A DNA stretch of 64,000 nt, taken from NCBI GenBank assembly GCA_021108075.1, contig JAIORP010000178.1, positions 31,811 through 95,810 of the forward strand, given 5' to 3'. Positions within the stretch are counted from its first letter, which is position 1. The number at the start of each line of letters is the position of its first letter. This DNA comes from Candidatus Omnitrophota bacterium (GTDB taxonomy: Bacteria; Omnitrophota; Gorgyraeia; Zapsychrales; Zapsychraceae). This document shows positions 1 to 64,000 of this stretch, one piece after another. The position numbers and the translations under genes are program-made. The notes under the pieces are model-generated. The model searched no databases. It was not told the origin of the DNA and saw only the letters and a program-made list of their open reading frames with translations.

Positions 1-383
1 AGAAGGCGGAGTGTCCTTTTGAATTGATGCATTGCAATTCGTCATATCCTGTTGAAGATTCAGATCTAAATTTAAGAACAATTGAGTTTTTAAGGGAACA
101 TTTTCAATGCAAAGTCGGCTATAGCGGACATGAAGTTGGTCTGATCCCGACCTGCGCGGCCGTTACGTTAGGAGCCTCATCGATCGAACGCCACATTACT
201 TTAAATCGATCAATGTATGGGTCGGATCAATCTGCTTCAGTTGAAGTTATGGGATTCTACAGATTAACGAAATATATTGAAGCAATACTGGCTGCTCTAG
301 GAACGGGTGAGAAAACCATAGACGAAAAAGAGCAACAAGTTAAGAAGAAGCTTCGTAGAGTCGAAACATTGTTAACACAATAA
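1..383 (+). CDS. NeuB-family (N-acylneuraminate / nonulosonate synthase) C-terminal part of catalytic domain; 5' end lies outside the window. No SAF domain follows.
   Basis: ORF 24..383 translation aligns with the C-terminal half of the NeuB catalytic barrel of the full paralog at 9898..10896 (GYSGHE / ERHITL versus LSDHTPG / EKHFTL). The reading frame is open to the window start. Confidence 0.55.
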   Translation, partial: KAECPFELMHCNSSYPVEDSDLNLRTIEFLREHFQCKVGYSGHEVGLIPTCAAVTLGASSIERHITLNRSMYGSDQSASVEVMGFYRLTKYIEAILAALGTGEKTIDEKEQQVKKKLRRVETLLTQ

Positions 384-420
384 TTAGATGTGAATTTTTT
401 TTAAACATTTAACGAGAAGG

Positions 421-1161
421 ATGTGGATGAAGATCGTAGCGCTCATTCCAGCCCGAGGTGGCAGCAAAAGTATTCCATTCAAGAATATTATGAAGTTAGG
501 CAACCATCCCTTAATTGCTTATTCAATTGCGGAAGCAAAATTGTCACAATATATCAATGAAGTTGTTGTTACCACCGATTCAACAAAGATTGCTGATATT
601 GCCAGGAAATATCGAGCTTATGTTCCTTTTCTAAGGCCAAAGAATATCTCCCGTGATCACTCGTTGGATGTTGAGTTTTTTAAACATTACCTTAATTATT
701 TAAAAAGAAAAGCTTTTCAAATACCTGATATAATTGTTCATTTGAGACCAACAACCCCTTTGAGAGAAATTAGCGTCATTGATTGTGCTATTCAGTACAT
801 GGTTGAGAATAAAAAAGCTAGTGCGCTGCGTTCCATGCACAAGACACATCTCACGCCGTATAAAATGTTTAAGAAAAAAGGCGAATATGCATGTGCGTTT
901 TTAAAATATAAAAATGTTCAAGAATCTTACAACCTGCCTCGTCAGAAATTTGACGAAGTATATATCCCCAATGGGTATGTGGATATTGTCAGACCATCAA
1001 TATTATTAAAGACAAACCTCCTGCATGGGAGAAGAATGAAGATTTGGGAAACGGATAATGTCGCTGACATAGATGGGATCGAAGATTATCACTTTGCCGC
1101 CAAATTGTTAAAAGAAAGAAGATTTAATGAGATTCGGAACTATTTAAAAGATTATCAATAG
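421..1161 (+). CDS. Acylneuraminate cytidylyltransferase family (CMP-nonulosonic acid synthetase)
   Basis: N-terminal IPARGGSKSIPFKNI motif typical of the CMP-NeuAc synthetase / CMP-Kdo synthetase fold; 246 aa; sits directly downstream of the NeuB-like fragment. Confidence 0.75.
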   Translation: MWMKIVALIPARGGSKSIPFKNIMKLGNHPLIAYSIAEAKLSQYINEVVVTTDSTKIADIARKYRAYVPFLRPKNISRDHSLDVEFFKHYLNYLKRKAFQIPDIIVHLRPTTPLREISVIDCAIQYMVENKKASALRSMHKTHLTPYKMFKKKGEYACAFLKYKNVQESYNLPRQKFDEVYIPNGYVDIVRPSILLKTNLLHGRRMKIWETDNVADIDGIEDYHFAAKLLKERRFNEIRNYLKDYQ

Positions 1162-1203
1162 TCCGCATCGTTAAATGATTAATGAAAAGGGAGGAAAACG
1201 TCA

Positions 1204-1899
1204 ATGGGAACTTATTTAGAAACAATTTATTTTAGAGACGAATATTCAGAAGATAAGTATCCCCAAAAGTTGTGCAATTATATTATTGATAAATATTTTA
1301 CAAGCAATGGCAGCCTTGAAGGAAAAAAAGTTCTTGATATCGGATCAGGGAAAGGAAACCATTTGGTGGGATTTTCCCGAAGAGGTTTGAAGGCGTATGG
1401 TCTTGACAAAAGGAAAGAGTGTATCGACATTTTAAAAGATTTTGATATTAAAGAATGTAACATTGAAAAAGAGCCGTTTCCTTTCAAGGACAATTTTTTT
1501 GATTTTATATACTCAAAATCTGTTTTAGAACATGTTGTTAATGCGGATAATTTTCTGTCGGAATCCTTGCGGGTATTAAAGCCCGGAGGAACCGCTGTTA
1601 TGATGACGCCCGACTGGACAAGCCAGCATAAATATTTCTGGGATGATTACACCCATGTTAAAGCTTTTACGCGAAAATCTCTTCAAAACGCGATGATGAT
1701 CAATGGCTTTAAAGATGTGGACTGTTCCTATTTTTTACAGTTACCCATTGTATGGGAACGTCCTTGGATGATGATCGCCGTTAAACTCGTAAGGTTATTG
1801 CCGGATTTTTTAAAATGGAAAGATAAGGAAGAAAAGGTCTTCTGGGAATTTATCCGGTTTAGCAAAGAGGAAATGCTGCTTTCAGTTGGGAGTAAGTAA
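1204..1899 (+). CDS. Class I SAM-dependent methyltransferase
   Basis: VLDIGSGKGNH glycine-rich SAM-binding motif and later acidic loop; 231 aa; GGAGG-like RBS upstream (gggaggaaaacgtca ATG). Confidence 0.6.
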   Translation: MGTYLETIYFRDEYSEDKYPQKLCNYIIDKYFTSNGSLEGKKVLDIGSGKGNHLVGFSRRGLKAYGLDKRKECIDILKDFDIKECNIEKEPFPFKDNFFDFIYSKSVLEHVVNADNFLSESLRVLKPGGTAVMMTPDWTSQHKYFWDDYTHVKAFTRKSLQNAMMINGFKDVDCSYFLQLPIVWERPWMMIAVKLVRLLPDFLKWKDKEEKVFWEFIRFSKEEMLLSVGSK

Positions 1900-2734
1900 A
1901 AAAATGAATAACATTGGTATCATGCAAGGCAGAATTCTACCCAAGCGGTTGGACCGGTTGCAACTGTTCCCTGACAGGACCTGGGAAGAGGAATTATCGA
2001 AAGCAAAAGAGTTGGGATTTTCATGTGTCGAATTATTGTATGATAAAGAGTTGGTTTGCCGAACAATGTTGTCCGACAATAAACGGAGTGGTCGCCTTTG
2101 GGAGTATCTCAATAAGGAGATGCGTCGTGTTGTATTTAAATCTACCTGTTTAGATTATTTTACCGGTATTTCCTTGCTGGACCGGAAAAGTTTTTTTTGT
2201 TCGGAAATAGTAGCTATCATAGAAGAATTAAAAAAATCAAGCATTAAAATATTTGTCCTGCCCTTCTTTGATGAAAATATGATTCATTCTCAAGATGAGT
2301 TTCGGCAGGTCCTTCAAATCCTTCAGGATAATAATTTAGATTGTTTGGCGCGCTCAAATGATGTTGCATTAGCCCTTGAACTATGTCTGCCCGCTCATCA
2401 AGTTAGAAATTCAATGGATGCATATGCTTTTACAAATATTAAAATCTGCTATGACACTGGGAACGCGCGTGCTTCCGGTTATATCCCTGAAGAAGAAATA
2501 ATCGAATTATCGGGTTTGATAGGACATGTCCATATCAAGGACCGGAATGTGGGTGGACCCAACGTGCCTTTAGGTTCCGGCGCCGTCAATTTCAACGCAT
2601 GTTTGGAGGCTCTTCAACGCATCCGTTATGACGGGCTAATGATCCTTGAAACAATTTACACGGATAATCCCATTTTAGACGCCCGAAACAACTTCGCTTA
2701 TTTGCAAGGATTGTTGGGAAGGATGGTGTCATGA
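1886..2734 (+). CDS. Sugar phosphate isomerase/epimerase, xylose-isomerase-like TIM barrel
   Basis: LGFSCVELL ... HVHIKD pattern of AP-endonuclease-2 / xylose isomerase-like TIM barrels; 282 aa; overlaps next gene by 4 bp. Confidence 0.55.
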   Translation: MGVSKKMNNIGIMQGRILPKRLDRLQLFPDRTWEEELSKAKELGFSCVELLYDKELVCRTMLSDNKRSGRLWEYLNKEMRRVVFKSTCLDYFTGISLLDRKSFFCSEIVAIIEELKKSSIKIFVLPFFDENMIHSQDEFRQVLQILQDNNLDCLARSNDVALALELCLPAHQVRNSMDAYAFTNIKICYDTGNARASGYIPEEEIIELSGLIGHVHIKDRNVGGPNVPLGSGAVNFNACLEALQRIRYDGLMILETIYTDNPILDARNNFAYLQGLLGRMVS

Positions 2735-3738
2735 GAGCATTATTTGTTGGATTAGGCTCGATCGGCCAGCGTCATTTAATAAACTTCAAACATTTAGTTG
2801 GAAATAAAGCGGAAATATTCGCTTACCGGCAAACGAATCATAATCTAATAATAAGAGAAGGCAAAGCGAAAACATGCCGATCTCTTGCGCAATATTACGG
2901 TTTTCAGACATGTCCAAGTTTATCCGAAGCATTTAACGTTTATCCGGATGTTGTCTTTATCACGAATCCTAGTGCATACCATTTAGCGCCAGCGATAAAA
3001 GCGGCGTCACATGGGTGTCATTTGTTCATTGAAAAACCCTTATCACATAGTCTCAAGGGTGTGACTTCCTTGCAAAATATAATTCATAGGAAGAAATTGG
3101 TTGTTATGGTGGGCTATCAGACCAGGTTCCATCCGTGTTATCAATTTTTAGAAAAAATGATATCCAGAAAAAGATATGGCCGTTTACTTTCCGCAGATTT
3201 TGAGTGGGGCACATATCTTCCTGCGCATCATCCGTATGAAGATTATCGAAAAGGCTATGCCGCACTTAACAAATTAGGCGGAGGCGTTCTGCTCGGTTTG
3301 AGTCATGAACTGGATATGATTTGTAACCTTTGGGGGCAGCCGGATGAACTATTCGCCGTTGGGGGACAACTGAGTCCGCTGAGCATGGATACGGAGGATA
3401 CGGTATCTGTTTTGATGAAATACAGACGGCATTCTCAGTCTTTTCCTGTTTCGTTATTTTTATCCTACGCGCAAACAAAGGAAACACGTCGATTTAAGGT
3501 GCAGATGGCACGGGCGACGATCTTAGGCGACTTCATGGAAAACACGGTGCAAGTTTTTGATCAAAAAGGGAACGTCATTATTTTTGAATCTTTTATCGAA
3601 TTCGACAGGAATGAATTATTTATCAGTGAAATGAAGGAATTCGTTAAAGCTGTTAAAATTAAACGGAAACCATTGGTTGATATAGACGACGGGATTGAAA
3701 GTTTAAAACTAGCATTAAGGATTAAAAAAAAATTATAG
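2731..3738 (+). CDS. Gfo/Idh/MocA-family NAD(P)-dependent oxidoreductase
   Basis: N-terminal Rossmann motif LFVGLGSIGQRH and hallmark FIEKP motif; 335 aa. Confidence 0.7.
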   Translation: MRALFVGLGSIGQRHLINFKHLVGNKAEIFAYRQTNHNLIIREGKAKTCRSLAQYYGFQTCPSLSEAFNVYPDVVFITNPSAYHLAPAIKAASHGCHLFIEKPLSHSLKGVTSLQNIIHRKKLVVMVGYQTRFHPCYQFLEKMISRKRYGRLLSADFEWGTYLPAHHPYEDYRKGYAALNKLGGGVLLGLSHELDMICNLWGQPDELFAVGGQLSPLSMDTEDTVSVLMKYRRHSQSFPVSLFLSYAQTKETRRFKVQMARATILGDFMENTVQVFDQKGNVIIFESFIEFDRNELFISEMKEFVKAVKIKRKPLVDIDDGIESLKLALRIKKKL

Positions 3739-3744
3739 AAGGAA

Positions 3745-4578
3745 GTGCTCAAAATGATGGATAAATTTAAATTAGATAATAAAAATATCATCATCACCGG
3801 CGGTGCCGGATTTCTCGGGCGCATGCATGCTGAGGCCATTGCGCAAGCGGGAGGCCATCCGATCCTGGGCGATTTGTATGTTGAAGAGGCACAAGAAATT
3901 GCTGCACAGATATCTACAACGTTTCATGTCAGGGCCTGCGGTATTCAGTTAGACGTTACAAAAAAAGAAAGCATTAGTGAGATGCTTCAGACGGTTCTGA
4001 ACGAATACGGACAAGTGGATGCGTTAATCAACAATGCCGCTAATGATCCAAAGGTAAAGGAGACGAGCGATGGATTAGAGCATAGTCGATTTGAGAATTT
4101 TTCTTTGGAGCAATGGAATAATGATATTGAGGTCGGTTTAACGGGTTCATTTTTATGCAGCCAAATTATTGGCCGCGAGATGGAAAAAAAAGGAAAAGGC
4201 GTCATTCTCAATATTTCTTCAGATCTGGGACTAAATGCGCCGGATCAAAGGATATATCGCAAAGAGGGTTGTCCAGAGCATTTACAGCCGGTCAAGCCCG
4301 TTTCTTATTCTGTTGTCAAACATGCATTAATTGGTCTGACCAAGTATCTGGCTACTTATTGGGCCGATAAAGGGATAAGGGTCAATACACTTTGCCCCGG
4401 AGGAGTTTACAATAATCAACCCGATGCCTTTGTTACTAAATTAACTCATTTAATTCCGATGGGAAGAATGGCGAATAAAGATGAATATATGGCAGCCGTA
4501 TTATTTTTACTTTCGGATGCTTCTTCATATATGACGGGTTCGACATTAGTTATTGATGGTGGCCGACATTGTTGGTAG
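3745..4578 (+). CDS. Short-chain dehydrogenase/reductase (SDR), PtmA/flagellin-modification-protein-A-like
   Basis: ITGGAGFLG cofactor motif, NNAA, catalytic YSVVKHAL (YxxxK); 277 aa. Confidence 0.75.
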   Translation: MLKMMDKFKLDNKNIIITGGAGFLGRMHAEAIAQAGGHPILGDLYVEEAQEIAAQISTTFHVRACGIQLDVTKKESISEMLQTVLNEYGQVDALINNAANDPKVKETSDGLEHSRFENFSLEQWNNDIEVGLTGSFLCSQIIGREMEKKGKGVILNISSDLGLNAPDQRIYRKEGCPEHLQPVKPVSYSVVKHALIGLTKYLATYWADKGIRVNTLCPGGVYNNQPDAFVTKLTHLIPMGRMANKDEYMAAVLFLLSDASSYMTGSTLVIDGGRHCW

Positions 4579-4625
4579 GCATTTTCATTCATTCTTAATA
4601 AAATCAGATTAAGAGGAACTTTTTA

Positions 4626-5126
4626 ATGCTAAATATAGAATTATTTCGTCGTATTAAGTTGTTGGTTTGTGATTTCGACGGTGTATTCACAGACAATTCT
4701 GTCATTGTCGATGAAAATGGCAAAGAGTCTGTCATTTGTTCTCGTTCAGACAGCTTGGGCGTAGAGATGCTAAAGAAAAAAGGAATAAATGTCATCGTCA
4801 TTTCAAAAGAGAGAAACAATGTCGTTCAATCGCGGTGTCAAAAGATGGGGATTCCCTGTTTTTGGGGGATAGATGAAAAACTTTCAGTTATGCAAAAAGA
4901 AATGAAAGAATATGGTTTAGAGCCAGATGAAGTTTGTTATCTGGGCAATGATATCAATGATTTGGAGTGCATGCGATATGTTATTGGCGTCGCTGTTGGT
5001 GATGCGAATGATCAGGCTAAGGAAATTGCCCGATATGTCACAAAAGCCAACGGCGGCAGGGGCGCGGTCAGGGAAGTCGCTGACCATATTCTGAATAGCG
5101 GAAGAACCTTGAAGGAGTCTTTATAA
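4626..5126 (+). CDS. HAD-superfamily phosphatase, KdsC family (Kdo-8-P / NeuAc-9-P phosphatase-like)
   Basis: LLVCDFDGVFTDN motif I and GNDINDL motif; 166 aa, the size of KdsC-type phosphatases. Confidence 0.7.
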   Translation: MLNIELFRRIKLLVCDFDGVFTDNSVIVDENGKESVICSRSDSLGVEMLKKKGINVIVISKERNNVVQSRCQKMGIPCFWGIDEKLSVMQKEMKEYGLEPDEVCYLGNDINDLECMRYVIGVAVGDANDQAKEIARYVTKANGGRGAVREVADHILNSGRTLKESL

Positions 5127-5137
5127 GACCGTCACAT

Positions 5138-6958
5138 ATGAATCAGACAAAAAATTATCAGACATTCTTTTTTACTTTGCGACAGCTTTTTAAAAGACTG
5201 CAGCCTATCCATAAAAAGCAGTTTGGCCTGTTGCTGATCTTTATGCTGTTCGCGTCGTTCATCGCGACAGTTTCGGCCGGCATCATCGCGCTCTTTGCCG
5301 CGGCGTTTACAGCGCCTGATCAAATCATGAATTCGAAATATTTTGTCATGGCCCGGGATGTCTTTGATGTGGATTTCCTATATACGCCAAAGGGCCTGAT
5401 GGTTTTATTGAGTGTCTTAATGGTTTTGTTTGTGGGGTTAAAAAATATTTTGGATTGCGTCCTTTTTTATTTTCTCGCCTGCTATAGCGCGGCCATCGAA
5501 GCCCATTTTGGTGTTGTTTTGTTTAATGGTTTTATTCATATGCCGTATGAATGGCATTTGAACCGTAATTCTGCTGATCTGATTCTCGCCCTGCAATGGC
5601 GGAGCTATGTCGGGCAGAGCTTTTTTAATGTGGCCTTGAAATCGATCAATGATGTCTTTGTTGTCCTGTTTCTCATCTCAGCGGTTTTTTTGGCCAGTCC
5701 TTTTATTGCTCTGGTTGTGTTTATGATTTCAGGTGTTACCGCTTTTCTGATCTACCGCAAAATTCACCGCCTGCAGGAGATGGAAGCGGAAAAGTGTTTG
5801 GTTTACAGCCAATCCATTAACCGGCAGGTGACCAAGGGCATTCATGGTATAAAGGATGTCAAGGTTTCCGGTCAAACCTCGTTTATTGATGACTTTGAAA
5901 CAGATGCCTATGATGTGGCCCGTATTCGCGGTATGCGCAGTTTTTACGGCCGGTTGCCGATCGGTTTATTGGAGACCATCGGCTTTGCCATTCTATCCAT
6001 ATCGATTATTTTTATGCTTTTTTTCACCGCGTCATCAAATTTGGAGATCACAGCCGTTATCAGCTTGTTGATTGTTGCCGCCTGGAGAATTCTGCCGGCG
6101 ACAAGCCGGATCATGACCGGTTTTATCGCGATCAGAAACATTATTCCTTTTGTTAAACGCATCATGGAGTATATTGAAGACATTGAGTCAAAAGCTGTTT
6201 ACCCCGCGGAGCCTGTCACGGGTGTATCCGATCCGCTGGATTTCAAACGCGACATTCAAGTGCAAGATATTAATTTTATTTATCACGACCGGCAAGTCCA
6301 TGTCCTGCATGATATCAGTTTTCATATTAAGAAAGGGCAGACCGTCGGGATTGTCGGTTGTTCAGGCGTTGGTAAAAGTACTTTAGTTGACATTATTATC
6401 GGGTTATTGATCCCCAATAAAGGACGGATTGTCGTCGATGGCAATGAGGTCACGGAGCATAACCGTTACACCTGGCTCAAGAAGCTGAGTTATGTTTCGC
6501 AATCACCTTACATTTGTGATGGAAGTATCGCTGAGAATATCGCTTTCGGGATAGTCCCGGATCGTATTGATCGGGACCATGTGCTTGAATGCTGTCGCAT
6601 GGCCTATATGCAGGACATTTTGAGCATGCTCCCGCAGGGCATTGATACGGTTATTGGTGAGAGGGGTATGCGTCTTTCCGGCGGGCAACGTCAGCGGGTC
6701 GCGATCGCGCGGGCATTATATACAAATCCGGAACTCATGATTTTTGATGAAGCGACAAGTTCATTAGATAGTAAAAGTGAGAATGCCATTCAGGAAACCA
6801 TCGCTTCCTTGAAAGGAAACAAGACATTGCTGGTCATCGCCCATCGCCTAAAAACAGTCGAAAATTGTGATTCTTTGATATGGTTGGAAGACGGGAGAGT
6901 AAAAATGTTTGACACGCCGGACAACGTTTTATGTCAGTATGAGGAGTCATTGCGCTGA
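5138..6958 (+). CDS. ABC exporter, fused transmembrane domain + ATP-binding domain
   Basis: N-terminal multi-TM region, Walker A GCSGVGKST, signature LSGGQRQRVAIARAL, Walker B MIFDEATS; 606 aa. Confidence 0.8.
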   Translation: MNQTKNYQTFFFTLRQLFKRLQPIHKKQFGLLLIFMLFASFIATVSAGIIALFAAAFTAPDQIMNSKYFVMARDVFDVDFLYTPKGLMVLLSVLMVLFVGLKNILDCVLFYFLACYSAAIEAHFGVVLFNGFIHMPYEWHLNRNSADLILALQWRSYVGQSFFNVALKSINDVFVVLFLISAVFLASPFIALVVFMISGVTAFLIYRKIHRLQEMEAEKCLVYSQSINRQVTKGIHGIKDVKVSGQTSFIDDFETDAYDVARIRGMRSFYGRLPIGLLETIGFAILSISIIFMLFFTASSNLEITAVISLLIVAAWRILPATSRIMTGFIAIRNIIPFVKRIMEYIEDIESKAVYPAEPVTGVSDPLDFKRDIQVQDINFIYHDRQVHVLHDISFHIKKGQTVGIVGCSGVGKSTLVDIIIGLLIPNKGRIVVDGNEVTEHNRYTWLKKLSYVSQSPYICDGSIAENIAFGIVPDRIDRDHVLECCRMAYMQDILSMLPQGIDTVIGERGMRLSGGQRQRVAIARALYTNPELMIFDEATSSLDSKSENAIQETIASLKGNKTLLVIAHRLKTVENCDSLIWLEDGRVKMFDTPDNVLCQYEESLR

Positions 6959-7020
6959 TTGGGGCGCTCCCGATGAAAGTGAGCGTTTGAACAGGTAAGG
7001 TTATTTTTTGGAAAAAGTTA

Positions 7021-7127
7021 ATACCAAATCCATTAATTAATTGTTCTATTTCGATTCTGATATTCTCGCCTTAGCGTCAATAAATGCTGAATCGGGTTTG
7101 GTAATTATTTAACGTAATTGGTATAAG
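7021..7127 (+). repeat. Promoter/operator repeat element, copy A (diverged), upstream of the 7172 operon
   Basis: ATACCAAATCCATTAATTAATTGTTCTATTTCGATTCTGATATTCTCGCC ... GGTTTGGTAATTATTTAACGTAATTGGTATAAG is alignable to the copies at 28410, 54828 and 49112. Confidence 0.75.
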
Positions 7128-7171
7128 TTATGAATTGAAAGTTTAGAAGAGACAAATGTGGAGCCTTTAAA

Positions 7172-8176
7172 GTGAACGGGAAAAGATCTCAGAAAAAAGT
7201 TTTAGTAACAGGTGCTGACGGTTTTATCGGCAGTCATCTCGTTGAAGATCTGGTTGCTCAAGGCTTCAACGTAAAAGCCTTTGTCTATTACAACTCGTTT
7301 AACACCTGGGGCTGGTTGGATTCAATCCCTAAAGATATCCTTGAAGAAATTGATGTTTTTGCCGGTGATGTGCGTGATCCGAATGGGGTTAAAGAAGCGC
7401 TGAAGGGTTGTGACATGGTTTTTCATTTGGCCGCGTTAATCGGCATCCCTTTTTCCTATCATTCTCCGGACAGTTATGTTGACACAAACGTCAAGGGAAC
7501 CCTGAATATTTTGCAATCAGCCCGTGATTCGGGAACAAAAAGAATTTTGGTAACCTCGACATCTGAGGTGTATGGAACGGCACAATATGTTCCCATTGAT
7601 GAACAGCATCCACGGCAGGCACAATCGCCGTATTCAGCAACAAAGATTGCGGCTGACAGTCTGGCGGAATCTTTTTATCGCTCTTTTGATTTGCCGGTAA
7701 CGATCGTGCGCCCATTCAATACTTTTGGCCCCCGGCAATCCGCCCGGGCCATCATTCCGACGGTGATAACACAGGCCTTAACTGGAAAAAAAGAGATCAA
7801 GCTGGGTGATTTGCGTCCATCACGTGATCTGAATTATGTGCAGGATGTGTGTCAGGCCTTCATTCAAATCGCGAAATGTGAAGAAACCCGCGGAATGGAC
7901 TTGAATATTGCCAGGGGAGAAGATATAACGGTCGGTGATTTAGCCCAGGAAGTAATCAGATTGACCGGCTCCGGGGCAAAGATCGTCTGCGATCAGCAAC
8001 GCTTGCGGCCCGAACGCTCAGAAGTTATGCGGCTTTGCGGTGATAACAAGAAAATCAAAGAACTAACAGGATGGTCTCCGTCAACGTCTTTGCAGGAAGG
8101 TTTAAAGCAAACGATTGAGTGGTTTTCAGTAAAAGACAATCTGGATTTATATAAGGCGGATATTTACAATGTTTAA
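7172..8176 (+). CDS. NAD-dependent nucleotide-sugar epimerase/dehydratase (extended SDR)
   Basis: VLVTGADGFIGSHLVEDL Rossmann motif and catalytic YSATK; 334 aa; GTG start; preceded by a promoter-repeat copy. Confidence 0.75.
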   Translation: MNGKRSQKKVLVTGADGFIGSHLVEDLVAQGFNVKAFVYYNSFNTWGWLDSIPKDILEEIDVFAGDVRDPNGVKEALKGCDMVFHLAALIGIPFSYHSPDSYVDTNVKGTLNILQSARDSGTKRILVTSTSEVYGTAQYVPIDEQHPRQAQSPYSATKIAADSLAESFYRSFDLPVTIVRPFNTFGPRQSARAIIPTVITQALTGKKEIKLGDLRPSRDLNYVQDVCQAFIQIAKCEETRGMDLNIARGEDITVGDLAQEVIRLTGSGAKIVCDQQRLRPERSEVMRLCGDNKKIKELTGWSPSTSLQEGLKQTIEWFSVKDNLDLYKADIYNV

Positions 8177-9266
8177 AATTTTATTGGATTCACCGAATGT
8201 GGGAGAACTTGAGAAGAAATACTTGAATGATGCCGTTGATTCGGGCTTTGTCTCAACATATGGACCGTATGTGACGGATTTTGAGAACCGGATCGCTGAA
8301 TTGCTCCATGTGCCCTGTACCGTTGGGCTTCAAAGTGGAACCGCCGCATTGCATATTGCTTTATATGAATGTGGTATCGGTCCCGGGGATGAAGTTATTA
8401 TCCCCGCGATAACGTTTGCCGCCACAGCGCATGCTGTTCTTTATGTCGGGGCAACACCTGTTATTGTTGATGTGGAATCTGATACCTGGTGCATTTCTCC
8501 TTCTGCCACTGAATCCGCGATAACGAGTCAGACGAAAGCGGTTATACCCGTTCACCTTTATGGCAATCCCTGTGATATGGGGAGGATGACCCAAATTGCG
8601 CAGGCCAACAATTTTTTTATTATTGAAGATGCTGCTGAAAGTTTAGGATCAAAATATCAGGGTCAGTATACAGGCACATTAGGTGATTTGGGATGTTTAA
8701 GCTTTAACGGCAATAAGACCATAACATCTGCAAGTGGGGGAATGATCGCGCTTAAAGATCCAAAAAGAGCGGAGCACATTCGATATTTAATAAATCAGTC
8801 CAATCCGGGCTATGGATTCGATAACCATGGAGAAATCGGTTATAACTACCGCCTGACAAATTTATCGGCAGCGATGGGTTTAGCCCAGGTTGAGCGGGTT
8901 CATTCGTTTCTAAACAAAAAAAAGGATTTTTTTCAAATATATAAAAAACATCTTTCCGGAATGCCGGATGTATTCTTCCAGGCCGAATATCCTGGCGCTG
9001 AGAATTCATATTGGCTGACAGCGATATTGTTGCCATTTCATCAGGATGTTGATCGAGTTATTCATCAATTAAAAGACAAGAATATTCCTGCCCGACGTTT
9101 TTTTAATCCATTAAATACTTTTAAGTTTATGTCCGGTTTCTGCCAGGGAACATTAAAGAATGCCAATGACATCTACGCGCGCGGAATATGCTTGCCGTCA
9201 TCAACCCTGAATGAGGCTGAAGGGATTGAGCACGTCTGTGATGTTTTAAAGGAGCTGATTACGTGA
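8169..9266 (+). CDS. DegT/DnrJ/EryC1/StrS-family PLP-dependent sugar aminotransferase
   Basis: Fold-type I aminotransferase layout with SFNGNKTITSASGG lysine region; 365 aa; 4-bp overlap with both neighbours. Confidence 0.8.
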   Translation: MFKILLDSPNVGELEKKYLNDAVDSGFVSTYGPYVTDFENRIAELLHVPCTVGLQSGTAALHIALYECGIGPGDEVIIPAITFAATAHAVLYVGATPVIVDVESDTWCISPSATESAITSQTKAVIPVHLYGNPCDMGRMTQIAQANNFFIIEDAAESLGSKYQGQYTGTLGDLGCLSFNGNKTITSASGGMIALKDPKRAEHIRYLINQSNPGYGFDNHGEIGYNYRLTNLSAAMGLAQVERVHSFLNKKKDFFQIYKKHLSGMPDVFFQAEYPGAENSYWLTAILLPFHQDVDRVIHQLKDKNIPARRFFNPLNTFKFMSGFCQGTLKNANDIYARGICLPSSTLNEAEGIEHVCDVLKELIT

Positions 9267-9901
9267 AAGAGAATATTATTTTAGTTGGCGGGGGAGGGCA
9301 TTGCCGGTCCTGTATTGATGTTATCGAGCAGCAAGGCCGTTACGCGATTTATGGCATCATCGATGGCAAAGAGAATATCGGTCAAGAGGTTTGCGGTTAT
9401 AAAATGATCGGATCTGATCAAGATATCCCCCATTATATGACAGAGTGCCCGAATTTCATTGTTACTGTCGGGCAAGTAAAGGGCGGTTCGAGAAGGAAAG
9501 ATTTATTTGAGATGCTCAAGGTCCACAAAGCGAATGTGCCTGTTATCATATCGCCGTTAGCGCGCGTATCCCCTGACGCTCAATTAGGTGAAGGCACGAT
9601 CATTATGCATCATGCCCTCGTCAATCGAAGGGCGGTGATCGGGTGCAACGCCATCGTGAACACAAAAGCGTTAATTGAACATGATGTTCGTCTGGGAGAC
9701 CATGTTTGCGTTTCCACGGGCGCGATCATTAATGGAGAGTGTGATATCGGACATCATGTTTTTATCGGCAGCGGCAGTGTCGTGAACCAATGTGTTTCCG
9801 TTGTTGATGGCACCGTGCTTGGGTCAGGCGCGGTTGTTGTGAGAGATATTGTTCAGCCAGGGACTTATGTGGGCTGCCCCGCAAGGAGGTTGCGTGTATG
9901 A
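9263..9901 (+). CDS. NeuD/PglD-family sugar N/O-acetyltransferase (left-handed beta-helix)
   Basis: N-terminal ILVGGGGHCRSCIDVIE Rossmann-like region followed by hexapeptide repeats; 212 aa. Confidence 0.7.
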   Translation: MKENIILVGGGGHCRSCIDVIEQQGRYAIYGIIDGKENIGQEVCGYKMIGSDQDIPHYMTECPNFIVTVGQVKGGSRRKDLFEMLKVHKANVPVIISPLARVSPDAQLGEGTIIMHHALVNRRAVIGCNAIVNTKALIEHDVRLGDHVCVSTGAIINGECDIGHHVFIGSGSVVNQCVSVVDGTVLGSGAVVVRDIVQPGTYVGCPARRLRV

Positions 9902-10896
9902 ATGACCATGTCTACATTATCGCGGAAGCCGGGGTAAACCATAATGGGGATATGACGCTCGCTAAAGAAATGATTGATGTTGCTTCAGATTGTGGTGTTG
10001 ACGCGGTGAAATTTCAATCCTTTAATGCGGATTGTTTGGTCACACCACAAGCGCCAAAAGCGGAATATCAACAAGCGGACGTGAACAGTACCCAATACGA
10101 AATGTTAAAGAAATTGGAGTTGTCTGAAGATCAGACGGGTCTGTTAGCCGATCATTGTCAGACCAAACAGATCGATTTCATTTCGAGTCCGTTTGATATG
10201 GAAAGTTTGCGGATGCTTAGCTCAATGCCCTTGCGTATTTTGAAGATACCGTCGGGAGAAATAACAAATTTGCCGTATTTGCGGTTGGCCGGAAGATCGC
10301 GTAAAAGAATCATATTATCAACGGGGATGTCCACCCTCGATGAGGTTCAAACCGCTTGTGATATTTTGTTTCAAGCGGGTACAGCCAAAAAGGATATTAT
10401 TGTCTTGCAGTGTAATAGCGCGTACCCTTCGCCGGATCATGATGTGAATTTACGCGCCATGCTTTCGATGAAAGAATGTCTGGACCTGGAGGTTGGCCTT
10501 TCCGACCATACCCCTGGCATTGACATTGCTTTGGCAGCCGCGGGCATGGGCGCAAAAGTGATTGAGAAGCATTTCACGCTTGATCGAAATTTTAGCGGAC
10601 CGGACCATAAAGCCTCAATCGAACCGGATGAGTTAAAATTTTTAGTTCAGGGGATACGCCGGGTGGAAAAGGCCTTGGGCTCCTCTCAAAAGGCCCCGTC
10701 ACCATCGGAGAAAAAGAATATCAGCATTGTCCGCAAAAGCATTGTTGCCCTTCGAGACATCAAAAAGGGTGAAACGTATTCGGATCAGAATTTAACCACC
10801 AAAAGGCCGGCCTTTGGGCTGTCTCCGATGCGGTGGGATGATGTTGTCGGGGCAGTCGCTAATCGGGATTATAAAAAGGATGAGTTTATCGAATGA
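9898..10896 (+). CDS. neuB: N-acylneuraminate (nonulosonic acid) synthase, NeuB family with C-terminal SAF domain
   Basis: IIAEAGVNHNGD start, KFQ, LSDHTPG, EKHFTLD motifs and C-terminal SAF-like region; 332 aa. Could be a legI/pseI-type paralog rather than strict neuB. Confidence 0.8.
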   Translation: MNDHVYIIAEAGVNHNGDMTLAKEMIDVASDCGVDAVKFQSFNADCLVTPQAPKAEYQQADVNSTQYEMLKKLELSEDQTGLLADHCQTKQIDFISSPFDMESLRMLSSMPLRILKIPSGEITNLPYLRLAGRSRKRIILSTGMSTLDEVQTACDILFQAGTAKKDIIVLQCNSAYPSPDHDVNLRAMLSMKECLDLEVGLSDHTPGIDIALAAAGMGAKVIEKHFTLDRNFSGPDHKASIEPDELKFLVQGIRRVEKALGSSQKAPSPSEKKNISIVRKSIVALRDIKKGETYSDQNLTTKRPAFGLSPMRWDDVVGAVANRDYKKDEFIE

Positions 10897-12077
10897 TGAA
10901 AAGGATTTGTTTCATCACAGGATCCAGGGCTGAATATGGGTTGCTCCACGCGTTGATGAAGAACGTTGAGGCGGAGCCGGATTTCGAGTTGCAGATTATA
11001 GCGACAGGCGCGCATTTCTCGCCCGGTCTCGGTCGTACCTATTTAGAAATTGAAGCGGATGGCTTTGCTATCGATGAAAAAGTGGATATTCCATTGCCAA
11101 AGACGTCAGCGGCCATGTTAACCTATGTCGCTAACGCTGTTGATCAGACAGGTCATGCGCTTCAGCGCCTGCAACCGGATTTGGTTATTGTTTTGGGTGA
11201 CCGTTATGAAATATTTGCGGCTGCCTCGGCGGCGTGTTTACTGAAAATTCCTCTCGCGCATATACATGGCGGCGAGCTGACAGAGGGCGCCATCGATGAT
11301 GTGTTCCGGCATTGTGTGACCAAGATGAGTCATTTGCATTTTGTGTCAGCGGATGAATACCGGCGAAGAGTCATTCAGCTTGGCGAGAACCCTGATAGCG
11401 TTTATAATGTCGGAGCGCTTGCGATTGACAATATCAAAAACATGCCGTTATTAGCCAAACAAGATTTGGAAAATGATCTGAATCTCGCTTTTGACAGGCA
11501 GGTTTTACTTGTAACGTTTCACCCGGAGACATTATCGGATATATCGGTGTCTGAACAATGTCAAATTATGTTAGACGCCCTGGATACGTTTAAGGACGTG
11601 ATAATGATTTTTACAAAAGCCAATGCTGATCAGGGGGGAGATGTTGTCAATCACATGCTTGAGACATATGCCGCAAAGCGTCCGGCGGATAGAAAAGTAT
11701 TCGCTTCATTGGGTTGCCTGCGCTATCTGTCTTTTTTACAGTATGTTGATGGTGTTGTCGGTAATTCGTCAAGCGGGATCATTGAGGTCCCGTCATTTCA
11801 CATCGGAACAGTCAATGTCGGGGATCGGCAAAAAGGCCGGATAAGGGCGGACAGCGTTGTTGATTGTCCGTTTGATAAGGACAGGATCTGCCAGAGCATA
11901 CAAAAGATATTAAGTCCCGCGTTTAAAGACGGGATCAAGACAATGGCCAATCCGTATGGAGACGGATCGACCGGTGGTCGTATACTGGATGTTCTTAAGA
12001 CGTCTCATTTTAAAAATTTAACATTAAAGTCTTTTTTTGATTGTAAATTCGATAATAAGGAAGAGGTCTGGAAATGA
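10893..12077 (+). CDS. neuC: UDP-N-acetylglucosamine 2-epimerase (hydrolysing), NeuC/LegG family
   Basis: ICFITGSRAEYGLL N-terminus and HIHGGE motif; 394 aa. Confidence 0.8.
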   Translation: MMKRICFITGSRAEYGLLHALMKNVEAEPDFELQIIATGAHFSPGLGRTYLEIEADGFAIDEKVDIPLPKTSAAMLTYVANAVDQTGHALQRLQPDLVIVLGDRYEIFAAASAACLLKIPLAHIHGGELTEGAIDDVFRHCVTKMSHLHFVSADEYRRRVIQLGENPDSVYNVGALAIDNIKNMPLLAKQDLENDLNLAFDRQVLLVTFHPETLSDISVSEQCQIMLDALDTFKDVIMIFTKANADQGGDVVNHMLETYAAKRPADRKVFASLGCLRYLSFLQYVDGVVGNSSSGIIEVPSFHIGTVNVGDRQKGRIRADSVVDCPFDKDRICQSIQKILSPAFKDGIKTMANPYGDGSTGGRILDVLKTSHFKNLTLKSFFDCKFDNKEEVWK

Positions 12078-13462
12078 AGGTTTTATTAGTCGTCTATGAT
12101 AACGATTCCTATGTTTGTTGGTTTCCTCAAGGCTTAGGGTACATCGCGTCTATCTTATTAAAAGAAGGTTATGAGGTCGAAGTGTATAATCAGGACATCC
12201 ACCATTATCCGGATGAACATTTAACGGATTTTTTAAACAAGAATCATTTTGATGTCATTGCCGTGAGTGTTATCGCGGGATATTACCAATACCGGAAACT
12301 TTTATCCTTATCAAAAGCCATCAATACCGCGCGAGACCGTCCTTTTTATATGATCGGTGGCCACGGCCCGGCTCCTGATCCGGCGCATTTTTTTAAGAAG
12401 ACCGGAGCGGATGTGATCGTGATCGGTGAAGGGGAAGATACAATAAAAGAATTATTCGCATGTTTGGGATCGGGTCAAAGCTTGAAAGATGTTAAGGGTT
12501 TGGCCTATCAGAGTGATGGACAGATGGTTATGAATGAACGCCGCGATCTCATCAAGGACGTCGATAGCATTCCCTGGCCGGCCTATGATTTGTTTCCCAT
12601 CGACCATTACAAATTATTAAGGATGCCGAATTGCTCTAGCCGTGATTTTGTCATGCCTGTTTTATCCGGACGGGGCTGTACGTTTAAATGCAACTTTTGT
12701 TACCGTATGGATAAGGGTTTTCGGCCGCGGAGCAATGAAAGCATTATTGACGAGATCAAATATCTTAAAAAAGAATTCGGTATTACGTATATCGCTTTCT
12801 CTGATGAATTATTAATGTCATCGGTCAGTCGGACCGTATCCCTTTGCGAAGCATTTTTAAAAGCGGACTTAAATGTGAAATGGGATTGCAATGGGCGTTT
12901 AAATTACGCGAGGCCGGACATGTTAAAAGTGATGAAGCGGTCAGGATGTGTCTTTATAAACTATGGCATCGAAGCGGTCGACGACCAAGTTTTGAAGAAC
13001 ATGAATAAACATTTAACCGTTGAGATGATTATTAAAGGAATTGAAGCGACTTTAAAAGAAAGCATCAGTCCTGGTTTTAATGTTATCTGGGGCAACCTCG
13101 GTGATAATCTCGACACCTTAAATAAAGGCGTTGAATTTTTACTAAAATATGATGACAGCGTTCAATTGCGTAATATCCGCCCTGTGACGCCATATCCCGG
13201 TTGTGAGCTTTATGATATCGCCATTGAAAGAGGACTTGTCAAAGACATTGAAGATTTTTATGAAAACAAACATGTGAATTCTGATTTGCTGGCCGTTAAT
13301 TTCACCGATCTGAGTGACAAAGAATTTCATAAGGCTTTGTACGATGCGAATAAACGGTTATTAAATAATTATTTTGATAAGAAAAAAGCTTCCTATATCA
13401 AGCAATCTTATGATTTATATGTGGGCGGAAACACCAACTTTCGTGGTTTTCGTCACACTTAG
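12074..13462 (+). CDS. B12-binding-domain radical SAM enzyme (class B; candidate C-methyltransferase/modifying enzyme)
   Basis: N-terminal B12-binding-like Rossmann region then CTFKCNFC (CxxxCxxC) cluster; 462 aa. Confidence 0.7.
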   Translation: MKVLLVVYDNDSYVCWFPQGLGYIASILLKEGYEVEVYNQDIHHYPDEHLTDFLNKNHFDVIAVSVIAGYYQYRKLLSLSKAINTARDRPFYMIGGHGPAPDPAHFFKKTGADVIVIGEGEDTIKELFACLGSGQSLKDVKGLAYQSDGQMVMNERRDLIKDVDSIPWPAYDLFPIDHYKLLRMPNCSSRDFVMPVLSGRGCTFKCNFCYRMDKGFRPRSNESIIDEIKYLKKEFGITYIAFSDELLMSSVSRTVSLCEAFLKADLNVKWDCNGRLNYARPDMLKVMKRSGCVFINYGIEAVDDQVLKNMNKHLTVEMIIKGIEATLKESISPGFNVIWGNLGDNLDTLNKGVEFLLKYDDSVQLRNIRPVTPYPGCELYDIAIERGLVKDIEDFYENKHVNSDLLAVNFTDLSDKEFHKALYDANKRLLNNYFDKKKASYIKQSYDLYVGGNTNFRGFRHT

Positions 13463-13477
13463 AATGAATGGTCTCCA

Positions 13478-14329
13478 ATGAAAAATATCCGTGTTATTCC
13501 TAGAATTGATATTAAAGGACCCAATCTCGTCAAAGGGATTCACTTAGAAGGGTTGCGCGTTTTAGGCAAGCCCGAAGATTTTGCCCGCTATTATTATGAG
13601 CATGGCGCGGATGAGCTTATTTATATGGATATCGTCGCCAGCCTGTATGGCCGCAACAGTCTGCGTGATATTATCGAAAAAACCGCCCGGGAAATATTTA
13701 TTCCCTTTACCGTCGGTGGAGGGATTCGAACGCTTGAAGATATTCGTGCCATATTACGCGCGGGAGCGGACAAAGTGTCGGTCAACACAGCCGCTATTAA
13801 GGACGCCAACATGATCAGGGAGGCCGCGCGGAAATTTGGTTCGTCGACGATTGTCATTTCGATCGAAGCGATCAAAGAGCCTGACGGCCGGTATTTGGCA
13901 TATACTGATTGCGGACGGGAACATACAGGAATTGAAATTGTCGCGTGGGCAAAAAAAGTTGAAGACCTTGGCGCCGGAGAAATTTTTTTAACGTCGGTTG
14001 ATAAAGATGGCACAGGTGAGGGGTATGACATTGAACTTATACGCCGTGTTTCAGAAACGGTATCCATTCCTGTGATCGCTTACGGCGGGGCAGGTAATTG
14101 TGAAGATATTGTTAATGTGATTAAGGATGGAAAGGCGGACGCGGTCAGCATGTCATCTGTTCTTCATTACGGCGTGATTGGAAATAAGGCCCTGGATGAG
14201 AGCAGTTTCCAGAGTGAGGGTAATATCACTTATTTGAAAAGCGGCAAGGTGTTTTCAAAGATTGAACCGCATACCATTGAATCGATAAAGAATTCTTTAA
14301 AAGCAAGCGGTATTATGTGCCGGCATTGA
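13478..14329 (+). CDS. HisF-like cyclase subunit (WbuZ-like) of imidazole-glycerol-phosphate-synthase-type amidotransferase
   Basis: RVIPRIDIKG ... VKG start and GGGI phosphate-binding motifs characteristic of HisF; 283 aa. Confidence 0.8.
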   Translation: MKNIRVIPRIDIKGPNLVKGIHLEGLRVLGKPEDFARYYYEHGADELIYMDIVASLYGRNSLRDIIEKTAREIFIPFTVGGGIRTLEDIRAILRAGADKVSVNTAAIKDANMIREAARKFGSSTIVISIEAIKEPDGRYLAYTDCGREHTGIEIVAWAKKVEDLGAGEIFLTSVDKDGTGEGYDIELIRRVSETVSIPVIAYGGAGNCEDIVNVIKDGKADAVSMSSVLHYGVIGNKALDESSFQSEGNITYLKSGKVFSKIEPHTIESIKNSLKASGIMCRH

Positions 14330-14344
14330 TCAAAGGAAGGGGAT

Positions 14345-14977
14345 ATGAAGGCCGTTGTTGTTGATTATCATATGGGAAATTTATTCAGTGTGAGACAGGC
14401 CTGTGAGCAAGTCGGTTTTGAGAGTGTGATTTCATCGAAGAAAGAAGATGTTGATCACGCGGATGCCATTATCCTGCCCGGCGTCGGGGCTTTCGGGGTT
14501 GCGATGGAACATTTGAAAAAGAATGATTTGGTCGATGTCTTAAAGAGAAATATTGAACAGAAAAAACCGTTCTTGGGTGTCTGCCTCGGATTTCAGCTTT
14601 TAATGGATAGAAGCACGGAATTTGGTGAATATGAAGGGTTAGGCGTTTTTCGCGGAAGTGTTAAAAAATTTCCCGCGCGGGTGAGAAAAATTCCGCATGT
14701 GGGTTGGAATACCCTGCGCGTTAATGAAGGAAACGCGTCATGCTCCCGGGTCTTTAAGGACATCGGTTATGACGAATATTATTATTTTGTGCATTCATAT
14801 TATGTCGACACGCGAGAAGATGTGCTGACGACGACCGATTATGAGGGGTTTTCTTTTTGTTCGGCTATTGCTAAAGATCATATTTGGGGACTGCAATTTC
14901 ATCCCGAGAAAAGCGCCCGGCAAGGATTAAAGCTTTACGAGAATTTTTTTCAATATGTGAAAGGTATAAATAGATGA
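14345..14977 (+). CDS. HisH-like glutamine amidotransferase subunit (WbuY-like)
   Basis: GVCLGFQLL catalytic Cys motif and HPEKS; 210 aa. Confidence 0.8.
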   Translation: MKAVVVDYHMGNLFSVRQACEQVGFESVISSKKEDVDHADAIILPGVGAFGVAMEHLKKNDLVDVLKRNIEQKKPFLGVCLGFQLLMDRSTEFGEYEGLGVFRGSVKKFPARVRKIPHVGWNTLRVNEGNASCSRVFKDIGYDEYYYFVHSYYVDTREDVLTTTDYEGFSFCSAIAKDHIWGLQFHPEKSARQGLKLYENFFQYVKGINR

Positions 14978-16185
14978 ATACTGAAGTGTTAGAAGTTAAA
15001 TACGGATTGCCGCGTGACGTGAAGTTTTGTGCGAAATGCGTGATATCCAATCAACGCCCGGCTTCAAGTGTGGAGTTTAAACACAGCAGATCCAAAAAAC
15101 ACCGGACGATGAATTTTGATGACCGGGGCGTTTGTGATGCTTGCCGTGTCGCTGAAACAAAAGAGAATATCGATTGGGCTGAACGTGAAGAAGAATTGCT
15201 ACGGTTGTTAGAACAGTACCGCAGCAAAGATGGTTCGTATGATTGTATCGTGCCCGGCAGCGGGGGCAAGGATAGTGTTTATGCCGCGCATGTTTTGAAG
15301 TATAAATACGGCATGCATCCTTTGACCGTCACGTGGGCCCCGATGATGTATACGGACTACGGTTACCAGAATTTTCGTAACTGGATCGAAATAGGCGGGT
15401 TTGATAACCTCAGCTTTAATCAAAACGGACGGGTCATGAAATTGTTGACCAGGCTGTCGATTGAAAATTTATTGCATCCGTTCCAAACATTTATTTTAGG
15501 CCAAAAGAATATCGCTCCCAAACTGGCGTTGAAATACGAAATTCCTTTAATCTTTTATGGTGAAAGTGAAGGTGAGTACGGCAACCCCATCGCCGAAACA
15601 CAAACAGCATTAAGGGACCGTTCGTATTACACGATGAACAATTTAGATGAGATATATTTAGGCGGGGTCTCGATCCCGGAGCTTTTAGAGAAGCATGATG
15701 TTGAGCTTGTGGATCTCATGGCCTTCTTGCCCCCCAATCATAAAGAAGTTGAAAGGAAGAAAATTGACGTGCATTATTTGGGGTATTATTTAAAATGGCT
15801 TCCGCAGGAAGTTTATTATTACTCCGTCGAGCATGTTAATTTTAAAGCGCGTCCATTTCGCAGTCAGGGAACATACAGCAAATACAATAGCATTGATGAC
15901 AAAATTGATGATCTGCATTATTATACAACCTATATTAAATTCGGGATAGGCCGGGCGACTTATGATGCCTCACAAGAAATCAGGAACAAACATTTAACGC
16001 GTGAAGAAGGTGTCGCGCTCGTGCATAAATTCGATGGTGAGTTTCCTGACCGGTATTTTAAAGAAGTCATGGCGTATCTAGATATGAACCCGGAGCGGTT
16101 CTTAGAACTTTGTGATCAGGCCCGCTCGCCGCATTTATGGATGAAAGATGGAAGTGAATGGAAACTAAAATACAGGGTGTCTTAA
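14974..16185 (+). CDS. N-acetyl sugar amidotransferase (WbuX / PseA-like, PP-loop ATP pyrophosphatase)
   Basis: PP-loop VPGSGGKDS; 403 aa; sits directly after the HisF/HisH pair. Confidence 0.75.
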   Translation: MNTEVLEVKYGLPRDVKFCAKCVISNQRPASSVEFKHSRSKKHRTMNFDDRGVCDACRVAETKENIDWAEREEELLRLLEQYRSKDGSYDCIVPGSGGKDSVYAAHVLKYKYGMHPLTVTWAPMMYTDYGYQNFRNWIEIGGFDNLSFNQNGRVMKLLTRLSIENLLHPFQTFILGQKNIAPKLALKYEIPLIFYGESEGEYGNPIAETQTALRDRSYYTMNNLDEIYLGGVSIPELLEKHDVELVDLMAFLPPNHKEVERKKIDVHYLGYYLKWLPQEVYYYSVEHVNFKARPFRSQGTYSKYNSIDDKIDDLHYYTTYIKFGIGRATYDASQEIRNKHLTREEGVALVHKFDGEFPDRYFKEVMAYLDMNPERFLELCDQARSPHLWMKDGSEWKLKYRVS

Positions 16186-16189
16186 AATT

Positions 16190-17266
16190 ATGGATATAGA
16201 CAGCAATATAAAAAAATTATTTATCAATGGTACGATTTCTTTAAAAGAGGCCATGAAGAAAATCAGCAAAGAAGGACAGGGTGTTCTCATTGTGGTGGAC
16301 GGCCAATCAATGTTAATGGGAATGTTAACGGATGGAGACATTCGCCGGGCGATATTATCCGGTCATCCTTACAGCGACGCGATTGACGGTATTTATAATG
16401 ATCATCCGCACTTTGTATCAGAGCCTACTTCACATGAACAGATTCGAAACATTATGCTGCAGGACCGGATTGAGGCCGTTCCTGTCGTTGATGATAATAA
16501 GCGCATTATAGATGTTGTTTTCTGGGATGATATCATCAGTGAAACGGTTCAAAGGCCTAAACGGAAACTGAATGTTCCGGTCGTGATTATGGCTGGAGGG
16601 AAAGGGACCCGTCTGGACCCTTTCACGAGAATTTTGCCAAAATTGCTTATACCCATCGGAGAAAAAGCGATTATCGACATTATTATCGACAAATTTGCTT
16701 TTTATGGAATCACACAATTTTATATATCCATCAATAACAAAGCTAAAATTGTGAAAGCTTATTTTGAAGAGAGATATTCTGATTATCATTTGCATTATTT
16801 AGAAGAAACCAGGCCTTTAGGAACGGCCGGGAGTTTGAAGGCTTTACCACGGAAGTTCAAGGGTTCTTTTTTTGTGTCAAACTGTGACATTATTGTTGAT
16901 TGTGATTATTCGGATATTTACGGTTTTCATTGTGAGAAAAATAATGATATAACGATTGTCGGCTCTCACCGGCATTTTGTGATCCCCTACGGCGTCTGTG
17001 AGATCAAGAACGGTGGCACATTGAAATCTATCAATGAGAAGCCGGAATATGATTTTTTAGTGAATACAGGCATGGTTGTTCTTAAGCGGAGTGTTTTGAA
17101 ATATATCCCGAGAAATAAAGAATTTCATATGACTGATTTAATTTCCTCTGTGCAGCAAAAAGGCGGGAAGGTGGGCGTTTATCCGATTGATGAAAAATCC
17201 TGGATTGATGTCGGGCAGTGGGATGAATATAAGAAGGTCATGGAAAACTTCGAGAAAAAGTTATGA
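16190..17266 (+). CDS. CBS-pair + sugar-phosphate nucleotidyltransferase (PtmE-like guanylyl/nucleotidyl-transferase)
   Basis: N-terminal CBS region, then VVIMAGGKGTRL nucleotidyltransferase motif; 358 aa. Architecture matches C. jejuni PtmE. Confidence 0.75.
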   Translation: MDIDSNIKKLFINGTISLKEAMKKISKEGQGVLIVVDGQSMLMGMLTDGDIRRAILSGHPYSDAIDGIYNDHPHFVSEPTSHEQIRNIMLQDRIEAVPVVDDNKRIIDVVFWDDIISETVQRPKRKLNVPVVIMAGGKGTRLDPFTRILPKLLIPIGEKAIIDIIIDKFAFYGITQFYISINNKAKIVKAYFEERYSDYHLHYLEETRPLGTAGSLKALPRKFKGSFFVSNCDIIVDCDYSDIYGFHCEKNNDITIVGSHRHFVIPYGVCEIKNGGTLKSINEKPEYDFLVNTGMVVLKRSVLKYIPRNKEFHMTDLISSVQQKGGKVGVYPIDEKSWIDVGQWDEYKKVMENFEKKL

Positions 17267-18204
17267 GAGTCTGTCTATTTGGGTTAGGGTCGATTGGTCG
17301 ACGGCATGCCAAGCTGTTATCCCAGTTTGATGCTATTGATCTGGTTGCTTTTCGTACAGGAAAAGGACAACAAAAAAATGGTTCAGGTGTGCCTGAAATT
17401 TTTTCATGGGATGAGGTGAAAGAGTTCCACCCGGATATCGCTGTCATATCTAATCCAACTTTTTTACATATTGACACAGCCTTGCTTTGTGCTGAGATGG
17501 GGATGCACTTGTTTATTGAGAAGCCTATTGACGTTTCGGTAAGACGTTTAAAAGAATTAACACGAATTGTTTCGGATAAGGATTTATTAACGTATGTCGC
17601 TTATGTCTTGAGGTTCCATCCTGCGATCAAGTATATAAAGGATCAACTGCAATCTCATCAAGTATTAAATGTTTCCGTGCGGTCTTCATCCTATTTGCCT
17701 GATTGGCGCCCGGGTTTTAATTATAAGGAGATGTTTTCTGTGAGAAAAGATCAGGGTGGCGGAGTTATCCTGGATTTGTCCCATGAATTTGATTATATTC
17801 AATATTTGTTTGGATCGATTGAAACAATGGAGGGGAAGTTCGGTCAGGCTTCCAATATAACCATCGACGCGGAAGATTATTGTGACGCCATTATTCGGAC
17901 GGAAAACTGTCCAAGCATCAATTTGCATCTTGATTATTTCAGCCGGTATGCCGAGCGGTATTTGAAAATAGATGTGGCCGGAGGGGCCTTTATGGTGGAC
18001 CTGATAAAAAGCACGGTTGAATGGCATCATGACGGGCGTGTTGACAGGAAGGATTTCCCGTTTGAACGTGATGACATATACAGGGAACAATTGGAACTTT
18101 TTATGGATCATGTTAAACAGGGTCGGCCGATGAGTAACAATCTTGAAGAAGCTTCCGTGTTGTTCGAAAAAATAATCGCATTCAAGGAAAGAGGGTCCCT
18201 GTGA
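17263..18204 (+). CDS. Gfo/Idh/MocA-family oxidoreductase (PtmF-position)
   Basis: VCLFGLGSIGRRH and FIEKP motifs; 313 aa. Confidence 0.7.
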   Translation: MRVCLFGLGSIGRRHAKLLSQFDAIDLVAFRTGKGQQKNGSGVPEIFSWDEVKEFHPDIAVISNPTFLHIDTALLCAEMGMHLFIEKPIDVSVRRLKELTRIVSDKDLLTYVAYVLRFHPAIKYIKDQLQSHQVLNVSVRSSSYLPDWRPGFNYKEMFSVRKDQGGGVILDLSHEFDYIQYLFGSIETMEGKFGQASNITIDAEDYCDAIIRTENCPSINLHLDYFSRYAERYLKIDVAGGAFMVDLIKSTVEWHHDGRVDRKDFPFERDDIYREQLELFMDHVKQGRPMSNNLEEASVLFEKIIAFKERGSL

Positions 18205-18917
18205 ACGTATTAGCCACCATAGCGGCGCGGGGCGGATCAAAAGGAGTTCCCGGTAAAAACATTAAGGAATTGCTGGGAAGACCGCTGATCGCCTATACCA
18301 TTGAACAGGCCGTAGCCTGTGATTTTATCGACAGGGTTGTCTGTTCCACGGATTCTGAGGAAATTTTAGACATCGCTAAACAATATGGCGCTGAAGGGCC
18401 GTTCATCAGGCCCCTTGAACTGGCACAAGATTCTTCCGCGAAATTGCCTGTTATTCAACACGCGGCGCGTTATTATATCGACCGTATGGGTTTTGTTCCT
18501 GATGTTATTATTGACCTGGACCCGACATCGCCTTTGCGTGCCATTGATGATATCAAGAAATGTTTTGATGTTTTGCTCTCAGACGAGGATTGTGACACGG
18601 TTATCACCGGATACCTCGCCCGCAAAAATCCATATTTTAACATGGTTGAAGACACCGGCGACGGATATGTTCAGGTGTGTAAAGGTGATGGTTTGGTTGT
18701 CTCCCGCCAGTCAGCACCGACGGTATATTCGATGAACGCCTCCATTTACGCCTGGCGGACAGAGGACCTGTTTAAACTGGATAATGTGCTGAGGGGCCGG
18801 ACGCGTATCGTTGAAATGCCCTATGAGTCGTCTGTTGATATTGACAGTTTATTTGATTTTAAGACAGTTGAATTTTTAATGAAAGAAAAGGGGAATCATG
18901 GGATTGGATCGTTTTAG
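18201..18917 (+). CDS. Acylneuraminate cytidylyltransferase family (PtmB/LegF-like CMP-sugar synthetase)
   Basis: IAARGGSKGVPGKNI motif; 238 aa; GTG start. Confidence 0.75.
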   Translation: MNVLATIAARGGSKGVPGKNIKELLGRPLIAYTIEQAVACDFIDRVVCSTDSEEILDIAKQYGAEGPFIRPLELAQDSSAKLPVIQHAARYYIDRMGFVPDVIIDLDPTSPLRAIDDIKKCFDVLLSDEDCDTVITGYLARKNPYFNMVEDTGDGYVQVCKGDGLVVSRQSAPTVYSMNASIYAWRTEDLFKLDNVLRGRTRIVEMPYESSVDIDSLFDFKTVEFLMKEKGNHGIGSF

Positions 18918-19683
18918 TTTAAAAGATAAAATTGCTGTCGTAACAGGCGGGGCAGGTTTACTTGGATCAGCCATGTGTCAGCTTTTTGCTGAAGCGGGCG
19001 CGAAAGTTTATATCGCGGAATTTGATCAGGATAAAGCGCGAATATTAAAAGAAGACATCCTTAAACAAGGCAACCAGGCAGAGTTTGTCTTTTTGGATAT
19101 CACGCAAGAGGAATCGGTTGAACAATGTATCAACAGCATTGCCTCGCAGGACGAGCGGATTGATATCTGGGTGAACAATGCTTATCCGCGGACGCCTGAT
19201 TGGGGTGATAAATTTGAAAATGTTAAGATCGATTCTATCCGGAAAAATGTTGACGCGCATATGAATGGTTATTTTATGTGTTGCCAGAAAGTATTGTTGC
19301 GGATGAAAACCGCCGGGGGAGGGACTGTCGTTAATATCGGTTCGCATTATGGCGTGCTGGGCCCGAATTTCAGTGTTTATGACGGCACTGAGATGACCAT
19401 GCCGGTGGCCTATTCAATGATAAAAGGCGGTATTGTTAATTTAACGCGCTATTTAGCCACATACTTTGCGAAAGATAATATTCGCGTTAATACCGTTTGT
19501 CCGGGTGGTGTTTTTGACTCTCAGCCTTCCGCTTTTGTCCAACGTTACAATGACAAGGTCCCTTTGGGCCGTATGGCAAATCCGGATGAGATTGCCAACA
19601 GCGTCTTGTTTCTAGTGTCAGACGCGGCCTCTTACATCACGGGGCAAACACTAATGGTTGATGGGGGCTTATCAATCTGGTAA
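18898..19683 (+). CDS. SDR oxidoreductase (PtmA-like)
   Basis: VTGGAGLLG, NNAY, YSMIKGG (YxxxK); 261 aa; similar to the 3745..4578 paralog. Confidence 0.75.
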   Translation: MGLDRFSLKDKIAVVTGGAGLLGSAMCQLFAEAGAKVYIAEFDQDKARILKEDILKQGNQAEFVFLDITQEESVEQCINSIASQDERIDIWVNNAYPRTPDWGDKFENVKIDSIRKNVDAHMNGYFMCCQKVLLRMKTAGGGTVVNIGSHYGVLGPNFSVYDGTEMTMPVAYSMIKGGIVNLTRYLATYFAKDNIRVNTVCPGGVFDSQPSAFVQRYNDKVPLGRMANPDEIANSVLFLVSDAASYITGQTLMVDGGLSIW

Positions 19684-21484
19684 TCCAATGAACAAACAGA
19701 AGATTTTTTTAATATCTCCGATATCCTTCTTATCTAAAACATTTTATTCATTTCTTAAGAAGTTTAACTACGACGTTTACTGTAGAGGTCGATTTGATAA
19801 GGACGTTTTAAGTGATACGGCTAATGATCATTATGATCAAGCTAGCGACGCGTTTCGCGCGTTTACGGATGACCATATTCAGCAAGACAGAATTAAAGCT
19901 ATTGCCGAAAAATATGGCTTAGATCCAACCTGTTTAGGTAAATTTTCTCGAGATGTCATGATGAGTGTTTGGCACTTTGATTTTTGTTTTACGTTTACTG
20001 CTGTCAAGAAGTTTGCCTCTTCAAACGCGATTATCGGATTTGTCAGTTATCCTCCAACCTGGTGGAAGTCATTAGAAGATATCCTCGGATACAAAACAAA
20101 TATTTTTTTCTCTGCGATCTTAATGTTTGAAAGACGATGTCGTATCTTTGTCAAATCGACACTAAAAATGATTTTATTTAGCATAAAATTATTGTCTTGG
20201 CTTTTTTTAAGATCTAAAGAAAATTATGGATATTGGCAACAAAATTATATTTGGCTCTCAGGTGATAAGAAAAACGTTCTCACCCGGGATTCAAAGAAGA
20301 ATTCATTGCCCTGTTTCCTGTCACAATTAAGGGTTGAGGGGAAAATACAGCAAAAGTTCATAATCATTGCTCCCGCGTTAAAAAAAGATGAATGGTGGGA
20401 GGATGAGGATGTTGTTGCCAGAAGCAATGTTTGGGATTTCTTTCCTGATGTGTCTTTATCTGAAGTGGGGGGAATTCTTAAACAATTTTTTTATCTATAT
20501 ATTCATTTATTTTTTAATTTCTTTAGCTCTAAGCCGGATTTTGAAATATTAATTGCTCTTTTTGATTATATCTTTATTGGATTTGTACTTCAGAAGCTGG
20601 ATCCTAAAGCTGTTTTATATTCTCAATCGACTTTTGGCGCGGGCAATAGTTTTGTTTACGCGAGTGCAGAGAAAAAGATTAAATCATTTCTTATTTATTA
20701 TGGGGCTTCAAATTTCAGGCCCGCCGTTGAATCCAAAGTGACGTATCAATTATTCACTAGCGAGTGCCAAAACGTTATCGCGGATCACATTTTTGTTTGG
20801 AATGAGCATACGAGAAAGCATTTTGAATCGATTGGTCGAGAAAAAAATGTTCATATTGTTGGAACTCAAATATTTTCACCGTGTTATCCGTTAAATCATT
20901 TTAAACCTAATACCAGATTTACAATAGGTGTATTCTTCGGGGTGCCGTTTGCCAAAGAACACATTTACCGAATGGGCCTGGGCAACTATTTCCATGATGT
21001 TTCTTATTGCGCGGAGTTTTGGCGCAGCTTATTCTCTGTGGTATCGAAAGTCTATCAGGAACAATTCATGTTTTTGGTTAAATTAAAAATTCGGGGGAAT
21101 AATCAGAAGCACTATGATACCTGGTTTCGTTCGTTGAAAAAAGAATATCCTTTCTTTGATGACGTCGTTCAGATCTGTTCAGAGACTGAGAATTTATGGG
21201 ATCTTGTTCAACGCACGGATTGCTGCGTCTCAACAGCTTTAAGCTCTGCGGCATGTGTTCCGCTTGATTTTGGCATTCCTTCAATTCATTATGATCAGGC
21301 GGGCATCGTTAAACCGATTGATAATCTTGGCATTCCCTTACTTTGCGATGAAAATTTTTTGATTCAATGGTTTCGAGACCTTAGAAATGGGCGTATAAAA
21401 AAGTATAAGATTGATGGAAAAAAATTTGATCTAGGAGCCGTCTCATTAGCCCGAATGTTGAATTTAATCATGTCTGAAAGCTAA
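19658..21484 (+). CDS. Hypothetical protein, 608 aa; possible glycan-modifying transferase (Maf-like by size and context only)
   Basis: Long ORF in AT-rich DNA immediately after the ptm-like block; no motif I can name. Alternative start at 19688 (MNKQKIF). Confidence 0.4.
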   Translation: MMGAYQSGNPMNKQKIFLISPISFLSKTFYSFLKKFNYDVYCRGRFDKDVLSDTANDHYDQASDAFRAFTDDHIQQDRIKAIAEKYGLDPTCLGKFSRDVMMSVWHFDFCFTFTAVKKFASSNAIIGFVSYPPTWWKSLEDILGYKTNIFFSAILMFERRCRIFVKSTLKMILFSIKLLSWLFLRSKENYGYWQQNYIWLSGDKKNVLTRDSKKNSLPCFLSQLRVEGKIQQKFIIIAPALKKDEWWEDEDVVARSNVWDFFPDVSLSEVGGILKQFFYLYIHLFFNFFSSKPDFEILIALFDYIFIGFVLQKLDPKAVLYSQSTFGAGNSFVYASAEKKIKSFLIYYGASNFRPAVESKVTYQLFTSECQNVIADHIFVWNEHTRKHFESIGREKNVHIVGTQIFSPCYPLNHFKPNTRFTIGVFFGVPFAKEHIYRMGLGNYFHDVSYCAEFWRSLFSVVSKVYQEQFMFLVKLKIRGNNQKHYDTWFRSLKKEYPFFDDVVQICSETENLWDLVQRTDCCVSTALSSAACVPLDFGIPSIHYDQAGIVKPIDNLGIPLLCDENFLIQWFRDLRNGRIKKYKIDGKKFDLGAVSLARMLNLIMSES

Positions 21485-21661
21485 AAGCTGACTTTTGTAT
21501 TGGTATAAAAGGGTTCTTTATGCAATGCATTGACATTTGATCAGATTCTAATAGAATATATTAAATCTTATTAAATATAAATTTTTTATATAGTAATTCT
21601 TTTAATAATTATATTAATATACTACAATTTGTATAATTTTTAGCGAAAAAGGAGGCGTGCG

Positions 21662-22390
21662 ATGAGCGAAGATAAGATTTTTGCAGATGATAAAGAAAAA
21701 ATAAATGATTTTGAGTTTGGAGAAGAGACAGCCCAAGTATTTGATGACATGTTGGATCGCAGTGTTCCGCTTTATCGCGAATTACAACGCATGATCGGTG
21801 AAATCGCGAATGAATTTGCCCAATCGGATACGAATATTGTTGATTTGGGGTGTTCAACCGGTATCACGCTTTTAACATTAAATAAAATGGTAGAGAAGAA
21901 TGTGAAGTTGATAGGTGTCGATTATTCACAGGCTATGCTCGATAAATGTAAAAAGAATTTGATAAAGGGTCATGTTAAAAAAGAATATGAATTTTTATGC
22001 CGCGACCTGAATAATGGCTTGGTCATAAAGAATGCATCTGTCGTTGTTTTGAATTTAACCCTTCAATTTATTCGTCCGCTTCAAAGAGATCTGCTGATTC
22101 AACATATTTACAATGGTTTGGTTGATAACGGATGTTTAATTTTAGTTGAGAAAGTCTTGGGGAATGATTCGGTTTTTAATCGGACATTTATTCAATTTTA
22201 TTATGATATGAAACAACGGAATGGTTATTCGGAGTTGGAGATTGCCCAGAAGCGTGAAGCATTGGAAAATGTGCTAATACCGTATCGAATGAGTGAAAAT
22301 GATCAAATGTTGCATCGTAATGGGTTTAGATACATGGATATTTTTTATAAGTGGTACAATTTTTATGGTGTGATAGCAATGAAAATGTAA
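21662..22390 (+). CDS. CmoA-like carboxy-S-adenosyl-L-methionine synthase homolog (class I SAM MTase fold)
   Basis: Near-colinear similarity to E. coli CmoA blocks: FDDMLDRSVPLY, VDLGCSTGITLL, NASVVVLNLTLQFIRP, NGYSELEIAQKREALENVL; 242 aa; strong AAAGGAGG RBS upstream. Confidence 0.65.
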   Translation: MSEDKIFADDKEKINDFEFGEETAQVFDDMLDRSVPLYRELQRMIGEIANEFAQSDTNIVDLGCSTGITLLTLNKMVEKNVKLIGVDYSQAMLDKCKKNLIKGHVKKEYEFLCRDLNNGLVIKNASVVVLNLTLQFIRPLQRDLLIQHIYNGLVDNGCLILVEKVLGNDSVFNRTFIQFYYDMKQRNGYSELEIAQKREALENVLIPYRMSENDQMLHRNGFRYMDIFYKWYNFYGVIAMKM

Positions 22391-22399
22391 AGGAGATTT

Positions 22400-23560
22400 A
22401 TGTTTGTTAACTCTACAAGCCAGAAAGAAGTTGAACAGGACATTGATTCTTTTATAAAAGATCAACACACACAAGGTGATCGAAATCGTTTATCCGCTAA
22501 ATTAAAAGGCGTCAAAATATGTGATACGGATCGCGAAAAGCGACTATTAAAGGTTATTCAGCAGGATCTGCATATATTAGAACGCATTGATGTGTCTGGA
22601 ATTCCCGGGGAATTGGATATTAAGTGGAAAAAATTAACAACAAGCGAACCGAACCGTTTTTTGAATGAGGACCGTTCTCCTAAGGCGGATGTTTTACGTA
22701 ATTTTAGAAAATTATCGATATTCATACCAGATGTGCCAACCTGTGACTTATCCGGGACTAATCCTATTAATATTGTTAGCGGTGGACGTCGAGGTGCGAG
22801 AAAACTCTTGTGTGAAAATTTAGAAATGCTTAAAGATAGGAAATGTCTTGATCTTTTGAAAAAATATCCTGTCAGCCGTATTGGAAACCCGAACGTTTTT
22901 ATTAAAGAAGGGTATGAATACACACATCGATGGACAAAGCATATATACTCATTGAGTTTATTTAAAAAGTATTTGGAGTCAGAATTAACAAATGATTTTG
23001 TTTTATTGGATTTGGGGTCAAGCTATGGGATTTTTTCCTATTTGATTAAGAAAGAGTATCCGAAAACAACACATATTCTGGTAGATTTTCCTGAACAACT
23101 AACGTTGGCCCATTATTTTTTAGGGATGAGTTTCCCTGAAGCAAAAATCGCGACAGTATCCGATCTAAAAGACATAGCTGCTTTGACAAATAACACTATA
23201 TCAGAGTATGATTTCCTTTTAGTCCCATGGTTTTATTATGATAAGTTAAGGTCGATCAAGATTGATGTGTATGCTAATTTTGCTTCTTTGGGAGAAATGC
23301 GGAGGGAATGGTTTGATTTTTATCTGAGTCATCCTGTCTTTAAATCTGCGAAGTGTTTGTTTATGATGAATAGTTTTATGTCAGGACAGGTTTATGATAA
23401 TGATTTAACTTTTTTAGATTATCCTTTTCGTGATTTTGATCAGTTGTATTTAGGGATTTGGCCCTATTCCCACTATACTTATGATAAAAAGCAGTTTTTT
23501 TTCTATGAAAAAGTTTGTTTCGCCTCCCAATATTTTGAATATATCGGCAAGAGAAAATGA
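22400..23560 (+). CDS. Hypothetical protein with methyltransferase-like fold (LDLGSSYGI motif); candidate partner of the CmoA-like enzyme
   Basis: 386 aa; glycine-rich LLDLGSSYGIFSYL then acidic VDFPE; no further recognisable motifs. Confidence 0.4.
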   Translation: MFVNSTSQKEVEQDIDSFIKDQHTQGDRNRLSAKLKGVKICDTDREKRLLKVIQQDLHILERIDVSGIPGELDIKWKKLTTSEPNRFLNEDRSPKADVLRNFRKLSIFIPDVPTCDLSGTNPINIVSGGRRGARKLLCENLEMLKDRKCLDLLKKYPVSRIGNPNVFIKEGYEYTHRWTKHIYSLSLFKKYLESELTNDFVLLDLGSSYGIFSYLIKKEYPKTTHILVDFPEQLTLAHYFLGMSFPEAKIATVSDLKDIAALTNNTISEYDFLLVPWFYYDKLRSIKIDVYANFASLGEMRREWFDFYLSHPVFKSAKCLFMMNSFMSGQVYDNDLTFLDYPFRDFDQLYLGIWPYSHYTYDKKQFFFYEKVCFASQYFEYIGKRK

Positions 23561-24591
23561 ATATGAATAAATCAAAATGTATCATCATCGGTTTCGGCTA
23601 TATGGGGGAAATTCGCGGGCGGGTTATTGATCAGCACGGGCGGCTTGAGCTCATCGGTGTGTGCGAGCCCGACAACGTCAAACGCGAGAAGATCAAGGGT
23701 GTGGCGGCGGTTTCGACCTACCAGGAGGCTTTGGCCTTAAACCCGGATATTGTTTTTGTCTGCGCCCCCAACTGTTTCGCGCCTGAAATAACCATCCAAA
23801 GTTTAAGGCGAGGTGTCCACGTTTTTTGTGAAAAGCCCCCTGGCCGTAATGTGCAGGATGTCCTGGATATGCGGGCGGCAGAACATTCGTCTGTTAAGTT
23901 GATGTTCGGCTTTAATCACCGTTACCATCCCGGGATACTGAAAGCAAAAGCGGTTTTAGAGACCGGCCGCCTGGGCCGGATCATCTCTTTGCGTGGTGTT
24001 TATGGTAAATCAGGCGGTGCTCAATACCATACGTCCTGGCGGAATGATATAAAAATTTCCGGCGGCGGGATATTACTGGACCAGGGTATTCATATGTTAG
24101 ACCTGTTCCGTTTTTTTTGCGATGATTTTGATCAGGTTAAATGTTTTGCCTCAACGTCTTATTGGAAATTCAACGACTTAGAAGATAATGCTTTTGTTAT
24201 TCTGAAAAATAAGCAGGGGCAAACGGCTTCGCTGTATTCCTCCGCGACACTGTGGAAACACACGTTTCAGATCAACATCATTTGTGAAGACGGCTACATG
24301 ACAGTGGAAGGGTTGCTGTCTAAATCCGGCAGTTATGGCCGTGAACGGCTTAAGATAGCCAAACGTCAGTTTGAAGATGAAGCTGCCGCGGTTGGTAATC
24401 CTTCCGAAGAAATCACATATTTTGACCGGGACCAGTCGTGGAATTTAGAAGTTGATGAATTCGTGGATTGCGTTCAAAATAATAAACCTGTTTCGACCAG
24501 TTCCTCTCATGATGCCTTGCGGGTCATGGAAATTGTTGATCAGGCCTATTCCGATGCCGGAATGAGTTTTTCTCAGGAGATAAAGCGATGA
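23557..24591 (+). CDS. Gfo/Idh/MocA-family oxidoreductase
   Basis: IIGFGYMGEIRG Rossmann motif and CEKPP; 344 aa. Confidence 0.7.
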   Translation: MNMNKSKCIIIGFGYMGEIRGRVIDQHGRLELIGVCEPDNVKREKIKGVAAVSTYQEALALNPDIVFVCAPNCFAPEITIQSLRRGVHVFCEKPPGRNVQDVLDMRAAEHSSVKLMFGFNHRYHPGILKAKAVLETGRLGRIISLRGVYGKSGGAQYHTSWRNDIKISGGGILLDQGIHMLDLFRFFCDDFDQVKCFASTSYWKFNDLEDNAFVILKNKQGQTASLYSSATLWKHTFQINIICEDGYMTVEGLLSKSGSYGRERLKIAKRQFEDEAAAVGNPSEEITYFDRDQSWNLEVDEFVDCVQNNKPVSTSSSHDALRVMEIVDQAYSDAGMSFSQEIKR

Positions 24592-25604
24592 AGACAATTG
24601 TGAGCAATGATGACTTTAACGCGGTTGATTTGAAACCATCCGGACTTTTAGCGCGATATATTGACCTGGCTAAAACGGATGTGCGGACATACATTTTAGA
24701 AGGAAACCCATTAAAGCCCTGTCCTTGCCCGGCCTGTCAACGCGATGAGGCCCGGCCGGCCTTTGTTAAGTTGGGGCTTCATTACCAGGAGTGCCTGGCC
24801 TGTGGCACAATTTTTATAGCACCGCGGCCCGGCGATGAGAGCATCGAAAAATTTTACCGGAAATCAGGATCGCGTAAATTTTGGCAGGAACAATTATCTC
24901 AAAGTACAGACCTTAAAAGAAAACAAAAGATTATCAAACCCCGCTGTGAGTGGATGATGGATTCTACCCAGGAGCATTTACCTGAGGCGCGTTGCCTGGC
25001 GGATATTTATATGAACCATACGGGGTATGTTCACGAACTGGAAAGCCTGGCCTGTTTTGAACAGAAATTGTTGGTCAATCCATGGGTGTCGTTTGATAAC
25101 CGTCAAACGCCTGACGGAATAAAGATTGTCCAGGCGCGGGATTGGGAAAAACTTCTCGAGCGTCAAGTTGATGTGCTGGTCTTGTTTGAGGTCTTAGACC
25201 GCGTGGCTGATGTTGAGACATTTATGACGAACGTTCACCGGATATTAAAACCGGGAGGGTTATGCTTTATCACCGCGATCCTTTCCTCCGGGTTTGATAT
25301 TCAGACATTGTGGGATGACGCGAACAATCTCATTCCTCCCGACCGTCTGAACGTGTTTTCGGTGGATGGTCTTTGTTCTTTATTTGACCGGCAGGGATAT
25401 GAATGTTTGGAGTTCAGCACACCGGGGATATTGGATATTGAGCTTGTTAAAGCCGGCCTGAACAAGCAAAAGAAGGTTCATTCACGGTTTGTTAAACAGA
25501 TCATGGAAGCCCGGAATAACACGCGACGGGAATTTCAGCGGTTTTTGCAGGCGAATTTATTAAGTTCTTATGGACGCGTTTTGATACGCAAAAAGGAGCG
25601 GTAG
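24588..25604 (+). CDS. SAM-dependent methyltransferase with N-terminal Cys4 zinc-ribbon (sugar C/O-methyltransferase-like)
   Basis: CPCPACQ ... CLACG zinc-ribbon, then VDVLVLFEVLDRV ... ILKPGG methyltransferase region; 338 aa. Confidence 0.6.
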   Translation: MKTIVSNDDFNAVDLKPSGLLARYIDLAKTDVRTYILEGNPLKPCPCPACQRDEARPAFVKLGLHYQECLACGTIFIAPRPGDESIEKFYRKSGSRKFWQEQLSQSTDLKRKQKIIKPRCEWMMDSTQEHLPEARCLADIYMNHTGYVHELESLACFEQKLLVNPWVSFDNRQTPDGIKIVQARDWEKLLERQVDVLVLFEVLDRVADVETFMTNVHRILKPGGLCFITAILSSGFDIQTLWDDANNLIPPDRLNVFSVDGLCSLFDRQGYECLEFSTPGILDIELVKAGLNKQKKVHSRFVKQIMEARNNTRREFQRFLQANLLSSYGRVLIRKKER

Positions 25605-25607
25605 GAT

Positions 25608-26231
25608 ATGTCTTATGTGAGGCGTTATTTAGAAGAAACCAAAAAAATATCTGAGTTGATCAATCCCCAAGATGTTGAGAACATGATCAACATTCTGTTA
25701 AAGGTCCGTCAAGCTGCGGGGCGCCTGTTCTTTCTTGGTGTTGGCGGGAGCGCTGGTAATTGTTCTCATGCCGTCAACGATTTTCGTAAGATCGGTGGAT
25801 TTGAAGCGTATACTCCGGTTGATAATGTCTCGGAACTAACGGCCCGGACCAATGATGAAGGCTGGGAGACCGTTTTCGCCCAATGGTTAAAGCAGTCACG
25901 GTTAAATGAAAATGATTGTGTTTTTATTTTTTCCGTTGGAGGCGGCAGCAAGGAGAAAAATATCAGCGTGAATTTAGTTTACGCCCTGGATTATGCCAGA
26001 CAGCAATCCGCAAAAGTGATCGGTGTTGTTGGCCGGGATGGCGGGCATACGGGGCAAGTCGCCGATGCCTGTGTGATCATCCCGACGATGTCAGATGACA
26101 CGGTTACCCCGCACGCGGAAGCGTTTCAGGGCGTTGTTTGGCATATGATCGTTTCTGATCCGCGCGTCATGCGGATGACCAACAAATGGGAGTCTGTTGC
26201 CGATCAAAAGACCAGTAAAGAAAATAATTAA
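25608..26231 (+). CDS. SIS-domain sugar-phosphate isomerase (GmhA / sedoheptulose-7-P isomerase-like)
   Basis: LGVGGSAGNCSHAVNDFRK SIS motif; 207 aa. Confidence 0.7.
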   Translation: MSYVRRYLEETKKISELINPQDVENMINILLKVRQAAGRLFFLGVGGSAGNCSHAVNDFRKIGGFEAYTPVDNVSELTARTNDEGWETVFAQWLKQSRLNENDCVFIFSVGGGSKEKNISVNLVYALDYARQQSAKVIGVVGRDGGHTGQVADACVIIPTMSDDTVTPHAEAFQGVVWHMIVSDPRVMRMTNKWESVADQKTSKENN

Positions 26232-26242
26232 AGGAGTACGCG

Positions 26243-26929
26243 ATGGCCATTTTTATAGATTCAGGTAACATTGAAGAAATCAAGACGTATCATTCCATGG
26301 GCATCATCCGCGGAGTGACGACCAATCCGACGATTCTTCTTCAAGACGGCATCAAAGGCGGTATGGCTGAGATCAAGCGGTGTTCGGTTGATCTCGCCAA
26401 ATTGATCCATCCGTATCCTTTGTCCGTTGAAGTCACAACCAATGATCCGCGGAAGATGTTGGAAGAAGCCCTTGAGATGGCGTCCTGGGCGGATAATATC
26501 AACGTAAAATTGACGATCCACGGCCCTGACGGCGAGTTAGACAATTTGACGGTTATCCATGAATTAGAGACGAAACACAATGTCCGTGTAAATGTCACGG
26601 CCATGATGAGCGCGCAGCAATGTTTTGTGGCGGCTTTAGCCGGCGCGACTTACGTCTCGCTTTTTTGCGGGCGGGTGAACAATATGGGTTACAACAGTAT
26701 GGAGGAATTGAGCAAGCTCCGTAACTTGATTGACAGTTTTGATCTAAAGGCTCAGATTATCGCGGCCTCGACCCGTGAGATTTTGAACATTGTTGAGTGG
26801 TTGGACGCCGGCGCCCATATCGTCACGGTTCTGCCCAAATTCATGAACGGGATGATCGTGCACCCGTACACCAAAGAGACGGTCCAACAATTTTTGGATG
26901 ACGCAGCTAAAGGAGAAGGCGCTAAATGA
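26243..26929 (+). CDS. Fructose-6-phosphate aldolase / TalC-type transaldolase family
   Basis: MAIFIDSGNIEEIK ... GVTTNPTIL N-terminus and overall colinearity with E. coli FSA (about 220 aa class); 228 aa. Confidence 0.75.
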   Translation: MAIFIDSGNIEEIKTYHSMGIIRGVTTNPTILLQDGIKGGMAEIKRCSVDLAKLIHPYPLSVEVTTNDPRKMLEEALEMASWADNINVKLTIHGPDGELDNLTVIHELETKHNVRVNVTAMMSAQQCFVAALAGATYVSLFCGRVNNMGYNSMEELSKLRNLIDSFDLKAQIIAASTREILNIVEWLDAGAHIVTVLPKFMNGMIVHPYTKETVQQFLDDAAKGEGAK

Positions 26930-27720
26930 AAAGTATTATTAATCGACGGAAGAAATTAAAGAAAAAGTTTAAGAATAAAGAGAGGGTTTTCGGGGCATGG
27001 ACATCACTCGCCCATTCGGGTATCACAGAAATTTTTTGTCAATCCGGGGTCGACTTTGTCGGTATTGATATCGAGCACAGCACGATCAGTCAAGGCGAAG
27101 CGCGAAGGATTATATCTGCCGCCCAAGCCGGAGGTTCCTTATGTTTACCGCGTATCGCTTCGCATAATATGGAGATGGTCAAACGCCTGTTAGACTCCGG
27201 CGCGGACGGGATTATTGTTCCGATGGTCTCAACAGCGGAAGAGGTCCGGGACATTATCTCCTGGTTGAAATATCCACCGAAAGGTAACCGCAGTTACGGT
27301 ATAGCCCGCGGGCAGGATTATGGATTTGATTTTGAAAATTATACCAGTTCATGGAACGACACCTCGACGTTAATCGTCCAGATCGAGTCGGTTGAAGGCG
27401 TGGAGAACATTGAAGCGATCACGGCCTTTGAAGAGGTCGATGGCATTATGATCGGTCCGTATGACTTATCCGGGTCATTAGGCATCCCCGGTCAACTGAA
27501 TCATCCCAAAGTTCAGGACGCCTGTATCAAGGCCTTACAGATGGCGCATGTGGCCCAGAAATCGTGCGGGACCCAATTGATCGAACCCAACGCGGAGAAT
27601 ATGAAGGCTTCTTTTGATCATGGTTATGACTTTGTGATCTTAGCCTCTGATGTCTTTCTCTTATGGAAGTGGAGCGAGGCGATGAAAGTTTTCATTAAGC
27701 AATTGAGAGGCACGCAGTAA
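26926..27720 (+). CDS. HpcH/HpaI-family (class II, pyruvate-dependent) aldolase
   Basis: GVDFVGIDIEHS and VENIEAI / GPYDL motifs of the HpcH/HpaI-citrate lyase beta fold; 264 aa. Confidence 0.65.
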   Translation: MKSIINRRKKLKKKFKNKERVFGAWTSLAHSGITEIFCQSGVDFVGIDIEHSTISQGEARRIISAAQAGGSLCLPRIASHNMEMVKRLLDSGADGIIVPMVSTAEEVRDIISWLKYPPKGNRSYGIARGQDYGFDFENYTSSWNDTSTLIVQIESVEGVENIEAITAFEEVDGIMIGPYDLSGSLGIPGQLNHPKVQDACIKALQMAHVAQKSCGTQLIEPNAENMKASFDHGYDFVILASDVFLLWKWSEAMKVFIKQLRGTQ

Positions 27721-27722
27721 GC

Positions 27723-28373
27723 ATGGCAACTTTAAGGACGGTTGTTTTGGATTTCGACGGTGTGCTGGTTGAGTCTGTCGGGATAAAAGATCAGGCCTTT
27801 GAAGAAATTTTTTCTGAATTCCCTGAGCATTTTGACCGGATTATGCGGTATCATCTGGCGCGCAACGCGACAATCCGTTATGAAAAGTTTAAACATATTT
27901 GGACGGAAATCCTCGGACGGCCTTATTCCGTTGATGTTGAACAGGAGTTATGCGGTCGATATGAGCGGCGTATCGTTGATAAAATTATTCAATGTCCTGA
28001 GGTTACGGGCGCGTCGGACTTTTTGAGCTTTCTCAGCAAAAAAATGCCTTTGTATATCGTTTCGATGAATCCATTGGAAGAGTTGAGGTCGATATTGCGA
28101 AAGCGGGGTTTTCTCTCCTTTTTTAGAGACGTGTACGCTTTTCCCTGGAAAAAGAAAGACGCTTTAGCGGATATTCTCAAGAAAGAAGGCCTGACGGCAC
28201 AGCAGTGCGTCTTTATCGGTGATACCCCGGAAGACCACATGGCGGCAAAAGAGAACGGCCTGACTTTTATCGGACGGCAATCAAATAGGAAGTTATCCGA
28301 TGATATTCCCGTATTTAAAACCCTGACGGATATTCAAAATTTTTTAGTGGATCAATATAACATTTATGAATAA
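27723..28373 (+). CDS. HAD-superfamily hydrolase (phosphatase, subfamily IA-like)
   Basis: VVLDFDGVLVES motif I and GDTPEDHMAA motif; 216 aa. Confidence 0.7.
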   Translation: MATLRTVVLDFDGVLVESVGIKDQAFEEIFSEFPEHFDRIMRYHLARNATIRYEKFKHIWTEILGRPYSVDVEQELCGRYERRIVDKIIQCPEVTGASDFLSFLSKKMPLYIVSMNPLEELRSILRKRGFLSFFRDVYAFPWKKKDALADILKKEGLTAQQCVFIGDTPEDHMAAKENGLTFIGRQSNRKLSDDIPVFKTLTDIQNFLVDQYNIYE

Positions 28374-28409
28374 AGACATTCTATCAACTCTTTATGATCA
28401 TACCAAATC

Positions 28410-28506
28410 TATTAATAAATTGTTCTATATTAATTTTGATATTCTCGCTAAATCGTCGAGAAAAGCAGAATTGGTGTTGGTCATTATTTAATGGAATTGG
28501 TATAAT
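28410..28506 (+). repeat. Promoter/operator repeat element, copy B (near-consensus), upstream of the 28651 operon
   Basis: Contains the 5' end ATACCAAATCTATTAAT, dyad TTCTCG-N9-CGAGAA (28443..28462), TTGGTC (-35-like), an 18-bp spacer, and TGGTATAAT (28498..28506). Confidence 0.8.
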
Positions 28507-28650
28507 TATATCAGTCAAGACTTGATGATTTTGACCTGCCGGGTTATGGTTTTGGAGATTTGCCTTTGTAGTCGATCCCGATCGCATTTTCCGGGTTAAC
28601 AAAATTGGCGATCAAAGAATAAAACAGATCAACGCGGAAAGGATAATATT

Positions 28651-29433
28651 TTGGAGCAACATTATTTAACAAAATTTTTTAATTTGGAAGGAAAAGTCGC
28701 GGTTGTGATCGGATCGGCCGGTTTTTTATGCAGTGAGATGGCGATAGGTTTAGCCCGGGCCGGTGTCGCGGTCGCTTTGTTAGATAAGAACGAAACGGGT
28801 TTAAGAAAGGTTTTAGCCAGGATTAAGAAACACCGGTCGCGGGCGATTACTTACCGGATGGATGTAACCGATAAAAACGCCCATCAACAGGCGCTTCAGG
28901 CTGTTCTTAAGGAATTCAAGAGAGTGGATATTTTGATTAACGGGGCGGGCATCAATGCTCCGACCCCGGTGATGGATATCGCGTTAGAGGAGTGGCACGC
29001 GATCATTGATTCGCATGTCACGGCGACGCTCTTCGGTTGCCAGGTTTTTGGCGCTCATATGATCAAACGCAAGAAGGGTTCTATTATCAATATGTCCTCA
29101 GCGTCCGCCGGTCCGCCCTTGTCCAGGGCGTTTACCTATTCGGTCGCCAAAGCGGGCATAAGAAACCTGACGCAGAATTTGGGGCGGGAGTGGGCCCCTT
29201 ATAACGTGCGCGTGAATGCCCTGCGCCCCGGGTTCTTCCCGACGGAATGGAGTAAGAAGCATTTTATTGATCCAGGCCGAAATGACGCGATCCTGGGGCA
29301 CACGCCCATGGGCCGTTATGGGAAACCGAAAGAATTGGTCGGTGGAGTGTTGTGGCTGGCTTCTGACGCGGCAAGCTTTGTGACCGGGTCCGAAGTCAGC
29401 ATCGATGGTGGTTTTAGCTGTATGACAATATAA
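28651..29433 (+). CDS. SDR oxidoreductase
   Basis: VIGSAGFLCSE, NGAG, YSVAKAG (YxxxK); 260 aa. TTG start as given by the ORF track; the first operon gene after a promoter-repeat copy. Confidence 0.7.
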   Translation: MEQHYLTKFFNLEGKVAVVIGSAGFLCSEMAIGLARAGVAVALLDKNETGLRKVLARIKKHRSRAITYRMDVTDKNAHQQALQAVLKEFKRVDILINGAGINAPTPVMDIALEEWHAIIDSHVTATLFGCQVFGAHMIKRKKGSIINMSSASAGPPLSRAFTYSVAKAGIRNLTQNLGREWAPYNVRVNALRPGFFPTEWSKKHFIDPGRNDAILGHTPMGRYGKPKELVGGVLWLASDAASFVTGSEVSIDGGFSCMTI

Positions 29434-29459
29434 AATACGGACATAAAAAAAGGTCAACA

Positions 29460-30209
29460 ATGAGCAAAACAGTTATTATTACCGGTGGAACAAAAGGTAT
29501 CGGCGCCGCGATCAGTCAGGTTTTTTATGAAGCGGGGTACCACGTGTTAATCGGCGCCAGGAATAATAACGGCCTGGCGTCCAGACTGGGTGAGCGCGCC
29601 CGTTTTTTGAAAATAGATGTCACGAAAGAACCGGACCACATCCGCCTTGCCAAAACAGCCTTGCGGTGGACAAAACGTTTAGATGTGTATATTAACAATG
29701 CCGGTTTTTCGCAATGGAAGCCCATCCATGAGTTCGACGCTGTGTTCTGGGATAAAATGATGGACACGAATTTAAAGGGCACGATGTGGGGCTGTAAAAC
29801 AGCCGCGGAATATTTATCCACAGGCGGTGTGATTATCAATATTTCGAGTTTGGCCGGTAAAAGGGGCAGCGCGAACAATTCCGCTTATTGCGCTTCTAAA
29901 TTCGGCGTGACCGGTTTAACCCAGGCACTCGCCAAAGAACTTGGCCAACAGGGTGTCCGCGTTAACGCCATTTGCCCTGTTTATGTCGAAACTGAAGGTT
30001 TACTCAGGGCCTTAAGGGACAAACGTTCACCGGCAAAAGGAAAAAGTATTAAGATTTATTTTCAGCGATTTAAAGAATCGCAGTCTGCCTTACAACGATT
30101 ACCCAAAGGAGAAGAGGTGGCCCAAACGTGTTTGTTTTTCGCGTCCGATGCGTCCTCCGCGATTACAGGGCAGTCGTTAAACGTGGATTGCGGGGTTTTG
30201 CCGTCCTGA
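29460..30209 (+). CDS. SDR oxidoreductase
   Basis: ITGGTKGIGAAI, NNAG, YCASKFG; 249 aa. Confidence 0.75.
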   Translation: MSKTVIITGGTKGIGAAISQVFYEAGYHVLIGARNNNGLASRLGERARFLKIDVTKEPDHIRLAKTALRWTKRLDVYINNAGFSQWKPIHEFDAVFWDKMMDTNLKGTMWGCKTAAEYLSTGGVIINISSLAGKRGSANNSAYCASKFGVTGLTQALAKELGQQGVRVNAICPVYVETEGLLRALRDKRSPAKGKSIKIYFQRFKESQSALQRLPKGEEVAQTCLFFASDASSAITGQSLNVDCGVLPS

Positions 30210-30241
30210 TGCAAGCCATCTGAATTCAAAGAAAGGTTTAT

Positions 30242-31021
30242 ATGCAGAAACAATTTCGAACAGTGGCTGTTATCCCGGCGCGGATGGGGGCGTCCCGGTT
30301 TCCGGGTAAACCACTTGTAAAAATATTAGATTTACCCATGATTGAACATGTGCGCCGGCGGGTTTCCTTGTGTTCCTGTATCGACGAGGTCTATGTCGCG
30401 ACATGTGATGAGGAGATCAAGCGGGCGGTTGAACGTTACGGCGGAAAAGCGATTATGACGGCGGACACCCATGAACGCTGCACGGACCGGGTTGAAGAAG
30501 CGATTCAGGATATCGACTGCGATATTGTCTTTATTTTTCAAGGAGACGAACCGCTGTTTGATTTGTCGGTCGCGGATAAATTGCTGCGGCCTTTTATCGA
30601 TCATTCCCAGACTCTTTGCAGCAATCTTATATCAACGATCAAGAACGAAGATGATTTACGCGACATGAATATTGTTAAAGCTGTCTTAGACCGGCGGCAA
30701 CGCGTCCTTTGTTTTTCACGGGCCGCGCTTCCGTATAAACGCGTCGGCACAGCCTGCCCCTTGTACCGCCAGACGGGTTTGTCAGCCTTTAAGCGGGATT
30801 TTTTGGTCCAGTTCTCGAATTTGGCACCGACTCCTTTAGAAATGAGGGAATCCATTGATTTTATGCGTATCCTGGAGCATGGCTTTGCTATTCAGGGTGT
30901 GGTCTTTGAACAAGAGCTTTTTGGAGTTGATGAGCCGCGGCATATCGCCATCATAGAAAAAATTTTACAGGAAAATCCAACACAAAAAGCTATCTACGAG
31001 GAGATTCGTGTCCATGTCTAA
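30242..31021 (+). CDS. KdsB-like CMP-ulosonic-acid cytidylyltransferase (CMP-Kdo synthetase family)
   Basis: VAVIPARMGASRFPGKPL N-terminal motif diagnostic for the KdsB / NeuA cytidylyltransferase fold; 259 aa. Confidence 0.75.
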   Translation: MQKQFRTVAVIPARMGASRFPGKPLVKILDLPMIEHVRRRVSLCSCIDEVYVATCDEEIKRAVERYGGKAIMTADTHERCTDRVEEAIQDIDCDIVFIFQGDEPLFDLSVADKLLRPFIDHSQTLCSNLISTIKNEDDLRDMNIVKAVLDRRQRVLCFSRAALPYKRVGTACPLYRQTGLSAFKRDFLVQFSNLAPTPLEMRESIDFMRILEHGFAIQGVVFEQELFGVDEPRHIAIIEKILQENPTQKAIYEEIRVHV

Positions 31022-31934
31022 AAAAATTTTTGTGGCATTAACGACCTTTGCCCAATACGGTCAAGAACCCGTTGAACGACTGGAAAAAAGCGGGTTTGAT
31101 TTTACGGTCAACAAACTCGGCCGGCGCCTGGTCAAAGAGGAAGTGATCCAGTACGGTCAGGGATGTCAGGGCATTATTGCCGGAGTGGAACCCTATGACG
31201 CGGATGTGATCGATCAAATTCCGTCTTTGGAATGCATCAGCCGGGTTGGTGTCGGGTTGGATAATATTGACTTACGCAAAGCGAAAGAAAAGGGCCTCAT
31301 CATCTGCAACACACCGGATGTGGTGATCCAGCCGGTCGCGGAGATGGCGGTCGCGATGATGTTTGATATGCTGCGGCGGTTATCTTTTCACACCTTAAAA
31401 ATGTGTTCGAAACAATGGGTCAAAAAAGCCGGAAATATGCTGTGCGGTAAAACAGTGGGGATTTTGGGCCTGGGCCGGATCGGCCGAAGGGTCGCGGAAA
31501 TGATGCGAAAACTTGATTTGGAAGTTCGCGGGTATGATGTTCATCCCGATCAGGACTGGGCTAAAAAGAATGGCGTATCTTTAGTTGGATTAGACGACGT
31601 GTTGTCAACGGCCGATATTCTCAGCCTGCACCTGGCCAGTGATAAGGACCATCCTTTTGTGTTGGGCTCAGCAGAGATATCAAAGATGAAAGACGGGGCG
31701 ATGCTCATCAATTTAGCGCGTGGCCAATTTGTTGATGAACAGGCCTTATATGACGCGCTTAAAGAAGAGAAGCTGGCGGGCGCGGCGCTTGATGTGTATT
31801 CACGTGAACCGTATGACGGCCCTTTATGCGGGTTGGATTCGGTGATCTTAACCCCGCATGTGGCCACATTAACGAAAGAATCGCGGCTGCAGATGGAAGT
31901 CGAAGCGACCGGGAACTTGATGAAAAACTTATAA
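31008..31934 (+). CDS. D-isomer-specific 2-hydroxyacid dehydrogenase (NAD-binding)
   Basis: GILGLGRIGRRVA NAD motif and catalytic R ... E ... H layout; 308 aa. Confidence 0.75.
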   Translation: MSMSKKIFVALTTFAQYGQEPVERLEKSGFDFTVNKLGRRLVKEEVIQYGQGCQGIIAGVEPYDADVIDQIPSLECISRVGVGLDNIDLRKAKEKGLIICNTPDVVIQPVAEMAVAMMFDMLRRLSFHTLKMCSKQWVKKAGNMLCGKTVGILGLGRIGRRVAEMMRKLDLEVRGYDVHPDQDWAKKNGVSLVGLDDVLSTADILSLHLASDKDHPFVLGSAEISKMKDGAMLINLARGQFVDEQALYDALKEEKLAGAALDVYSREPYDGPLCGLDSVILTPHVATLTKESRLQMEVEATGNLMKNL

Positions 31935-32030
31935 TAAATATGTTCAAACTTATCATTGAATAGTGATGTTGCTATTTGATCAGCGTTGGTATTTTAAAAG
32001 GTTAATCAGTGATATTGAGGCATGAAGTTT

Positions 32031-32064
32031 CCCCCTTATCTTGCTGCGGGGTGCGGGGTTCATT
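32031..32064. repeat. GC-rich hairpin motif (CCCCNTANCTTGCTGCGGGGTGCNGGGTTCATT family), copy 1, at the left boundary of the defense island
   Basis: CCCCCTTATCTTGCTGCGGGGTGCGGGGTTCATT is near-identical to 49353..49385. Confidence 0.7.
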
Positions 32065-32296
32065 CAAATCAATTCATGCACCGTTTTTATTCTGACAAGA
32101 GAAAGAAAAGAATAGTTGTCGTGCCACGCAAATGTGTGGTATAAAAGAGTTATCCCCTACACATAGTAATTCCCCGAATCACGTTTATTTAAACTTCAAA
32201 TCATTGTCCCGCATTAGAGAGGGAAAATTTGGACGTTAAAAAAGTAAAACCTTTGCTGGTAAATTATGGCGGGGTTTCTTTCATTTATATATAAGA

Positions 32297-33670
32297 ATGG
32301 GATTTAAAGCGAACAATAACAAAGGGGGCTTTCGTATGGAAAATGTTAATAATATTGATATAATACAAATTAAGAAGGGTACAACATCAGAACAATTAGA
32401 TAGCGATGAACAAATGAAAAAAGAAAAAAAGGATTTAAAGGTCTTATCATTATTCTCAGGTTGCGGCGGTTTAGATTTAGGATTTGAGGGTGATTTTTCA
32501 GTTTTAAAAAACTGTTTAAATAAAAGCGTTCATCCCGAATGGTTTAATGGTGGAAATAATTCTCAGTGGGTGAAAGTTCCTAAAACAAAATTTAAGGTTG
32601 TCTTCGCTAATGATATTATGCCTGCCGCTCGATCTTCATGGTTACCTTATTTCCAAAGTAAAGGAAATAGTGTGATTTTTCATACGGAAAGCATAGTCGA
32701 ACTTGTTAAAAAACATAAAAAAGGTAAAAAGATTTTTCCAAAGGTTGACGTGGTGACTGGTGGGTTCCCCTGTCAGGATTTCAGCGTCGCTGGAAAACGG
32801 AAAGGTTTTAATTCTCATAAAGGACATCATGGGGATCTTTTAACCTCAAAAGATAAGCCTACAGAAGAAAACAGAGGTAAGTTATACATGTGGATGAGGC
32901 ATGTTATCGATATAGTGCGCCCTAAAATGTTTATCGCTGAAAATGTCAAAGGTTTGGTTACTTTAGCGGACGCTAAAGTAATTATAGAAAATGATTTTCG
33001 TTCGATAGGTGAAGGTGGGTACGTGGTTGTTAGCGCTAAAGTGTTGTCCGCCGCTGATTATGGTGTTTCACAACGACGGGAACGCGTTCTTTTCATTGGT
33101 TTTAGAAAAGACACGTTGAAGAAGAAAGCTCTTCAGGCTTTTTCGAACGGGATTATACCTGAAGAGTTTGACCCATATCCAAGACCCACGCATGGCACGT
33201 CAAGAAACAATTGCGTTAGACCTTATGTTACCGTTAAACAAGCTTTGGTGGGTTTATATGAACCTGAAAGATCTTCTGATCTAGCGCAAAAATCTTTTTC
33301 AAGAGCGAAATGGTATGGCAGACATTGCCAAGGGCAAAATGAAGTCAATTTAAATGGCTTGGGGCCAACTATTCGTTCTGAACATCACGGAAACATTGAG
33401 TTTAGACGATTATCTCCAGATAATGGAGGTAAATACCTTGATGAAATTAAAAAGGGCATGAAAGAAAGAAGGTTAACTGTAAGGGAGTGCGCCAGATTAC
33501 AAACTTTTCCTGATGATTACGCGTTTGTTAGAAATTCTTCCACGAATGGAAATGGCTATAATCTCAGCGCTTCTGAGGGTTATAAATTAATTGGCAATGC
33601 GGTGCCTCCACTACTTGGTTTCCATTTGGCTTGGCGGTTGCAAGAAATATGGTCGGACGTTTTTAAATGA
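32297..33670 (+). CDS. DNA (cytosine-5)-methyltransferase, restriction-modification type
   Basis: Motif I LFSGCGGLDLGFE, motif IV GGFPCQDFSVAG, motif VI ENVKGL, motif VIII QRRERV, motif X GNAVPP; 457 aa. More likely start at 32336 (MENVNN). Confidence 0.85.
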   Translation: MGFKANNNKGGFRMENVNNIDIIQIKKGTTSEQLDSDEQMKKEKKDLKVLSLFSGCGGLDLGFEGDFSVLKNCLNKSVHPEWFNGGNNSQWVKVPKTKFKVVFANDIMPAARSSWLPYFQSKGNSVIFHTESIVELVKKHKKGKKIFPKVDVVTGGFPCQDFSVAGKRKGFNSHKGHHGDLLTSKDKPTEENRGKLYMWMRHVIDIVRPKMFIAENVKGLVTLADAKVIIENDFRSIGEGGYVVVSAKVLSAADYGVSQRRERVLFIGFRKDTLKKKALQAFSNGIIPEEFDPYPRPTHGTSRNNCVRPYVTVKQALVGLYEPERSSDLAQKSFSRAKWYGRHCQGQNEVNLNGLGPTIRSEHHGNIEFRRLSPDNGGKYLDEIKKGMKERRLTVRECARLQTFPDDYAFVRNSSTNGNGYNLSASEGYKLIGNAVPPLLGFHLAWRLQEIWSDVFK

Positions 33671-34797
33671 TACTATCTTCCAAGCGTGAAACGAAAAACA
33701 AACAATTTGAAGAACTGCTATCTTCCAGCCAACAGATTTTAGAAAAGAAAAATAAGTCTCACCCACCTTATTTCTCCAAGCGAACACCAACGGAATTTGA
33801 GAAGGATGTGCATGCCGCCATGGAGAAAGCCTCTATTGGCACGCCTTTTGAAGGCACTATTCAGTTAGTTTCTGGCCACCGTTTCCCAGATATTATTGAC
33901 GATGGATATTACGGTGTCGAAGTCAAAACCACTAAGACTAATTGGAAGAGTACGGGTAATAGCGTTTTAGAATCCACGAGAGTGGATAAAATTGAAAGAA
34001 TTTATTTGTTTTTCGGGCGTCTTTCTGACGCGGTCGCTTTCAAATTTCGAAGGTACGAAGAATGTTTGCATGAGGTTGCGGTAACGCATTCCCCCAGATA
34101 TTTAATTGACATGAATTTAGACGCTGGTAAAAGCATATTTGATAAAATGAAAATATCTTATGACGAGTTAAGAAAATTAGATAAACCAATAAAGCCTTTT
34201 GTTCAATATTATCGTTCAATCGCTCAATCGGGTGAAGAGCCATGGTGGATGGAAGGCGCTGATGATGAGGAAGAAACACTCGTGAAGCCCACGGTGTCTT
34301 TATGGAATAGTCTTCCCGTTGATGAGCAAGAAACCATGCGCAATCAAGCGATGGCCTTATTCCCGGAAGTGTTTAGTAATCGTTCCACGAAATACCATAA
34401 TCTTTCTTTATGGTTAGCGACCAGAAAAGGCGTTGTGGATTCATCACTAAGAGATAGGTTCACGGCTGGTGGACGAGAAACGCTTATAGTTAATGGTAAA
34501 AAATATAAAGATGTTCCAAAAATATTTTATCATTTAAAAGGAAATTTAGATAAAGTCGTTAAGCTCGTTAAAAAATTAGATCCTGAAGAAGCGAAATATT
34601 TTTGGAAAGTGGATCAAAACTTAGGTTCTTACACACTCCTGCCAACCTGGCTTGATTTAGTTGTTGGCTACGCGGAGAAGAACCTTGGGAGTAAAGGGAA
34701 GTTTATTGTGCATCTGATAGGTGATTATGCTGGTGAAAAGAACTCCTCACTATTTCTAAAAGAGGAAATGGCGAAATATGGATTAGATTATTCTTAA
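33667..34797 (+). CDS. Putative type II restriction endonuclease (PD-(D/E)XK candidate) cognate to the C5-MTase
   Basis: 376 aa ORF placed between the MTase and vsr with a 4-bp overlap; contains FPDIIDDGYYGVEVKT, which fits a PD-x(n)-ExK nuclease core. Confidence 0.45.
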   Translation: MILSSKRETKNKQFEELLSSSQQILEKKNKSHPPYFSKRTPTEFEKDVHAAMEKASIGTPFEGTIQLVSGHRFPDIIDDGYYGVEVKTTKTNWKSTGNSVLESTRVDKIERIYLFFGRLSDAVAFKFRRYEECLHEVAVTHSPRYLIDMNLDAGKSIFDKMKISYDELRKLDKPIKPFVQYYRSIAQSGEEPWWMEGADDEEETLVKPTVSLWNSLPVDEQETMRNQAMALFPEVFSNRSTKYHNLSLWLATRKGVVDSSLRDRFTAGGRETLIVNGKKYKDVPKIFYHLKGNLDKVVKLVKKLDPEEAKYFWKVDQNLGSYTLLPTWLDLVVGYAEKNLGSKGKFIVHLIGDYAGEKNSSLFLKEEMAKYGLDYS

Positions 34798-34798
34798 T

Positions 34799-35263
34799 AT
34801 GAAAAGAAAAATTAAAAATAAGTTGGGGAGAAATTTTAATCGTGAACGGCAAAAAGATAAGATTACGACTGATAAACGTTCCTCTGTGATGTCAAAAATA
34901 CGATCACGGGGAACAAAGTTTGAGACGGATTTCATAGACGAACTTTCGAGAATGGTAAAAGAAAAATTTGAAACGCACGTTAAGGATATTAGGGGTAAAC
35001 CAGACATTGTGTTCCGCGGTAAAAAGGTTTGTGTTTTTTTGGACAGCAACTTCTGGCACGGTTGGCAGTATCCTCGTTGGAAGCATTTATTAAAGAATGA
35101 TTTTTGGCGAAATAAGATAGAAAAAAATAGACTACGAGATCGAAATACAACCCAGTATTTACGACGTGAGGGATGGGCGGTTATTAGGATTTGGGAACAC
35201 TCCATAAAGAATGATATAGGGGTAGCCTTGAGGAGAATAATGGATGGAGTTGCCAATGGGTAA
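34799..35263 (+). CDS. vsr: Very short patch repair endonuclease
   Basis: RGKPDIVFRGKKVCVFLDSNFWHGW and C-terminal GWAVIRIWEH match the Vsr signature (DxxFWHG ... W.VLR.WE); 154 aa. Confidence 0.85.
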   Translation: MKRKIKNKLGRNFNRERQKDKITTDKRSSVMSKIRSRGTKFETDFIDELSRMVKEKFETHVKDIRGKPDIVFRGKKVCVFLDSNFWHGWQYPRWKHLLKNDFWRNKIEKNRLRDRNTTQYLRREGWAVIRIWEHSIKNDIGVALRRIMDGVANG

Positions 35264-35416
35264 AGAAATTAATATAGATAGTTGATTATTGTAATTGGGC
35301 GATATTCCGTGAATGGGAAACTCAAGACATAAGATCTTATGAATTAATCAGGAAGGCTGTTAAGAGTGAATATAATATTTTTCGGAGTGGCGAGACTTTT
35401 TATTATTGATTATAAA

Positions 35417-35455
35417 TGATGACCGCCCTGACTACTCTTTCGAGAGAGCCTTCTG
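35417..35455. repeat. 39-bp direct repeat, left copy (TGATGACCGCCCTGACTACTCTTTCGAGAGAGCCTTCTG) flanking the TIR-NTPase gene
   Basis: Identical 39-mer found again at 38185..38223; read directly from the sequence. Confidence 0.9.
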
Positions 35456-35543
35456 TCAAAATAAAAGATGTCAGGTATTATATGTTGTTATTCCTGGATT
35501 TATTATTCATTATTTCAGGTGAGAAATTATAAAGGAGAAAACA

Positions 35544-38171
35544 TTGGATATGAAAAATTATGCATCAAAAATGTTTATTAGCTATTCTCATGAAGACGAA
35601 TTATATATGGTTGAATTAAGGAAGCACTTAATTCTCTTAGAAAAAAAAGGCATATTAAACCAATGGTGTGATAAGGAGTTGGTCGCTGGGGATGAATTAC
35701 AGCCCGAGATAATGAAACATTTAGAAGATGCAGATATTATAGCATTTTTAGTAAGTATTGACTTCCAGAGTTCGGATTTCTGTGTTCGAGTAGAATTAGC
35801 GAAGGCTTTGGAGAAGAAAAAGAATCAGGGTGCTGTTATTATTCCAATAATAGTTCGAACATGTAGATGGCAAGATAGTGTGCTTGGCCAATTTGTAGCA
35901 GCAACAAAAAACGGCAACCCTATTTCGGATTATGAGAATGCCGACAAAGCTTGGGTTGAGGTTAGCATGTCTATTGAAAAAGTTGTTGAAAAATTCAATA
36001 AACAAAGAATTGAAAATAAGCCTGAGGATCAAGGCAAAACATTTTTTTTGAAAGAAGAATTTTTAAATGAATTAAACAATACAGAAATAATATTTCAGCA
36101 TAAACATAAAGAGTTTGTAACTCTGGAGGATATATATGTTTTTCCTGATGTAAAAGATTTAAAGAAGGAATACGATAAAATAGAATTGTTGATAAATTCT
36201 GAGCATATTCTTTCATTTGAAGAAGAACAACACCAAGATAAAATATTAATATTAGGAACGGAACAAGCTGGTAAAACTTCTTTAGCGAAAATGATGTTAA
36301 AAATTAGTTTGAATGCTAGCTGGCTGCCTGTTTTTGTTAAAGGGACAGAAATTAAAAGCTCTGATACAAGTGATATGTTGATGAAGTTGATTCCTGAGCA
36401 ATATCAAAAATTGACAAGAGATGAATATTTTAATCAATCTAGAAAGAAAATTTTATTTGTAGATGATTATCATCAATCGAAGTTGAATTCTAAGTATAGA
36501 TTTAGATTTGTTGATTCAGTAGTGAAGCAGTTTGATAAAGTTATTTTGTTTTCTGATAGTATGATGAAGTTTGATGAAATTAATTATTCCCATTTTTCAG
36601 GCTTCTATCAATACGAAATATTGCCTTTGGGGCATGAGCGAAGAGGGGTATTGATTGATAAATGGAATAGCATGGGGCAATCTGAAACGATTGATATTAA
36701 TGCTCTTTATCAAAGAAATGATATTGCAACTATGCACTTGAACGCCATACTAAGGAAGAATGTTGTTCCATCAAAACCACTATATGTTCTGACAATTATA
36801 CAATTGTTAGATACATCAGTTCCATCCGACTATACTTTGACATCTTATGGACATTGTTATCAAACGTTAATTCAACAAGCATTGCAAAAGGTGAAGGTGA
36901 CCATTAAGGATTTTGAGTTATATATTAATTACTTGTCAGAACTAGCATATTATATATTTGAATCAGGTAAAGACATAATAAATGAAGATGCCTTGTTTGC
37001 TTTTCAGCATGAATATTCTAATAAATATATTTTGGATTCTCACAAGAATGTTTTAAGTGTTCTAACAAAAGCAGGCATTTTGAGAATTGGTGATTCAGGG
37101 AATTGTTTTTGTTATCGTTATATTTATTATTTTTACGTGGCAAAGTATATTGCAGACCATCTTCAGACAGCTGATTGTAAAAAGACTGTAGAATATCTTT
37201 GCAAACGGATGCACACGGAGAGAAACGCAAATATTTTAATATTTCTAACTCATCACAGTAAAAATCAGGAGATTTTAGATAAAATATATTCATATACCAC
37301 AGATATATTTAAAGGAATAAATCAGGCTAAGTTGGACTCAGAAGAAACTGATTATTTGGCGGAATTTATGGGAGCAATTCCTCAGTTAGTTATTGAGCAG
37401 AGAAATGCTGAAGAGGAAAGAAAGAAAAAAGTTATAAGAAAAGATAAGATTGAAAGAGATGAGCAGGGCGAAGAGAATGAAGCTGACGATTTGAACGAAA
37501 GTACTCTAGCCGAAATCAATAAATCTTATAGGGCTGTTGATATTATTGGACAAATATTGAGGAATCGGCAGAATTCCTTAACAAGAAAGCAATTGTATGA
37601 TTTGACTTCGTCAGCATTTTCTTCAGGATTAAGATTTCTGAAATTTTTTCTTAATTTAACAACAAAATCAAAAGATGAAATATTAAACGTTATTAAGCAT
37701 CTGATTGAAGAGGATTCCAAGGTGTCTGGAGATGAGATGCCAAAGAAACATAAAATATCCGATGAGGACATAACAAAAAAAGCAAAAAGAATATTTCTAA
37801 TGATAAGTTATGGGATGTCATACTCGGTGATTAAGAAAATAGCTAATTCTACTGGGTCAAAAGAACTTATGCCAATCCTTAATAAAATTGATGAAGACAA
37901 TCCTGGTTCACCCGCTATTAAGCTAATTCAAATAGCAGCTCACCTTGAATTTGCAAAAACTATACCTGAAAAAGAAATACTTGCGTTGGATAAGACTTTA
38001 GAGAAAAATTTAATTGCTAAAAGGTTGTTGCAAGAAATAATTGTTCAATATTTATATTTACATAATGTTGACTACAAAAAAAGACAATGGATAGCTAGTA
38101 AATTAAAAATACCTTTAAGTTTTCAGCGAGAACTTCAACACGAAAAAGCTACAAAGGTGTTGGCTAAGTAG
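35544..38171 (+). CDS. TIR-domain + P-loop NTPase (STAND-like) protein with long alpha-helical C-terminal region; candidate antiphage defense protein
   Basis: N-terminus KMFISYSHEDE ... ADIIAFLVS ... RVELAKAL fits a bacterial TIR domain. Walker A LGTEQAGKTS and Walker B ILFVDDYHQ follow. 875 aa; conspicuously AT-rich codon usage. Confidence 0.75.
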   Translation: MDMKNYASKMFISYSHEDELYMVELRKHLILLEKKGILNQWCDKELVAGDELQPEIMKHLEDADIIAFLVSIDFQSSDFCVRVELAKALEKKKNQGAVIIPIIVRTCRWQDSVLGQFVAATKNGNPISDYENADKAWVEVSMSIEKVVEKFNKQRIENKPEDQGKTFFLKEEFLNELNNTEIIFQHKHKEFVTLEDIYVFPDVKDLKKEYDKIELLINSEHILSFEEEQHQDKILILGTEQAGKTSLAKMMLKISLNASWLPVFVKGTEIKSSDTSDMLMKLIPEQYQKLTRDEYFNQSRKKILFVDDYHQSKLNSKYRFRFVDSVVKQFDKVILFSDSMMKFDEINYSHFSGFYQYEILPLGHERRGVLIDKWNSMGQSETIDINALYQRNDIATMHLNAILRKNVVPSKPLYVLTIIQLLDTSVPSDYTLTSYGHCYQTLIQQALQKVKVTIKDFELYINYLSELAYYIFESGKDIINEDALFAFQHEYSNKYILDSHKNVLSVLTKAGILRIGDSGNCFCYRYIYYFYVAKYIADHLQTADCKKTVEYLCKRMHTERNANILIFLTHHSKNQEILDKIYSYTTDIFKGINQAKLDSEETDYLAEFMGAIPQLVIEQRNAEEERKKKVIRKDKIERDEQGEENEADDLNESTLAEINKSYRAVDIIGQILRNRQNSLTRKQLYDLTSSAFSSGLRFLKFFLNLTTKSKDEILNVIKHLIEEDSKVSGDEMPKKHKISDEDITKKAKRIFLMISYGMSYSVIKKIANSTGSKELMPILNKIDEDNPGSPAIKLIQIAAHLEFAKTIPEKEILALDKTLEKNLIAKRLLQEIIVQYLYLHNVDYKKRQWIASKLKIPLSFQRELQHEKATKVLAK

Positions 38172-38184
38172 AATTCAGAATAAC

Positions 38185-38223
38185 TGATGACCGCCCTGAC
38201 TACTCTTTCGAGAGAGCCTTCTG
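38185..38223. repeat. 39-bp direct repeat, right copy, followed by an inverted-repeat stem (CCGCCCTG ... CAGGGCGG) and a T-run
   Basis: Identical to 35417..35455. The downstream GGGCTCTTATTATCAGGGCGGAACCTTTTTT can pair with the CCGCCCTGA inside the repeat. Confidence 0.9.
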
Positions 38224-38538
38224 GGGCTCTTATTATCAGGGCGGAACCTTTTTTAAATTTAATAAGTATAGCACATTGATTAAACTTGTGTATGAAAGTG
38301 TACTTATAATAATGAAAACAATTTTTTTAGTGGCGAATATGTGTTAGATACCTTTTCTTTGGGATACGTTCGTATGCAATTATGAAAATGAAAAGTATCA
38401 GTTTTCATTTTTTGCGTATTACATGTTTTTTATGATGTTCGTGTATTTTTCAATATAGAAAGAAAAGACGGTTCGTCATGCCTGTTTCCAAGAAGCATTG
38501 ATCGGATTCGGAAAAGATATCGAGAAGAAATTTATTTA

Positions 38539-39459
38539 ATGAGTTCAATTTTAAATTGTCCGGTTTGCGATCATCCATTTGATGAAGGTGACGCGAAAAG
38601 CACGGCCTATCCGCAGGCAGGAACCGCGGGTTTTGGGCCTATGCCGCGGTCCATTCATTTTTGTCCGGAATGTCAGGCGGGTTTTATCACGACGGTCATT
38701 AACCAGGAGGAATTGGACCGGTACTATCAACAGGGCCGTTATTGGGACCAATCTTTTAACCGGCTTTCTATCCACACGCATCCGGGGCAATTTGTGCTCG
38801 CTCAATCCAGATGGGATATCATTAAAAACCAGATGTCCGCCGGCGAGTGTTCGATCTTAGATATCGGCGCGGGGCAGGCCTTCTTAGGCTGGATCGCGGC
38901 AAAAGACCCGTCTGTTTCGGTGGAGCGTTATTGCGCTGTCGAATCTGATGACAACTTGCGCGCGTCGGTCCAAAAGACATGGTCTGCTGGCGCGATCGAC
39001 GCGAAGTTGTCATTAAAGGAGAGTTTAGATCACGTTGAAGGGCGTTATGACTTGATCGTCTTATCGCATATTCTGGAACATATTTCCCGCCCGCAGGAAT
39101 TTTTAAGGCAAGCGCTGTCGTTCCTGACGGGAGACGGTTTGCTGTTTATTGACGTGCCCAATCAGGATTATCGGTTTAAGCCGGATGTCTTTCCGCATTT
39201 GCTCTTTTTTGATATTATGAGTTTAACGCGTTTGATCCAACATTCAGGATTGAGTGTGCTGAGTATAAACACATATGGTCCTTCGATCACACAGAAATTG
39301 AAAAGGCCAGGCGCGATGGAAAGAACGCTGGAACGCTGTGTTTATCGATTCAGAAAAATATTGCCTTCAGCCGCGTTACAAGGATTTTTCAGCGGACATT
39401 TTAAGGTTAATCGTTGCCAGGAAGATGGTCTCTGGCTCAGGGCTTTAGCCCGTCGGTAG
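38539..39459 (+). CDS. Class I SAM-dependent methyltransferase with N-terminal zinc-ribbon
   Basis: CPVCDHPFDEGD ... CPECQAGF then ILDIGAGQAFLGW SAM motif; 306 aa; GC-richer than the preceding island. Confidence 0.6.
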   Translation: MSSILNCPVCDHPFDEGDAKSTAYPQAGTAGFGPMPRSIHFCPECQAGFITTVINQEELDRYYQQGRYWDQSFNRLSIHTHPGQFVLAQSRWDIIKNQMSAGECSILDIGAGQAFLGWIAAKDPSVSVERYCAVESDDNLRASVQKTWSAGAIDAKLSLKESLDHVEGRYDLIVLSHILEHISRPQEFLRQALSFLTGDGLLFIDVPNQDYRFKPDVFPHLLFFDIMSLTRLIQHSGLSVLSINTYGPSITQKLKRPGAMERTLERCVYRFRKILPSAALQGFFSGHFKVNRCQEDGLWLRALARR

Positions 39460-39462
39460 GGG

Positions 39463-40044
39463 ATGATGTTTATTCGTCAAGTTGATAGAATTTTAGGCGG
39501 CCTTTATTGCAAGGCCCGGGGAGTCACATGCCCGGCAAGCGTTAATGTCTACGGCTTTCCCATCATAAAAAAGGATAAAGCCGCGTCCATTACTCTTGCT
39601 GACGGAGTGACTTTAACCAGTCGCAAAACGATCAATCTGGCAGGTATCGCCCATCCGGTTATCCTGGCCGCGCCGTATCCCCGAAGCCATATCGCGATCG
39701 GCCGGAATTCAGGAATGTCGGGCGGCGTTCTTTACGCGGTCAAATCTATTGTGATTGGAAAACACGTGAATATCGGTGTGAACACGTGCGTTTATGACAC
39801 GGATTTTCATCCCCTGGATTTTAAATTGCGGCGCGGGAATGACCCGCGAGATGCTGTCTGCGCGCCTGTTACCATTGAAGATGATGTCTGGATAGGCGGC
39901 GGCTGTTTGATCCTGAAAGGCGTTATGGTAGGAACAGGGGCGGTCATCGGTGCCAGGAGTGTTATCACAAAAGATATTCCACCGTTTACATTATGGGCGG
40001 GTAATCCCGCCCGGTTGATCAAAGAAATTCATCCCTCAAAATGA
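39463..40044 (+). CDS. Hexapeptide-repeat (LbH) acetyltransferase
   Basis: Repeating [LIV]G-x4 hexapeptides (IGRNSGMSGGVLYAV ... IGKHVNIGVN ... IGGGCLILKGVMVGTGAVIGARSVI); 193 aa. Confidence 0.65.
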   Translation: MMFIRQVDRILGGLYCKARGVTCPASVNVYGFPIIKKDKAASITLADGVTLTSRKTINLAGIAHPVILAAPYPRSHIAIGRNSGMSGGVLYAVKSIVIGKHVNIGVNTCVYDTDFHPLDFKLRRGNDPRDAVCAPVTIEDDVWIGGGCLILKGVMVGTGAVIGARSVITKDIPPFTLWAGNPARLIKEIHPSK

Positions 40045-41861
40045 TATCAATTATATTTATAAACAAGGCAAATCGGTTGAAGGCTGTTCTGGACGCCTGT
40101 TCGGATTCAACATGCGCCGTGCTGCGGGTGTTGTATAACCAACAGACGCCCGTGATACTGAACAAGCTAAGGGAACGCGGGGTTAAATATAAACAGATCA
40201 AAGGCCGGGATTATATCGCGCGGTATCAAAATAGTTATTCGCGATTCATAGGAGCTCTGAACATGAAATACGCGGGGCTTCATTGGTGGGCCCTGGACCT
40301 GACCAATAAAAATCCGATTACAACCCGTTTATTTGACGCGGTTTATTGCACCCTCTTAATTGAGAAGCTTGTTGAAAAAGGGGAATTTCAGACGATTGTC
40401 GTTATCAGTGAGGACAAAGACTGTTGTCGGCAGATACAGAGAAATCACGCGGAAAGTGTGAATGTCCATGTTCAAGATTTGACCGTGACCTTCCCGGTGA
40501 AAAAGTTTCTTCAACGGATATTCCCTTTAGGCCCCGTGTATAAGTTTTTATGGGCTTTAACAGGAAAATGTTGGGCCGCGTTGAATCTTCCCGCCCAAAA
40601 AAATTGGGAGAAAGCACCCACGCATTTTATTATGTCTTTGCTTTATGATCCCTGTTTTAAGACCGGCGAATATCAGGATGTCTACTTTGGCCCGTTTGTT
40701 GAATTCATGGCTGAGCGGAATATTCCGTTTGTCAATGTGATGGAGGTCTGCGCCCCGTATCATAAGATGATGAAACAGACCAAACAGAAAGCAAAACGTT
40801 TTGCCGTCTATCCGAAAGAATCGTTTTTATCCGTGAAGCACATGTTCATGAGCCTGATAGCCGCCCTCAAAGCTTTTTATCGCCCGGTCCGTTTGGACGC
40901 CCCGTGCGAGATCGATGGTGTTTGTTGTCAGTATCTCCTCAGACGATATATGCGTTATGAATATGTTTCAACCCGTTATTGTTCCAATCTGCTCATGTTT
41001 TACGCGTTTACCGATATTGCCCGGCAGTTTCCCGGTTGCACCATTTATTATCCTTTTGAAAACCGGTCGTTTGAAAAGATGATCATCAGCGCCGTCCGGC
41101 AGCATCCGTCGCGGATAAAATTAATCGCGTATCAACATGCCTCGGCAACGCTGCGTCATACGAATTTTTTGTTGGCGCAGGGAGAAGAAAAAATATTACC
41201 GCTACCGGACCGCGTTTACACTTTGGGAAGCATTACCCGGAATTTTATCATTGAGCAGGGCGGCTTTCCGCGGGAACTGTTTGTTGAGGGATGTGCTCTG
41301 CGGCAAAAACCTTATACCGGTGCGATCAAAAAGAAGTCCCCGGGCGTGAAGAAATTGCTGGTTGCCTTAGCGACCAACATTGAAGAATATGTCAAAGCTT
41401 TGTTATTTCTGTCTGAAGCGTTTGAATCCGGACAGGGTGAGTATGAGGTCTGGATCCGGCCGCATCCGGTTTTTCCGCTTGAAGACGCCCTGGCGATCAC
41501 GGGCCCGTTATCATTTCATTTTCATCAAGCGGATCAAGAGACCTTACCCGCATCCTTTCAATGGGCGGATATTCTTCTTTTTGTTCATTCTATGGTCGCG
41601 ATTGAAGGTTTGATGTATGGACTGCCGTGCCTGCGCCTCGTGGTGGATAACCCGGTTGATCCTGATCCATTGTTAGGGTGGACAGATTTTAAATGGGATG
41701 TCGCGCGACCGAAGAATTTGATAAAAACTATTGCGTCGATAGAGGCTCTTAGTGATAATGATTTCTATTCCAGGCAGAAAAAAGGCTGTTGTTTTCCTCA
41801 GGAATACATGCGGCCGGTTACAAAGGCGTTTTTAAACACACTTTTATACCAATTCCATTAA
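40041..41861 (+). CDS. Hypothetical protein, 606 aa; possible glycosyl/nonulosonyl transferase, about the same size as 19658..21484
   Basis: Long ORF with ATGA overlap to the acetyltransferase; no recognisable catalytic motif. Confidence 0.4.
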   Translation: MISIIFINKANRLKAVLDACSDSTCAVLRVLYNQQTPVILNKLRERGVKYKQIKGRDYIARYQNSYSRFIGALNMKYAGLHWWALDLTNKNPITTRLFDAVYCTLLIEKLVEKGEFQTIVVISEDKDCCRQIQRNHAESVNVHVQDLTVTFPVKKFLQRIFPLGPVYKFLWALTGKCWAALNLPAQKNWEKAPTHFIMSLLYDPCFKTGEYQDVYFGPFVEFMAERNIPFVNVMEVCAPYHKMMKQTKQKAKRFAVYPKESFLSVKHMFMSLIAALKAFYRPVRLDAPCEIDGVCCQYLLRRYMRYEYVSTRYCSNLLMFYAFTDIARQFPGCTIYYPFENRSFEKMIISAVRQHPSRIKLIAYQHASATLRHTNFLLAQGEEKILPLPDRVYTLGSITRNFIIEQGGFPRELFVEGCALRQKPYTGAIKKKSPGVKKLLVALATNIEEYVKALLFLSEAFESGQGEYEVWIRPHPVFPLEDALAITGPLSFHFHQADQETLPASFQWADILLFVHSMVAIEGLMYGLPCLRLVVDNPVDPDPLLGWTDFKWDVARPKNLIKTIASIEALSDNDFYSRQKKGCCFPQEYMRPVTKAFLNTLLYQFH

Positions 41862-41924
41862 AGAATTGTACAAATAACGAGAGCAAATCCAATAAATGTG
41901 CGCCACGATAATTCTTCTGACTTC

Positions 41925-42000
41925 TCATCGCTATTCGCGTAAAAGCGTTCGCGAAATACGATGAGAATTTTTGGCAATTATTTTATGGATTTGGTATTAA
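41925..42000 (+). repeat. Diverged partial copy of the promoter/operator element upstream of the radical SAM operon
   Basis: TTCGCG-N10-CGCGAA dyad followed by TTGGCAATTATTTTATGGATTTGGTATTAA, alignable to the 3' half of the consensus. Confidence 0.55.
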
Positions 42001-42009
42001 CAGGAAGCC

Positions 42010-43122
42010 ATGAAAAGACTCCATAGGTTATTATTCATCAATATCCCTTTATTGATACGCGCGGCCATCATTAAGGTTTGTCCGCCGATATATCCTGTTT
42101 TACGGTTTAAACCGTATTTAGCCACATTGAACGTCACGGAGAAATGTTGTCTGCGGTGTATCATGTGCAATCTATGGCGGGAATCTCATCCTGATGAGTT
42201 GAAAAAAGATGATTGGTTCAGGATTTTGGATGAGCTAAAGCTGGCAGGGGTTCAGGAAGTTAATTTCACCGGAGGGGAAGCCTTGATGCGCACGGATATC
42301 TTTGATTTGATTCATCACGCGAACACGTCAGGGATGAAATGCGGGTTAACCACAAACGGCTACCTTTTAACAGAAAAGAATATTAACCGTTTGATTCAAT
42401 CCGGGGTCAGGATTTTTAATATTTCCATGGATGCTGTCGGTTCCGCGTATGATGACATTCGGGGTGTCCAGGGCGGCTATGAACGGTTATATTCCGCCTG
42501 CCAACGTTTAAGCCGGGTTAAGAAAGAACAGGGTGTTGACGTGTATCTGTGTTTTTTATTGATGAAAAAAACGTTGGCGCATTATAAAAGTGTTCTGGCG
42601 ATCGGCGAAGAGTCAGGGTTGCCTGTTGTGATTAACCTGTTTGATGTGAACCCTTATTTTTTTCAATCGGCGGCTAAAAAAGATGATTTTTGGATCGGGC
42701 GGGAAGAGCAAAAGGAGTTTAAGGAATTCTTAAAATATATGGTGAATCAAAAAAGTCAAAACAAAGACTTTACGTATCATTCTTTCATCGAAATCGATTA
42801 TTTCTCAAAATATTTTAAGGACCCCCTGCAGAAGACCCTGCCGTGCGTCGTGTCACAAAGCCGGCTGTGCGTCGGACCAAAAGGGCAAGTTTACGGGGGT
42901 TGTTGGGCGATGGGAGAATATGGCCAGCTGCGTCAGCAATCATTAAAGGATATCATGCGTTCGGATAAGTTTAAAACGGCCCATAAAAAGATGTTTTTTA
43001 AAGATTGTCCCGGGTGTTCTTGCGGTTACGCCACGAATTTAAGATATTCGTTTAGAAATGTTTTAACAGAACTGGGGTACAGAATGTTCCCTAAAAAAAG
43101 AGAGAAGATTTATATTTCATGA
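42010..43122 (+). CDS. Radical SAM protein with C-terminal Cys-rich (SPASM-like) region
   Basis: CCLRCIMC (CxxxCxxC) near the N-terminus, C-terminal CPGCSCGY cluster; 370 aa. Confidence 0.7.
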   Translation: MKRLHRLLFINIPLLIRAAIIKVCPPIYPVLRFKPYLATLNVTEKCCLRCIMCNLWRESHPDELKKDDWFRILDELKLAGVQEVNFTGGEALMRTDIFDLIHHANTSGMKCGLTTNGYLLTEKNINRLIQSGVRIFNISMDAVGSAYDDIRGVQGGYERLYSACQRLSRVKKEQGVDVYLCFLLMKKTLAHYKSVLAIGEESGLPVVINLFDVNPYFFQSAAKKDDFWIGREEQKEFKEFLKYMVNQKSQNKDFTYHSFIEIDYFSKYFKDPLQKTLPCVVSQSRLCVGPKGQVYGGCWAMGEYGQLRQQSLKDIMRSDKFKTAHKKMFFKDCPGCSCGYATNLRYSFRNVLTELGYRMFPKKREKIYIS

Positions 43123-44036
43123 TATTACCAACGATTAGTTTTATTATCCCGACCAAAGACAGACAGGAAGACCTGGAAAGATTACTCTGTAGTGTGATCA
43201 AACAAGAGGTCCACCCGGATCAAATTGTCATCGTTGATGGGAGCGCTCAATCGCGACCTGATTATTACGCCCAACGGTTTCCCGACTTAAATATCGTTTA
43301 CACACATACAAAATTTCCACGCCTGACGGCCCAAAGAAATACAGGATTGTCCTTGCTTAATGGAGATATCGATTTAGTATGTTTTTTAGATGATGATATT
43401 GTTTTTTGTGACCGCTCTTTGAAGGCCATGCTGTTATTCTGGGCGAAAGCGCCGGAAACTGTCGGGGGAGCGGTTTTTAACATCATGAATGAAAAGAAAC
43501 CTTCGGCCATCGTGTCTGTTAAGGCCTTATTCTGTACCGGGAGCAAACAACGGGGACGGGTTTTAAAGTCCGGGTACAACACACTCATTTGTCCGGCCGA
43601 AGAGACGAAAGAGGTTCAATGGTTGTTCGGCGGGGGCACGGTCTGGCGCAGAGAGGTCTTCGCGGATTACCGTTTTGATGAATGGTTTGAGGGAACGGGC
43701 CTTTGTGAGGACTTGGATTTCAGTTATCAGGTTGGTAAGGCCTATGGCTTGATGGTTGTCGCTGACGCTCAAGTGCTGCATTTAACGGACCTGGTGCAAC
43801 GTCGCGACAATGTCCAGTTTGGCGTAACGCAAATGTTGAACCGTTATTATTTTGTCCGTAAGAACAAAGAGCTGTCGACATGGTTATGCTTTTGGGGTGG
43901 GATTGGACAATTTTTTGAGAACTGTTTAAGGTCCTTATTTGGGCTGCGGTCAGCCTATCTGCGGCGGGCTTATGGCAATATCATTGGCATGACGCGATTA
44001 AAATCCGTTAAATCAACACAAGCCGTTCGGGATTAG
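43119..44036 (+). CDS. Family 2 glycosyltransferase
   Basis: ISFIIPTKDRQEDL N-terminus, DDD region (FLDDDIVF); 305 aa. Confidence 0.7.
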   Translation: MILPTISFIIPTKDRQEDLERLLCSVIKQEVHPDQIVIVDGSAQSRPDYYAQRFPDLNIVYTHTKFPRLTAQRNTGLSLLNGDIDLVCFLDDDIVFCDRSLKAMLLFWAKAPETVGGAVFNIMNEKKPSAIVSVKALFCTGSKQRGRVLKSGYNTLICPAEETKEVQWLFGGGTVWRREVFADYRFDEWFEGTGLCEDLDFSYQVGKAYGLMVVADAQVLHLTDLVQRRDNVQFGVTQMLNRYYFVRKNKELSTWLCFWGGIGQFFENCLRSLFGLRSAYLRRAYGNIIGMTRLKSVKSTQAVRD

Positions 44037-44045
44037 CCGTCATTT

Positions 44046-45470
44046 ATGGAAAGCAAAAAGAATTATTATCTGAACTTTATCGGGATGGCCTTACTGGGCA
44101 GTTTATCGTGGGGCTATATGTTGTGGGGGAATTATCTCGCGGAGTTTAACCTTTCATTTTCTTTTCTCGATTTCCCGATCTTCATCAGTGAAATTGTTTT
44201 ATTTGTCTGTTTTTTGCTGTTCGTGATCAGAAACCATGGAAAAAATATTTCTGAACGACCTGTTTATTTAATGATCACCGGATATATTTTATTTGTGCTT
44301 CTGAAAGCTCTTTATGGATATTTCAAGTGGGGTCCGCTCGCGCTCCGGAATGCTGCCTTGTTATATTATCCGTTTACAGCTGTTTTAACCTGTTTTTTCT
44401 ATAAAAGGGATTTTTTTAAGTCGAAAAATTCTTATTTATTATTAATGTTGTTATTTGTGATTTTTTTGAATATTGTCGAAACAAAGCGATGGATTTTCGC
44501 GTGTTCGATACTCAGTTTTGTTATTTTGTTCAGGCATAAAGAATTTTTATTGAACAAAATATTATTGTTTCTGCTTTTGTTCTTGTTGCCCTATCCGTAT
44601 TTTTTTCAGACCTCACGGATGATGATTGTTAGTAATTTAATGTCTTTGCTGTATGTTGCCTGGGTGGTCCTGGTTATTGTCAAAGCAAAAAGGGTATGGA
44701 AGTGGGGTATTGCCGGTCTGATCATTATTAGCGTAGGGATTCTATTAAGTTGCTTTTCGAGTAAGTCGGGAATCCTGTCGATGTTGAAGGTCGACTTGAT
44801 CAGGGATGAATATGCCAAAGCGAATAAGAAGTACGAGAAGCAGAGAGATTATTACCGCCCCATTGCTCTGCGTGTAAAAGTTTATAATCCTCGCGCGGAT
44901 AGTTCAATAACGGATATTCCTTCTCATATCGCTCGTAAAAGCAGTGTTGATCATAAAAAAATGATAAAGGAGGAAATAGAGTCCCCTTTGAAAACCAGGG
45001 TTTACGATCAAGCCGTTGAACAGGATCAGGGGGCTAATCTTAGAATCGGTAATATCGTGTTCCGAATTTTTATATGGCAAGATATGTTAGAGGATATGAT
45101 ATCAAAGAAGAGGATATTGGGTTTTGATTTTGGAAAACCGGTACGGTCAAAACGTTTAGAGGTTTTAAACTGGGGGAGCACGGAATGGAGAAGGGATGGT
45201 TGGATCGCGGCGCACAACTCCTATTTGCACATGATTTACCGGACGGGTATTGTTGGCGTCGCCTTGATTGCCTTTTTGATCGGCCATCTGTTAAAAATGA
45301 TCCATGGTTTTAAAAAGAGACGTGACTTGATCGGTTTGTTATTATGCGCCATAATTATCAATTATTTTATAGCCGCCAATTTTTTATTGATTTTTGAGTT
45401 GCCCTACACAGCCATACCCATTTGGTCGTTATACGGGGTTATTATGGCCTATCACAAAAAGTTAGTCTAG
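44046..45470 (+). CDS. Polytopic membrane protein, O-antigen ligase/polymerase (Wzy_C)-like
   Basis: More than 10 predicted hydrophobic helices; C-terminal AHNSYLHMIYRTGIVG resembles the conserved His-containing loop of WaaL/Wzy-family proteins; 474 aa. Confidence 0.5.
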   Translation: MESKKNYYLNFIGMALLGSLSWGYMLWGNYLAEFNLSFSFLDFPIFISEIVLFVCFLLFVIRNHGKNISERPVYLMITGYILFVLLKALYGYFKWGPLALRNAALLYYPFTAVLTCFFYKRDFFKSKNSYLLLMLLFVIFLNIVETKRWIFACSILSFVILFRHKEFLLNKILLFLLLFLLPYPYFFQTSRMMIVSNLMSLLYVAWVVLVIVKAKRVWKWGIAGLIIISVGILLSCFSSKSGILSMLKVDLIRDEYAKANKKYEKQRDYYRPIALRVKVYNPRADSSITDIPSHIARKSSVDHKKMIKEEIESPLKTRVYDQAVEQDQGANLRIGNIVFRIFIWQDMLEDMISKKRILGFDFGKPVRSKRLEVLNWGSTEWRRDGWIAAHNSYLHMIYRTGIVGVALIAFLIGHLLKMIHGFKKRRDLIGLLLCAIIINYFIAANFLLIFELPYTAIPIWSLYGVIMAYHKKLV

Positions 45471-45473
45471 GAT

Positions 45474-46640
45474 ATGAGAATATTAATTGTTCATAATCAA
45501 TACACTGAGCCCGGAGGAGAAGATAAGATTGTTGAGGCGGAACAATCTTTGTTGACTTCTCATGGGCATGATGTTGAGCTTTATCTCCGTTCAAATAACG
45601 AACTGAAGCGGAAGAGTATATTCAGAAAACTCAAATTTGTCTATCTAGAGGTGTTTTCCTCCAAGAAAACGTATTACGATGTATTAGATATGATTAATGC
45701 GTTTGGACCGGACATTGTTCATGTCCATAATATTTTTTTGATGATATCCCCCGCCATTTATGATGTTTGTTTTCAAAAAAAAATCCCTGTCGTGCAAACA
45801 ATTCACAACTACCGTTTTTTTTGCAGCAATGGTTTATTTTTTCGGGAGGGGCGGGTGTGTGAAGACTGTATCTCAAAAGGACCAATTTCTGCTATCACTT
45901 ATCGCTGTTGGCGCAGGTCCATGCTGGCGTCAGGATTGATGACAAAAGTACAGGATAAACTTCATCGAGAATATTTAAATAGTGATAAAATATCGCGCTA
46001 TATCGCTCCTTCGGAATTTACCCGCAAGAAATGCGTTGAATGTGGATTGCCCGAAGATAAGATCGCCGTGAAACCGCATTTTTCACCGGATAAACCGTTT
46101 GAAAATAAGAGCCCCGGGGAATATGTCGCGTTCGTCGGGCGACTTATTGATTACAAGGGGATTATCCTGCTGCTGGAATGTTTTAAAGACTTAAAGGATA
46201 TTCCTTTAAAGATCATTGGTGACGGGCCGTTACATGCTGATGTTGAGCGCGTGGCCGCGGACAATCCACAGATTTCCTTTCTAGGTTACCGGTCGTCCGA
46301 ACAGGTTGGTGAACTATTGTCCAAAGCCGCTTATATTGTTTGTCCGTCTCCTTGTTATGAAACGTTTGGCCGGGTTGTCGTCGAAGCGTTTAGCCAGGGA
46401 ACACCCGCGCTCGTATCAAGAGGCGGGGCGTTAGAAGAGCTGATAACAGATCCTTGTCTCGGTGTTATTGCCGAAGACAATCAACCTCAATATTTCAGAT
46501 CTGCGGCAAAGGATTTGTGGCTGAACGTGCAAAGGGGCGGGGTCGATTTTCAAAAGATCAGGGATATCTATGACCGTCGATATACAGCAGATATTAATTA
46601 TAAGATGATGATGTCCATTTATACCAGTTCCATTAAATAA
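45474..46640 (+). CDS. Family 4 (GT-B, retaining) glycosyltransferase
   Basis: C-terminal E-x7-E region CPSPCYETFGRVVVEAFSQGTPAL; 388 aa. Confidence 0.75.
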   Translation: MRILIVHNQYTEPGGEDKIVEAEQSLLTSHGHDVELYLRSNNELKRKSIFRKLKFVYLEVFSSKKTYYDVLDMINAFGPDIVHVHNIFLMISPAIYDVCFQKKIPVVQTIHNYRFFCSNGLFFREGRVCEDCISKGPISAITYRCWRRSMLASGLMTKVQDKLHREYLNSDKISRYIAPSEFTRKKCVECGLPEDKIAVKPHFSPDKPFENKSPGEYVAFVGRLIDYKGIILLLECFKDLKDIPLKIIGDGPLHADVERVAADNPQISFLGYRSSEQVGELLSKAAYIVCPSPCYETFGRVVVEAFSQGTPALVSRGGALEELITDPCLGVIAEDNQPQYFRSAAKDLWLNVQRGGVDFQKIRDIYDRRYTADINYKMMMSIYTSSIK

Positions 46641-46712
46641 TGACCAAAACCAATTCTGCTGTTCAGAATTAAGATAGAACAATTTATTAATGGATTTGGT
46701 ATTACCAGAACG
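46641..46712 (-). repeat. Promoter/operator repeat element, inverted (minus-orientation) copy, upstream of the 46743 gene
   Basis: The reverse complement of 46641..46706 reads ATACCAAATCCATTAATAAATTGTTCTATCTTAATTCTGAACAGCAGAATTGGTTTTGGTCA. Confidence 0.75.
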
Positions 46713-46742
46713 TTATGAATAAAAAAATATCGCAATAATATT

Positions 46743-48188
46743 ATGACGCGTAATCAATCAAAAAAAATTTTAACCACCTGGTGTTTAATTTTTCTTTGTT
46801 GCTTTTTTTATTGGGGGTACTTATTTTTTGCTTCATCGTTTGATATTGCCCATGACGCGGTCGGGTATCAAAACCTGGGGAAGATGGTCCATCAAAAAGG
46901 CTGGAAAGAATATTTCATCACCGGACCTAACAGGGAGCCGGTCTATATCGCGACAATAGCGTTATCGATGAAGTTGGGTGAAATGTTTTCTCTGAATTAT
47001 CAATATTTTCAGAAATTGACACAGGTTTTATGTCTTTTTATCAGCCAATTGATGGTTTTGGTTCTTCTGCGGCGTTTACAGATAAGGCGGGGAGTGCAGA
47101 TGCTTGTTATTTTTTATATGGGTTTTTCACCCGCGTTGGTGAATGCCGCGTTCAGCTTGTACTCGGAAATAGCCGCGTTGCCGTTTGTTCCATTGCTGTT
47201 AGTATGTTGTTTGATGTCTTTTCAAAGGATCTTTTCAAGCGAGAATAAGAATCCTGTGTCATTTGGGATTTACACGGCTTTCGTTTTTATGGCCGCGACT
47301 CTTTGCAAAGGCATTTTTCATTATGTTTTTCTGACATTGGCCGGAATATTGGGGATGGCGGTTTTGTTTGCGTTATACAAAAAGAGGAAATCGCTTTTGG
47401 TCTCCATTATACTGTTTTTGTGTCCGCTGGTCATGATCTATTCTTTAGGGATCGGTGGTTTTATGGCGTTGAACAAACACTATAATGGTCATTTTGAGAT
47501 AACAAACCGTTATGCCGGGGCGTTATTCGGAGTGGCCTATAAAAGGACAAATCCCGTGACCTCACGTATTGTGATGTCGCATGTTGCCGCAATTCCCGGC
47601 TGGGGTGTGTGCCGGATGTTTTTTACGGAGGAAGAGTGCCGGTATACCGAGTTTTATGCGAGTGATATGTATTATATGGGACCGACATTAACCAATCAAT
47701 TGAAAGATCTCCCGGAAGAAGAACATTATACGGCAACGATTCAGTTTGCTTTTGATAGAATAAAACAACATCCGTTCCGTTATACTATGTTTTGTTTGAT
47801 TGAGGCGCCCAAGATGTTTTTCTGGGAGTCGACACGCATTGGTTTTGTGAACTATCCGCAATGGTTGCATCAGTTGTTTGTGTTTAAGCCGGTCAGGTTA
47901 GGCGTCAGACTGCTTATGTCGTTGCTGACGATGATCGCGCTGGGATATCTTTTGTTGCTGTCGATTAAAAGAAGATCTATGCTGGTTGGTCCAACCCAGG
48001 GCTTAAATATGGACCAGCAAAGATTACAGACCAGCTTGATGATTTTACTTATTGTGTTTTTTTTCACAGGGTTGTATTCTTTATTTTTAATCCTGACAAG
48101 ATACGCCTTGCCGGTCGCGCCGTTATATCTCATCGCGATTGCCATATTTGTGGATGAAATGTGCCCTAAGCCGAAAAGAATCGTTTGA
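46743..48188 (+). CDS. Polytopic membrane protein, possible GT-C-fold glycosyltransferase (ArnT/PMT-like)
   Basis: 481 aa with many hydrophobic segments; preceded by an inverted copy of the promoter-repeat element. Confidence 0.45.
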   Translation: MTRNQSKKILTTWCLIFLCCFFYWGYLFFASSFDIAHDAVGYQNLGKMVHQKGWKEYFITGPNREPVYIATIALSMKLGEMFSLNYQYFQKLTQVLCLFISQLMVLVLLRRLQIRRGVQMLVIFYMGFSPALVNAAFSLYSEIAALPFVPLLLVCCLMSFQRIFSSENKNPVSFGIYTAFVFMAATLCKGIFHYVFLTLAGILGMAVLFALYKKRKSLLVSIILFLCPLVMIYSLGIGGFMALNKHYNGHFEITNRYAGALFGVAYKRTNPVTSRIVMSHVAAIPGWGVCRMFFTEEECRYTEFYASDMYYMGPTLTNQLKDLPEEEHYTATIQFAFDRIKQHPFRYTMFCLIEAPKMFFWESTRIGFVNYPQWLHQLFVFKPVRLGVRLLMSLLTMIALGYLLLLSIKRRSMLVGPTQGLNMDQQRLQTSLMILLIVFFFTGLYSLFLILTRYALPVAPLYLIAIAIFVDEMCPKPKRIV

Positions 48189-48389
48189 TGAAACACACTG
48201 TTAAAAATCAGGTAACGATACAGGTCTCACCCGGTCCAAAGATCCGGAAAACGCTCATTGACAAAAATTGTATTTATTTTTTGACGATACGAGAAAATAA
48301 TGTTTAAGTATTATTCATGAAAGAGACAACATCAGAAGAAGCCCGCGTGAATTAATCTTTATTTATGAACGATTCGATCAGGCCTGGGC

Positions 48390-48910
48390 CAATCATATGG
48401 TTGATTGTCAGGTCAAAATCAAAAATAAAGTCGATACGGCCAAAGCTAACGGTTTAGATCAACTCAGTCAAGGACAACAAAATTATTGACACAAGCAATA
48501 TCGGGAAATTATTACTGAAGGTCATCAGGCCAATCCGTGGAGGATCCTCCTGACACACAGCGTAAGCGCGGTCGTCCGTAAAAAGGAAAAACACGATGTT
48601 TGCTTGAGCGTTTGGATGGTCATTGGCGCAAGGTATTACGCTTCATGTATGATTTTCGTATTCCTTTTGACAACAACTTATCCGAGCGGGATGTACGCAT
48701 GATGAAAGTCCGTCAGAAAATTTCAGGAACATTCCATCCGCCGGATATGGCCTCAATCTTCCGCGAGATGCGCCGTTTTATCTCAACGGTTCGTAAGCAG
48801 TGAATCCCTCTTCTGCATGCCATCGACCTGATCTTCACGGGCCAACCGTTAAAGCTGTTCGTTCACCAAATTATCGGTGAGCGCCTGTCGAGCTTTTGGG
48901 CCGGGTGAGA
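48390..48910 (+). pseudogene. IS66-family transposase (TnpC) C-terminal remnant, frameshifted
   Basis: Pieces in different frames: QYREIITEGHQANP, PPDTQRKRGRPKKGK, LERLDGHWRKVLRFMYDFRIPFDNNLSERDVRMMKVRQKISGTFH, then ...LHAIDLIFTGQP. Together they match the conserved C-terminus of IS66 transposases. There is no intact ORF or N-terminal part. Confidence 0.55.
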
Positions 48911-49111
48911 CCGGAATAGTTACATATAAAGAAAGTCTTCCCGATCATGCATCCTGAAACCACCTTTGCCAGAAAGTGTGTCGACTTGTATTCAGATAGC
49001 TGCAAAAAATAGTTGAAGGGAATGATCGGGACGAAGAAGGCTGTTTTTTAGATTAACGTTTATTTTATATTTATTACAGGAGTTTATTTGTGCTGGCGAA
49101 TCATCGTGTTT

Positions 49112-49190
49112 ATACCAAATCCATTAATAAATTGCTCTATCTTAATTCTGAAAAGCAGAATTTGTTTTGGTCATTATTTAATCGAAAGAA
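49112..49190 (+). repeat. Promoter/operator repeat element, internally deleted/interrupted copy in the IS-remnant region
   Basis: ATACCAAATCCATTAATAAATTGCTCTATCTTAATTCTGAAAAGCAGAATTTGTTTTGGTCATTATTTAAT. The dyad segment is missing. The 3' end, TCATTGGAATTGGTATTATT, is displaced to 49381..49400. Confidence 0.65.
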
Positions 49191-49352
49191 TTCCCCTGAG
49201 CTTGCTCCGGGGTTGCCGCCTGAAGGAAGAGTTCGAGAAAACATGGGTTTCTCGAATACAGAATTCCATCGTAGCATGGATTCGACCGTCGCAAATTTTC
49301 TCGAGGGTAAACAAAGGGTTTACTCAAATCGAGCTATAGCCGTAATAGGATA

Positions 49353-49385
49353 CCCCGTAGCTTGCTGCGGGGTGCTGGGTTCATT
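49353..49385. repeat. GC-rich hairpin motif, copy 2 (a partial third copy lies at 49194..49220)
   Basis: CCCCGTAGCTTGCTGCGGGGTGCTGGGTTCATT; CCCCG/CGGGG forms a 5-bp stem around a 10-nt loop. Confidence 0.7.
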
Positions 49386-49749
49386 GGAATTGGTATTATT
49401 AGAAGATTTCAGGGGTAGCCCACATCCCGACAATTTTGCTTCTGGTTGGCTATGTGTTTTTCTGGATAGAACTTTTTTTCCTGGAGCATCCGACCGGACA
49501 TACGACCTGAATGGCTTGGGTCGTTCTTGCGCTAAGCATTATTATTATTTGTGTAAATAACGCAAAAGACATCAGGGATTTGGCCTATCAAAGCCGGTTC
49601 CTCCACAAAATATCCGCTCGACATTTGTTATCAAGCAGGCGGATTCCTCCCAATAATATTAATAAATATTTTATAAATAATTGTGTGCTGTTTGGTCGAT
49701 ATTCTTTATAATTAATAACGTACGACAATAAATAAGATAAGGATACAAT

Positions 49750-50454
49750 ATGAAACTAAGTGTCTTGATGCCGGTCTATAATGAATCCCGCTGGATTGAT
49801 GAAATCGTCAGGAAAGTTTTATCACAGACGGTCGAAGGGATCCGCGAGGTGGAGCTTATCATCGTTGATGACGGTTCAACAGATGACACTTCGGAGCATA
49901 TTAAACAATTAGCTGAAAAATATGGACAACAAATTTGTTTATATTTTCATGAAAAGAATAAAGGCAAGGGAGCGGCTCTGCAGACAGCTATTCAACACAT
50001 GAGCGGTGATATCTGTATTGTTCAAGACGCGGATTTAGAATATGATCCCCATGATTATCCTTTGCTCCTCGAACCGATTATCCAGGGGCGGGCGGACTGT
50101 GTCTACGGGTCACGTTTTATCGGGAAGCAATCCAAACGGGTTTTGTTTTTTTGGCATTATGTCGGGAACAGGGCGTTAACATTATTGAGCAACATGCTCA
50201 CGAACCTGAACCTGACAGATATGGAAACCTGTTATAAGGCTTTCCGTTCAACCGTCTTAAAATCCATTCCTTTGCGTTCGCGTCGGTTTGGTTTCGATCC
50301 CGAGGTGACCGCGAAGATCGCCAAGAAAAAGTGCCGGATTTTTGAGGTGGGGATTAGTTATAATGGCCGCACTTATGAAGACGGTAAGAAAATAACCTGG
50401 CTGGATGGAGTCCAAGCGATTCTTTTGATCATTAAATATAGAATTATTGATTAA
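49750..50454 (+). CDS. Family 2 glycosyltransferase, polyprenyl-phosphate sugar synthase type (DPM1/ArnC/GtrB-like)
   Basis: KLSVLMPVYNESRWI, IVDDGSTDDT, VQDADLEYDP; 234 aa. Confidence 0.75.
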   Translation: MKLSVLMPVYNESRWIDEIVRKVLSQTVEGIREVELIIVDDGSTDDTSEHIKQLAEKYGQQICLYFHEKNKGKGAALQTAIQHMSGDICIVQDADLEYDPHDYPLLLEPIIQGRADCVYGSRFIGKQSKRVLFFWHYVGNRALTLLSNMLTNLNLTDMETCYKAFRSTVLKSIPLRSRRFGFDPEVTAKIAKKKCRIFEVGISYNGRTYEDGKKITWLDGVQAILLIIKYRIID

Positions 50455-50530
50455 TTCAGTGACTTCTGATAATCTGCTGGTTCTGTGATAACACGTTTCA
50501 GGAGTGCCGTTAAATAAAAGATGATGCTAA

Positions 50531-51307
50531 ATGAGCGCGGATAACTTTTTTGATGTTTTAGGCGTTCGGGTTTCGGCAACGAACCTGGAGCTGACCAGCC
50601 GGCGGATTGAAGCTTGGATCCAATCAAAATCCCGGCAATATATTTGTGTTGCTCCTGTCGCTACGATCATTGATTGCCAGAGAGACAGTGAGTACTTAAA
50701 AGTTATTAATCAAGCGGGTCTTGTTACTCCTGATGGAATGCCGATTGTTTGGCTGGGGCAAAAGACCGTTGGGCCACGGGTTCAGCGGACGTATGGTCCT
50801 GATTTGATGATGGCATTTTGTGGGTTCAGTGCCGCAAAAGGCTACCGGCATTTTTTTTACGGCGGAAGTGAACAGACAAATCAGATTTTAATTAAGACGT
50901 TAAGCGAAACATTTCCAGGGATCACCATTGCGGGTTCTTACGCTCCTCCTCACATTCAATTGCATCAAAAAGAGCGGGGCGATATTGTTGAAAAGATCAA
51001 TGCCTCGCGTGCAGATGTTTTGTGGGTGGGGCTGGGTTCTCCCAAACAAGATTTCTGGATGGCCGAACACCGGGGACGTTTAAACGCGCCTGTGTTAATC
51101 GGTGTCGGTGCCGCATTTGATTTCCTCGCGGGGACCAAGAAGCAAGCGCCGAGATGGATGCAGCGTTCAGGACTGGAATGGTTGTTCCGTTTGTGTCAGG
51201 AACCCCGGAGGCTATGGAAAAGATATTTGATCGGAAATAGTTTGTTTATTTTCCTGTGTATTAAAGAGACTTTGTTCTTTTCGAAGAATAAACACAATAA
51301 AAATTAG
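50531..51307 (+). CDS. WecB/TagA/CpsF-family (GT26) glycosyltransferase
   Basis: FDVLGVRVSATNLE, TPDGMPIVW, WVGLGSPKQDFWMAE motifs; 258 aa. Confidence 0.75.
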   Translation: MSADNFFDVLGVRVSATNLELTSRRIEAWIQSKSRQYICVAPVATIIDCQRDSEYLKVINQAGLVTPDGMPIVWLGQKTVGPRVQRTYGPDLMMAFCGFSAAKGYRHFFYGGSEQTNQILIKTLSETFPGITIAGSYAPPHIQLHQKERGDIVEKINASRADVLWVGLGSPKQDFWMAEHRGRLNAPVLIGVGAAFDFLAGTKKQAPRWMQRSGLEWLFRLCQEPRRLWKRYLIGNSLFIFLCIKETLFFSKNKHNKN

Positions 51308-51317
51308 AGAGGGATAA

Positions 51318-52751
51318 ATGCCGTTTGCGTCACGTATAAAGTATTCAACGATCCGTCTGGCCTATATCCTGATCGATTTGTTCTGTATTCATTTTGGCAT
51401 CCTGATCGCCAGCAAAATCCGCTACACAACCTTGCCGTTTGAGGTCACCCTGCAAAGCATTTTGTTTGATCCGCGGAATCCTTTTCAGATAATATTCGCT
51501 TTATGGATGGTCACAACGGTCCTGATGCTCAATGTGAAGGATCTATACCAGACTCACCGGGAGATGTTTGAAGCCTATGAAACCGCTCTGGTTGTTAAAT
51601 CGACGATTTATTCGTCCATGATCGTTATCATCGCCCTTTATGTGCTTAAAGTGGAAGGTTTTCCCCGTACGGTTCTGATGATCGGCACATTGTTCAATCT
51701 CATTTCGTTATCGTTGTGGCGTTTTTTAAAACGGATTTTTGTGCATTATTTGGTCGTGCATGGATACAATAATTTTAATGCGCTGATTGTCGGTACTGGA
51801 AAAGTCGGCTGCGCCCTGGCTTTAGAAATTAAAAAGCATCCTCAGCTGGGTATTAAAATTGTGGGTTTTTTGACAGATATTCACAAAGTGGATGAAGAGG
51901 TTACGGATGATTTGAAGGTCCTCGGGAATATATCCGATTTAACAAGGATCGCACGTCAGGAATTCATTAATAAGGTTTTTATTACAGATTATCATGATAA
52001 CCGAACGTTTTTACATTTATTGCAGCGCTCGAAAGATTTGGGTTTGGCTATTCGGGTTATTCCGCACGGTTTTGAATTGATGCCCGGTGATTTTACGAAA
52101 TACAATATCGGTTTTATCCCTGTCCTGGAGTATTGCAACGCACAGCAATACCGTAAGCAGGCGGGCAAAAGGATTTTCGATTTCATTTTTTCCTCGGTCC
52201 TCTTTTTACTGTTTTTACCATTTCTTTTTGTTATTATGGTGCTTATCAAATGGGACAGCCCGGGCCCTGTTTTTTATTTGTCGAAACGGTATGGCCGTGG
52301 GGGGAAAATGTTTAGTATGATCAAATTTCGAAGTATGGTTCAGGAGGCGGAGCAGGTGTTAGGTCACATGAAGGATTTGAATGAAGTGGACGGCCCCATT
52401 TTTAAGATCAGAAAAGATCCTCGGGTGACAAGGGTTGGGCGCTTATTAAGAAAGTATAGTATCGATGAACTGCCGCAATTGATGAATGTGATAAAGGGTA
52501 ATATGAGTTTGGTCGGCCCACGGCCGCTTCCGATTGCGCAAGTTGAGAAGGAAGATTTTCAACAGTTGAGGCGGTTAGAAGTCCGGCCAGGCATTACGGG
52601 GTTGTGGCAAATTCGAGGACGCAGTAATATTTCATTTAAACGATTGGTCCGTTGGGATATCTGGTACATTAATAATTGGTCTTTTTGGTTGGATATCAAT
52701 ATTCTTTGGCAGACGATTCCCGTCGTATTGCGGGGAACAGGCGCGTATTAG
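51318..52751 (+). CDS. Initiating polyprenyl-phosphate glycosyl-1-phosphate transferase (WbaP/PglC-type 'bacterial sugar transferase')
   Basis: N-terminal TM helices plus Rossmann-like region; C-terminal KRIFDFIFS ... MFSMIKFRSM ... DELPQLMNVIKGNMSLVGPRP; 477 aa. Confidence 0.8.
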   Translation: MPFASRIKYSTIRLAYILIDLFCIHFGILIASKIRYTTLPFEVTLQSILFDPRNPFQIIFALWMVTTVLMLNVKDLYQTHREMFEAYETALVVKSTIYSSMIVIIALYVLKVEGFPRTVLMIGTLFNLISLSLWRFLKRIFVHYLVVHGYNNFNALIVGTGKVGCALALEIKKHPQLGIKIVGFLTDIHKVDEEVTDDLKVLGNISDLTRIARQEFINKVFITDYHDNRTFLHLLQRSKDLGLAIRVIPHGFELMPGDFTKYNIGFIPVLEYCNAQQYRKQAGKRIFDFIFSSVLFLLFLPFLFVIMVLIKWDSPGPVFYLSKRYGRGGKMFSMIKFRSMVQEAEQVLGHMKDLNEVDGPIFKIRKDPRVTRVGRLLRKYSIDELPQLMNVIKGNMSLVGPRPLPIAQVEKEDFQQLRRLEVRPGITGLWQIRGRSNISFKRLVRWDIWYINNWSFWLDINILWQTIPVVLRGTGAY

Positions 52752-52967
52752 ACCCGCACGCTTTTCTTCCGCGCGAGTGTTTCGGTTTCATGAGCGTGTT
52801 GACGTGAGGGACGGCAGAGGGTTCCGTGTTATTCCTATTAAAAAAATTAAAATATTCCCGGTGTATCTGTTGAGAAAACATTTGCGCTAAGCAGGGATGC
52901 CCGATAGAGACTGTAAATTTTATCAAATAAGATCTTGCCTGACAGCAGGGTTTAGAAGGGACCTTGA

Positions 52968-54317
52968 ATGGAAATAAAAGATAAATTTGTTTGCATATGC
53001 GATAGAGTTCTGGCATTTAGTTTTTATGTCATGGTGTTCTTTCTTTCAACGGCACCGGCGATCATTGAAAGCTTTTTTGCCGTGATGATGTTTGGTTACG
53101 TGTTTAAGAGGTCGCGTTTATCTTACCTTCAAGGCAGGCGGGACACAAAATCCGGCCAGATAAAAGTGGCTGAAAAATTGAAACGTTTTTTCACCGCGTA
53201 TAAACCGATAGACAATGCCTTAAATGTGCCGATCGCTATCTTTGTCTTGCTTTCGATTCTGTCGATCGTTTTTAATCCCTATTGGGGTTTGGGCTGGAAG
53301 GGTTTTTTTTGTAAATTGTGGGAAAGTTTATTTATTTATTTTATATTTATTGAGACGATGAGGACCCGGGACCGGCAGATGAAGTTTTTATTGGTGAGCC
53401 TTTTTTCTTTGTTTTTTACTTTGGTTAATGGGGTCTATCAGTACATCACCCGGGAAGGATTTATGCTGCATACCCCGATCACCGACGGCAGGGTGACATC
53501 AGCGTTTAGTCATTCAAACGACTTTGGGGCGTATTTGGTCACTTATATTCCATTGTTATTATGTTTATCACTGCGTTTACGTTTGAGTCCGGCAAAACAC
53601 AATCAACCGCATAGCGCTATCGAGCGGTTTATCGATGGCATGCCGTTTCGAGTTCTCTCCTTTTTTGTGTTTATTGTTGCGGTCATTATCCTTGGTCTGA
53701 CCTATTCGAGAAGCGCGTGGATCGCTTTTTTTGTCGCTTTTTTATTTATTGGAGCCAGCCGCCCTAAAATTTTATTGATTGTCTTTTTGATGATTGTCAT
53801 TTTTTTATCGGTCTTTATTCCCAGGATGTTAATAGAAAGACAATCCAATTTTGCCGGCCGACGGTTTATCGACGCGTTCACGTCTTCATCCCGATTGATT
53901 TATTGGGATGAAGCCATTAGGATCGTTCGGGATTATCCTCTTTTGGGTGTTGGACTCAACGCCTATTCAAAGGTTGGGCCTGCGTACAAGACAAATTTAC
54001 ACGGCAGTGGTGGCTACCCGCATAATTGTTATTTACAAACGGCTGCTGAAATCGGAATTTTAGGGTGTTTGGTCTTTCTATGGATGATGTGGCGGCTTAT
54101 AAAGAGCAGTATCCGTTTTATTCGTAACAGCAACCATTTGACCGATGCCAACCTTCAACTGGGTATTATCGCGGGATTAATTGGGCTGTGGGTGCATAGT
54201 TTTTTTGATACAAGTTTTTATAATATTAAACTGAATTCCTTGATGTGGCTGATGATGGGGTTTGCGATAGCGGTTCAAAAACTTCATACTGAGGCCCACA
54301 ATGTTGAATCTCAATGA
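52968..54317 (+). CDS. O-antigen ligase / polymerase family membrane protein (Wzy_C)
   Basis: Multi-TM; LTYSRSAWIAF motif typical of the Wzy_C domain; 449 aa. Confidence 0.6.
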   Translation: MEIKDKFVCICDRVLAFSFYVMVFFLSTAPAIIESFFAVMMFGYVFKRSRLSYLQGRRDTKSGQIKVAEKLKRFFTAYKPIDNALNVPIAIFVLLSILSIVFNPYWGLGWKGFFCKLWESLFIYFIFIETMRTRDRQMKFLLVSLFSLFFTLVNGVYQYITREGFMLHTPITDGRVTSAFSHSNDFGAYLVTYIPLLLCLSLRLRLSPAKHNQPHSAIERFIDGMPFRVLSFFVFIVAVIILGLTYSRSAWIAFFVAFLFIGASRPKILLIVFLMIVIFLSVFIPRMLIERQSNFAGRRFIDAFTSSSRLIYWDEAIRIVRDYPLLGVGLNAYSKVGPAYKTNLHGSGGYPHNCYLQTAAEIGILGCLVFLWMMWRLIKSSIRFIRNSNHLTDANLQLGIIAGLIGLWVHSFFDTSFYNIKLNSLMWLMMGFAIAVQKLHTEAHNVESQ

Positions 54318-54847
54318 AGAACGTTAAAAAATTGATCATTGGAAGTGCGGGAAAGAAACATCCCGATGCGATAACCCTCGACATCGATCCTGAACATCAT
54401 CCGGATGTGGTCCACAATATTGAGACCTCTCCGTGGCCTTTTGAGGATAATGCTTTTCAAAAGATTGTGGCGCATCATATCCTGGAACATGTGTCTCAAT
54501 TAAGTGTGGTCATGTCCGAAATGCATCGCGTTTGCGCGCAAGATGGAGAGATCCATATTGAGGTTCCGCACCACACTTCTTGGATGGCCTATGATCCAGC
54601 TCATTTGACTTATTTTAATTATTTTTCGTTGGATAGCTATTTGCATAATAAAGATACTTGGGTGCACGGCCGAAAGTTTGCCTGTCTGAATCAAGAGCTG
54701 ACTTTTCATCGTTTTTTCCGGTCTTGCGGATTGCAAAAAATATTTAACCGTTGGCCGTTAATGTATGAGCGCTTTTTTTGCTATCGTTGCCCTGCCGAAC
54801 ACATCAAGTTTGTCCTGCGACCACATCATACCAAATCCATTAATTAA
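54314..54847 (+). CDS. Small SAM-dependent methyltransferase-fold protein
   Basis: 177 aa; acidic SAM-pocket-like LDIDPEHHPDVVHNI ... HHILEHV; its stop codon lies inside the repeat element. Confidence 0.45.
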   Translation: MKNVKKLIIGSAGKKHPDAITLDIDPEHHPDVVHNIETSPWPFEDNAFQKIVAHHILEHVSQLSVVMSEMHRVCAQDGEIHIEVPHHTSWMAYDPAHLTYFNYFSLDSYLHNKDTWVHGRKFACLNQELTFHRFFRSCGLQKIFNRWPLMYERFFCYRCPAEHIKFVLRPHHTKSIN

Positions 54848-54933
54848 ATGTTCTATTTTAGTTTTTATATTCTCGCTAAAGCGTCGAGAAAAGCAGAATT
54901 GGTTTTGGTCATTATTTAATGGAATTGGTATCA
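54828..54933 (+). repeat. Promoter/operator repeat element, copy D (near-consensus), overlapping the stop codon of the 54314..54847 CDS
   Basis: ATACCAAATCCATTAATTAAATGTTCTATTTTAGTTTTTATATTCTCGCTAAAGCGTCGAGAAAAGCAGAATTGGTTTTGGTCATTATTTAATGGAATTGGTATCAG, with dyad TTCTCG (54870..54875) / CGAGAA (54885..54890). Confidence 0.8.
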
Positions 54934-55383
54934 GTCATCGGATAAGTCCTCTGCGGCGCATTCATTTTCGGGGCGAAACCCCGATGATTGACTCGGGAGC
55001 ATCGCCGGGCGGGGATGAACCATATGAGTTGACCGGAGATAAGAAATGAATTCGGGCCTGTTATTGCGCCCGGTTTTAGCGACGTGTATATGCACAAAAT
55101 TTAGATTGAATGAGCGAGATTTTGCTTATAGAGTGGACTTAAATTTGCTCATTCAGGTGATTCAATCTCGGCCGTATAAAACAAAATAAAGAACTGCGGC
55201 TCGGAATCCTTAAAAAGAATCCCTGCCTTGATGTATAAATATCTGAAATAAAAAGATTTGGCACTATTTATGATCATTTTTTTATGAATTGACAAAACGA
55301 AAAGGTTCGCTATAATAATTAAAATTTTCAATAAATTATATTATTTATAATAATTTATAATAAATTATAGAAAGGGTCGATGA

Positions 55384-56565
55384 ATGAATAAGTTAACTGT
55401 CAAAGATGTAGCCTTTAAGGGCAAGAAAGTCATCATGCGGGTTGATTTTAACGTGCCGTTGGATGAACATTTGAATATTACTGATGACCGTCGGGTCAAG
55501 GCATCCTTACCAACGATTAAATATATTCTGGAAAAAGAGCCGGCTAAGCTCATTTTAATGAGTCATCTGGGGCGTCCAAAAGGCGAAGTGATCAATAAGC
55601 TGCGGCTAAATCCTGTCGCAAAAAAATTACAGGAATTTTTGGGGGAAGATGTCCTGAAGCTCGATGATTGCGTTGGTGAATCTGTTGAACAGGCGATTGC
55701 CGACAGCACGGAACGTGTGATTGTTTTGGAAAATTTGCGCTTTCACAAAGCTGAGACGAAGAATGACCCTGACTTCGCTAAAAAATTAGCCTCTTTAGCG
55801 GATGTTTATGTTAACGATGCCTTTGGCACCGCTCACCGCGCGCATGCCTCAACGCATGGTGTCGCGGAGAATTTAACCTCTGTCGCTGGATTTTTATTGG
55901 AAAAAGAGATCACCTATTTGAGCAAGGCTGTTGACACGCCGGAGAAACCTTTTGTTGTGATTTTAGGCGGGGCAAAAGTATCGGATAAAATTTTATTGAT
56001 CGATAAACTCCTAAAAAAAGCCGACCGCATTCTTATCGGCGGGGGAATGGCCTATACGTTTTTAAAAGCTCAGGGTAAAAATACAGGAAATTCTATCCTG
56101 GAAGCGGATAAAGTTGACTTAGCAAAGGATTTACTGGATAAAGCTATAGCGGCCAATGTGCACATTGAGTTGAGCTCAGACTTTATTGCCGTGGAGGATT
56201 TCGGGAAACCGGAGACAAAGAAAATTGTTGATGATATTCCGGATGGTTGGGAAGCGTTAGATATCGGACCCAAGACCATCGCAAGATTTGAAGAATTGTT
56301 AGCCGATGCCAAGACCATTGTATGGAATGGTCCTGTCGGCGTCTTTGAACAGGATGCCTATGCCCAGGGAACGAAGGCGATAGCAAAATTCCTTGCCTCA
56401 TTGAAGGATGCCACAACGATTATCGGCGGGGGTGATTCAGCCGCGGCTGTAGCTAAATTCGGGTTTGAAGATGCGATGACCCATATCTCGACCGGCGGCG
56501 GCGCTTCTTTAGAATTATTGGAAGGAAAAGAATTACCCGGTTTAGCAGCCTTAACAGATAAATAG
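55384..56565 (+). CDS. pgk: Phosphoglycerate kinase
   Basis: [11 protein letters not shown]-terminus, GGGA/hinge motifs; 393 aa. Confidence 0.9.
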
Positions 56566-56661
56566 TCTTTTCATTTGCCTGAAATTAAATCATGCGCGAA
56601 AAATTTAGATAAATTCATCAATATGAATGTTTCAAACAGCAGTTAGATCAAGGAGAGATAC

Positions 56662-57414
56662 ATGAGAAAGCCAATCATAGCCGGTAATTGGAAAATGAAT
56701 TTGACAACAAAAGATGCGGTTGAGTTGGTCACAGCGTTAAAAAGAGATTTGGCCGATGTTACCACTGTGGATATCATTGTTTGTCCGGTCTTTACTGTCC
56801 TGGATACGGTTAATGATGTTATTATGGATACGAATATTGGTCTGGGCGGTCAAAATTTATATTGGGAAAATTCTGGAGCCTTTACGGGTGAGATTTCAGC
56901 CTCGATGCTGAAAGATGTTGGCGCGGAATATGTGATCATCGGTCACTCAGAAAGACGTCAGTTTTTTGGTGAAACCAATGAAACCGTTAATAAAAAAATT
57001 AAGGCTGCTCAAGCGCAGGGCTTAACCGCGATCGTCTGTGTCGGGGAAGTTCTCGAAGAACGTGAATCAGGCAAGACGCAATCTGTTGTCCAAACGCAAT
57101 GTGAAGGCAGCTTCGCGGGTCTTAGCGCGGATGAAATGAAACAGCTGATCATTGCCTACGAACCGGTCTGGGCTATCGGAACAGGAAAGACGGCAACACC
57201 CCAACAAGCTCAAGAGGTTCATGCGTTTATCCGTGCCTGGTTAAAACAACAATTCAGTGACGACGTAGCCCAAACAGTACGGATTCAATATGGTGGCAGT
57301 GTGAAACCGGGGAATATTAAAGAACTGATGACTCAAGAAGATATTGACGGGGCATTAGTCGGGGGAGCCAGTCTAAAGAGTGCGTCGTTTGTGGATATTA
57401 TTAAAAATTGTTAA
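56662..57414 (+). CDS. tpiA: Triosephosphate isomerase
   Basis: IAGNWKMN, IIGHSERR, AYEPVWAIGTGKTAT catalytic motifs; 250 aa. Confidence 0.9.
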   Translation: MRKPIIAGNWKMNLTTKDAVELVTALKRDLADVTTVDIIVCPVFTVLDTVNDVIMDTNIGLGGQNLYWENSGAFTGEISASMLKDVGAEYVIIGHSERRQFFGETNETVNKKIKAAQAQGLTAIVCVGEVLEERESGKTQSVVQTQCEGSFAGLSADEMKQLIIAYEPVWAIGTGKTATPQQAQEVHAFIRAWLKQQFSDDVAQTVRIQYGGSVKPGNIKELMTQEDIDGALVGGASLKSASFVDIIKNC

Positions 57415-57455
57415 AGATATAAATTAGGAAAATAAATTGTGGCGGAGGAGCAATA

Positions 57456-57875
57456 ATGACAGGTTTTATCATTTTTCTTCATGTGTTAATTTCGATATTT
57501 TTGGTTGTGACTATTTTGATGCAATCAGGAAGAGGTGGGGGATTGACGGAATCGTTTAGTTCTGCAGAAAATGTTTTTGGTGCGAAAACAAATGTTATGA
57601 TGACCAGAATCACAACGGGTCTGGCCGTGCTTTTTCTCATAACAGCTTTATCATTAGCTTTTTTGTCGGCTCAAAAGAGTAAATCATTGATGGCAGGAAA
57701 AGTCGCTATCCCTCAAGGTGAGGAATTGCCAACGAGCAGTTTACCCTCGGAGGAGACCGTTGAGGGTAATGAGTCGGACATGACAGACAAAGTTAATGAC
57801 AGTGCATCAGAAAGTGCAAATGAAACAACATCACAAAATGTGCCGGAAACAGCAACAGTTCCAGCGACCGAGTAG
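57456..57875 (+). CDS. secG: Preprotein translocase subunit SecG with extended Ser/Thr/Glu-rich C-terminal tail
   Basis: LISIFLVVTILMQSGRGGGL N-terminus characteristic of SecG; conserved pgk-tpiA-secG order; 139 aa. Confidence 0.75.
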   Translation: MTGFIIFLHVLISIFLVVTILMQSGRGGGLTESFSSAENVFGAKTNVMMTRITTGLAVLFLITALSLAFLSAQKSKSLMAGKVAIPQGEELPTSSLPSEETVEGNESDMTDKVNDSASESANETTSQNVPETATVPATE

Positions 57876-57918
57876 AGAACATAATATTTCGGCCTTTATT
57901 AAATAAGAATAAAGTGTT

Positions 57919-59736
57919 GTGAAATATTTATCCATTTTTTATACACAATTAGTTTGCCTATCACACGTATCCTTATATCCTTCCTTTGCTCAACGGAGGA
58001 AGGGCCTGGTTCAAGGCCTTTGCTTTATTTTTTTTGGAGCAATCTTCCTGGGATTGATTTCCCCTTTACGTCATATTCAAGCACAAGAGATTTACGGTGG
58101 GAGTTTAGTGCTTTCAACGACGTCAGATCCTAAATCGTTTAATGATATCGTTGCCCAGGAAAGTTCGACAAGCGAGGTAACAGGATATATCTTTGAAGGC
58201 CTAACAACCGTCAGTCCTTTTGATCTAAAGGTTGAACCCCATTTAGCCGAAAGTTGGGAGGTCAGTGAGGATGGTCTGGAATGGCTGTTTTATTTGAGGA
58301 AAGATGTTTATTGGAATGATGGGGAGGCTTTTACGGCTGACGATGTTGTCTTTACTTTTAATCAATTGATTTATAATCCGGATATTCCAAATTCTTCGGC
58401 TGACATATTGATGGTTGACGGTGAAAGGTTTAAGGTGGAAAAGGTTGAGGATCATGTCGTGAAGGTCACTCTTCCAGACAGGTTTGCGCCTTTTTTGCGC
58501 AGCATGGGCCGGGCGATCCTGCCGGAACACAAATTGATTGAAGCGGTTGAAGCCGGAACATTTAATTCGACCTGGGGCATTGATGCCGATCTGGAGGATA
58601 TCGTCGGAACAGGTCCTTTTATGCTGTCAGAGTACCGTCCGGGGGAACGGATTGTCTTTAAACGTAATCCATTCTATTGGAAAAAAAACAGCCGGGGAGA
58701 GTCGATGCCATACCTCGATGGCATCATTACTTTGATTGTCCAAAGCCAGGACACGCAATTCTTAAAATTTCTGGACGGAGAATTGGATTCTTACGGATTA
58801 CGTGGCACGGATTTCCCGTTACTGAAACCTTTGGAGCAAAAGAATCAATTTACTATCTATAATGCTGGCCCGGCAACAAGCACGAATTTTATCTTTTTTA
58901 ACCAGAACAGGGATGCCAATCCCAAGACGAACAAGCCGTTTGTTGATCCCAAGAAATTGAAATGGTTCACGGACTTGAACTTTAGAAAAGCTGTGGCCCA
59001 TTCGATTGACAAGAAAAAGATCATTGAAATTTTGATGAATGACTTAGGTTATGAGCAGCATTCGGCGATGAGTCCCGCGAAAGGATTTTTTCATAAGGCG
59101 GATGTCAGGAAATATGAGTATAACCTCGTGAAGGCGAAATCGATTTTAACCGAGGCCGGCTATATCGACCGGGATGGCGATGGCATCATCGAAGATAGGG
59201 ATGGGCGGGATATAAAATTTAACTTATTTACCAATGCCGGGGCGACAGAACGGGTTCAAATCGCCGGGATTATTCGGCGCGACCTTGAATTTTTGGGGAT
59301 GAAGGTGAATTTCCAATTGTTGGAATTTAACACAGTGGTGAGTAAATTGACCAGTAACTATGATTGGGATGCGATATTGCTGGGGTTATCAGGCGGGGGC
59401 GCTGATCCGCATTTTGGTAACAATGTCTGGACGTCTAGCGGGCAATTGCACATGTGGCACCCCAAACAAAAAGAACCGGCGACAGATTGGGAAAAGCGGG
59501 TTGATGAGATTTTTTTACTGGGCGTCCAGGAGCTGGATGAAAACAAGCGCAAAGTTTTATATGACGAGTTTCAAATGATCATTTCCGAGCAGCTTCCTTT
59601 GATTTACACAGTTCTGAATAGCCGCATTTACGCTGTCCGGAATAAGTTTGGGAACTTAAAGCCGTCAAATCATGGTGGCGCGTTTCATAATATTGAAGAG
59701 ATTTATATTTATCCTGAATGGCGGATTGAACAGTAA
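57919..59736 (+). CDS. ABC transporter substrate-binding protein, family 5 (oligopeptide/dipeptide/nickel type)
   Basis: 605 aa; N-terminal hydrophobic signal-like segment; sits upstream of OppBCDF-like genes. GTG start as given; the true start may be further downstream. Confidence 0.75.
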   Translation: MKYLSIFYTQLVCLSHVSLYPSFAQRRKGLVQGLCFIFFGAIFLGLISPLRHIQAQEIYGGSLVLSTTSDPKSFNDIVAQESSTSEVTGYIFEGLTTVSPFDLKVEPHLAESWEVSEDGLEWLFYLRKDVYWNDGEAFTADDVVFTFNQLIYNPDIPNSSADILMVDGERFKVEKVEDHVVKVTLPDRFAPFLRSMGRAILPEHKLIEAVEAGTFNSTWGIDADLEDIVGTGPFMLSEYRPGERIVFKRNPFYWKKNSRGESMPYLDGIITLIVQSQDTQFLKFLDGELDSYGLRGTDFPLLKPLEQKNQFTIYNAGPATSTNFIFFNQNRDANPKTNKPFVDPKKLKWFTDLNFRKAVAHSIDKKKIIEILMNDLGYEQHSAMSPAKGFFHKADVRKYEYNLVKAKSILTEAGYIDRDGDGIIEDRDGRDIKFNLFTNAGATERVQIAGIIRRDLEFLGMKVNFQLLEFNTVVSKLTSNYDWDAILLGLSGGGADPHFGNNVWTSSGQLHMWHPKQKEPATDWEKRVDEIFLLGVQELDENKRKVLYDEFQMIISEQLPLIYTVLNSRIYAVRNKFGNLKPSNHGGAFHNIEEIYIYPEWRIEQ

Positions 59737-59808
59737 GAGCGCGCGGAATCAAGTTGAATAATTTTTTTTAAAGCCGTTTTAAGCGGCATCAATAAAAGAG
59801 ACATAAAT

Positions 59809-60777
59809 ATGTTATTGGTCTATATCCTAAAAAGAATTTTGATCGCGATACCGTTATTGATTGTCATGACGTTGTTAACCTTTATCTTAATTCAGAAGAC
59901 CCCAGGAAATTTTTTCGATACACTCAAGATGAACCCGCAAATAAGGCCGGAAACAATTCAGCGTTATGAGGACATGTATCGGCTGAATAAAGGTGTCGTA
60001 GATCAATACTGGCATTGGCTTAAAAATATGTTTAAGGGGGAATTTGGTTTCTCCTTTCATTACAATGTTCCCGTGGTTAAGGTCCTGGCCGGCCGTTTAT
60101 GGAATACGTTTATCCTGTCTTTTGTGAGCATGTTATTGACCTGGGGGATTGCTATTCCTCTGGGGATTATCGCGGCGGTCCACCGGAATAAAGCTATTGA
60201 TAAATTTTTATCTCTTCTCTGCTTTGTCTGTTTATCGGTTCCAAGCTTTCTGACAGCGATGCTGTTTTTATTTCTAGCCAGTATGATCGGGGGCATCCCT
60301 TTGGGCGGGATGCATAGCGCCCATTATGAACAGCTAAGCCCTATCGCTCAATTTATTGATCTACTCAGGCATTTGTTCATTCCAGCCGTTGTTATTTCTT
60401 TGGGATCGATTGCGTCCTTACAGCGCATTATGCGCGGGAATTTTTTGGATGTTTTACGCCAGCAATATATTTTAACCGCACGGGCCAAGGGATTGCCAGA
60501 GAATGTGGTTTATTACCGCCATGCCCTGCGCAATGCCATCAATCCATTGATTACGCTTTTTGGCTACAGTCTATCCAGCCTTTTGGGGGGAGCCGCTCTG
60601 GTTGAGATTATCTGTAATTGGCCGGGGTTAGGGTCCTTGATGCTGACGGCCGTCCGCGCGAAAGATGTTTATTTGGTTATGGCCAGTATGCTGATGGGTG
60701 GTGTGATGCTGCTCATCGGAAATTTAATATCGGATGTCTTGTTAGCTTGTTCTGACCCGAGAATAAAATATGAATAA
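59809..60777 (+). CDS. ABC transporter permease (OppB/DppB-like)
   Basis: Binding-protein-dependent transport inner-membrane signature region (ARAKGLPENVVYYRHALRNA); 322 aa. Confidence 0.8.
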   Translation: MLLVYILKRILIAIPLLIVMTLLTFILIQKTPGNFFDTLKMNPQIRPETIQRYEDMYRLNKGVVDQYWHWLKNMFKGEFGFSFHYNVPVVKVLAGRLWNTFILSFVSMLLTWGIAIPLGIIAAVHRNKAIDKFLSLLCFVCLSVPSFLTAMLFLFLASMIGGIPLGGMHSAHYEQLSPIAQFIDLLRHLFIPAVVISLGSIASLQRIMRGNFLDVLRQQYILTARAKGLPENVVYYRHALRNAINPLITLFGYSLSSLLGGAALVEIICNWPGLGSLMLTAVRAKDVYLVMASMLMGGVMLLIGNLISDVLLACSDPRIKYE

Positions 60778-60862
60778 TACCCGGGTCTGTCGATGCCCCA
60801 TCGGATAGATGTGTTCGCTGGACGAATGATTAGATTTAACATGCTTTTAATTTAAAAGAATT

Positions 60863-61960
60863 ATGAGTAAACAAAGAAAATCAAAAACTCAGTTTCAGTT
60901 AGCGTTAGAGAATTACAAGAAAAACGGTTTTGCCGTGCTTTGTCTGGTTATTCTTATCGTCCTGTACGGCGGAGCCATTTTTGCCGATTTCTTTGCGCCG
61001 TATACGTATTTAAGCGAGTCGCGGGATAATTCCTATGCCCCGCCTTCAAAGGTGCACTTTTTTGATGAAGACGGATTGATCACACGTCCATATGTGTATA
61101 ACCGCGTTTTTCATTTTGATGAATATAAACGCCGAATTTATGAGGAAGATTTGTCTCGGGCGTATCCCATTCGGTTATTCCATAAAGGGGAAGAGTATAA
61201 ATTTTTAGGATTTATTCCGATGGATACTCATTTGTTTGGCGTTGAGGAACCCGGCATGCTCTATTTATTCGGCGCGGACTCCCGGGGAAGAGATGTTTTT
61301 TCTCGATTACTGTATGGCGCCAGGATCTCATTATCGATCGGTTTAATCGGCGTGAGCATTTCTTTTAGTATCGGTTTATTAGTGGGCGGTATTGCGGGTT
61401 ATTACGGCGGAAAGATTGACAATGTTTTAATGCGGTTATGCGAGATGTTTATGATGGTTCCGGGTTTTTATCTGATGTTAGCCCTCAGGGCCGCTGTTCC
61501 GGATGATTTCAATTCATTTCAAGTTTATTTAGCGATCGTTGTCATCTTATCTTTTATCGGCTGGGCGAGTTTAGCAAGAATTATCCGCGGGATGAGCATT
61601 TCTCTTAGAGAGCGAGAGTATGTTTTAGCAGCCAAGGCAATGGGCATGACGGATATTCAGATCATTATTAAACATATTTTACCGCACACAGTTTCTTACT
61701 CTATTGTGGCGGTCATGCTTTCGATCCCGGGATATATTTTAGGGGAAGCCGCGTTGAGCTTATTAGGTTTGGGTATACAGGATCCTTTGGCCAGTTGGGG
61801 AAATATGTTGTCCGAAGCCATGGCCATTGCCCATATTCGTTTGCATCCATGGATCCTAATGCCAGGGGTGTTAATATTTTTAACGGTTATGAGTTTTAAT
61901 GTCATCGGTGATAACTTGCGTGACTGTTTAGACCCTTTGTTGAAAGGAGAGAAAAAGTAG
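60863..61960 (+). CDS. ABC transporter permease (OppC/DppC-like)
   Basis: Multi-TM with EAA-like loop (AAKAMGMTDIQIIIKHILPH); 365 aa. Confidence 0.8.
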   Translation: MSKQRKSKTQFQLALENYKKNGFAVLCLVILIVLYGGAIFADFFAPYTYLSESRDNSYAPPSKVHFFDEDGLITRPYVYNRVFHFDEYKRRIYEEDLSRAYPIRLFHKGEEYKFLGFIPMDTHLFGVEEPGMLYLFGADSRGRDVFSRLLYGARISLSIGLIGVSISFSIGLLVGGIAGYYGGKIDNVLMRLCEMFMMVPGFYLMLALRAAVPDDFNSFQVYLAIVVILSFIGWASLARIIRGMSISLREREYVLAAKAMGMTDIQIIIKHILPHTVSYSIVAVMLSIPGYILGEAALSLLGLGIQDPLASWGNMLSEAMAIAHIRLHPWILMPGVLIFLTVMSFNVIGDNLRDCLDPLLKGEKK

Positions 61961-61966
61961 ACCATT

Positions 61967-62749
61967 ATGTCGGAAATACTATTAGACATCCGGAATTTAT
62001 CCGTTAGCGTCAGAGAATCTCAATACAAAAAGAATATTCTGAGCAAGGTCAATCTGCAAGTTAAGGGGCAAAATATATTAGGATTGGTTGGAGGTTCAGG
62101 TAGCGGAAAAACAACCATTGGGTTATCGATCCTACGCTTGCTGGCGCCAGCGCTTAAAACAGAAGAAGGGGTGATCCTTTTTAAAGGCAATGATCTTTTA
62201 AAGTTGTCGCGAAAAGACATGTGCCCGATTCGTGGTAAAGAGATTAGCATGGTTTTTCAGGAACCCTTGTACGCCTTTAATCCTGTTTTTCGTGTTGGAG
62301 ACCAGATAGAAGAAGTTCTCATTTATCATGAACAAATGAAACGTAAAGAACGCAAAGGGTATGTCTTGAACTTATTGGAAAAAGTCGGTATTCCGGACCC
62401 TAAACGGGCAATGCAATCTTATTCCCATCAACTCAGCGGAGGATTGCGCCAGCGCGCTATGATCGCCCAGGCGATAGCTGCTAATCCCAATCTGATTATT
62501 GCGGATGAACCGACGAGCAATTTGGATGTCACCCGTCAGGCGCAAATTATGGATTTATTTCGACGATTGAAAACGCAATTAAAGTTATCCATTTTGTTAG
62601 TGACCCATGATTTAGGTATGGTTAAGCATTTAGCCGATGAAATCGCTGTGATTAAAGATGGAACCGTTGTTGAGCAGGGGGAAACCCGGCAGGTTTTTAA
62701 TCGGCCGTCACATTTGTATACGTGCAAACTGCTCGAAGCATTATCGTAA
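61967..62749 (+). CDS. ABC transporter ATP-binding protein (OppD/DppD-like)
   Basis: Walker A GGSGSGKTT, signature LSGGLRQRAMIA, Walker B IIADEPTS; 260 aa. Confidence 0.85.
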   Translation: MSEILLDIRNLSVSVRESQYKKNILSKVNLQVKGQNILGLVGGSGSGKTTIGLSILRLLAPALKTEEGVILFKGNDLLKLSRKDMCPIRGKEISMVFQEPLYAFNPVFRVGDQIEEVLIYHEQMKRKERKGYVLNLLEKVGIPDPKRAMQSYSHQLSGGLRQRAMIAQAIAANPNLIIADEPTSNLDVTRQAQIMDLFRRLKTQLKLSILLVTHDLGMVKHLADEIAVIKDGTVVEQGETRQVFNRPSHLYTCKLLEALS

Positions 62750-62778
62750 GGACTGTTATCAAACCCTCGAAAGACAAT

Positions 62779-63648
62779 ATGTTATTAGAACTGAAAAATA
62801 TTGAGAAAAAGTTTAAGACAAAGAAAAATTTGTTTGGCGGATCGGCCCATATTGTCAAAGCGGTGAATGATGTTGATTTGAGCCTGCGAAAAGGAGAGAA
62901 CCTGGGTTTGGTCGGTGAGTCCGGGTGTGGAAAAACGACATTGGCGCGAATTATTTTAAAATTGCTCCCGTTAGATCAAGGAAGCATCATTTATGACGGC
63001 ACGGATGTCACCAAGATGAAGAAGGAATTTTTGCCGTTCCGCAAAGACATTCAAATGGTTTTTCAGGACCCCTATAGCAGTTTGGATCCGCGCTACACAA
63101 TAAGCAATATTTTAAGGGAGCCGATGCTGATCAACAATAAAATGTATCCTGCGCGAAAAAGCCAGGATAAGCGCATTGAGGAGGTTTTGCCGACGGTCAA
63201 TTTGAGTGCGGGGATTTTAGATCGTTACCCGCATGAGTTTAGCGGTGGAGAAAGGCAGCGTATTGCTGTCGCGAGGGCTTTAATGCTTCATCCCAAACTC
63301 CTTATTTTGGATGAAGCGGTGTCTTCTCTGGACGTCTTAATCCAAGAAGAAATTATTAAGTTGCTGTTAAAGATTCAAGAAGAGGCAGAGGTCACTTACC
63401 TTTTCATCTCACATAATTTGCGTGTTGTAAAAAAATTATGCCATCGCATTGCGGTTATGTTTAAAGGAAAAGTTGTGGAGTGGGGGACGACGGAGCAGAT
63501 ATTGAATAATCCATTGCATTTATACACGCAGGAATTGCTCAGTTCTGCCTTAGAATACCGTTCCAGCTGTGAGAATAAAGTTATTGATATTAATCCCAAA
63601 GGCCGTTTGATTGATAAAGGCAACGGACATCTGGTTCTGGTTGGATAA
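62779..63648 (+). CDS. ABC transporter ATP-binding protein (OppF/DppF-like)
   Basis: Walker A GESGCGKTT, signature FSGGERQRIAVA, Walker B ILDEAVS. Start taken at the MLLELKNIEKKF ATG (62779) rather than the overlapping 62722 start. Confidence 0.8.
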   Translation: MLLELKNIEKKFKTKKNLFGGSAHIVKAVNDVDLSLRKGENLGLVGESGCGKTTLARIILKLLPLDQGSIIYDGTDVTKMKKEFLPFRKDIQMVFQDPYSSLDPRYTISNILREPMLINNKMYPARKSQDKRIEEVLPTVNLSAGILDRYPHEFSGGERQRIAVARALMLHPKLLILDEAVSSLDVLIQEEIIKLLLKIQEEAEVTYLFISHNLRVVKKLCHRIAVMFKGKVVEWGTTEQILNNPLHLYTQELLSSALEYRSSCENKVIDINPKGRLIDKGNGHLVLVG

Positions 63649-63669
63649 ATAGAAGGAAGGTGCCTGGAT

Positions 63670-64000
63670 ATGATTGAAAGATTGCTGCAGAAATGCGATT
63701 TAATCGTCACGATTTTGGGTGTTATCGTGTTGTTAGGACTCGTTGTCTTTTGCGCCAATATTGAGATAAAGGATTTTGATTTATGGCTTCATTTAACAAC
63801 CGGCCGGTATATTTTACAAAATTCTGATATTCCATTAAATGATGTCTTATCGCATACAATGGATGGTAAGTCTTGGAATAACCATGAATGGCTGTTTCAA
63901 ATCATTATTTACAGTGTGCATTATTTGAATGGTATCGAAGGATTGATTCATTTGCGTGTTTTTATTATTGTGTTGACATTTTTCCTTTTAATAAAAATTG
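63670..64000 (+). CDS. Hypothetical membrane protein, N-terminal part (continues beyond the window)
   Basis: ATG at 63670 after a GGAAGG RBS; open to the window end; hydrophobic stretches (ILGVIVLLGLVVF, IIVLTFFLLIKI). Confidence 0.3.
   Translation, partial: MIERLLQKCDLIVTILGVIVLLGLVVFCANIEIKDFDLWLHLTTGRYILQNSDIPLNDVLSHTMDGKSWNNHEWLFQIIIYSVHYLNGIEGLIHLRVFIIVLTFFLLIKI

Follow-up and report, generated by a model that had tools for sequence, protein, structure and literature searches.

The analyzed window is a 64-kb stretch of DNA that carries a long co-directional array of glycan genes, and several copies of a short repeat (c1 to c6) occupy AT-rich gene boundaries of this array. Searched with a profile built from the long copies, the window yields six elements and no more (E-values 1e-28 to 1e-9). 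The elements are non-coding and 80–150 bp in size, and they appear as dispersed repeats of 80–104 bp with 79–93% identity. Their terminal motif, ATACCAAWTCCATTAA, is found 15 times at up to three mismatches against 3.6 expected, a count reached by none of 100 shuffles. Thus, the repeat family of about 100 bp proposed in an earlier, sequence-only reading is real, its six window copies being far above chance. Three sets of coordinates given there (c3, c4, and c5) had to be corrected. The "solo promoter-like ends" at 21495 and 31983 did not hold up: each is just the 7-mer TTGGTAT at chance level (three occurrences outside the elements vs. about ten expected in the whole window), and neither is recovered by the element profile in the window search.

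Copies c1, c2, and c6 have the long form. Copy c1 (7019–7126, plus strand) consists of an element at 7022–7123 (E 8e-25) flanked by TAA on both sides (7019–7021 and 7124–7126); its neighbors are an ABC-transporter gene (stop at 6958) on one side and a gene of the NAD-dependent epimerase/dehydratase family (start at 7172) on the other. Copy c2 (28398–28505, plus strand; element 28401–28502, E 1.8e-26) has the flanks TCA and TAA, which differ by one mismatch. Copy c6 (54826–54933, plus strand; element 54829–54930, E 7.5e-28, TCA on both sides) lies where the glycan locus ends on its 3' side; pgk follows about 450 nt downstream. The copy provides the stop codon (54845–54847) for an upstream methyltransferase ORF.

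The other three copies depart from this form. Copy c3 (41844–41999, plus strand), listed earlier as partial at 41925–42000, is in fact a complete 150-bp variant at 41847–41996 between two TTA triplets; its central palindrome is enlarged, and a degenerate terminal repeat lies further inside, at 41880–41895. The upstream 606-aa ORF takes its stop codon (41859–41861) from c3, which ends 13 nt before an ATG at 42010. Copy c4 (46619–46704, minus strand) is inverted, as claimed, and its coordinates are 46622–46701 rather than 46641–46712; this 80-bp short form is flanked by TTA on both sides and provides the stop codon (46638–46640) of the upstream GT4 glycosyltransferase gene. Copy c5 (49110–49398, plus strand), again between two TTA triplets, is a short form at 49113–49395 split into 49113–49182 and 49386–49395. 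The disruption of c5 had been recognized correctly, while its end was placed at 49190 instead of 49395, beyond a nested insertion in the 3' terminal repeat (49183–49385, plus strand). This insertion is 203 bp long and GC-richer, and its last 33 nt, a hairpin (CCCCGTAGCTTGCTGCGGGG) plus a tail, occur a second time at 32032–32064. An IS66 remnant adjoins c5.

Since c3 and c4 lie within tight operon-internal junctions and c6 at the end of the glycan locus, a position "before at least six operons" is not borne out. At c3, c4, and c6 the element has taken the place of the few final codons of the gene upstream, and the terminal repeat has stop codons in two frames. Excision in silico returns the c3 junction to a 17-nt gene overlap and the c4 junction to a 4-nt gap.

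Inverted-repeat termini of the MITE type had been claimed for the family, and they are confirmed by a terminal stem of 16–21 bp with the termini TACCAAWTCCATTAA and TTAATGGAWTTGGTA. The A and T of the previously described "ATACC...GGTAT" termini are part of a duplicated 3-bp target. Every copy is palindromic over its whole length and can fold back on itself, with a predicted free energy of −20 to −39 kcal/mol and hairpin z-scores from −2.1 to −6.1 in the window and down to −8.9 for one MAG copy. The proposed consensus dyad TTCTCG-N9-CGAGAA holds for two of the six copies, c2 and c6, where the central hairpin is perfect; c1 has a degenerate version, c4 and c5 have none, and in c3 a larger palindrome takes its place. 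The dyad is centered exactly on the axis of symmetry of the element, which is palindromic throughout and folds back on itself, so that the dyad is the tip of this palindrome. A competing interpretation takes the dyad for an operator bound by a dimeric, locus-wide regulator. The perfect 6-N9-6 arrangement in c2 and c6 and the conservation of CTCG-N9/10-CGAG in relatives from two MAGs agree with it. However, four of the six copies have no perfect dyad, the dyad sits on the axis of an element-wide hairpin, and the same hairpin is found beside nitrogen-metabolism, secretion, and respiration genes in other genomes. We give the operator almost no credence.

The search for target-site duplications that had been suggested with the first description revealed a TNA duplication with statistical support. 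Of the 31 complete copies, 24 have the same flanking 3-bp TNA left and right (permutation mean 11.2, p ~1e-5), and in the window this holds for five of the six copies. TAA, TTA, TCA, and TGA all occur, mostly TAA or TTA, and TCA/TCA pairs are present among the 31 copies. Related full-length elements are TNA-flanked as well (TAA, TGA, and twice TTA). For IS630-related MITEs a TA duplication has been reported (PMC2229807, PMC6267812). Here the middle base of the duplicated unit is variable, and therefore the unit cannot be TA alone. A TA target with TA duplication, as in the RUP or MITEPlu5 type, was thus rejected, the duplicated unit being TNA; a 2-bp duplication (TN or NA) would also be compatible with the flanks, T and A being invariant. 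This departure does not affect the match of the termini and of the transposase type.

As judged by sequence comparison, a clade of IS630-family insertion sequences has the same termini (TACCAAWTCCATTAAWTAA) as the window elements. Over the first ~20 nt, these termini are identical to the ends of elements of 1092–1096 bp that occur in Psychromonas sp. PT13 and Vibrio sp. HN007. In Psychromonas, the element codes for an IS630-family transposase with HTH_33/HTH_32 and DDE_3 domains (Pfam), the Vibrio elements encode homologs of this transposase (59–72% identical), and related plasmid copies are annotated as "IS630 family transposase." The TACCAAT start and the TNA duplication are common to the window elements and the IS630 elements of Psychromonas, Vibrio, a Photobacterium toruni plasmid, and the Enterobacter roggenkampii plasmid pN260-3. 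These four are autonomous elements of about 1.1 kb, whereas the window elements have no coding capacity and no internal sequence in common with them. No transposase homolog is encoded in the window; a search for a transposase bounded by these termini was likewise negative there, in about 16 kb more of the same genome, and in the Planctomycetales and Omnitrophota loci examined.

Thus, the elements are small and lack a transposase gene, have terminal inverted repeats and target-site duplications, and form dispersed copies in unrelated contexts. Their surroundings are those of mobile DNA, with the insertion nested in c5, the IS66 remnant, and breaks of short-read contigs inside c1 and c6. We are highly confident that the repeats represent a MITE with IS630-type ends (a DNA transposon of about 80–150 bp, non-coding and non-autonomous), and we infer its mobility indirectly, from the target-site duplications, nested insertions, and back-to-back copies. 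An IS630-family transposase supplied in trans would bind the terminal repeats and move the element by cut-and-paste.

Could each copy nevertheless drive its downstream gene as a portable promoter, through an outward sigma-70 TGn extended −10 box, and so modularize the glycan locus? The family consensus end, TGGTCA-17-TG-G-TA/TWA/N (slashes separate the element end, the duplicated TWA, and the flank base), is consistent with this, and the near-symmetric ends yield a similar box in either orientation. In c2, TGGTCA-17-TATAAT with an upstream TG scores 10/12 in the sigma-70 consensus scan. MITE-internal promoters are known from Correia, MITEAba12, and QMITE1 (PMC10969869), and a new promoter could compensate for polarity at the tight junctions interrupted by c3 and c4. 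However, c2 is the only one of the six copies to pass the scan (c1 and c3–c6 fail), and promoter-like sites are not enriched over shuffles. The extended −10 assigned to every copy is composed of the element end GGTA, the duplicated TWA, and one flank base; the first two automatically generate the −10-like box TGGTATWAN, whose last position is filled by whatever base the flank happens to provide (T in 9 of 30 copies). In the same way, TGGTATAAT, given as the consensus 3' end, is seen in c2 only, and its last bases are flank-derived. The conserved bases are accounted for by transposase recognition, because IS630-family elements share them. Individual copies add further difficulties. In c5 the putative −35 and −10 are separated by the 203-bp insertion; in c3 transcription is predicted to begin at or past the AGGAAG ribosome-binding site, 2–5 nt before the ATG; and pgk downstream of c6 has its own perfect TTGACA-16-TATAAT, about 360 nt from c6. 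Promoter function of every copy is unlikely. Outward promoter activity of individual copies, c2 especially, is possible from their sequence, and in favorable flanks such as those of c2 the element end may add a weak outward promoter.

Copies within operons would be co-transcribed as RNA hairpins. Such a stem might serve in cis as a processing site or as a stability or decoupling element, which would be a secondary effect of the MITE and not an alternative origin. The predicted hairpins are stable (window z-scores −2.1 to −6.1), and c3 and c4, being inside tight operon junctions, are necessarily transcribed if transcription does not end or start anew at them. In some copies the terminal stem stays paired through changes on both sides, A-U to C-G and CC/GG to AC/GU. 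RNA effects of MITEs have precedents in Correia, with RNase III, and in ERIC-like MITEs (PMC2229807, PMC10969869). However, covariation is weak, as the observed score is reached by 10 of 500 shuffles and the double-change pairs are not above shuffles; amplification of subfamily master copies would produce matched changes in the two termini just as well. The structured RNA named earlier as an alternative was not recovered by Rfam 15, which yields no match at gathering score in the whole window; the sole E-value match around c2 is at chance level (E 3.5). The hairpin is not an intrinsic terminator, since it has no U-tract, and no tRNA or intrinsic-terminator signature was found at the elements. 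Overall, a cis-acting RNA role is possible, if somewhat doubtful.

The repeats might also act as recombination substrates that promote deletion, duplication, or inversion of glycan modules and thereby variation of surface glycans. Copies c4 and c5 form an inverted pair, 93% complementary and 2399 nt apart, that encloses an ORF (46743–48188) and the IS66 remnant, and c2 and c6 are direct repeats, 93% identical and 26 kb apart. This scenario is highly unlikely: an alternative arrangement is seen in no contig of the source population, and the matching target-site duplication that each copy has of its own is what independent insertions with no later recombination between copies would give. No empty site or presence/absence polymorphism was found, as every contig of the source population carries the copies. 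The metagenome contigs of the relative represent the same strain.

Full-length relatives with 82–86% identity are present in an Omnitrophota MAG and are very abundant in a Planctomycetales MAG, where they reach five per 8 kb and sit back-to-back. The loci examined from a related MAG hold more than 40 copies. These relatives adjoin genes for NAD synthase, glutamine synthetase, ammonium transporter, glycine cleavage, cytochrome bd, secretin, MsrAB, and others. Confinement to glycan loci, which the earlier reading proposed to check, therefore fails in related genomes, where the neighbors are unrelated housekeeping genes. Within the roughly 80 kb of the source genome, the six copies are all inside the glycan region; the chance expectation is about 22%, so that a local bias is neither shown nor excluded. 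Given the housekeeping neighbors elsewhere, the dyad that is a hairpin apex, and a promoter scan passed by one copy of six, a promoter-operator cassette coordinating the glycan operons is unsupported. Rather than a promoter-operator system dedicated to the glycan cluster, the elements are mobile DNA of an ordinary kind, and most probably would have no dedicated role in the regulation of glycan synthesis. Among the matches listed, MITEs with the same termini measure 83, 104–107, 141, 160–162, 175, 182–183, and 243 bp, and their hosts are Bdellovibrionota, Alteromonadales, Synechococcales, the Planctomycetales MAG, and the Omnitrophota MAG.

Several known MITEs offer parallels. RUP of Streptococcus pneumoniae, which is related to IS630-Spn1, resembles the window elements in being about 107 bp long, non-coding, and intergenic, in having terminal inverted repeats that match an IS630-family insertion sequence, the presumed mobilizer in trans, and in being inserted in or beside other mobile elements (PMC2229807, PMC10969869). 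This likeness is one of description, not of sequence, and RUP is reported to insert at TA, whereas the unit duplicated at the window elements is TNA. The window family also differs from RUP in occurring in uncultured genomes of the Planctomycetales and Omnitrophota type, with terminus relatives in several phyla among the matches listed. MITEPlu5, ERIC, MITEEc1, and MITEYpe1 share with the window elements a size of about 120 bp, a very strong predicted hairpin, abundance, termini resembling an IS630-type subtype, and occasional reading as pseudo-coding frames (PMC6267812). These enterobacterial MITEs have "CCC"-type termini and a reported TA duplication, in contrast to TACCAAT and TNA here. Chunjie, a MITE from Geobacter uraniireducens, likewise sits inside an operon without destroying it and has other, intergenic copies of variable size (PMC10969869, citing Chen et al. 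2008); again likened by description, it is larger (178–235 bp) and lies in a phosphate-uptake operon.

For the promoter idea, the best functional analogy is Correia (CREE/NEMIS) of Neisseria. Like the window elements, Correia elements are MITEs of about 100–155 bp at gene boundaries, their ends together with the duplicated target give outward sigma-70-like −10 boxes, and their transcripts fold into hairpins, which are predicted for the window elements (PMC2229807, PMC10969869). Promoter activity, IHF binding, and RNase III cleavage have been demonstrated experimentally for Correia, whereas the window elements are known from sequence alone. Correia is unrelated to them in sequence and has no known autonomous partner.

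Another scenario, which we consider quite improbable, combines several of these ideas: functional portable promoters or insulators would split a giant glycan operon into modules expressed separately, the c4/c5 segment would be invertible, and the elements would belong to a TNA-type IS630 subgroup. Here, (i) insertion would automatically build a TGn-extended −10 (GGTA + TWA) behind a TGGTCA −35, (ii) inversion of the 2.4-kb segment enclosed by c4 and c5 would make surface glycans phase-variable, and (iii) an IS630 clade duplicating 3 bp (TNA) in place of TA would, together with its MITEs, have reached five or more phyla.

Returning to the MITE interpretation, the terminal sequence of the element was not found in the literature searched, and the copies represent a previously undescribed MITE family in poorly studied uncultured lineages (MAGs of the Planctomycetales and Omnitrophota type). 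The family is linked to an IS630-family clade whose termini are common to MITEs in several phyla, among the matches listed. With its 3-bp TNA duplication, the family deviates slightly, and in a testable way, from the TA rule that IS630/Tc1-mariner elements follow. Should some of the copies work as promoters, this would be another case of operon rewiring driven by MITEs, comparable to Correia. In practice, annotation should mask the copies or treat them as mobile DNA, and should not label them regulatory sites. Their presence also explains the element-encoded tails on three upstream genes and the breaks in short-read contigs, which fall inside c1 and c6.

The repeats described in the sequence-only reading are genuine, as both a repeat search and a profile recover them as a family. 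The repeat search found one 107-nt family (7018-7124, 28397-28503, and 54825-54931; 79-93% identity) and an 80-nt inverted pair (46628-46707 and 49107-49186, 93% complementary). The profile, built from the long copies, recovered six elements in the window and no others (E-values 1e-28 to 1e-9); we refer to them as c1 (7022-7123), c2 (28401-28502), c3 (41847-41996), c4 (46622-46701), c5 (49113-49395), and c6 (54829-54930). The limits proposed earlier for c3, c4, and c5 were wrong and are redrawn here. Copy c3 is a complete 150-bp variant on the forward strand, with its left terminus at 41846, within the end of the upstream ORF; an inverted orientation is disfavored by the profile scores (37.3 bits on the forward strand versus 19.3 bits in the other orientation). 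Copy c4 is a short form of 80 bp in inverted orientation; c5 is a short form too, with a nested 203-bp insertion (49183-49385) that cuts off its 3' terminus (49386-49395) from the rest. Allowing up to three mismatches, we counted 15 occurrences of the terminal motif ATACCAAWTCCATTAA in the window, versus 3.6 expected, and none of 100 shuffles reached this count. Two supposed solitary promoter-like ends of the family, at 21495 and 31983, are chance occurrences of the heptamer TTGGTAT: the profile recovers neither site, and outside the elements the heptamer is found three times versus approximately 10 expected for the whole window. Short-read contigs end inside c1 and c6.

By fold prediction, each copy forms a single long hairpin consisting of a 16-21-bp terminal stem, an inner stem, and an apical hairpin, with predicted folding energies of -20 to -39 kcal/mol and z-scores of -2.1 to -6.1 for the window copies. 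The apical hairpin, centered on the symmetry axis of the element, corresponds to the dyad TTCTCG-N9-CGAGAA previously proposed as an operator; its perfect form holds for c2 and c6 and is absent from all other window copies. The short forms c4 and c5 lack approximately 22 nt at the apex, and the apex of c3 is an expanded palindrome.

Target-site duplications (TSDs), which had been proposed as a check on the copies, are apparent beside them as a 3-bp TNA. Among 30 complete copies, drawn from the window and related genomes, ATACC is preceded by TW and GGTAT is followed by WA, the final A being invariant (30 of 30). The flanking trinucleotides, with the outer A and T included, are identical on both sides in 24 of 31 copies (permutation mean 11.2, p ~1e-5), TCA/TCA pairs being rarer among them. 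In the window, from c1 to c6, the pairs are TAA/TAA, TCA/TAA, TTA/TTA, TTA/TTA, TTA/TTA, and TCA/TCA. Based on this matching, the element proper is TACCAA...TTGGTA, flanked by a 3-bp TNA duplication. Because T and A are invariant, a 2-bp unit, TN or NA, is the alternative; TA alone is excluded as the duplicated unit.

The termini link the family to the IS630 insertion sequences. In a scan of terminal 20-mers with one genome per species, the matches listed come from many lineages, and those with paired termini fall into two classes, MITE-sized and 1092-1096-bp elements. Among the matches listed, the former (83, 104-107, 141, 160-162, 175, 182-183, and 243 bp) occur in Bdellovibrionota, Alteromonadales, Synechococcales, a Planctomycetales MAG, and an Omnitrophota MAG, and the latter in Vibrio sp. 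HN007 and Psychromonas sp. PT13. The Psychromonas 1096-bp element contains two overlapping ORFs with HTH_33/HTH_32/HTH_29 and DDE_3 domains, the proteins of the Vibrio elements are their 59-72% identical homologs, and plasmid DNA relatives are annotated as "IS630 family transposase". The full-length elements are bounded by TACCAAT termini and flanked by TNA duplications, which read TAA in Psychromonas, TGA in Vibrio (TTA at the outer pair), and TTA in both the Photobacterium toruni and Enterobacter plasmids. In a tblastn search of all fetched loci and the window, transposase homologs were found in gammaproteobacterial loci only, and in none of the window, Planctomycetales, or Omnitrophota sequences. 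An autonomous partner in this lineage would be expected to measure ~1.1 kb, to end in TACCAAWTCCATTAA, and to encode a DDE_3 transposase.

Two of the fetched loci show IS630-family elements in context. In Psychromonas sp. PT13 (locus L043, 900-970), one IS630-family copy lies within the terminal region of another, right after TTA (...CAAATTA followed directly by TACCAATTCCG...); this single junction, within the fetched locus, is consistent with a TNA target. On the Enterobacter roggenkampii plasmid pN260-3 (locus L114, 733-1836), a related element with TACCAAT termini and TTA/TTA flanks lies between aac(6')-Il and blaIMP-1, apparently within an integron cassette array. Among the matches listed, the 20-nt terminal repeat is common to MITEs with unrelated interiors in Planctomycetales, Omnitrophota, Bdellovibrionota, Alteromonadales/Vibrionales, and Synechococcales. 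Sharing of termini across several phyla suggests that the parent insertion-sequence clade has spread horizontally, or else that MAG contigs were mis-binned.

The earlier suspicion of MITE-like repeats was therefore right, given the terminal repeats, TSDs, and IS630-type termini. The window family has the size, terminal repeats, TSDs, dispersed copies, and match to insertion-sequence termini that characterize MITEs, and on these sequence features we classify it as an IS630-related MITE with a TNA rather than TA duplication. Its closest known counterparts are other IS630-related MITEs. One is RUP, a 107-bp element associated with IS630-Spn1 that targets TA (PMC2229807); the other is MITEPlu5/ERIC, which is tied to insertion sequences of the IS630 type, duplicates TA, and has a very strong hairpin (PMC6267812). 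The terminal sequence of the present family had no occurrence in the literature searched.

The family is not glycan-specific, as its neighbor genes in other genomes are mutually unrelated. Relatives similar over the full length (82-86%) come only from the Planctomycetales MAG CAZIRV01 and, at greater distance, from the Omnitrophota MAG JAJDCA01. In the former, copies adjoin genes for NAD synthase, type III glutamine synthetase, an ammonium transporter, ANTAR and LysR regulators, GcvT/GcvP, an IF-2B-family protein, and alanine racemase; in the latter, a radical SAM/B12 protein, an Amt-histidine kinase, a PAS kinase, and MsrAB. On JGI metagenome contigs, the neighbors are GH65, cytochrome bd, a secretin, a type II secretion ATPase, Lnt, a histidine kinase, and one Bac_transf/PEP-CTERM pair; where these contigs overlap the fetched MAG loci, identity is 99.9-100%. 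A 27-mer of broader specificity matched, in JGI metagenomes, only contigs of the Planctomycetales MAG population and one marine-sediment contig, and a window-specific 29-mer matched none. The window itself derives from an uncultured bacterium, and its source contig (ENA/NCBI ERZ26872899 NODE_8) measures 146 kb. Approximately 16 kb of this organism's sequence read beyond the window contain no further copies; 7.2 kb extend to the left, where glycan genes continue, and 8.7 kb to the right. By our own arithmetic, all six copies would fall inside the glycan region, ~78% of the sequence read, by chance in ~22% of cases. Exact-protein look-ups of flanking genes yielded no empty sites or strain polymorphism, all contigs either carrying the element or breaking inside it.

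The Planctomycetales MAG has up to five copies per 8 kb, some back-to-back. Such arrays, with 2-4 nt between copies, are seen in loci L015 (2059-2354) and L065 (1156-1364), and the very high local density of five copies in 8 kb in L045. At least two subfamilies, with ends AATAATGACCAAAA and AATAAGTACTCATTT, are present, and the OppC protein of the window organism is 75% identical to that of this MAG.

All genes at the locus are on the forward strand, and several insertions affected their ends. The element terminus provides stops in two frames, and the stop codon of the upstream ORF lies within c3 (41859-41861), c4 (46638-46640), and c6 (54845-54847). In-silico removal of the element plus one TSD copy leaves the upstream ORF overlapping the downstream ATG by 17 nt at c3 and stopping 4 nt short of it at c4, and adds 13 codons to the upstream ORF at c6. 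Thus, c3 and c4 entered tight operon-internal junctions, resembling the Chunjie MITE inside a phosphate-uptake operon (PMC10969869). Copy c6 is at the 3' edge of the locus, ~450 nt before pgk, which has its own perfect sigma-70 promoter TTGACA-16-TATAAT at 55289-55316, ~70 nt upstream and within a very AT-rich intergenic spacer.

Could the copies serve as portable outward promoters? Such promoters are well documented in Correia elements, the nearest analogy, and in other MITEs (PMC10969869), which makes activity at favorable flanks plausible. The best candidate is c2, where the flank happens to complete TATAAT and the scan is passed with 10 of 12 matches. The 3' consensus of the family is TGGTCA, 17 nt, and TG-G-TA, then TWA, then N, so the "-10" combines two element bases, three duplicated bases, and one flank base; this final base is T in just 9 of 30 copies. 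Copies c1 and c3-c6 fail the sigma-70 scan, and promoter-like sites are not more common than in shuffles. The nested insertion of c5 lies between its -35 and -10 boxes. In c3, transcription starting 6-9 nt past the box would begin at or beyond the ribosome-binding site AGGAAG, leaving 2-5 nt to the ATG. Moreover, the conserved bases are those common to IS630-family ends, so transposase recognition is a sufficient explanation of their conservation. With a perfect dyad in two copies, one copy passing the scan, and no glycan specificity, the proposal of a promoter-operator cassette coordinating the glycan operons is not supported.

Co-transcribed hairpins might affect mRNA processing, by analogy with Correia or ERIC-like elements (PMC2229807). 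In a 26-copy alignment, some two-sided changes keep the terminal stem paired, but overall covariation is weak, the observed score being reached by 10 of 500 shuffles, and is indistinguishable from amplification of subfamily master copies or inheritance of the palindrome. We therefore reject it as evidence for a selected RNA structure. A terminator reading is likewise rejected, as no copy has a hairpin with a T-run. Rfam searches of the whole window at gathering score, and by E-value near c2, c5, and 31900-32320, gave nothing or a chance hit only, and a tRNA/tmRNA scan found no genes.

Other mobile DNA is also present in the window. The GC-richer insertion in the 3' terminal repeat of c5 has similar hairpins at its start (CCCCTGAGCTTGCTCCGGGG) and end (CCCCGTAGCTTGCTGCGGGG), no Rfam match, and a fold z-score of -2.6; its last 33 nt recur in a long intergenic region (32032-32064, 91% identical). 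This insertion may represent a second small element of mobile or REP-like type. Broken reading frames at 48212-48923, between 53-nt imperfect inverted repeats (72% complementary), include a 67-aa piece (48600-48803) that matches the Pfam family DDE_Tnp_IS66 in its C-terminal portion (E 2.7e-11). Judged from these similarities, this is a decayed IS66-family remnant, making the 48.2-49.7 kb gap a pile-up of mobile DNA. The inverted short forms c4 and c5 (46619-49398, 93% complementary, 2.4 kb apart) enclose this remnant and a 481-aa ORF (46743-48188) with no Pfam hit; the segment could be invertible or composite-transposon-like, and no alternative arrangement of it was seen. A 51-nt direct repeat (35405-35455 and 38173-38223, 92% identical) flanks an 875-aa ORF (35544-38171) in the lowest-GC part of the window (~31% versus 42% overall). 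Low-GC islands within the glycan locus at 20000-22000 (35%) and 34000-38000 (31-36%) suggest that the locus is a horizontally acquired mosaic.

Follow-up and report, generated by a model that had tools for sequence, protein, structure and literature searches.

A divergent PFTS-family protein as candidate CMP-ulosonic-acid transferase beside a legionaminic-acid-type gene set

The 64-kb stretch of DNA analysed here (the window) carries a tightly packed gene set at 7172-19683 that, judged by sequence, would supply a CMP-activated legionaminic-acid-type nonulosonic acid via the Campylobacter GDP-sugar route, followed immediately by a gene for a 598-aa protein of the PFTS family. On balance, and with moderate confidence, we favour the reading that these genes form a legionaminic pathway and that the 598-aa protein is its CMP-ulosonic-acid transferase. 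The product is probably an acetamidino derivative and possibly methylated; its stereochemistry, like the donor, acceptor, catalytic residues and activity of the 598-aa protein, is what we infer from the genes. The pathway is of an ordinary kind, and the transferase family offers a modest lead.

Results

All five open reading frames of 16190-21484 lie on the + strand at coordinates agreeing with the original prediction, and the genes overlap or abut, compatible with a single transcription unit. Domain content and order of the first four genes bear out the predicted succession of CBS plus nucleotidyltransferase, Gfo/Idh/MocA oxidoreductase, cytidylyltransferase and SDR, that is, ptmE-ptmF-legF(ptmB)-ptmA, with domain matches well past chance level (Table 1). 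The PtmE-like protein, predicted to be a GlcN-1-P guanylyltransferase, has sugar-1-P nucleotidylyl- and guanylyltransferases as its best PDB relatives, and the LegF-like protein is closest in the PDB to CMP-NeuAc synthetases (E 1e-26); the PDB relatives of the PtmF-like protein are generic dehydrogenases only. The PtmA-like SDR passes the cut-off of NF006619 (269.6 bits, cut-off 255), with the C. jejuni-based PtmA equivalog NF050062 second best and below its cut-off (179 bits, cut-off 350).

Table 1 Features of the window discussed in the text.
Feature	Position	Strand	Support
Third cytidylyltransferase block	421-5126		
PglK/MsbA-type ABC exporter (half-transporter, fused permease and ATPase)	5138..6958	+	ABC_tran E 4.5e-32
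LegB-type NAD-dependent 4,6-dehydratase	7172..8176	+	TIGR04180 LegB 497.6 bits > curated cut-off 475
LegC-like PLP aminotransferase	8169..9266	+	DegT_DnrJ_EryC1 E 5e-103
LegH-like NeuD/PglD-family N-acetyltransferase	9263..9901	+	PglD_N and Hexapep; TIGR03570 195.2 bits > 160.8
LegI/NeuB-type nonulosonic acid synthase	9898..10896	+	NeuB and SAF; TIGR03569 460.3 > 399.65
LegG/NeuC-type hydrolysing NDP-sugar 2-epimerase	10893..12077	+	Epimerase_2 E 1e-86; TIGR03568 456.1 > 235.9
B12-binding radical-SAM enzyme, candidate sugar methyltransferase	12074..13462	+	B12-binding and Radical_SAM
WbuZ(HisF-like)/HisH/WbuX trio, glutamine-dependent N-acetyl to acetamidino	13478..16185	+	NCBIfam models
PtmE-like CBS and sugar-1-phosphate nucleotidylyltransferase, 358 aa	16190..17266	+	Two CBS stretches; NTP_transferase E 7.6e-32
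PtmF-like Gfo/Idh/MocA oxidoreductase, 313 aa	17263..18204	+	GFO_IDH_MocA N- and C-terminal domains
LegF/PtmB-like CMP-nonulosonate synthetase, 238 aa	18201..18917	+	CTP_transf_3 E 8.8e-22
PtmA-like short-chain dehydrogenase (SDR), 261 aa	18898..19683	+	adh_short_C2 E 3.8e-46
598-aa GT-B-fold protein, divergent PFTS_polysacc member, candidate CMP-ulosonic-acid (legionaminic derivative) transferase	19688..21484	+	
Promoter-like site TTGACA-16-TAGAAT	21530..21557	+	11/12 matches; consensus match only
CmoA-like methyltransferase and NanM-like putative sugar O-methyltransferase	21662..23560	+	TIGR00740 251.6 > 193.3; TIGR04371 102.6 > 44
HpcH-aldolase/KdsB-like pathway	23557-31934		
Separate 606-aa TIGR04326-like protein	40041-41861		
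Glycan assembly genes: GT2, GT4, GT2, WecG/TagA, Bac_transf phosphoglycosyl transferase, Wzy_C	43119..54317	+	Pfam

The NeuB, NeuC, DegT and NeuD homologues predicted upstream are all real. Together with a LegB above its cut-off and the LegC-like aminotransferase (373.3 bits against the TIGR04181 LegC family, just under the cut-off of 420), the NeuD/NeuB/NeuC homologues support the claim that the sugar is legionaminic-type and not plain Neu5Ac; the pseudaminic half of that claim is disfavoured. The PseB, PseC, PseI and PseF models all fell well below their cut-offs: the LegB-type dehydratase reached only 74 bits against PseB, the LegC-like aminotransferase 240.9 bits against PseC (cut-off 423.5), the LegI/NeuB-type synthase 272.1 against PseI (cut-off 340.25) and the LegF-like protein 124.4 bits against PseF (cut-off 205.7). 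Two components of the Campylobacter route, PgmL and a GlmU-type acetyltransferase, could not be identified within the window. Among the genes for modifying enzymes, HisH (222.1 bits, cut-off 105.4) and WbuX (TIGR03573, 366.1, cut-off 203.2) exceeded their thresholds, and WbuZ fell just short (TIGR03572, 282.5 bits, cut-off 299.7). NCBIfam matches of the B12-radical-SAM enzyme were all sub-threshold; such genes also adjoin PFTS genes at two other loci (L003 and L015).

We then turn to the gene at the end of the block, whose maximal open reading frame (19658-21484) encodes 608 aa from a TTG and overlaps the 3' end of the SDR gene. The true start is most likely the ATG at 19688, 4 bp past the SDR (ptmA) stop codon; the resulting 598 aa equal the length of the deposited 'MAG: hypothetical protein K8S27_13860 [Candidatus Omnitrophica bacterium]'. 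The protein matched nothing in local Pfam or NCBIfam copies, and did not match TIGR04417 even at E <= 1. A precomputed match to PF27878 (PFTS_polysacc) exists, so the earlier statement that it holds no nameable motif is out of date.

Among 1.84e9 representative proteins we found 86 relatives, only 4 of them full length, and a full HMMER scan of the 1.84e9 sequences linked TIGR04417 proteins to the 598-aa protein at E 1e-13 to 1e-3; 74 of the 76 aligned relatives match TIGR04417. Two PFTS relatives weakly matched NF046086, the BFO_1060 family (E 1.3e-5). In the 598-aa protein, D417, R468 and P517, which rank among the family's most conserved positions, are replaced by F, I and A, the last within the name-giving PFTS motif, which here reads ALSS; the protein may thus differ from its family in what it does or in the donor it uses. 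No PDB chain matches the profile of the protein, and a literature search found no mention of the family, in which no member is characterised.

An alignment-based AlphaFold2 model (pLDDT 91.1, pTM 0.91) has a GT-B fold; among its structural matches, ordinary GT4 enzymes and 2-epimerases matched as well as CMP-/CDP-donor GT-B transferases. The HP motif of bacterial sialyltransferases is absent from the sequence.

As to genomic context, ulosonic-acid genes were present in each of the 12 PFTS loci whose flanks could be used. NeuB and/or a set of HpcH-aldolase plus KdsB-like CMP-synthetase occurred in 11 of these, with NeuB homologues, often directly adjacent, in nine and the HpcH/KdsB-like set in five. 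The twelfth (L003) carries PtmE and WbuX, which adjoin P0002, the closest relative of the 598-aa protein; this PtmE homologue is 47% identical to that of the window. Next to P0003/P0088 lie a DegT aminotransferase and NeuB. The HpcH/KdsB-like pathway adjoins PFTS genes in four loci; the PFTS gene is directly upstream of it in L008, L011 and L012, where the flanks hold homologues of the TAL/HpcH/SDR/SDR/KdsB-like/2-HADH genes of the window, and just after it in L018, which has HpcH and CTP_transf_3 without NeuB. In the window, too, this pathway lies downstream of the PFTS gene. The GT-B fold and the constant presence of the family in ulosonic-acid loci strengthen the original proposal that this gene is a candidate NulO transferase, and we regard the 598-aa protein as a sensible, if unproven, candidate for the sugar-attaching enzyme.

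A 177-bp AT-rich gap follows the PFTS gene and holds the promoter-like site, which ranks first among 47 sites in 6800-22500, with an AGGAGG ribosome-binding site ahead of the downstream gene; the promoter-like site suggests that the legionaminic transcription unit stops with the PFTS gene. In GC content the gene (36.2%) resembles the downstream CmoA-like and NanM-like genes (34.7% and 34.6%), unlike the legionaminic block (39-49%).

The remainder of the window offers a setting for such a transferase. Besides the listed assembly genes, which could build the acceptor, 43119..54317 encodes two polytopic membrane proteins of 474 aa and 481 aa without Pfam matches (8 and 10 hydrophobic segments, respectively). 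The ABC exporter, a candidate flippase for a lipid-linked glycan, has five hydrophobic segments, and its top NCBIfam models, PglK (306.9 bits) and MsbA, both scored under cut-off; homologues of it directly follow PFTS genes in L006, L010 and L013. No flagellar gene occurs within the 64-kb window. Given this lack and the lipid-linked assembly set, the target is likely a lipid-linked surface glycan, not flagellin.

Discussion

In the proposed mechanism, the PtmE/PtmF/PtmA-like enzymes would provide a GDP-hexosamine precursor, which LegB, LegC and LegH would convert into a 2,4-diacetamido-2,4,6-trideoxy-hexose nucleotide; LegG would release and epimerise the sugar, LegI would condense it with phosphoenolpyruvate, and the LegF-like enzyme would add CMP. 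WbuX/HisH/WbuZ would most likely turn one N-acetyl group into an acetamidino group, and the B12-radical-SAM enzyme may contribute a methyl group. The 598-aa protein, encoded by the last gene of the unit, would act as a peripheral GT-B-fold enzyme whose C-terminal Rossmann domain would accommodate the CMP-activated ulosonic acid; two conserved elements, K465-x-K467 and, at the N-terminus of a helix, S520, are predicted to bind phosphate or carboxylate. It would transfer the sugar, at the cytoplasmic membrane face, to an undecaprenyl-phosphate-linked oligosaccharide, whose assembly would rely on the phosphoglycosyl transferase, WecG/TagA and the GT2/GT4 enzymes encoded later in the island. Export of the product would fall to the PglK-like transporter, and its ligation or polymerisation to the Wzy_C protein.

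The protein could instead transfer a CMP-ulosonic acid supplied by the HpcH-aldolase/KdsB-like pathway or by the block at 421-5126, which we consider possible but rather improbable. Such a donor would suit the three CTP_transf_3 genes of the window, the low GC shared with the methyltransferase genes, the classical PFTS genes directly upstream of this pathway in three loci and the NeuB-free locus L018; however, the PFTS gene follows ptmA at a distance of 4 bp, the 177-bp gap with its strong promoter-like site lies between the PFTS gene and the downstream block, the neighbours of P0002 and P0003/P0088 are of the PtmE/WbuX and DegT/NeuB kinds, and the 606-aa TIGR04326-like protein could serve the other pathway. 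We think it unlikely that the enzyme is a GT-B transferase that moves no ulosonic acid, be it a phosphotransferase or polymerase of the TagF/TagB kind or an ordinary NDP-sugar glycosyltransferase involved in making the acceptor or in adding a further sugar to the ulosonic acid. The donor is not defined by fold alone, and the model resembles TagF, TarL and many GT4 enzymes roughly as closely as it does Kdo and sialyl transferases; yet we saw no genes for CDP-glycerol or CDP-ribitol synthesis, all three cytidylyltransferases are of the NeuA/KdsB type, the family as a whole is associated with NeuB or HpcH plus a CMP-synthetase and not with any particular NDP-hexose pathway, and standard GT2, GT4 and WecG enzymes are already there for backbone assembly.

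More doubtful still is that the protein is no transferase at all, being a NeuC-like nucleotide-sugar hydrolase/epimerase paralogue or a catalytically dead scaffold. The Maf-type flagellin nonulosonic-acid transferase suggested by the original prediction is very improbable: the analogy is positional only, nothing else than the place directly after a ptmA-like gene speaking for it, whereas the HMM search for PF01973 (MAF_flag10/DUF115/MptE-like) gave no match at E <= 10, the protein belongs to another family (PF27878) with a GT-B fold, and the window combines lipid-linked glycan assembly genes with no flagellar gene.

We compare the favoured pair, legionaminic pathway and PFTS transferase, with known systems. 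The C. jejuni CMP-legionaminic pathway (Cj1319-Cj1332: LegB/C/H/G/I, LegF/PtmB, PtmE, PtmF, PtmA and the PtmG/PtmH modifiers) uses the same enzyme families and the same ptmE-ptmF-legF-ptmA order, the UniProt accessions of these four C. jejuni proteins being consecutive (Q0P8S9-Q0P8S6; bioRxiv 10.64898/2026.04.20.719630). In both, acetamidino-formation genes and a possible methylating enzyme are embedded among the pathway genes, and the same PtmA-LegF-PtmF-PtmE-LegH-LegI-LegG adjacency has been reported in legionaminic clusters of Plesiomonas, Vibrio fischeri and E. coli (PMC4481668). The window differs from C. jejuni in coming from an Omnitrophota MAG, in its WbuX and HisH/HisF-like acetamidino machinery and B12-radical-SAM enzyme, in PtmA and LegC scores under equivalog cut-offs, in that PgmL and GlmU were not found within the window, and in a cluster that sits in a 54-kb surface-polysaccharide island without Maf genes or flagellar context.

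With other members of PFTS_polysacc (TIGR04417, 'polysaccharide biosynthesis PFTS motif protein'), the 598-aa protein shares the C-terminal core (270-570), conserved Y338, W371, K465, K467 and S520, and a polysaccharide-locus context; it differs from typical members in belonging to a rare ~600-aa subclade with an additional N-terminal region, of whose five known members two (P0001 and P0003) carry an Omnitrophota annotation. The CMP-/CDP-donor GT-B transferases WaaA (GT30), KpsC (GT107), the SiaD/NeuS polysialyltransferase (GT38) and TagF/TarL are only 9-15% identical to it, and the diagnostic HP motif is missing. The Tannerella members of the BFO_1060 family are genetically proven Pse/Leg transferases (PMC5420450); the 598-aa candidate has no NF046086 match, is ~150 residues longer, with a helical insertion, and does not have their reported HP motif. 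The Tannerella forsythia enzymes (Tanf_01245/TFUB4_00887/BFO_1060) are likewise GT-B/TagB-like, and their genes lie just downstream of the CMP-NulO locus with a methyltransferase next door (PMC5420450), a placement like that of the PFTS gene in the window. They cap a lipid-assembled glycan on ManNAcA, and the island of the window has a WecG/TagA ManNAc(A) transferase.

Legionaminic-type biosynthetic block

All five ORFs named by the original prediction, a ptmE-ptmF-ptmB-ptmA-like block followed by a 608-aa candidate NulO transferase, were present on the + strand exactly where it had placed them, and neighboring ORFs within 16190-21484 overlap or abut one another. The upstream genes of the pathway were assigned with NCBIfam models, as listed in the table.

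Genes of the legionaminic-type pathway and the adjoining ORF (TIGR03568, TIGR03569 and TIGR03570 do not tell Leg and Neu enzymes apart)
Position	Strand	Product	Length	Evidence
7172-8176	+	LegB, NAD-dependent 4,6-dehydratase		TIGR04180, 497.6 bits (cut-off 475)
8169-9266	+	LegC-like aminotransferase		best model TIGR04181, 373.3 bits (cut-off 420); PseC 240.9 bits
9263-9901	+	NeuD/PglD-type acetyltransferase, LegH-like		TIGR03570, 195.2 bits (cut-off 160.8)
9898-10896	+	NeuB-type synthase (LegI)		TIGR03569, 460.3 bits (cut-off 399.65)
10893-12077	+	NeuC-type hydrolysing 2-epimerase (LegG)		TIGR03568, 456.1 bits (cut-off 235.9)
16190-17266	+	CBS + NTP_transferase	358 aa	Pfam, E 7.6e-32
17263-18204	+	GFO_IDH_MocA N- and C-terminal domains	313 aa	Pfam
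18201-18917	+	CTP_transf_3	238 aa	Pfam, E 8.8e-22
18898-19683	+	adh_short_C2 (SDR)	261 aa	Pfam, E 3.8e-46
19658-21484	+	ORF from TTG	608 aa	no Pfam match

The PtmE-like and PtmF-like assignments are based on domain architecture and gene order. The SDR scored 269.6 bits with the PtmA-like model NF006619 (cut-off 255) and 179 bits with the C. jejuni PtmA equivalog NF050062 (cut-off 350), and the nearest PDB relatives of the cytidylyltransferase were CMP-NeuAc synthetases (E 1e-26). In C. jejuni, PtmE, PtmF, LegF and PtmA are consecutive entries Q0P8S9-Q0P8S6 in the same order (bioRxiv 10.64898/2026.04.20.719630); the PtmE-PtmF-LegF-PtmA order also occurs in legionaminic clusters of Plesiomonas, Vibrio fischeri and E. 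coli (PMC4481668).

The interval from legG to the ptmE-like gene encodes a B12-binding radical-SAM enzyme along with a WbuZ(HisF-like)/HisH/WbuX trio (WbuX at 366.1 bits versus a cut-off of 203.2). This trio is an N-acetyl-sugar amidotransferase system and points to an acetamidino derivative; for the Leg5Am7Ac sugars of Campylobacter, modifier genes likewise lie inside the pathway genes (bioRxiv 10.64898/2026.04.20.719630). We identified neither a phosphoglucosamine mutase nor a GlmU-type gene in the window.

A pseudaminic acid pathway was also considered, and is disfavoured: the scores of these genes for PseB (74.3 bits, cut-off 407.75), PseC (240.9, 423.5), PseI (272.1, 340.25) and PseF (124.4, 205.7) fell far under their cut-offs, and neither PseG nor PseH had any match.

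We place a legionaminic-type CMP-sugar pathway in the window with high confidence. At the family level, the sequences give good support to a GDP-route pathway with an acetamidino, and possibly a methyl, modification; stereochemistry is unreadable from sequence. With this biosynthetic block a known pathway gains a new member from an unusual phylum; the block itself is ordinary and would not surprise a specialist.

Sequence family and fold of the 598-aa protein

The 608-aa reading begins at a TTG within the SDR gene; starting instead at the ATG at 19688, 4 bp past the SDR stop, gives a 598-aa protein that corresponds exactly to the deposited [quoted passage not shown], which places the window in a metagenome-assembled genome of Omnitrophota. 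Local searches of this protein against Pfam (E ≤ 10) and NCBIfam (E ≤ 1) gave no family match, and its precomputed public annotation is PF27878 "PFTS_polysacc". A HMMER scan of 1.84 billion representative proteins retrieved 86 relatives at E ≤ 1e-3, of which four were full length (22-29% identity); in about 80, similarity was confined to residues ~270-570. The family model TIGR04417 ("polysaccharide biosynthesis PFTS motif protein", cut-off 100 bits) was matched by 74 of the 76 aligned relatives, and its members were reached by phmmer from the 598-aa protein with E values down to 1.7e-13; the protein itself did not match the model at E ≤ 1, and its nearest relatives P0002 and P0003 scored 54.6 and 80.9 bits. 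NF046086 ("BFO_1060 family glycosyltransferase") was matched by two of the 76 relatives at E 1.3e-5 and by P0003 at 0.021, with no match to the 598-aa protein. Tblastn against plasmids yielded no match for either the 598-aa protein or a classical PFTS protein, and a metagenome scan with the subclade alignment yielded one short locus. Judged by sequence, the protein sits on a rare, divergent branch of the catalogued PFTS family.

This divergence extends to conserved residues. The P-F-T-S motif is not kept (residues 517-520 are A-L-S-S; Pro in 73/76 relatives), position 417 is Phe where 74/76 relatives carry Asp or Glu (D417F), and position 468 is Ile where 71/76 carry Arg (R468I); Y338, W371, K465, K467, S520 and D536 are retained. 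Among the 76, only the window's protein (P0001) and its closest relative, P0002 of metagenome locus L003, have F417 instead of the family Asp, and both have replaced Arg468 (Ile and His, respectively); this shared pattern indicates that the two changes are correlated rather than random decay, and they may reflect altered donor specificity or the loss of a salt bridge. P0001 and P0002 are also the pair with PtmE and WbuX in their loci.

With the 76-sequence alignment, AlphaFold2 produced a model with a pLDDT of 91.1 and a pTM of 0.91; the single-sequence model was unusable (pLDDT 37). The model shows the two Rossmann-like domains and interdomain cleft of the GT-B superfamily. We hold the GT-B fold and the relationship to the PFTS family with very high confidence. 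The predicted fold does not fix the donor class, and no single structural match stands out; the protein's profile found no match among PDB sequences, which leaves the PFTS family without a solved member. In the modeled secondary structure of the C-terminal Rossmann domain, the conserved K-x-K-R comes after the second strand, and P-F-T-S forms a helix N-terminus after the fourth. Such positions are the usual phosphate contacts in GT-B enzymes, and both motifs may serve this role here. The protein is basic (pI 8.9); lacking a convincing transmembrane helix, it is probably peripheral.

Genomic association of PFTS genes

We compared the genes around PFTS genes from isolate or MAG genomes (L008-L013) and metagenome contigs (L003, L015, L017, L018 and L019) with the window proteins; counts cover 12 loci including the window, each with ~8 kb or more of flanking sequence to one side. 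NeuB homologues were found in 9/12 loci, often directly adjacent to the PFTS gene (L009, L010, L013, L017 and L019) or as a near neighbor (L015), and an HpcH-type aldolase together with a KdsB-like CMP-synthetase in five (the window, L008, L011, L012 and L018). In the remaining locus, L003, a PtmE homologue (47% identity) adjoins the PFTS gene, and a WbuX fragment is present as well. A CMP-activated ulosonic acid is the common denominator of the PFTS family. Recurrent neighbors were B12-radical-SAM enzymes, DUF4910/DUF2172 proteins, PglK-like ABC transporters and a ~600-aa TIGR04326-like protein.

In several unrelated loci (L006/L007 420-1721, L017 8709-10007, L019 52-1371 and L015 3350-4753), the DUF4910/DUF2172 (M28-peptidase-like) gene immediately precedes the PFTS gene; it is absent from the window. 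In three loci, sulfation genes also occur beside PFTS and NeuB genes: L003 (535-4290) has a sulfotransferase, an ATP sulfurylase and an APS kinase, and L017 (17161-19346) and L019 (5212-7406) each have an APS kinase with a sulfatase-family protein, which hints at sulfated ulosonic-acid glycans.

Other blocks of the window

Positions 23557-31934 hold a second, apparently undescribed CMP-ulosonic-acid-like pathway, comprising Gfo/Idh/MocA, methyltransferase, SIS isomerase, transaldolase/F6P-aldolase, HpcH/HpaI-type aldolase, HAD phosphatase, two SDR, cytidylyltransferase and 2-hydroxyacid dehydrogenase genes. Here the HpcH/HpaI-type aldolase replaces a NeuB or KdsA synthase, and the cytidylyltransferase is KdsB-like (PRK13368, 258.8 versus 255); homologous gene sets adjoin the PFTS genes of L008, L011, L012 and L018. 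At 421-5126, a PseF-like CTP_transf_3 gene (127.5 bits, under cut-off) is accompanied by methyltransferase, xylose-isomerase-like TIM barrel (AP_endonuc_2), Gfo/Idh/MocA, SDR and HAD genes; with this third cytidylyltransferase block, the window holds three CMP-sugar synthetase genes. A similar pairing of NeuB and AP_endonuc_2 stands beside the PFTS gene of L015.

The PFTS gene forms a low-GC trio (19688-23560, 34.6-36.2%) with a CmoA-like methyltransferase and a NanM-like putative sugar O-methyltransferase. The blocks on either side are richer in GC (39-49% and 43-51%), which suggests that the module is a mosaic and possibly serotype-specific; L013 likewise has a NanM-like gene next to its PFTS gene. 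Further downstream, a low-GC insert (32297-38171, 31-39% GC) splits the glycan island; it encodes a C-5 cytosine DNA methylase, a 376-aa protein with no family match and an 875-aa TIR + STAND NTPase protein, and looks like a small defence island.

A second ~600-aa protein lacking a Pfam match is encoded at 40041-41861. It bears a weak resemblance to TIGR04326 ("surface carbohydrate biosynthesis protein", 51.6 bits versus 250) and has homologues within a few genes of the PFTS genes in L003, L008 and L015. BLASTP did not identify it as a paralogue of the 598-aa protein; hhalign against the PFTS alignment gave a weak co-linear match between the C-terminal halves (probability 31%, E 5e-4), and this may be a second uncharacterised GT-B-like transferase. 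Two polytopic membrane proteins amid glycosyltransferase genes (44046-45470 and 46743-48188, with 8 and 10 hydrophobic segments) matched no Pfam or NCBIfam family, and are candidates for Wzy- or Wzx-like proteins from families not yet recognised.

Donor and acceptor of the candidate transferase

The proposal that this protein is a NulO transferase was strengthened, by association, through the presence of ulosonic-acid genes in the PFTS loci. This locus association, an argument from guilt by association, is the strongest one for the idea, and the 598-aa protein is probably a transferase of a CMP-ulosonic acid. The likeness to Campylobacter Maf, drawn by the original prediction from gene position, did not hold: a check for the Maf domain PF01973 (MAF_flag10/DUF115/MptE-like) in Pfam at E ≤ 10 returned only a chance Catalase-rel match. 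We rejected a Maf flagellin NulO transferase for want of both this domain and a flagellar context, the annotated ORFs of the 64-kb window including no flagellar genes; flagellin is an unlikely target.

The main rival to a legionaminic derivative as donor is another CMP-ulosonic acid, and we retain it as such because the PFTS gene, at 36.2% GC, matches the two downstream methyltransferase genes (34.7% and 34.6%) and not the legionaminic block (39-49%), and because in L008, L011 and L012 the PFTS gene immediately precedes an HpcH/KdsB-like block like the one that comes after it in the window. However, the PFTS gene begins 4 bp past ptmA, and is followed by a 177-bp AT-rich gap that carries a strong ribosome-binding site for the next gene and the best sigma-70-like match in 6.8-22.5 kb (TTGACA-16-TAGAAT, 11/12, a match to consensus only); moreover, its closest relatives adjoin PtmE, WbuX, DegT and NeuB genes. 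A legionaminic derivative specifically as the donor is plausible, yet we lean slightly against asserting it; to the combined statement, a legionaminic-type pathway accompanied by a candidate transferase for a CMP-ulosonic acid (a legionaminic derivative), we incline slightly.

The island runs to ~54.8 kb, with GT2, GT4, GT2, WecG/TagA, Bac_transf phosphoglycosyl transferase and Wzy_C genes and the two polytopic membrane proteins, and has a PglK/MsbA-like ABC exporter at 5138-6958; beyond it lie the housekeeping genes pgk, tpiA and opp. From such sequence features, the most likely target would be a lipid-linked surface glycan (an O-antigen-like chain, capsule or protein glycan). As a speculative and rather doubtful extension, PFTS_polysacc could be an unrecognised glycosyltransferase family for CMP-ulosonic acids, both NeuB-derived and of the HpcH/KdsB-like type, whose ~600-aa branch would be an acetamidino-legionaminic donor variant marked by D417F, R468(I/H) and, in the 598-aa protein, loss of the PFTS proline, giving Omnitrophota a sialic-acid-like coat.

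Significance and comparison with known systems

How bacteria make sialic-acid-like sugars is well mapped; to our knowledge, transferases attaching these sugars have been identified in few systems only, namely Maf, FlmG, the Tannerella enzymes and some capsule glycosyltransferases. The PFTS GT-B family, found in ulosonic-acid loci across many phyla, is a concrete candidate to fill this gap, and its proposed role as ulosonic-acid transferases is a testable, family-level hypothesis that addresses a recognised need. If confirmed, it would allow NulO-decorated surfaces to be predicted from genomes and would provide new enzymes for legionaminic acid glyco-engineering. Omnitrophota are uncultured and reported as very small, possibly host-dependent cells; three CMP-sugar pathways within a 54-kb island suggest that the surface is heavily decorated and possibly mimics a host.

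In the literature searched, we found no functional study of the PFTS_polysacc family and nothing on TIGR04326, and knowledge of cognate NulO transferases has been called scarce (PMC5420450). In Tannerella forsythia, knock-out and complementation demonstrated that Tanf_01245/TFUB4_00887, whose orthologue in strain 92A2 is BFO_1060, are needed for the O-glycan to receive its terminal pseudaminic or legionaminic derivative, with ManNAcA as the sugar acceptor (PMC5420450). By the definitions of the same study (PMC5420450), the HP motif of bacterial GT-B sialyltransferases (GT38/52/80) is absent from the 598-aa protein: the residue after His475 is Tyr here and Asp in the family consensus, and this family-conserved His is not kept in the 600-aa subclade; the D/E-D/E-G motif is likewise absent, the acidic pair being D366-H367 here and D-E in many relatives, without Gly. 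The ManNAcA acceptor and the window's WecG/TagA-type ManNAc(A) transferase form a suggestive parallel only. In its action the 598-aa protein may resemble CMP-donor GT-B enzymes such as the Tannerella NulO transferases, but it is not a member of those families.

What the first reader, a model, noticed from the sequence alone, without database searches (positions are those of the whole stretch)
21662..23560. CmoA-like carboxy-SAM synthase homolog embedded in a glycan biosynthesis locus with an uncharacterised MTase-fold partner
The 242-aa protein is colinear with E. coli CmoA through its characteristic blocks (FDDMLDRSVPLY, VDLGCSTGITLL, NASVVVLNLTLQFIRP, NGYSELEIAQKREALENVL). CmoA normally makes carboxy-S-adenosylmethionine (Cx-SAM) for tRNA U34 modification together with CmoB. 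Here it sits in AT-rich DNA between nonulosonic-acid genes, followed with a 9-bp gap by a 386-aa protein with a SAM-binding-like LDLGSSYGI motif. This suggests a Cx-SAM-dependent (for example carboxymethyl) modification of a sugar or glycan, which is not a described chemistry for polysaccharide loci. It is preceded by a strong AT-rich promoter region and a perfect AAAGGAGG RBS.
Basis: partly seen in the sequence, partly recalled or inferred. Interest (0 to 1): 0.75.

Follow-up and report, generated by a model that had tools for sequence, protein, structure and literature searches.

The report
Carboxy-SAM synthase paired with sugar methyltransferase
In a surface-sugar gene cluster of an uncultured bacterium, an enzyme that normally makes a rare cofactor (carboxy-SAM) for tRNA modification sits next to a sugar-methyltransferase-like enzyme, a pairing kept across many bacterial phyla, which predicts an undescribed carboxymethyl decoration of bacterial glycans.

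Summary
ORF 21662-22390 (242 aa) is a CmoA-family protein. It scores 251.6 bits on TIGR00740 (cutoff 193.3) and keeps the Cx-SAM carboxylate-binding Arg199 and the SAM-contact residues. Nine bases downstream, with its own AGGAG, lies a 386-aa class I methyltransferase-fold protein. Its C-terminal half matches TIGR04371, 'putative sugar O-methyltransferase'. It is not CmoB.

The new result is comparative. In 28 species-level genomes from at least 8 phylum-level lineages that encode this partner, a CmoA-family gene lies next to it in 25. No locus holds CmoB. The linkage persists in relatives only 28-30% identical to the partner. Many loci also carry a third gene, a 'PFTS-motif' polysaccharide protein (TIGR04417), as the window does at 19658-21484. 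In the window these three genes form a low-GC cassette (0.35 against 0.45-0.51) between a legionaminic-acid cluster and a Kdo-like ulosonic-acid cluster.

Best reading: CmoA makes Cx-SAM and the partner transfers carboxymethyl to an ulosonic-acid-type sugar. The chemistry is inferred, not shown. I found no such glycan chemistry in the literature.

Caveats: the window's partner has Ser at a position that is basic in about 98% of the family, the acceptor is unknown, and the rest of the genome could not be searched for cmoB.

The parts
19658..21484 (+). PFTS-motif polysaccharide biosynthesis protein (608-aa ORF; public gene callers start at 19688, giving 598 aa). First gene of the low-GC cassette. 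Function unknown.
   Evidence: Precomputed Pfam PF27878 PFTS_polysacc. My iterative HMM places it in one family with genes that flank the CmoA/partner pair in L007, L008, L009, L011, L012, L013, L015, L018, L026, L031, L041-L046, L049 and L050. 11 of 15 family members hit TIGR04417, although the window protein itself does not. GC 0.363.
21485..21661 (+). AT-rich intergenic region with candidate promoter elements and the CmoA ribosome-binding site
   Evidence: GC 0.226. TTGACA-16 nt-TAGAAT at 21530-21557, 11/12 matches. TATAAT at 21632-21637 and AAAGGAGG at 21648-21655, 6 nt before the ATG. Promoter function is not shown.
21662..22390 (+). CmoA-family carboxy-S-adenosyl-L-methionine (Cx-SAM) synthase, canonical 'type 1' (NCBI MCD4781616.1)
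   Evidence: TIGR00740 251.6 bits, cutoff 193.3. Full-length matches to 1im8 and 4gek. R199 and the SAM-contact residues are conserved. Accession.
22391..22399 (+). 9-bp spacer carrying AGGAG (22391-22395) for the partner gene; the arrangement suggests translational coupling
   Evidence: Sequence read directly.
22400..23560 (+). 386-aa class I methyltransferase-fold partner (NCBI MCD4781617.1, 'putative sugar O-methyltransferase'). Proposed Cx-SAM-dependent sugar carboxymethyltransferase.
23557..31934 (+). Downstream Kdo-like ulosonic-acid gene set that recurs with the pair: GFO/IDH/MocA oxidoreductase (23557), MTase_23 (24588), SIS isomerase (25608), FSA/transaldolase (26243), HpcH/HpaI pyruvate aldolase (26926), HAD phosphatase (27723), two SDRs (28651, 29460), KdsB-like cytidylyltransferase (30242), D-2-hydroxyacid dehydrogenase (31008)
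   Evidence: Family hits. Homologs of these genes lie within 10 kb of the pair in L008, L013, L018, L019, L022, L024, L025, L028 and L029. HpcH-SDR-SDR-CTP_transf_3 also follows the pair in L041, L043 and L045.
7172..19683 (+). Upstream legionaminic-acid-type nonulosonic acid cluster: LegB, LegC, NeuD/LegH, NeuB/LegI, NeuC/LegG, B12-radical SAM, WbuZ/HisH/WbuX amidotransferase set, PtmE-like, PtmF-like, CMP-NulO synthetase, PtmA-like
   Evidence: NCBIfam hits, several above cutoff: LegB 497.6/475, NeuB 460.3/399.65, NeuC 456.1/235.9, WbuX 366.1/203.2.

Best explanation
This is a dedicated Cx-SAM module for glycan decoration.

Step 1 (inferred from strong family membership): the CmoA homolog converts SAM plus prephenate into carboxy-SAM.

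Step 2 (inferred from conserved gene linkage and fold): the adjacent 386-aa class I MTase-fold protein uses Cx-SAM instead of SAM. It transfers a carboxymethyl group (+58.005 Da) to a nucleophile of a sugar. A hydroxyl is the likeliest target, which would give an O-carboxymethyl (glycolic acid ether) substituent.

Step 3 (inferred from context only): the acceptor is an ulosonic-acid-type sugar made by the flanking clusters, either the Kdo-like product of the downstream genes or legionaminic acid. It could be modified as a CMP-sugar, as a lipid-linked intermediate, or on the polymer.

A third, uncharacterised component, the PFTS-motif protein encoded just upstream, probably acts in the same step or the neighbouring one. 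In the window the three genes form a compositionally foreign cassette and may have been acquired together.
For: 1. CmoA identity. TIGR00740 equivalog scores 251.6 against a cutoff of 193.3. Alignment to the CmoA structures is full-length. R199, which salt-bridges the Cx-SAM carboxylate and is not conserved in ordinary MTases (PMC3663124), is kept. So are Y39, D62, G64, S66, D89, D117, N132, F137 and E164.

2. Linkage. Among 28 GTDB species genomes whose partner homologs are 35-54% identical, a CmoA-family gene is directly adjacent in 23 and one gene away in 2. The lineages are Nitrospirae, Peribacteria, Omnitrophota, Dehalococcoidia, Elusimicrobia, Planctomycetes, Alpha- and Betaproteobacteria and Bacteriovoracaceae. 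The arrangement also holds for relatives only 28-30% identical, from marine metagenomes and a complete genome, and in L049 and L050. Within each CmoA type, pairwise identities of CmoA and partner correlate (r = 0.63 and 0.93; Mantel 0 of 2000 permutations).

3. No CmoB in the window or in any locus. CmoA-CmoB are otherwise primarily observed in a few proteobacterial groups (PMC6063277).

4. The same CmoA clade (64-73% identity) sits next to other MTase-fold proteins elsewhere: PEMT-family membrane MTases in Brocadiia and Chlamydiae MAGs, and class I MTases next to NeuB. This fits a generic Cx-SAM supplier serving different transferases.

5. Precedent. TglE/TglF, MccS/MccB-CTD and phage CmoA/CmoX are adjacent synthase-transferase pairs. 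MccB-CTD shows no significant similarity to CmoB and CmoX is a C5-MTase homolog. Ordinary O- and N-MTases accept cxSAM in vitro (PMC7496830).

6. Partner. The model is a confident class I MTase fold with an intact SAM-binding loop and acidic ribose binder. R103 and R177 are invariant across 116 family members.

7. Context. 18 of 28 loci carry NeuB, KdsA, HpcH aldolase or a CMP-ulosonate synthetase within 10 kb.
Against: - No biochemical or structural datum shows that the partner prefers Cx-SAM over SAM. I could not inspect the model's coordinates, so no carboxylate-binding residue is identified.
- The window's partner has Ser at position 325. That position is Arg in 93% of the family and Lys or His in nearly all the rest. 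If it binds the cofactor or substrate carboxylate, this copy may behave differently.
- About half of the linked CmoA-family neighbours ('type 2') lack R199, have R/K one residue later, and score below the TIGR00740 cutoff. Their product is uncertain, which weakens the argument that linkage implies Cx-SAM in those lineages.
- Three loci lack a nearby CmoA gene: L028 with full flanks, and L010 and L020 on short contigs.
- I found no natural O-carboxymethyl sugar in the literature I could search.
- The rest of this MAG could not be searched for cmoB, so a dual role cannot be excluded.
Confidence: 0.55

Rival explanations
1. Housekeeping CmoA. The gene serves tRNA cmo5U34 synthesis with a CmoB encoded elsewhere. 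Its position in the glycan locus is incidental and the partner is an ordinary SAM-dependent sugar O-methyltransferase.
For: The protein passes the CmoA equivalog model, and PGAP names it CmoA. The rest of the genome could not be searched.
Against: A CmoA-family gene lies next to the partner's homolog in 25 of 28 species across at least 8 phylum-level lineages, and also in distant relatives. That is not expected for an unrelated housekeeping gene. No CmoB is found in any locus. In E. coli cmoA and cmoB overlap. CmoA-CmoB are primarily observed in a few proteobacterial groups. The gene sits in a low-GC cassette with its partner.
Confidence: 0.07
2. Two ordinary methyltransferases. The CmoA-like protein has been recruited as a plain SAM-dependent methyltransferase, or makes some other SAM derivative. 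It and the partner methylate two positions of the same sugar. No Cx-SAM is involved.
For: Glycan loci often hold several MTases, and this window has at least four. Type-2 neighbours lack R199 and fall below the CmoA cutoff. The partner's closest named family is 'putative sugar O-methyltransferase'.
Against: The window's protein keeps R199, E164 and every Cx-SAM contact, and scores like true CmoA. In E. coli CmoA a lid over the cofactor obstructs the region where related RNA MTases bind their substrate (PMC3663124), and CmoA does not O-methylate prephenate. For 20+ independent lineages to pair specifically a CmoA-family protein with this partner, rather than any MTase, calls for a specific reason.
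Confidence: 0.13
3. Cx-SAM is made, but the 386-aa partner is not the carboxymethyltransferase. Another enzyme transfers the carboxymethyl group: the PFTS-motif protein, the MTase_23 at 24588, or an unlinked one. The partner then does a follow-up step, for example methyl-esterifying the new carboxylate as CmoM does for mcmo5U.
For: The PFTS-motif protein is a frequent third member of the cassette. MTase_23 homologs co-occur in five loci. The window partner lacks the family's basic residue at position 325.
Against: The partner is by far the most constant neighbour of CmoA: 25 of 28 loci, against 10 of 28 for PFTS and 5 of 28 for MTase_23. The PFTS protein has no recognisable SAM-binding motif or MTase hit.
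Confidence: 0.12
4. Cx-SAM-dependent carboxymethylation occurs, but the acceptor is not a sugar. It could be a lipid carrier, a lipid A phosphate, a peptide or a small metabolite encoded in or near the locus.
For: The same CmoA clade pairs with PEMT/LmtA-like membrane MTases elsewhere. Rhizobial loci such as L034 show carrier-protein/thioesterase genes and a GT25 rather than ulosonic-acid genes. 'Sugar' in the family name is only putative.
Against: Most loci (18 of 28, plus the marine ones) are ulosonic-acid or glycan clusters with CMP-sugar synthetases, NeuB or KdsA, and flippases. The partner's catalytic half matches a family annotated for sugar O-methylation.
Confidence: 0.08

Closest known systems
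CmoA/CmoB pathway for tRNA uridine-5-oxyacetic acid (cmo5U34) in E. coli and other Proteobacteria
   Same: The first enzyme is a true CmoA-family member: 37% identity to E. coli CmoA, equivalog score above cutoff, R199 and the SAM contacts kept. The logic of synthase followed by a dedicated transferase gene is the same.
   Different: There is no CmoB. The partner shares only SAM-binding motif I/II with CmoB (hhalign probability 20%). The genes lie in a glycan locus of an Omnitrophota MAG, not in a tRNA-modification operon. The expected acceptor is a sugar, not 5-hydroxyuridine.
Non-tRNA Cx-SAM cascades: TglE/TglF (3-thiaglutamate), MccS/MccB-CTD (microcin C-like peptidyl-cytidylate), phage CmoA/CmoX(/CmoY) (5-carboxymethylcytosine in DNA)
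   Same: A CmoA homolog is encoded beside a carboxymethyltransferase. In the MccB-CTD case the transferase fold shows no significant similarity to CmoB, and CmoX is a C5-MTase homolog. This is the closest functional analogy.
   Different: The acceptors there are a peptide thiol, a nucleotide and DNA cytosine C5. Here the transferase belongs to a different family (TIGR04371-like with a unique N-terminal domain), the context is polysaccharide biosynthesis, and a PFTS-motif protein is a frequent third partner.
TIGR04371 'methyltran_NanM' putative sugar O-methyltransferases
   Same: The C-terminal catalytic half (aa 152-324) matches above the family cutoff. It is a class I MTase fold with an intact SAM loop.
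   Different: The first ~103 profile positions do not match. The N-terminal ~150 residues, which include invariant R103, and a C-terminal beta subdomain are specific to this clade. The clade is systematically linked to CmoA-family genes. I did not check whether canonical TIGR04371 members are also linked.
PEP-derived 1-carboxyethyl (lactyl) ethers of sugars, as in muramic acid (MurA/MurB type chemistry) - from general knowledge, not tested here
   Same: This is the known route to acidic ether substituents on bacterial sugars. The product class (O-alkyl carboxylic acid on a sugar) would be similar.
   Different: That chemistry uses enolpyruvyl transfer plus reduction and gives a three-carbon 1-carboxyethyl group. 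The system here would give a two-carbon carboxymethyl group from a SAM derivative.

Membership tests
CmoA (carboxy-SAM synthase, TIGR00740) | Full-length similarity above the curated equivalog cutoff | tested here: met
   251.6 bits against cutoff 193.3, aa 4-241 on profile positions 2-239 of 239. 1im8 E 7e-55 and 4gek E 1.2e-50. It scores below the narrower enterobacterial model NF011995 (181 against 285).
CmoA (carboxy-SAM synthase, TIGR00740) | Arg199 (E. coli numbering), which salt-bridges the carboxylate of Cx-SAM and is not conserved in ordinary MTases | tested here: met
   R198 of the window protein aligns with R199, in K-R-E-A-L-E-N-V. The residue's role is taken from PMC3663124.
CmoA (carboxy-SAM synthase, TIGR00740) | SAM-contact residues Y39, D62, G64, S66, D89, D117, N132, F137 and the conserved E164 | tested here: met
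   All are identical. Only N90 is changed, to Tyr.
CmoA (carboxy-SAM synthase, TIGR00740) | Prephenate-dependent conversion of SAM to Cx-SAM | not testable with these tools
   Needs an enzyme assay.
cmoA-cmoB tRNA cmo5U operon | cmoB (PF08003) adjacent to or overlapping cmoA, as in E. coli | tested here: not met
   E. coli cmoA and cmoB overlap. tblastn with E. coli CmoB finds nothing at E <= 1e-3 in the 64-kb window or in L001-L035.
cmoA-cmoB tRNA cmo5U operon | cmoB present elsewhere in the genome, and cmo5U present in tRNA | not testable with these tools
CmoB carboxymethyltransferase | Homology to CmoB, including the N-terminal domain and the Cx-SAM carboxylate ligands K91, Y200 and R315 | tested here: not met
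TIGR04371 putative sugar O-methyltransferase (NanM-like) | Score above the family cutoff over the whole model | tested here: inconclusive
   102.6 bits against cutoff 44, but only profile positions 104-273 of 273 match (aa 152-324). The N-terminal third of the model is not matched.
TIGR04371 putative sugar O-methyltransferase (NanM-like) | Class I SAM-MTase fold with a glycine-rich SAM loop and an acidic ribose binder | tested here: met
Adjacent Cx-SAM synthase + dedicated carboxymethyltransferase cascade (TglE/F, MccS/MccB, phage CmoA/CmoX type) | Conserved genomic coupling of a CmoA homolog with one transferase family | tested here: met
   25 of 28 genomes, plus L041-L046, L048, L049 and L050. 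Mantel 0 of 2000 permutations.
Adjacent Cx-SAM synthase + dedicated carboxymethyltransferase cascade (TglE/F, MccS/MccB, phage CmoA/CmoX type) | The transferase prefers Cx-SAM over SAM and transfers carboxymethyl | not testable with these tools
   Needs binding and activity assays or a ligand-bound structure.
Legionaminic-acid biosynthesis locus | LegB, LegC, NeuD-type acetyltransferase, NeuB-type synthase, hydrolysing NeuC epimerase and a CMP-NulO synthetase | tested here: met
   TIGR04180 497.6/475. TIGR04181 373/420 (below cutoff). TIGR03570 195/160.8. TIGR03569 460/399.65. TIGR03568 456/235.9. CTP_transf_3 at 18201.

The most novel reading that the evidence does not exclude
Carboxy-SAM is a general alkyl donor for bacterial envelope chemistry, not only a tRNA, peptide or DNA cofactor. 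A previously unrecognised family of sugar carboxymethyltransferases (the CmoA-linked TIGR04371-like clade, about 100 clusters at 50% identity) installs O-carboxymethyl groups on Kdo- or nonulosonic-acid-type sugars, often together with a PFTS-motif protein. This occurs in at least eight phylum-level lineages, including Omnitrophota, Planctomycetes, Nitrospirae, Elusimicrobia, CPR bacteria and marine and freshwater Proteobacteria. In the non-proteobacterial lineages sampled here, CmoA homologs would then exist mainly to feed such envelope-modifying transferases, including PEMT/LmtA-like membrane enzymes.
Probability: 0.45. Interest if true: 0.82.

Novelty: new variant of a known kind. Interest (0 to 1): 0.72.

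Why it matters
Enzymatic carboxymethylation through Cx-SAM has been called 'extremely rare in nature' (PMC7496830). The acceptors I found described in the literature are a tRNA base, a peptide thiol, a peptidyl-nucleotide and phage DNA.

- **New chemistry.** A sugar-directed version would add a new substituent (+58 Da, negatively charged ether) to the known repertoire of bacterial glycan modifications. It would also define a new carboxymethyltransferase family with its own way of recognising Cx-SAM.
- **Annotation.** It would explain what CmoA homologs are doing in the many phyla sampled here, most of them outside the proteobacterial groups where CmoA-CmoB are primarily observed. NCBI currently names the two genes independently as 'CmoA' and 'putative sugar O-methyltransferase', which hides the link and implies a tRNA role and a methyl product.
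- **Testability.** The pair is small and soluble-looking. E. coli already makes Cx-SAM. At least three isolate genomes carry a version of the module.
- **Application.** A natural O-carboxymethyltransferase would be a useful biocatalyst, because current ones are engineered.

Tried and rejected
- **CmoB search.** tblastn with genuine E. coli CmoB (fetched from NC_000913.3) found nothing in the window or in any locus.
- **Mapping CmoB's Cx-SAM ligands onto the partner.** hhalign aligns only motif I/II at 20% probability.
- **Outgroup test.** I expected distant family members to lack CmoA, which would have allowed a specificity-residue comparison. Instead the 28-30% identical relatives are also CmoA-linked, so no unlinked comparison set was obtained.
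- **PFTS-motif protein.**
  - The word-based homolog search found only the protein itself.
  - BLASTP does not connect it to the marine PFTS proteins or to the two other ~606-aa window ORFs, which have other functions or none known. The ORF at 5138 is an ABC exporter.
  - The single-sequence AF2 model was useless, pLDDT 36.9.
  - The profile search against PDB gave only noise.
  - An iterative HMM did unite the family.
  - My recollection that HP and Thr-Ser motifs mark CMP-sugar transferases was not tested and is not used.
- **L037 409-aa MTase with a weak PF08003 flag.** It resembles CmoB only in the Rossmann core. Dropped.
- **Asn-synthase follow-up.** By analogy with phage CmoY I looked for one. 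Asn synthases are present near CmoA in L029, L037 and L040, but none is in the window.
- **Promoter claim.** The scan count is no higher than in shuffles.
- **Kim et al. 2013 (Nature).** The paper is not held, so prephenate-site residues were not checked.
- **Literature.** Searches for natural O-carboxymethyl glycans or a glycan carboxymethyltransferase returned only unrelated material.
Full report
**1. Observation**

Every quoted peptide block is present.

The first protein is a CmoA-family member by any measure I could apply:
- NCBIfam TIGR00740 (CmoA equivalog) gives 251.6 bits against a cutoff of 193.3, over the whole length.
- It aligns end to end with the crystal structures of H. influenzae YecO (1im8, E 7e-55) and E. 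coli CmoA (4gek, E 1.2e-50).
- It is 37% identical to E. coli CmoA.

AAAGGAGG lies 6 nt before its ATG. The partner has its own AGGAG directly after the CmoA stop codon. The upstream 177-bp spacer has 22.6% GC. One 11/12 sigma-70-like site and a perfect TATAAT are there, but promoter-like sites in the region are no more frequent than in shuffles. The 'strong promoter' is therefore plausible but unproven.

**2. Catalytic residues**

Byrne et al. (PMC3663124) identified Arg199 as the residue that salt-bridges the carboxylate of the carboxymethyl-SAM cofactor. It is conserved in CmoA proteins but not in ordinary methyltransferases.

In the window protein the following E. coli positions are all identical: R199 (R198 here), Y39, D62, G64, S66, D89, D117, N132, F137 and E164. 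Only N90 is changed, to Tyr.

**3. The partner**

The 386-aa protein has no Pfam hit. Its residues 152-324 match NCBIfam TIGR04371, 'putative sugar O-methyltransferase', at 102.6 bits against a cutoff of 44. Only the last 170 of 273 profile positions are matched.

Across 116 family members these positions are invariant or nearly so: the SAM loop D204-x-G206-S207-x-Y209-G210, the ribose-binding D229, and R103, R177-W178, N293-F294, S296, E299-M300 and Y308.

It is not CmoB. There is no PF08003 hit, and hhalign against E. coli CmoB aligns only 39 columns of motif I/II at 20% probability. This is not an argument against Cx-SAM use: MccB-CTD shows no significant similarity to CmoB yet is strictly Cx-SAM-specific, and phage CmoX is a C5-MTase homolog.

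**4. Organism and locus**

The exact proteins are in NCBI as MCD4781616.1 ('CmoA') and MCD4781617.1 ('putative sugar O-methyltransferase'). They come from a Candidatus Omnitrophota MAG, on a 146-kb contig. The same genes also appear on metagenome contigs from several samples.

The window is one long, single-strand surface-glycan region:
- **Upstream of the pair:** a legionaminic-acid-type cluster. It comprises LegB, LegC, NeuD, NeuB, NeuC, a B12-radical SAM enzyme, the WbuZ/HisH/WbuX amidotransferase set, PtmE-like and PtmF-like genes, a CMP-NulO synthetase and a PtmA-like gene.
- **Downstream of the pair:** a GFO oxidoreductase, an MTase_23, an SIS isomerase, an FSA/transaldolase, an HpcH/HpaI pyruvate aldolase, a HAD phosphatase, two SDRs, a KdsB-like cytidylyltransferase and a D-2-hydroxyacid dehydrogenase. 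I read this as a Kdo-like 3-deoxy-ulosonic acid pathway (inference).

The block 19658-23560 (608-aa ORF, CmoA, partner) has GC 0.35 and GC3 0.32-0.35. Both flanks have GC 0.45-0.51 and GC3 0.46-0.60. It looks like a cassette of foreign composition.

**5. Decisive comparative result**

A profile of the partner family recovered 29 loci from the one-genome-per-species collection. Of these, 28 are clear homologs at 35-54% identity. By record title they are Nitrospirae, Peribacteria, Omnitrophota, Dehalococcoidia, Elusimicrobia, Planctomycetes, Alpha- and Betaproteobacteria and Bacteriovoracaceae.

tblastn with the window CmoA and with E. coli CmoA finds a CmoA-family gene directly adjacent in 23 loci. 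In L007 and L009 it is one gene away, giving 25 of 28. The exceptions are L028 (full flanks) and the short contigs L010 and L020. CmoB is found nowhere.

I expected more distant family members to lack CmoA. They do not:
- Relatives about 30% identical, from TARA and other metagenomes, show PFTS protein, then a 241-aa CmoA-like gene, then the partner, then KdsA-like, HpcH, SDR, SDR and CMP-transferase genes.
- A 28%-identical relative in a complete 2.47-Mb genome (CP047955.1) has a CmoA-like gene one gene away.
- Two further long contigs show NeuB, CmoA, PFTS protein, partner and Wzx in that order.

For a gene family normally present at most once per genome, this linkage cannot be chance.

**6. 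Two kinds of CmoA neighbour**

- **Type 1** comprises the window, ten of the genome loci, and L037-L040. It keeps K198-R199-E-A-L-E, and the members I scanned pass the TIGR00740 cutoff (246-252 bits).
- **Type 2** comprises thirteen genome loci, the marine loci and L048. It is only about 30% identical, replaces R199 and mostly has a basic residue one position later, has Tyr (Phe in two) for N132, and hits only TIGR00740 but below the cutoff at 73-167 bits.

The partner family barely splits along this line. Mean identity is 0.46 and 0.43 within the types against 0.42 between them. The CmoA neighbours split deeply, at 0.54 and 0.58 within against 0.30 between.

Within each type the two genes' pairwise identities correlate (r = 0.63 and 0.93). 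A Mantel test over all 23 loci gave 0 of 2000 permutations reaching the observed correlation.

I read this as one transferase family served by two interchangeable synthase lineages, inherited as a unit. Whether type 2 also makes Cx-SAM is open. The window carries the canonical type.

**7. A third component**

The 608-aa ORF upstream (PF27878; NCBI 'hypothetical protein K8S27_13860') is too divergent for BLAST. An iterative HMM unites it with genes flanking the pair in L007, L008, L009, L011, L012, L013, L015, L018, L026, L031, L041-L046, L049 and L050.

11 of 15 aligned members hit TIGR04417, 'polysaccharide biosynthesis PFTS motif protein'. No solved relative exists by sequence, and a single-sequence model failed. 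Its role is unknown. It is a frequent but not universal member of the module.

**8. The CmoA clade elsewhere**

Close homologs of the window CmoA (63-82% identity) come from Omnitrophica, Nitrospirae, Schekmanbacteria, Brocadiia/Scalinduaceae and Chlamydiae. At least 17 of the top 120 share a longest-contig length with a partner homolog.

I sampled four that did not:
- Two are overlapped by a PEMT-family membrane methyltransferase with weak similarity to the Leptospira lipid A 1-phosphate methyltransferase LmtA.
- Two sit among other class I MTases in glycan loci, one immediately before NeuB.

None is next to CmoB. This supports the view that, outside Proteobacteria, CmoA supplies a cofactor to various transferases.

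**9. Literature**

The Cx-SAM acceptors I found described are tRNA ho5U (CmoB), a peptide thiol (TglF), a peptidyl-cytidylate (MccB) and phage DNA cytosine C5 (CmoX). Herbert et al. call such pathways 'extremely rare in nature' and show that ordinary O- and N-methyltransferases accept cxSAM. CmoA-CmoB are reported primarily from a few proteobacterial classes. I found no report of a Cx-SAM-dependent glycan modification or of a natural O-carboxymethyl sugar. The library is not exhaustive.

**10. Mechanism proposed**

- **Shown here:** the CmoA family membership with its hallmark residues, the MTase fold of the partner, and the conserved linkage.
- **Inferred:** CmoA makes Cx-SAM. The partner binds it and transfers carboxymethyl to a sugar hydroxyl. 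The acceptor is a Kdo-like or nonulosonic acid, because 18 of 28 loci and all the marine loci carry NeuB, KdsA, HpcH or CMP-ulosonate synthetase genes within 10 kb. By analogy with CmoB's N-terminal Lys91, the clade-specific N-terminal domain with invariant R103, or R177, may hold the carboxylate. This is untested.

**11. Caveats**

- The window's partner has Ser325 where 93% of the family has Arg and nearly all the rest Lys or His. It also has a unique, low-confidence 45-residue N-terminal extension.
- The acceptor is unknown.
- Rhizobial loci have a different context, with carrier-protein/thioesterase paralogs and a GT25.
- The rest of the MAG could not be searched for cmoB, so a dual role is not excluded.

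**12. Verdict**

In kind, this is a new variant of the known 'Cx-SAM synthase plus dedicated carboxymethyltransferase' cascade, with a new transferase family, a new predicted substrate class and a frequent third component. Interest 0.72.

Noticed in passing
window 32297-38171: A low-GC (0.31-0.39) defence island sits inside the glycan locus. It holds a Dcm-type DNA C5-methyltransferase (32297), a 376-aa protein with no family hit (33667; possibly the cognate endonuclease), a Vsr mismatch endonuclease (34799) and an 875-aa protein that matches the DS8 anti-phage model at 617 bits, below its 790 cutoff (35544).
   Followed up: no
L038 6001-7505 (Brocadiia MAG GCA_030586555.1); L039 6001-7442 (Chlamydiae MAG GCA_016178005.1): A canonical type-1 CmoA (64% identical to the window's) overlaps by 4 bp a PEMT-family (PF04191) membrane methyltransferase. 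That protein is weakly similar to the Leptospira lipid A 1-phosphate O-methyltransferase LmtA (92 bits, cutoff 325). This may be a second undescribed Cx-SAM acceptor class, lipid or lipid A.
   Followed up: partly
L011, L012, L021, L022, L024, L026, L027, L029-L034, L041, L043, L045, L048 (CmoA-like genes next to the partner): This is a divergent 'type 2' CmoA-like lineage, about 30% identical to canonical CmoA. R199 is replaced and most members have R/K one residue later. N132 becomes Tyr (Phe in two) and most members share a VRAxDARFQD motif. It hits only TIGR00740, below the cutoff. It substitutes for canonical CmoA beside the same partner family, and whether it makes Cx-SAM is unknown.
   Followed up: partly
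window 19658-21484; also L049 9733-11586 and L050 9723-11594: PFTS-motif proteins (TIGR04417/PF27878, ~540-650 aa; conserved S-x-P-F-T-S-P...H-Y-G-K and H-P-Q motifs) are a recurrent third gene of the CmoA/partner module. They have no solved relative and no known function.
   Followed up: partly
window 25608-31934: This ulosonic-acid-like gene set has a KdsB-like cytidylyltransferase, an SIS isomerase and a HAD phosphatase, but no KdsA- or NeuB-type synthase. It has FSA/transaldolase and HpcH/HpaI pyruvate aldolases instead. The marine relatives have both KdsA-like and HpcH genes. It may be an aldolase-based route to a 3-deoxy-ulosonic acid.
   Followed up: no
window 12074-13462: A B12-binding radical SAM enzyme lies between NeuC and the WbuZ/HisH/WbuX acetamidino genes of the legionaminic-acid cluster, which suggests an unusual (C-methyl?) modification of the nonulosonic acid. 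Similar B12-rSAM genes lie near the pair in L049 and L050.
   Followed up: no
L029 4924-6846; L037 1414-3291; L040 11115-12726: Asparagine-synthase homologs lie in the same loci as the CmoA genes. In phage the Asn-synthetase homolog CmoY amidates the carboxymethyl group (PMC12783734), so some lineages may further amidate a carboxymethylated glycan. The window has none.
   Followed up: partly
L034 3200-9741 (Flavimaribacter sediminis WL0058): Four tandem paralogs of a ~410-aa protein with a phosphopantetheine-binding domain plus a thioesterase, interrupted by a GT25 glycosyltransferase, lie immediately upstream of the partner/type-2 CmoA pair. This context is quite different from the ulosonic-acid loci.
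   Followed up: no
window 22400-22534 and codon 325 of the partner (about 23372-23374): The window's partner is atypical for its family. It has a 45-residue N-terminal extension of low model confidence that is absent from all homologs, and Ser at position 325 where about 98% of 116 relatives have Arg, Lys or His (NSFMSGQ against consensus NRFQSAP).
   Followed up: yes
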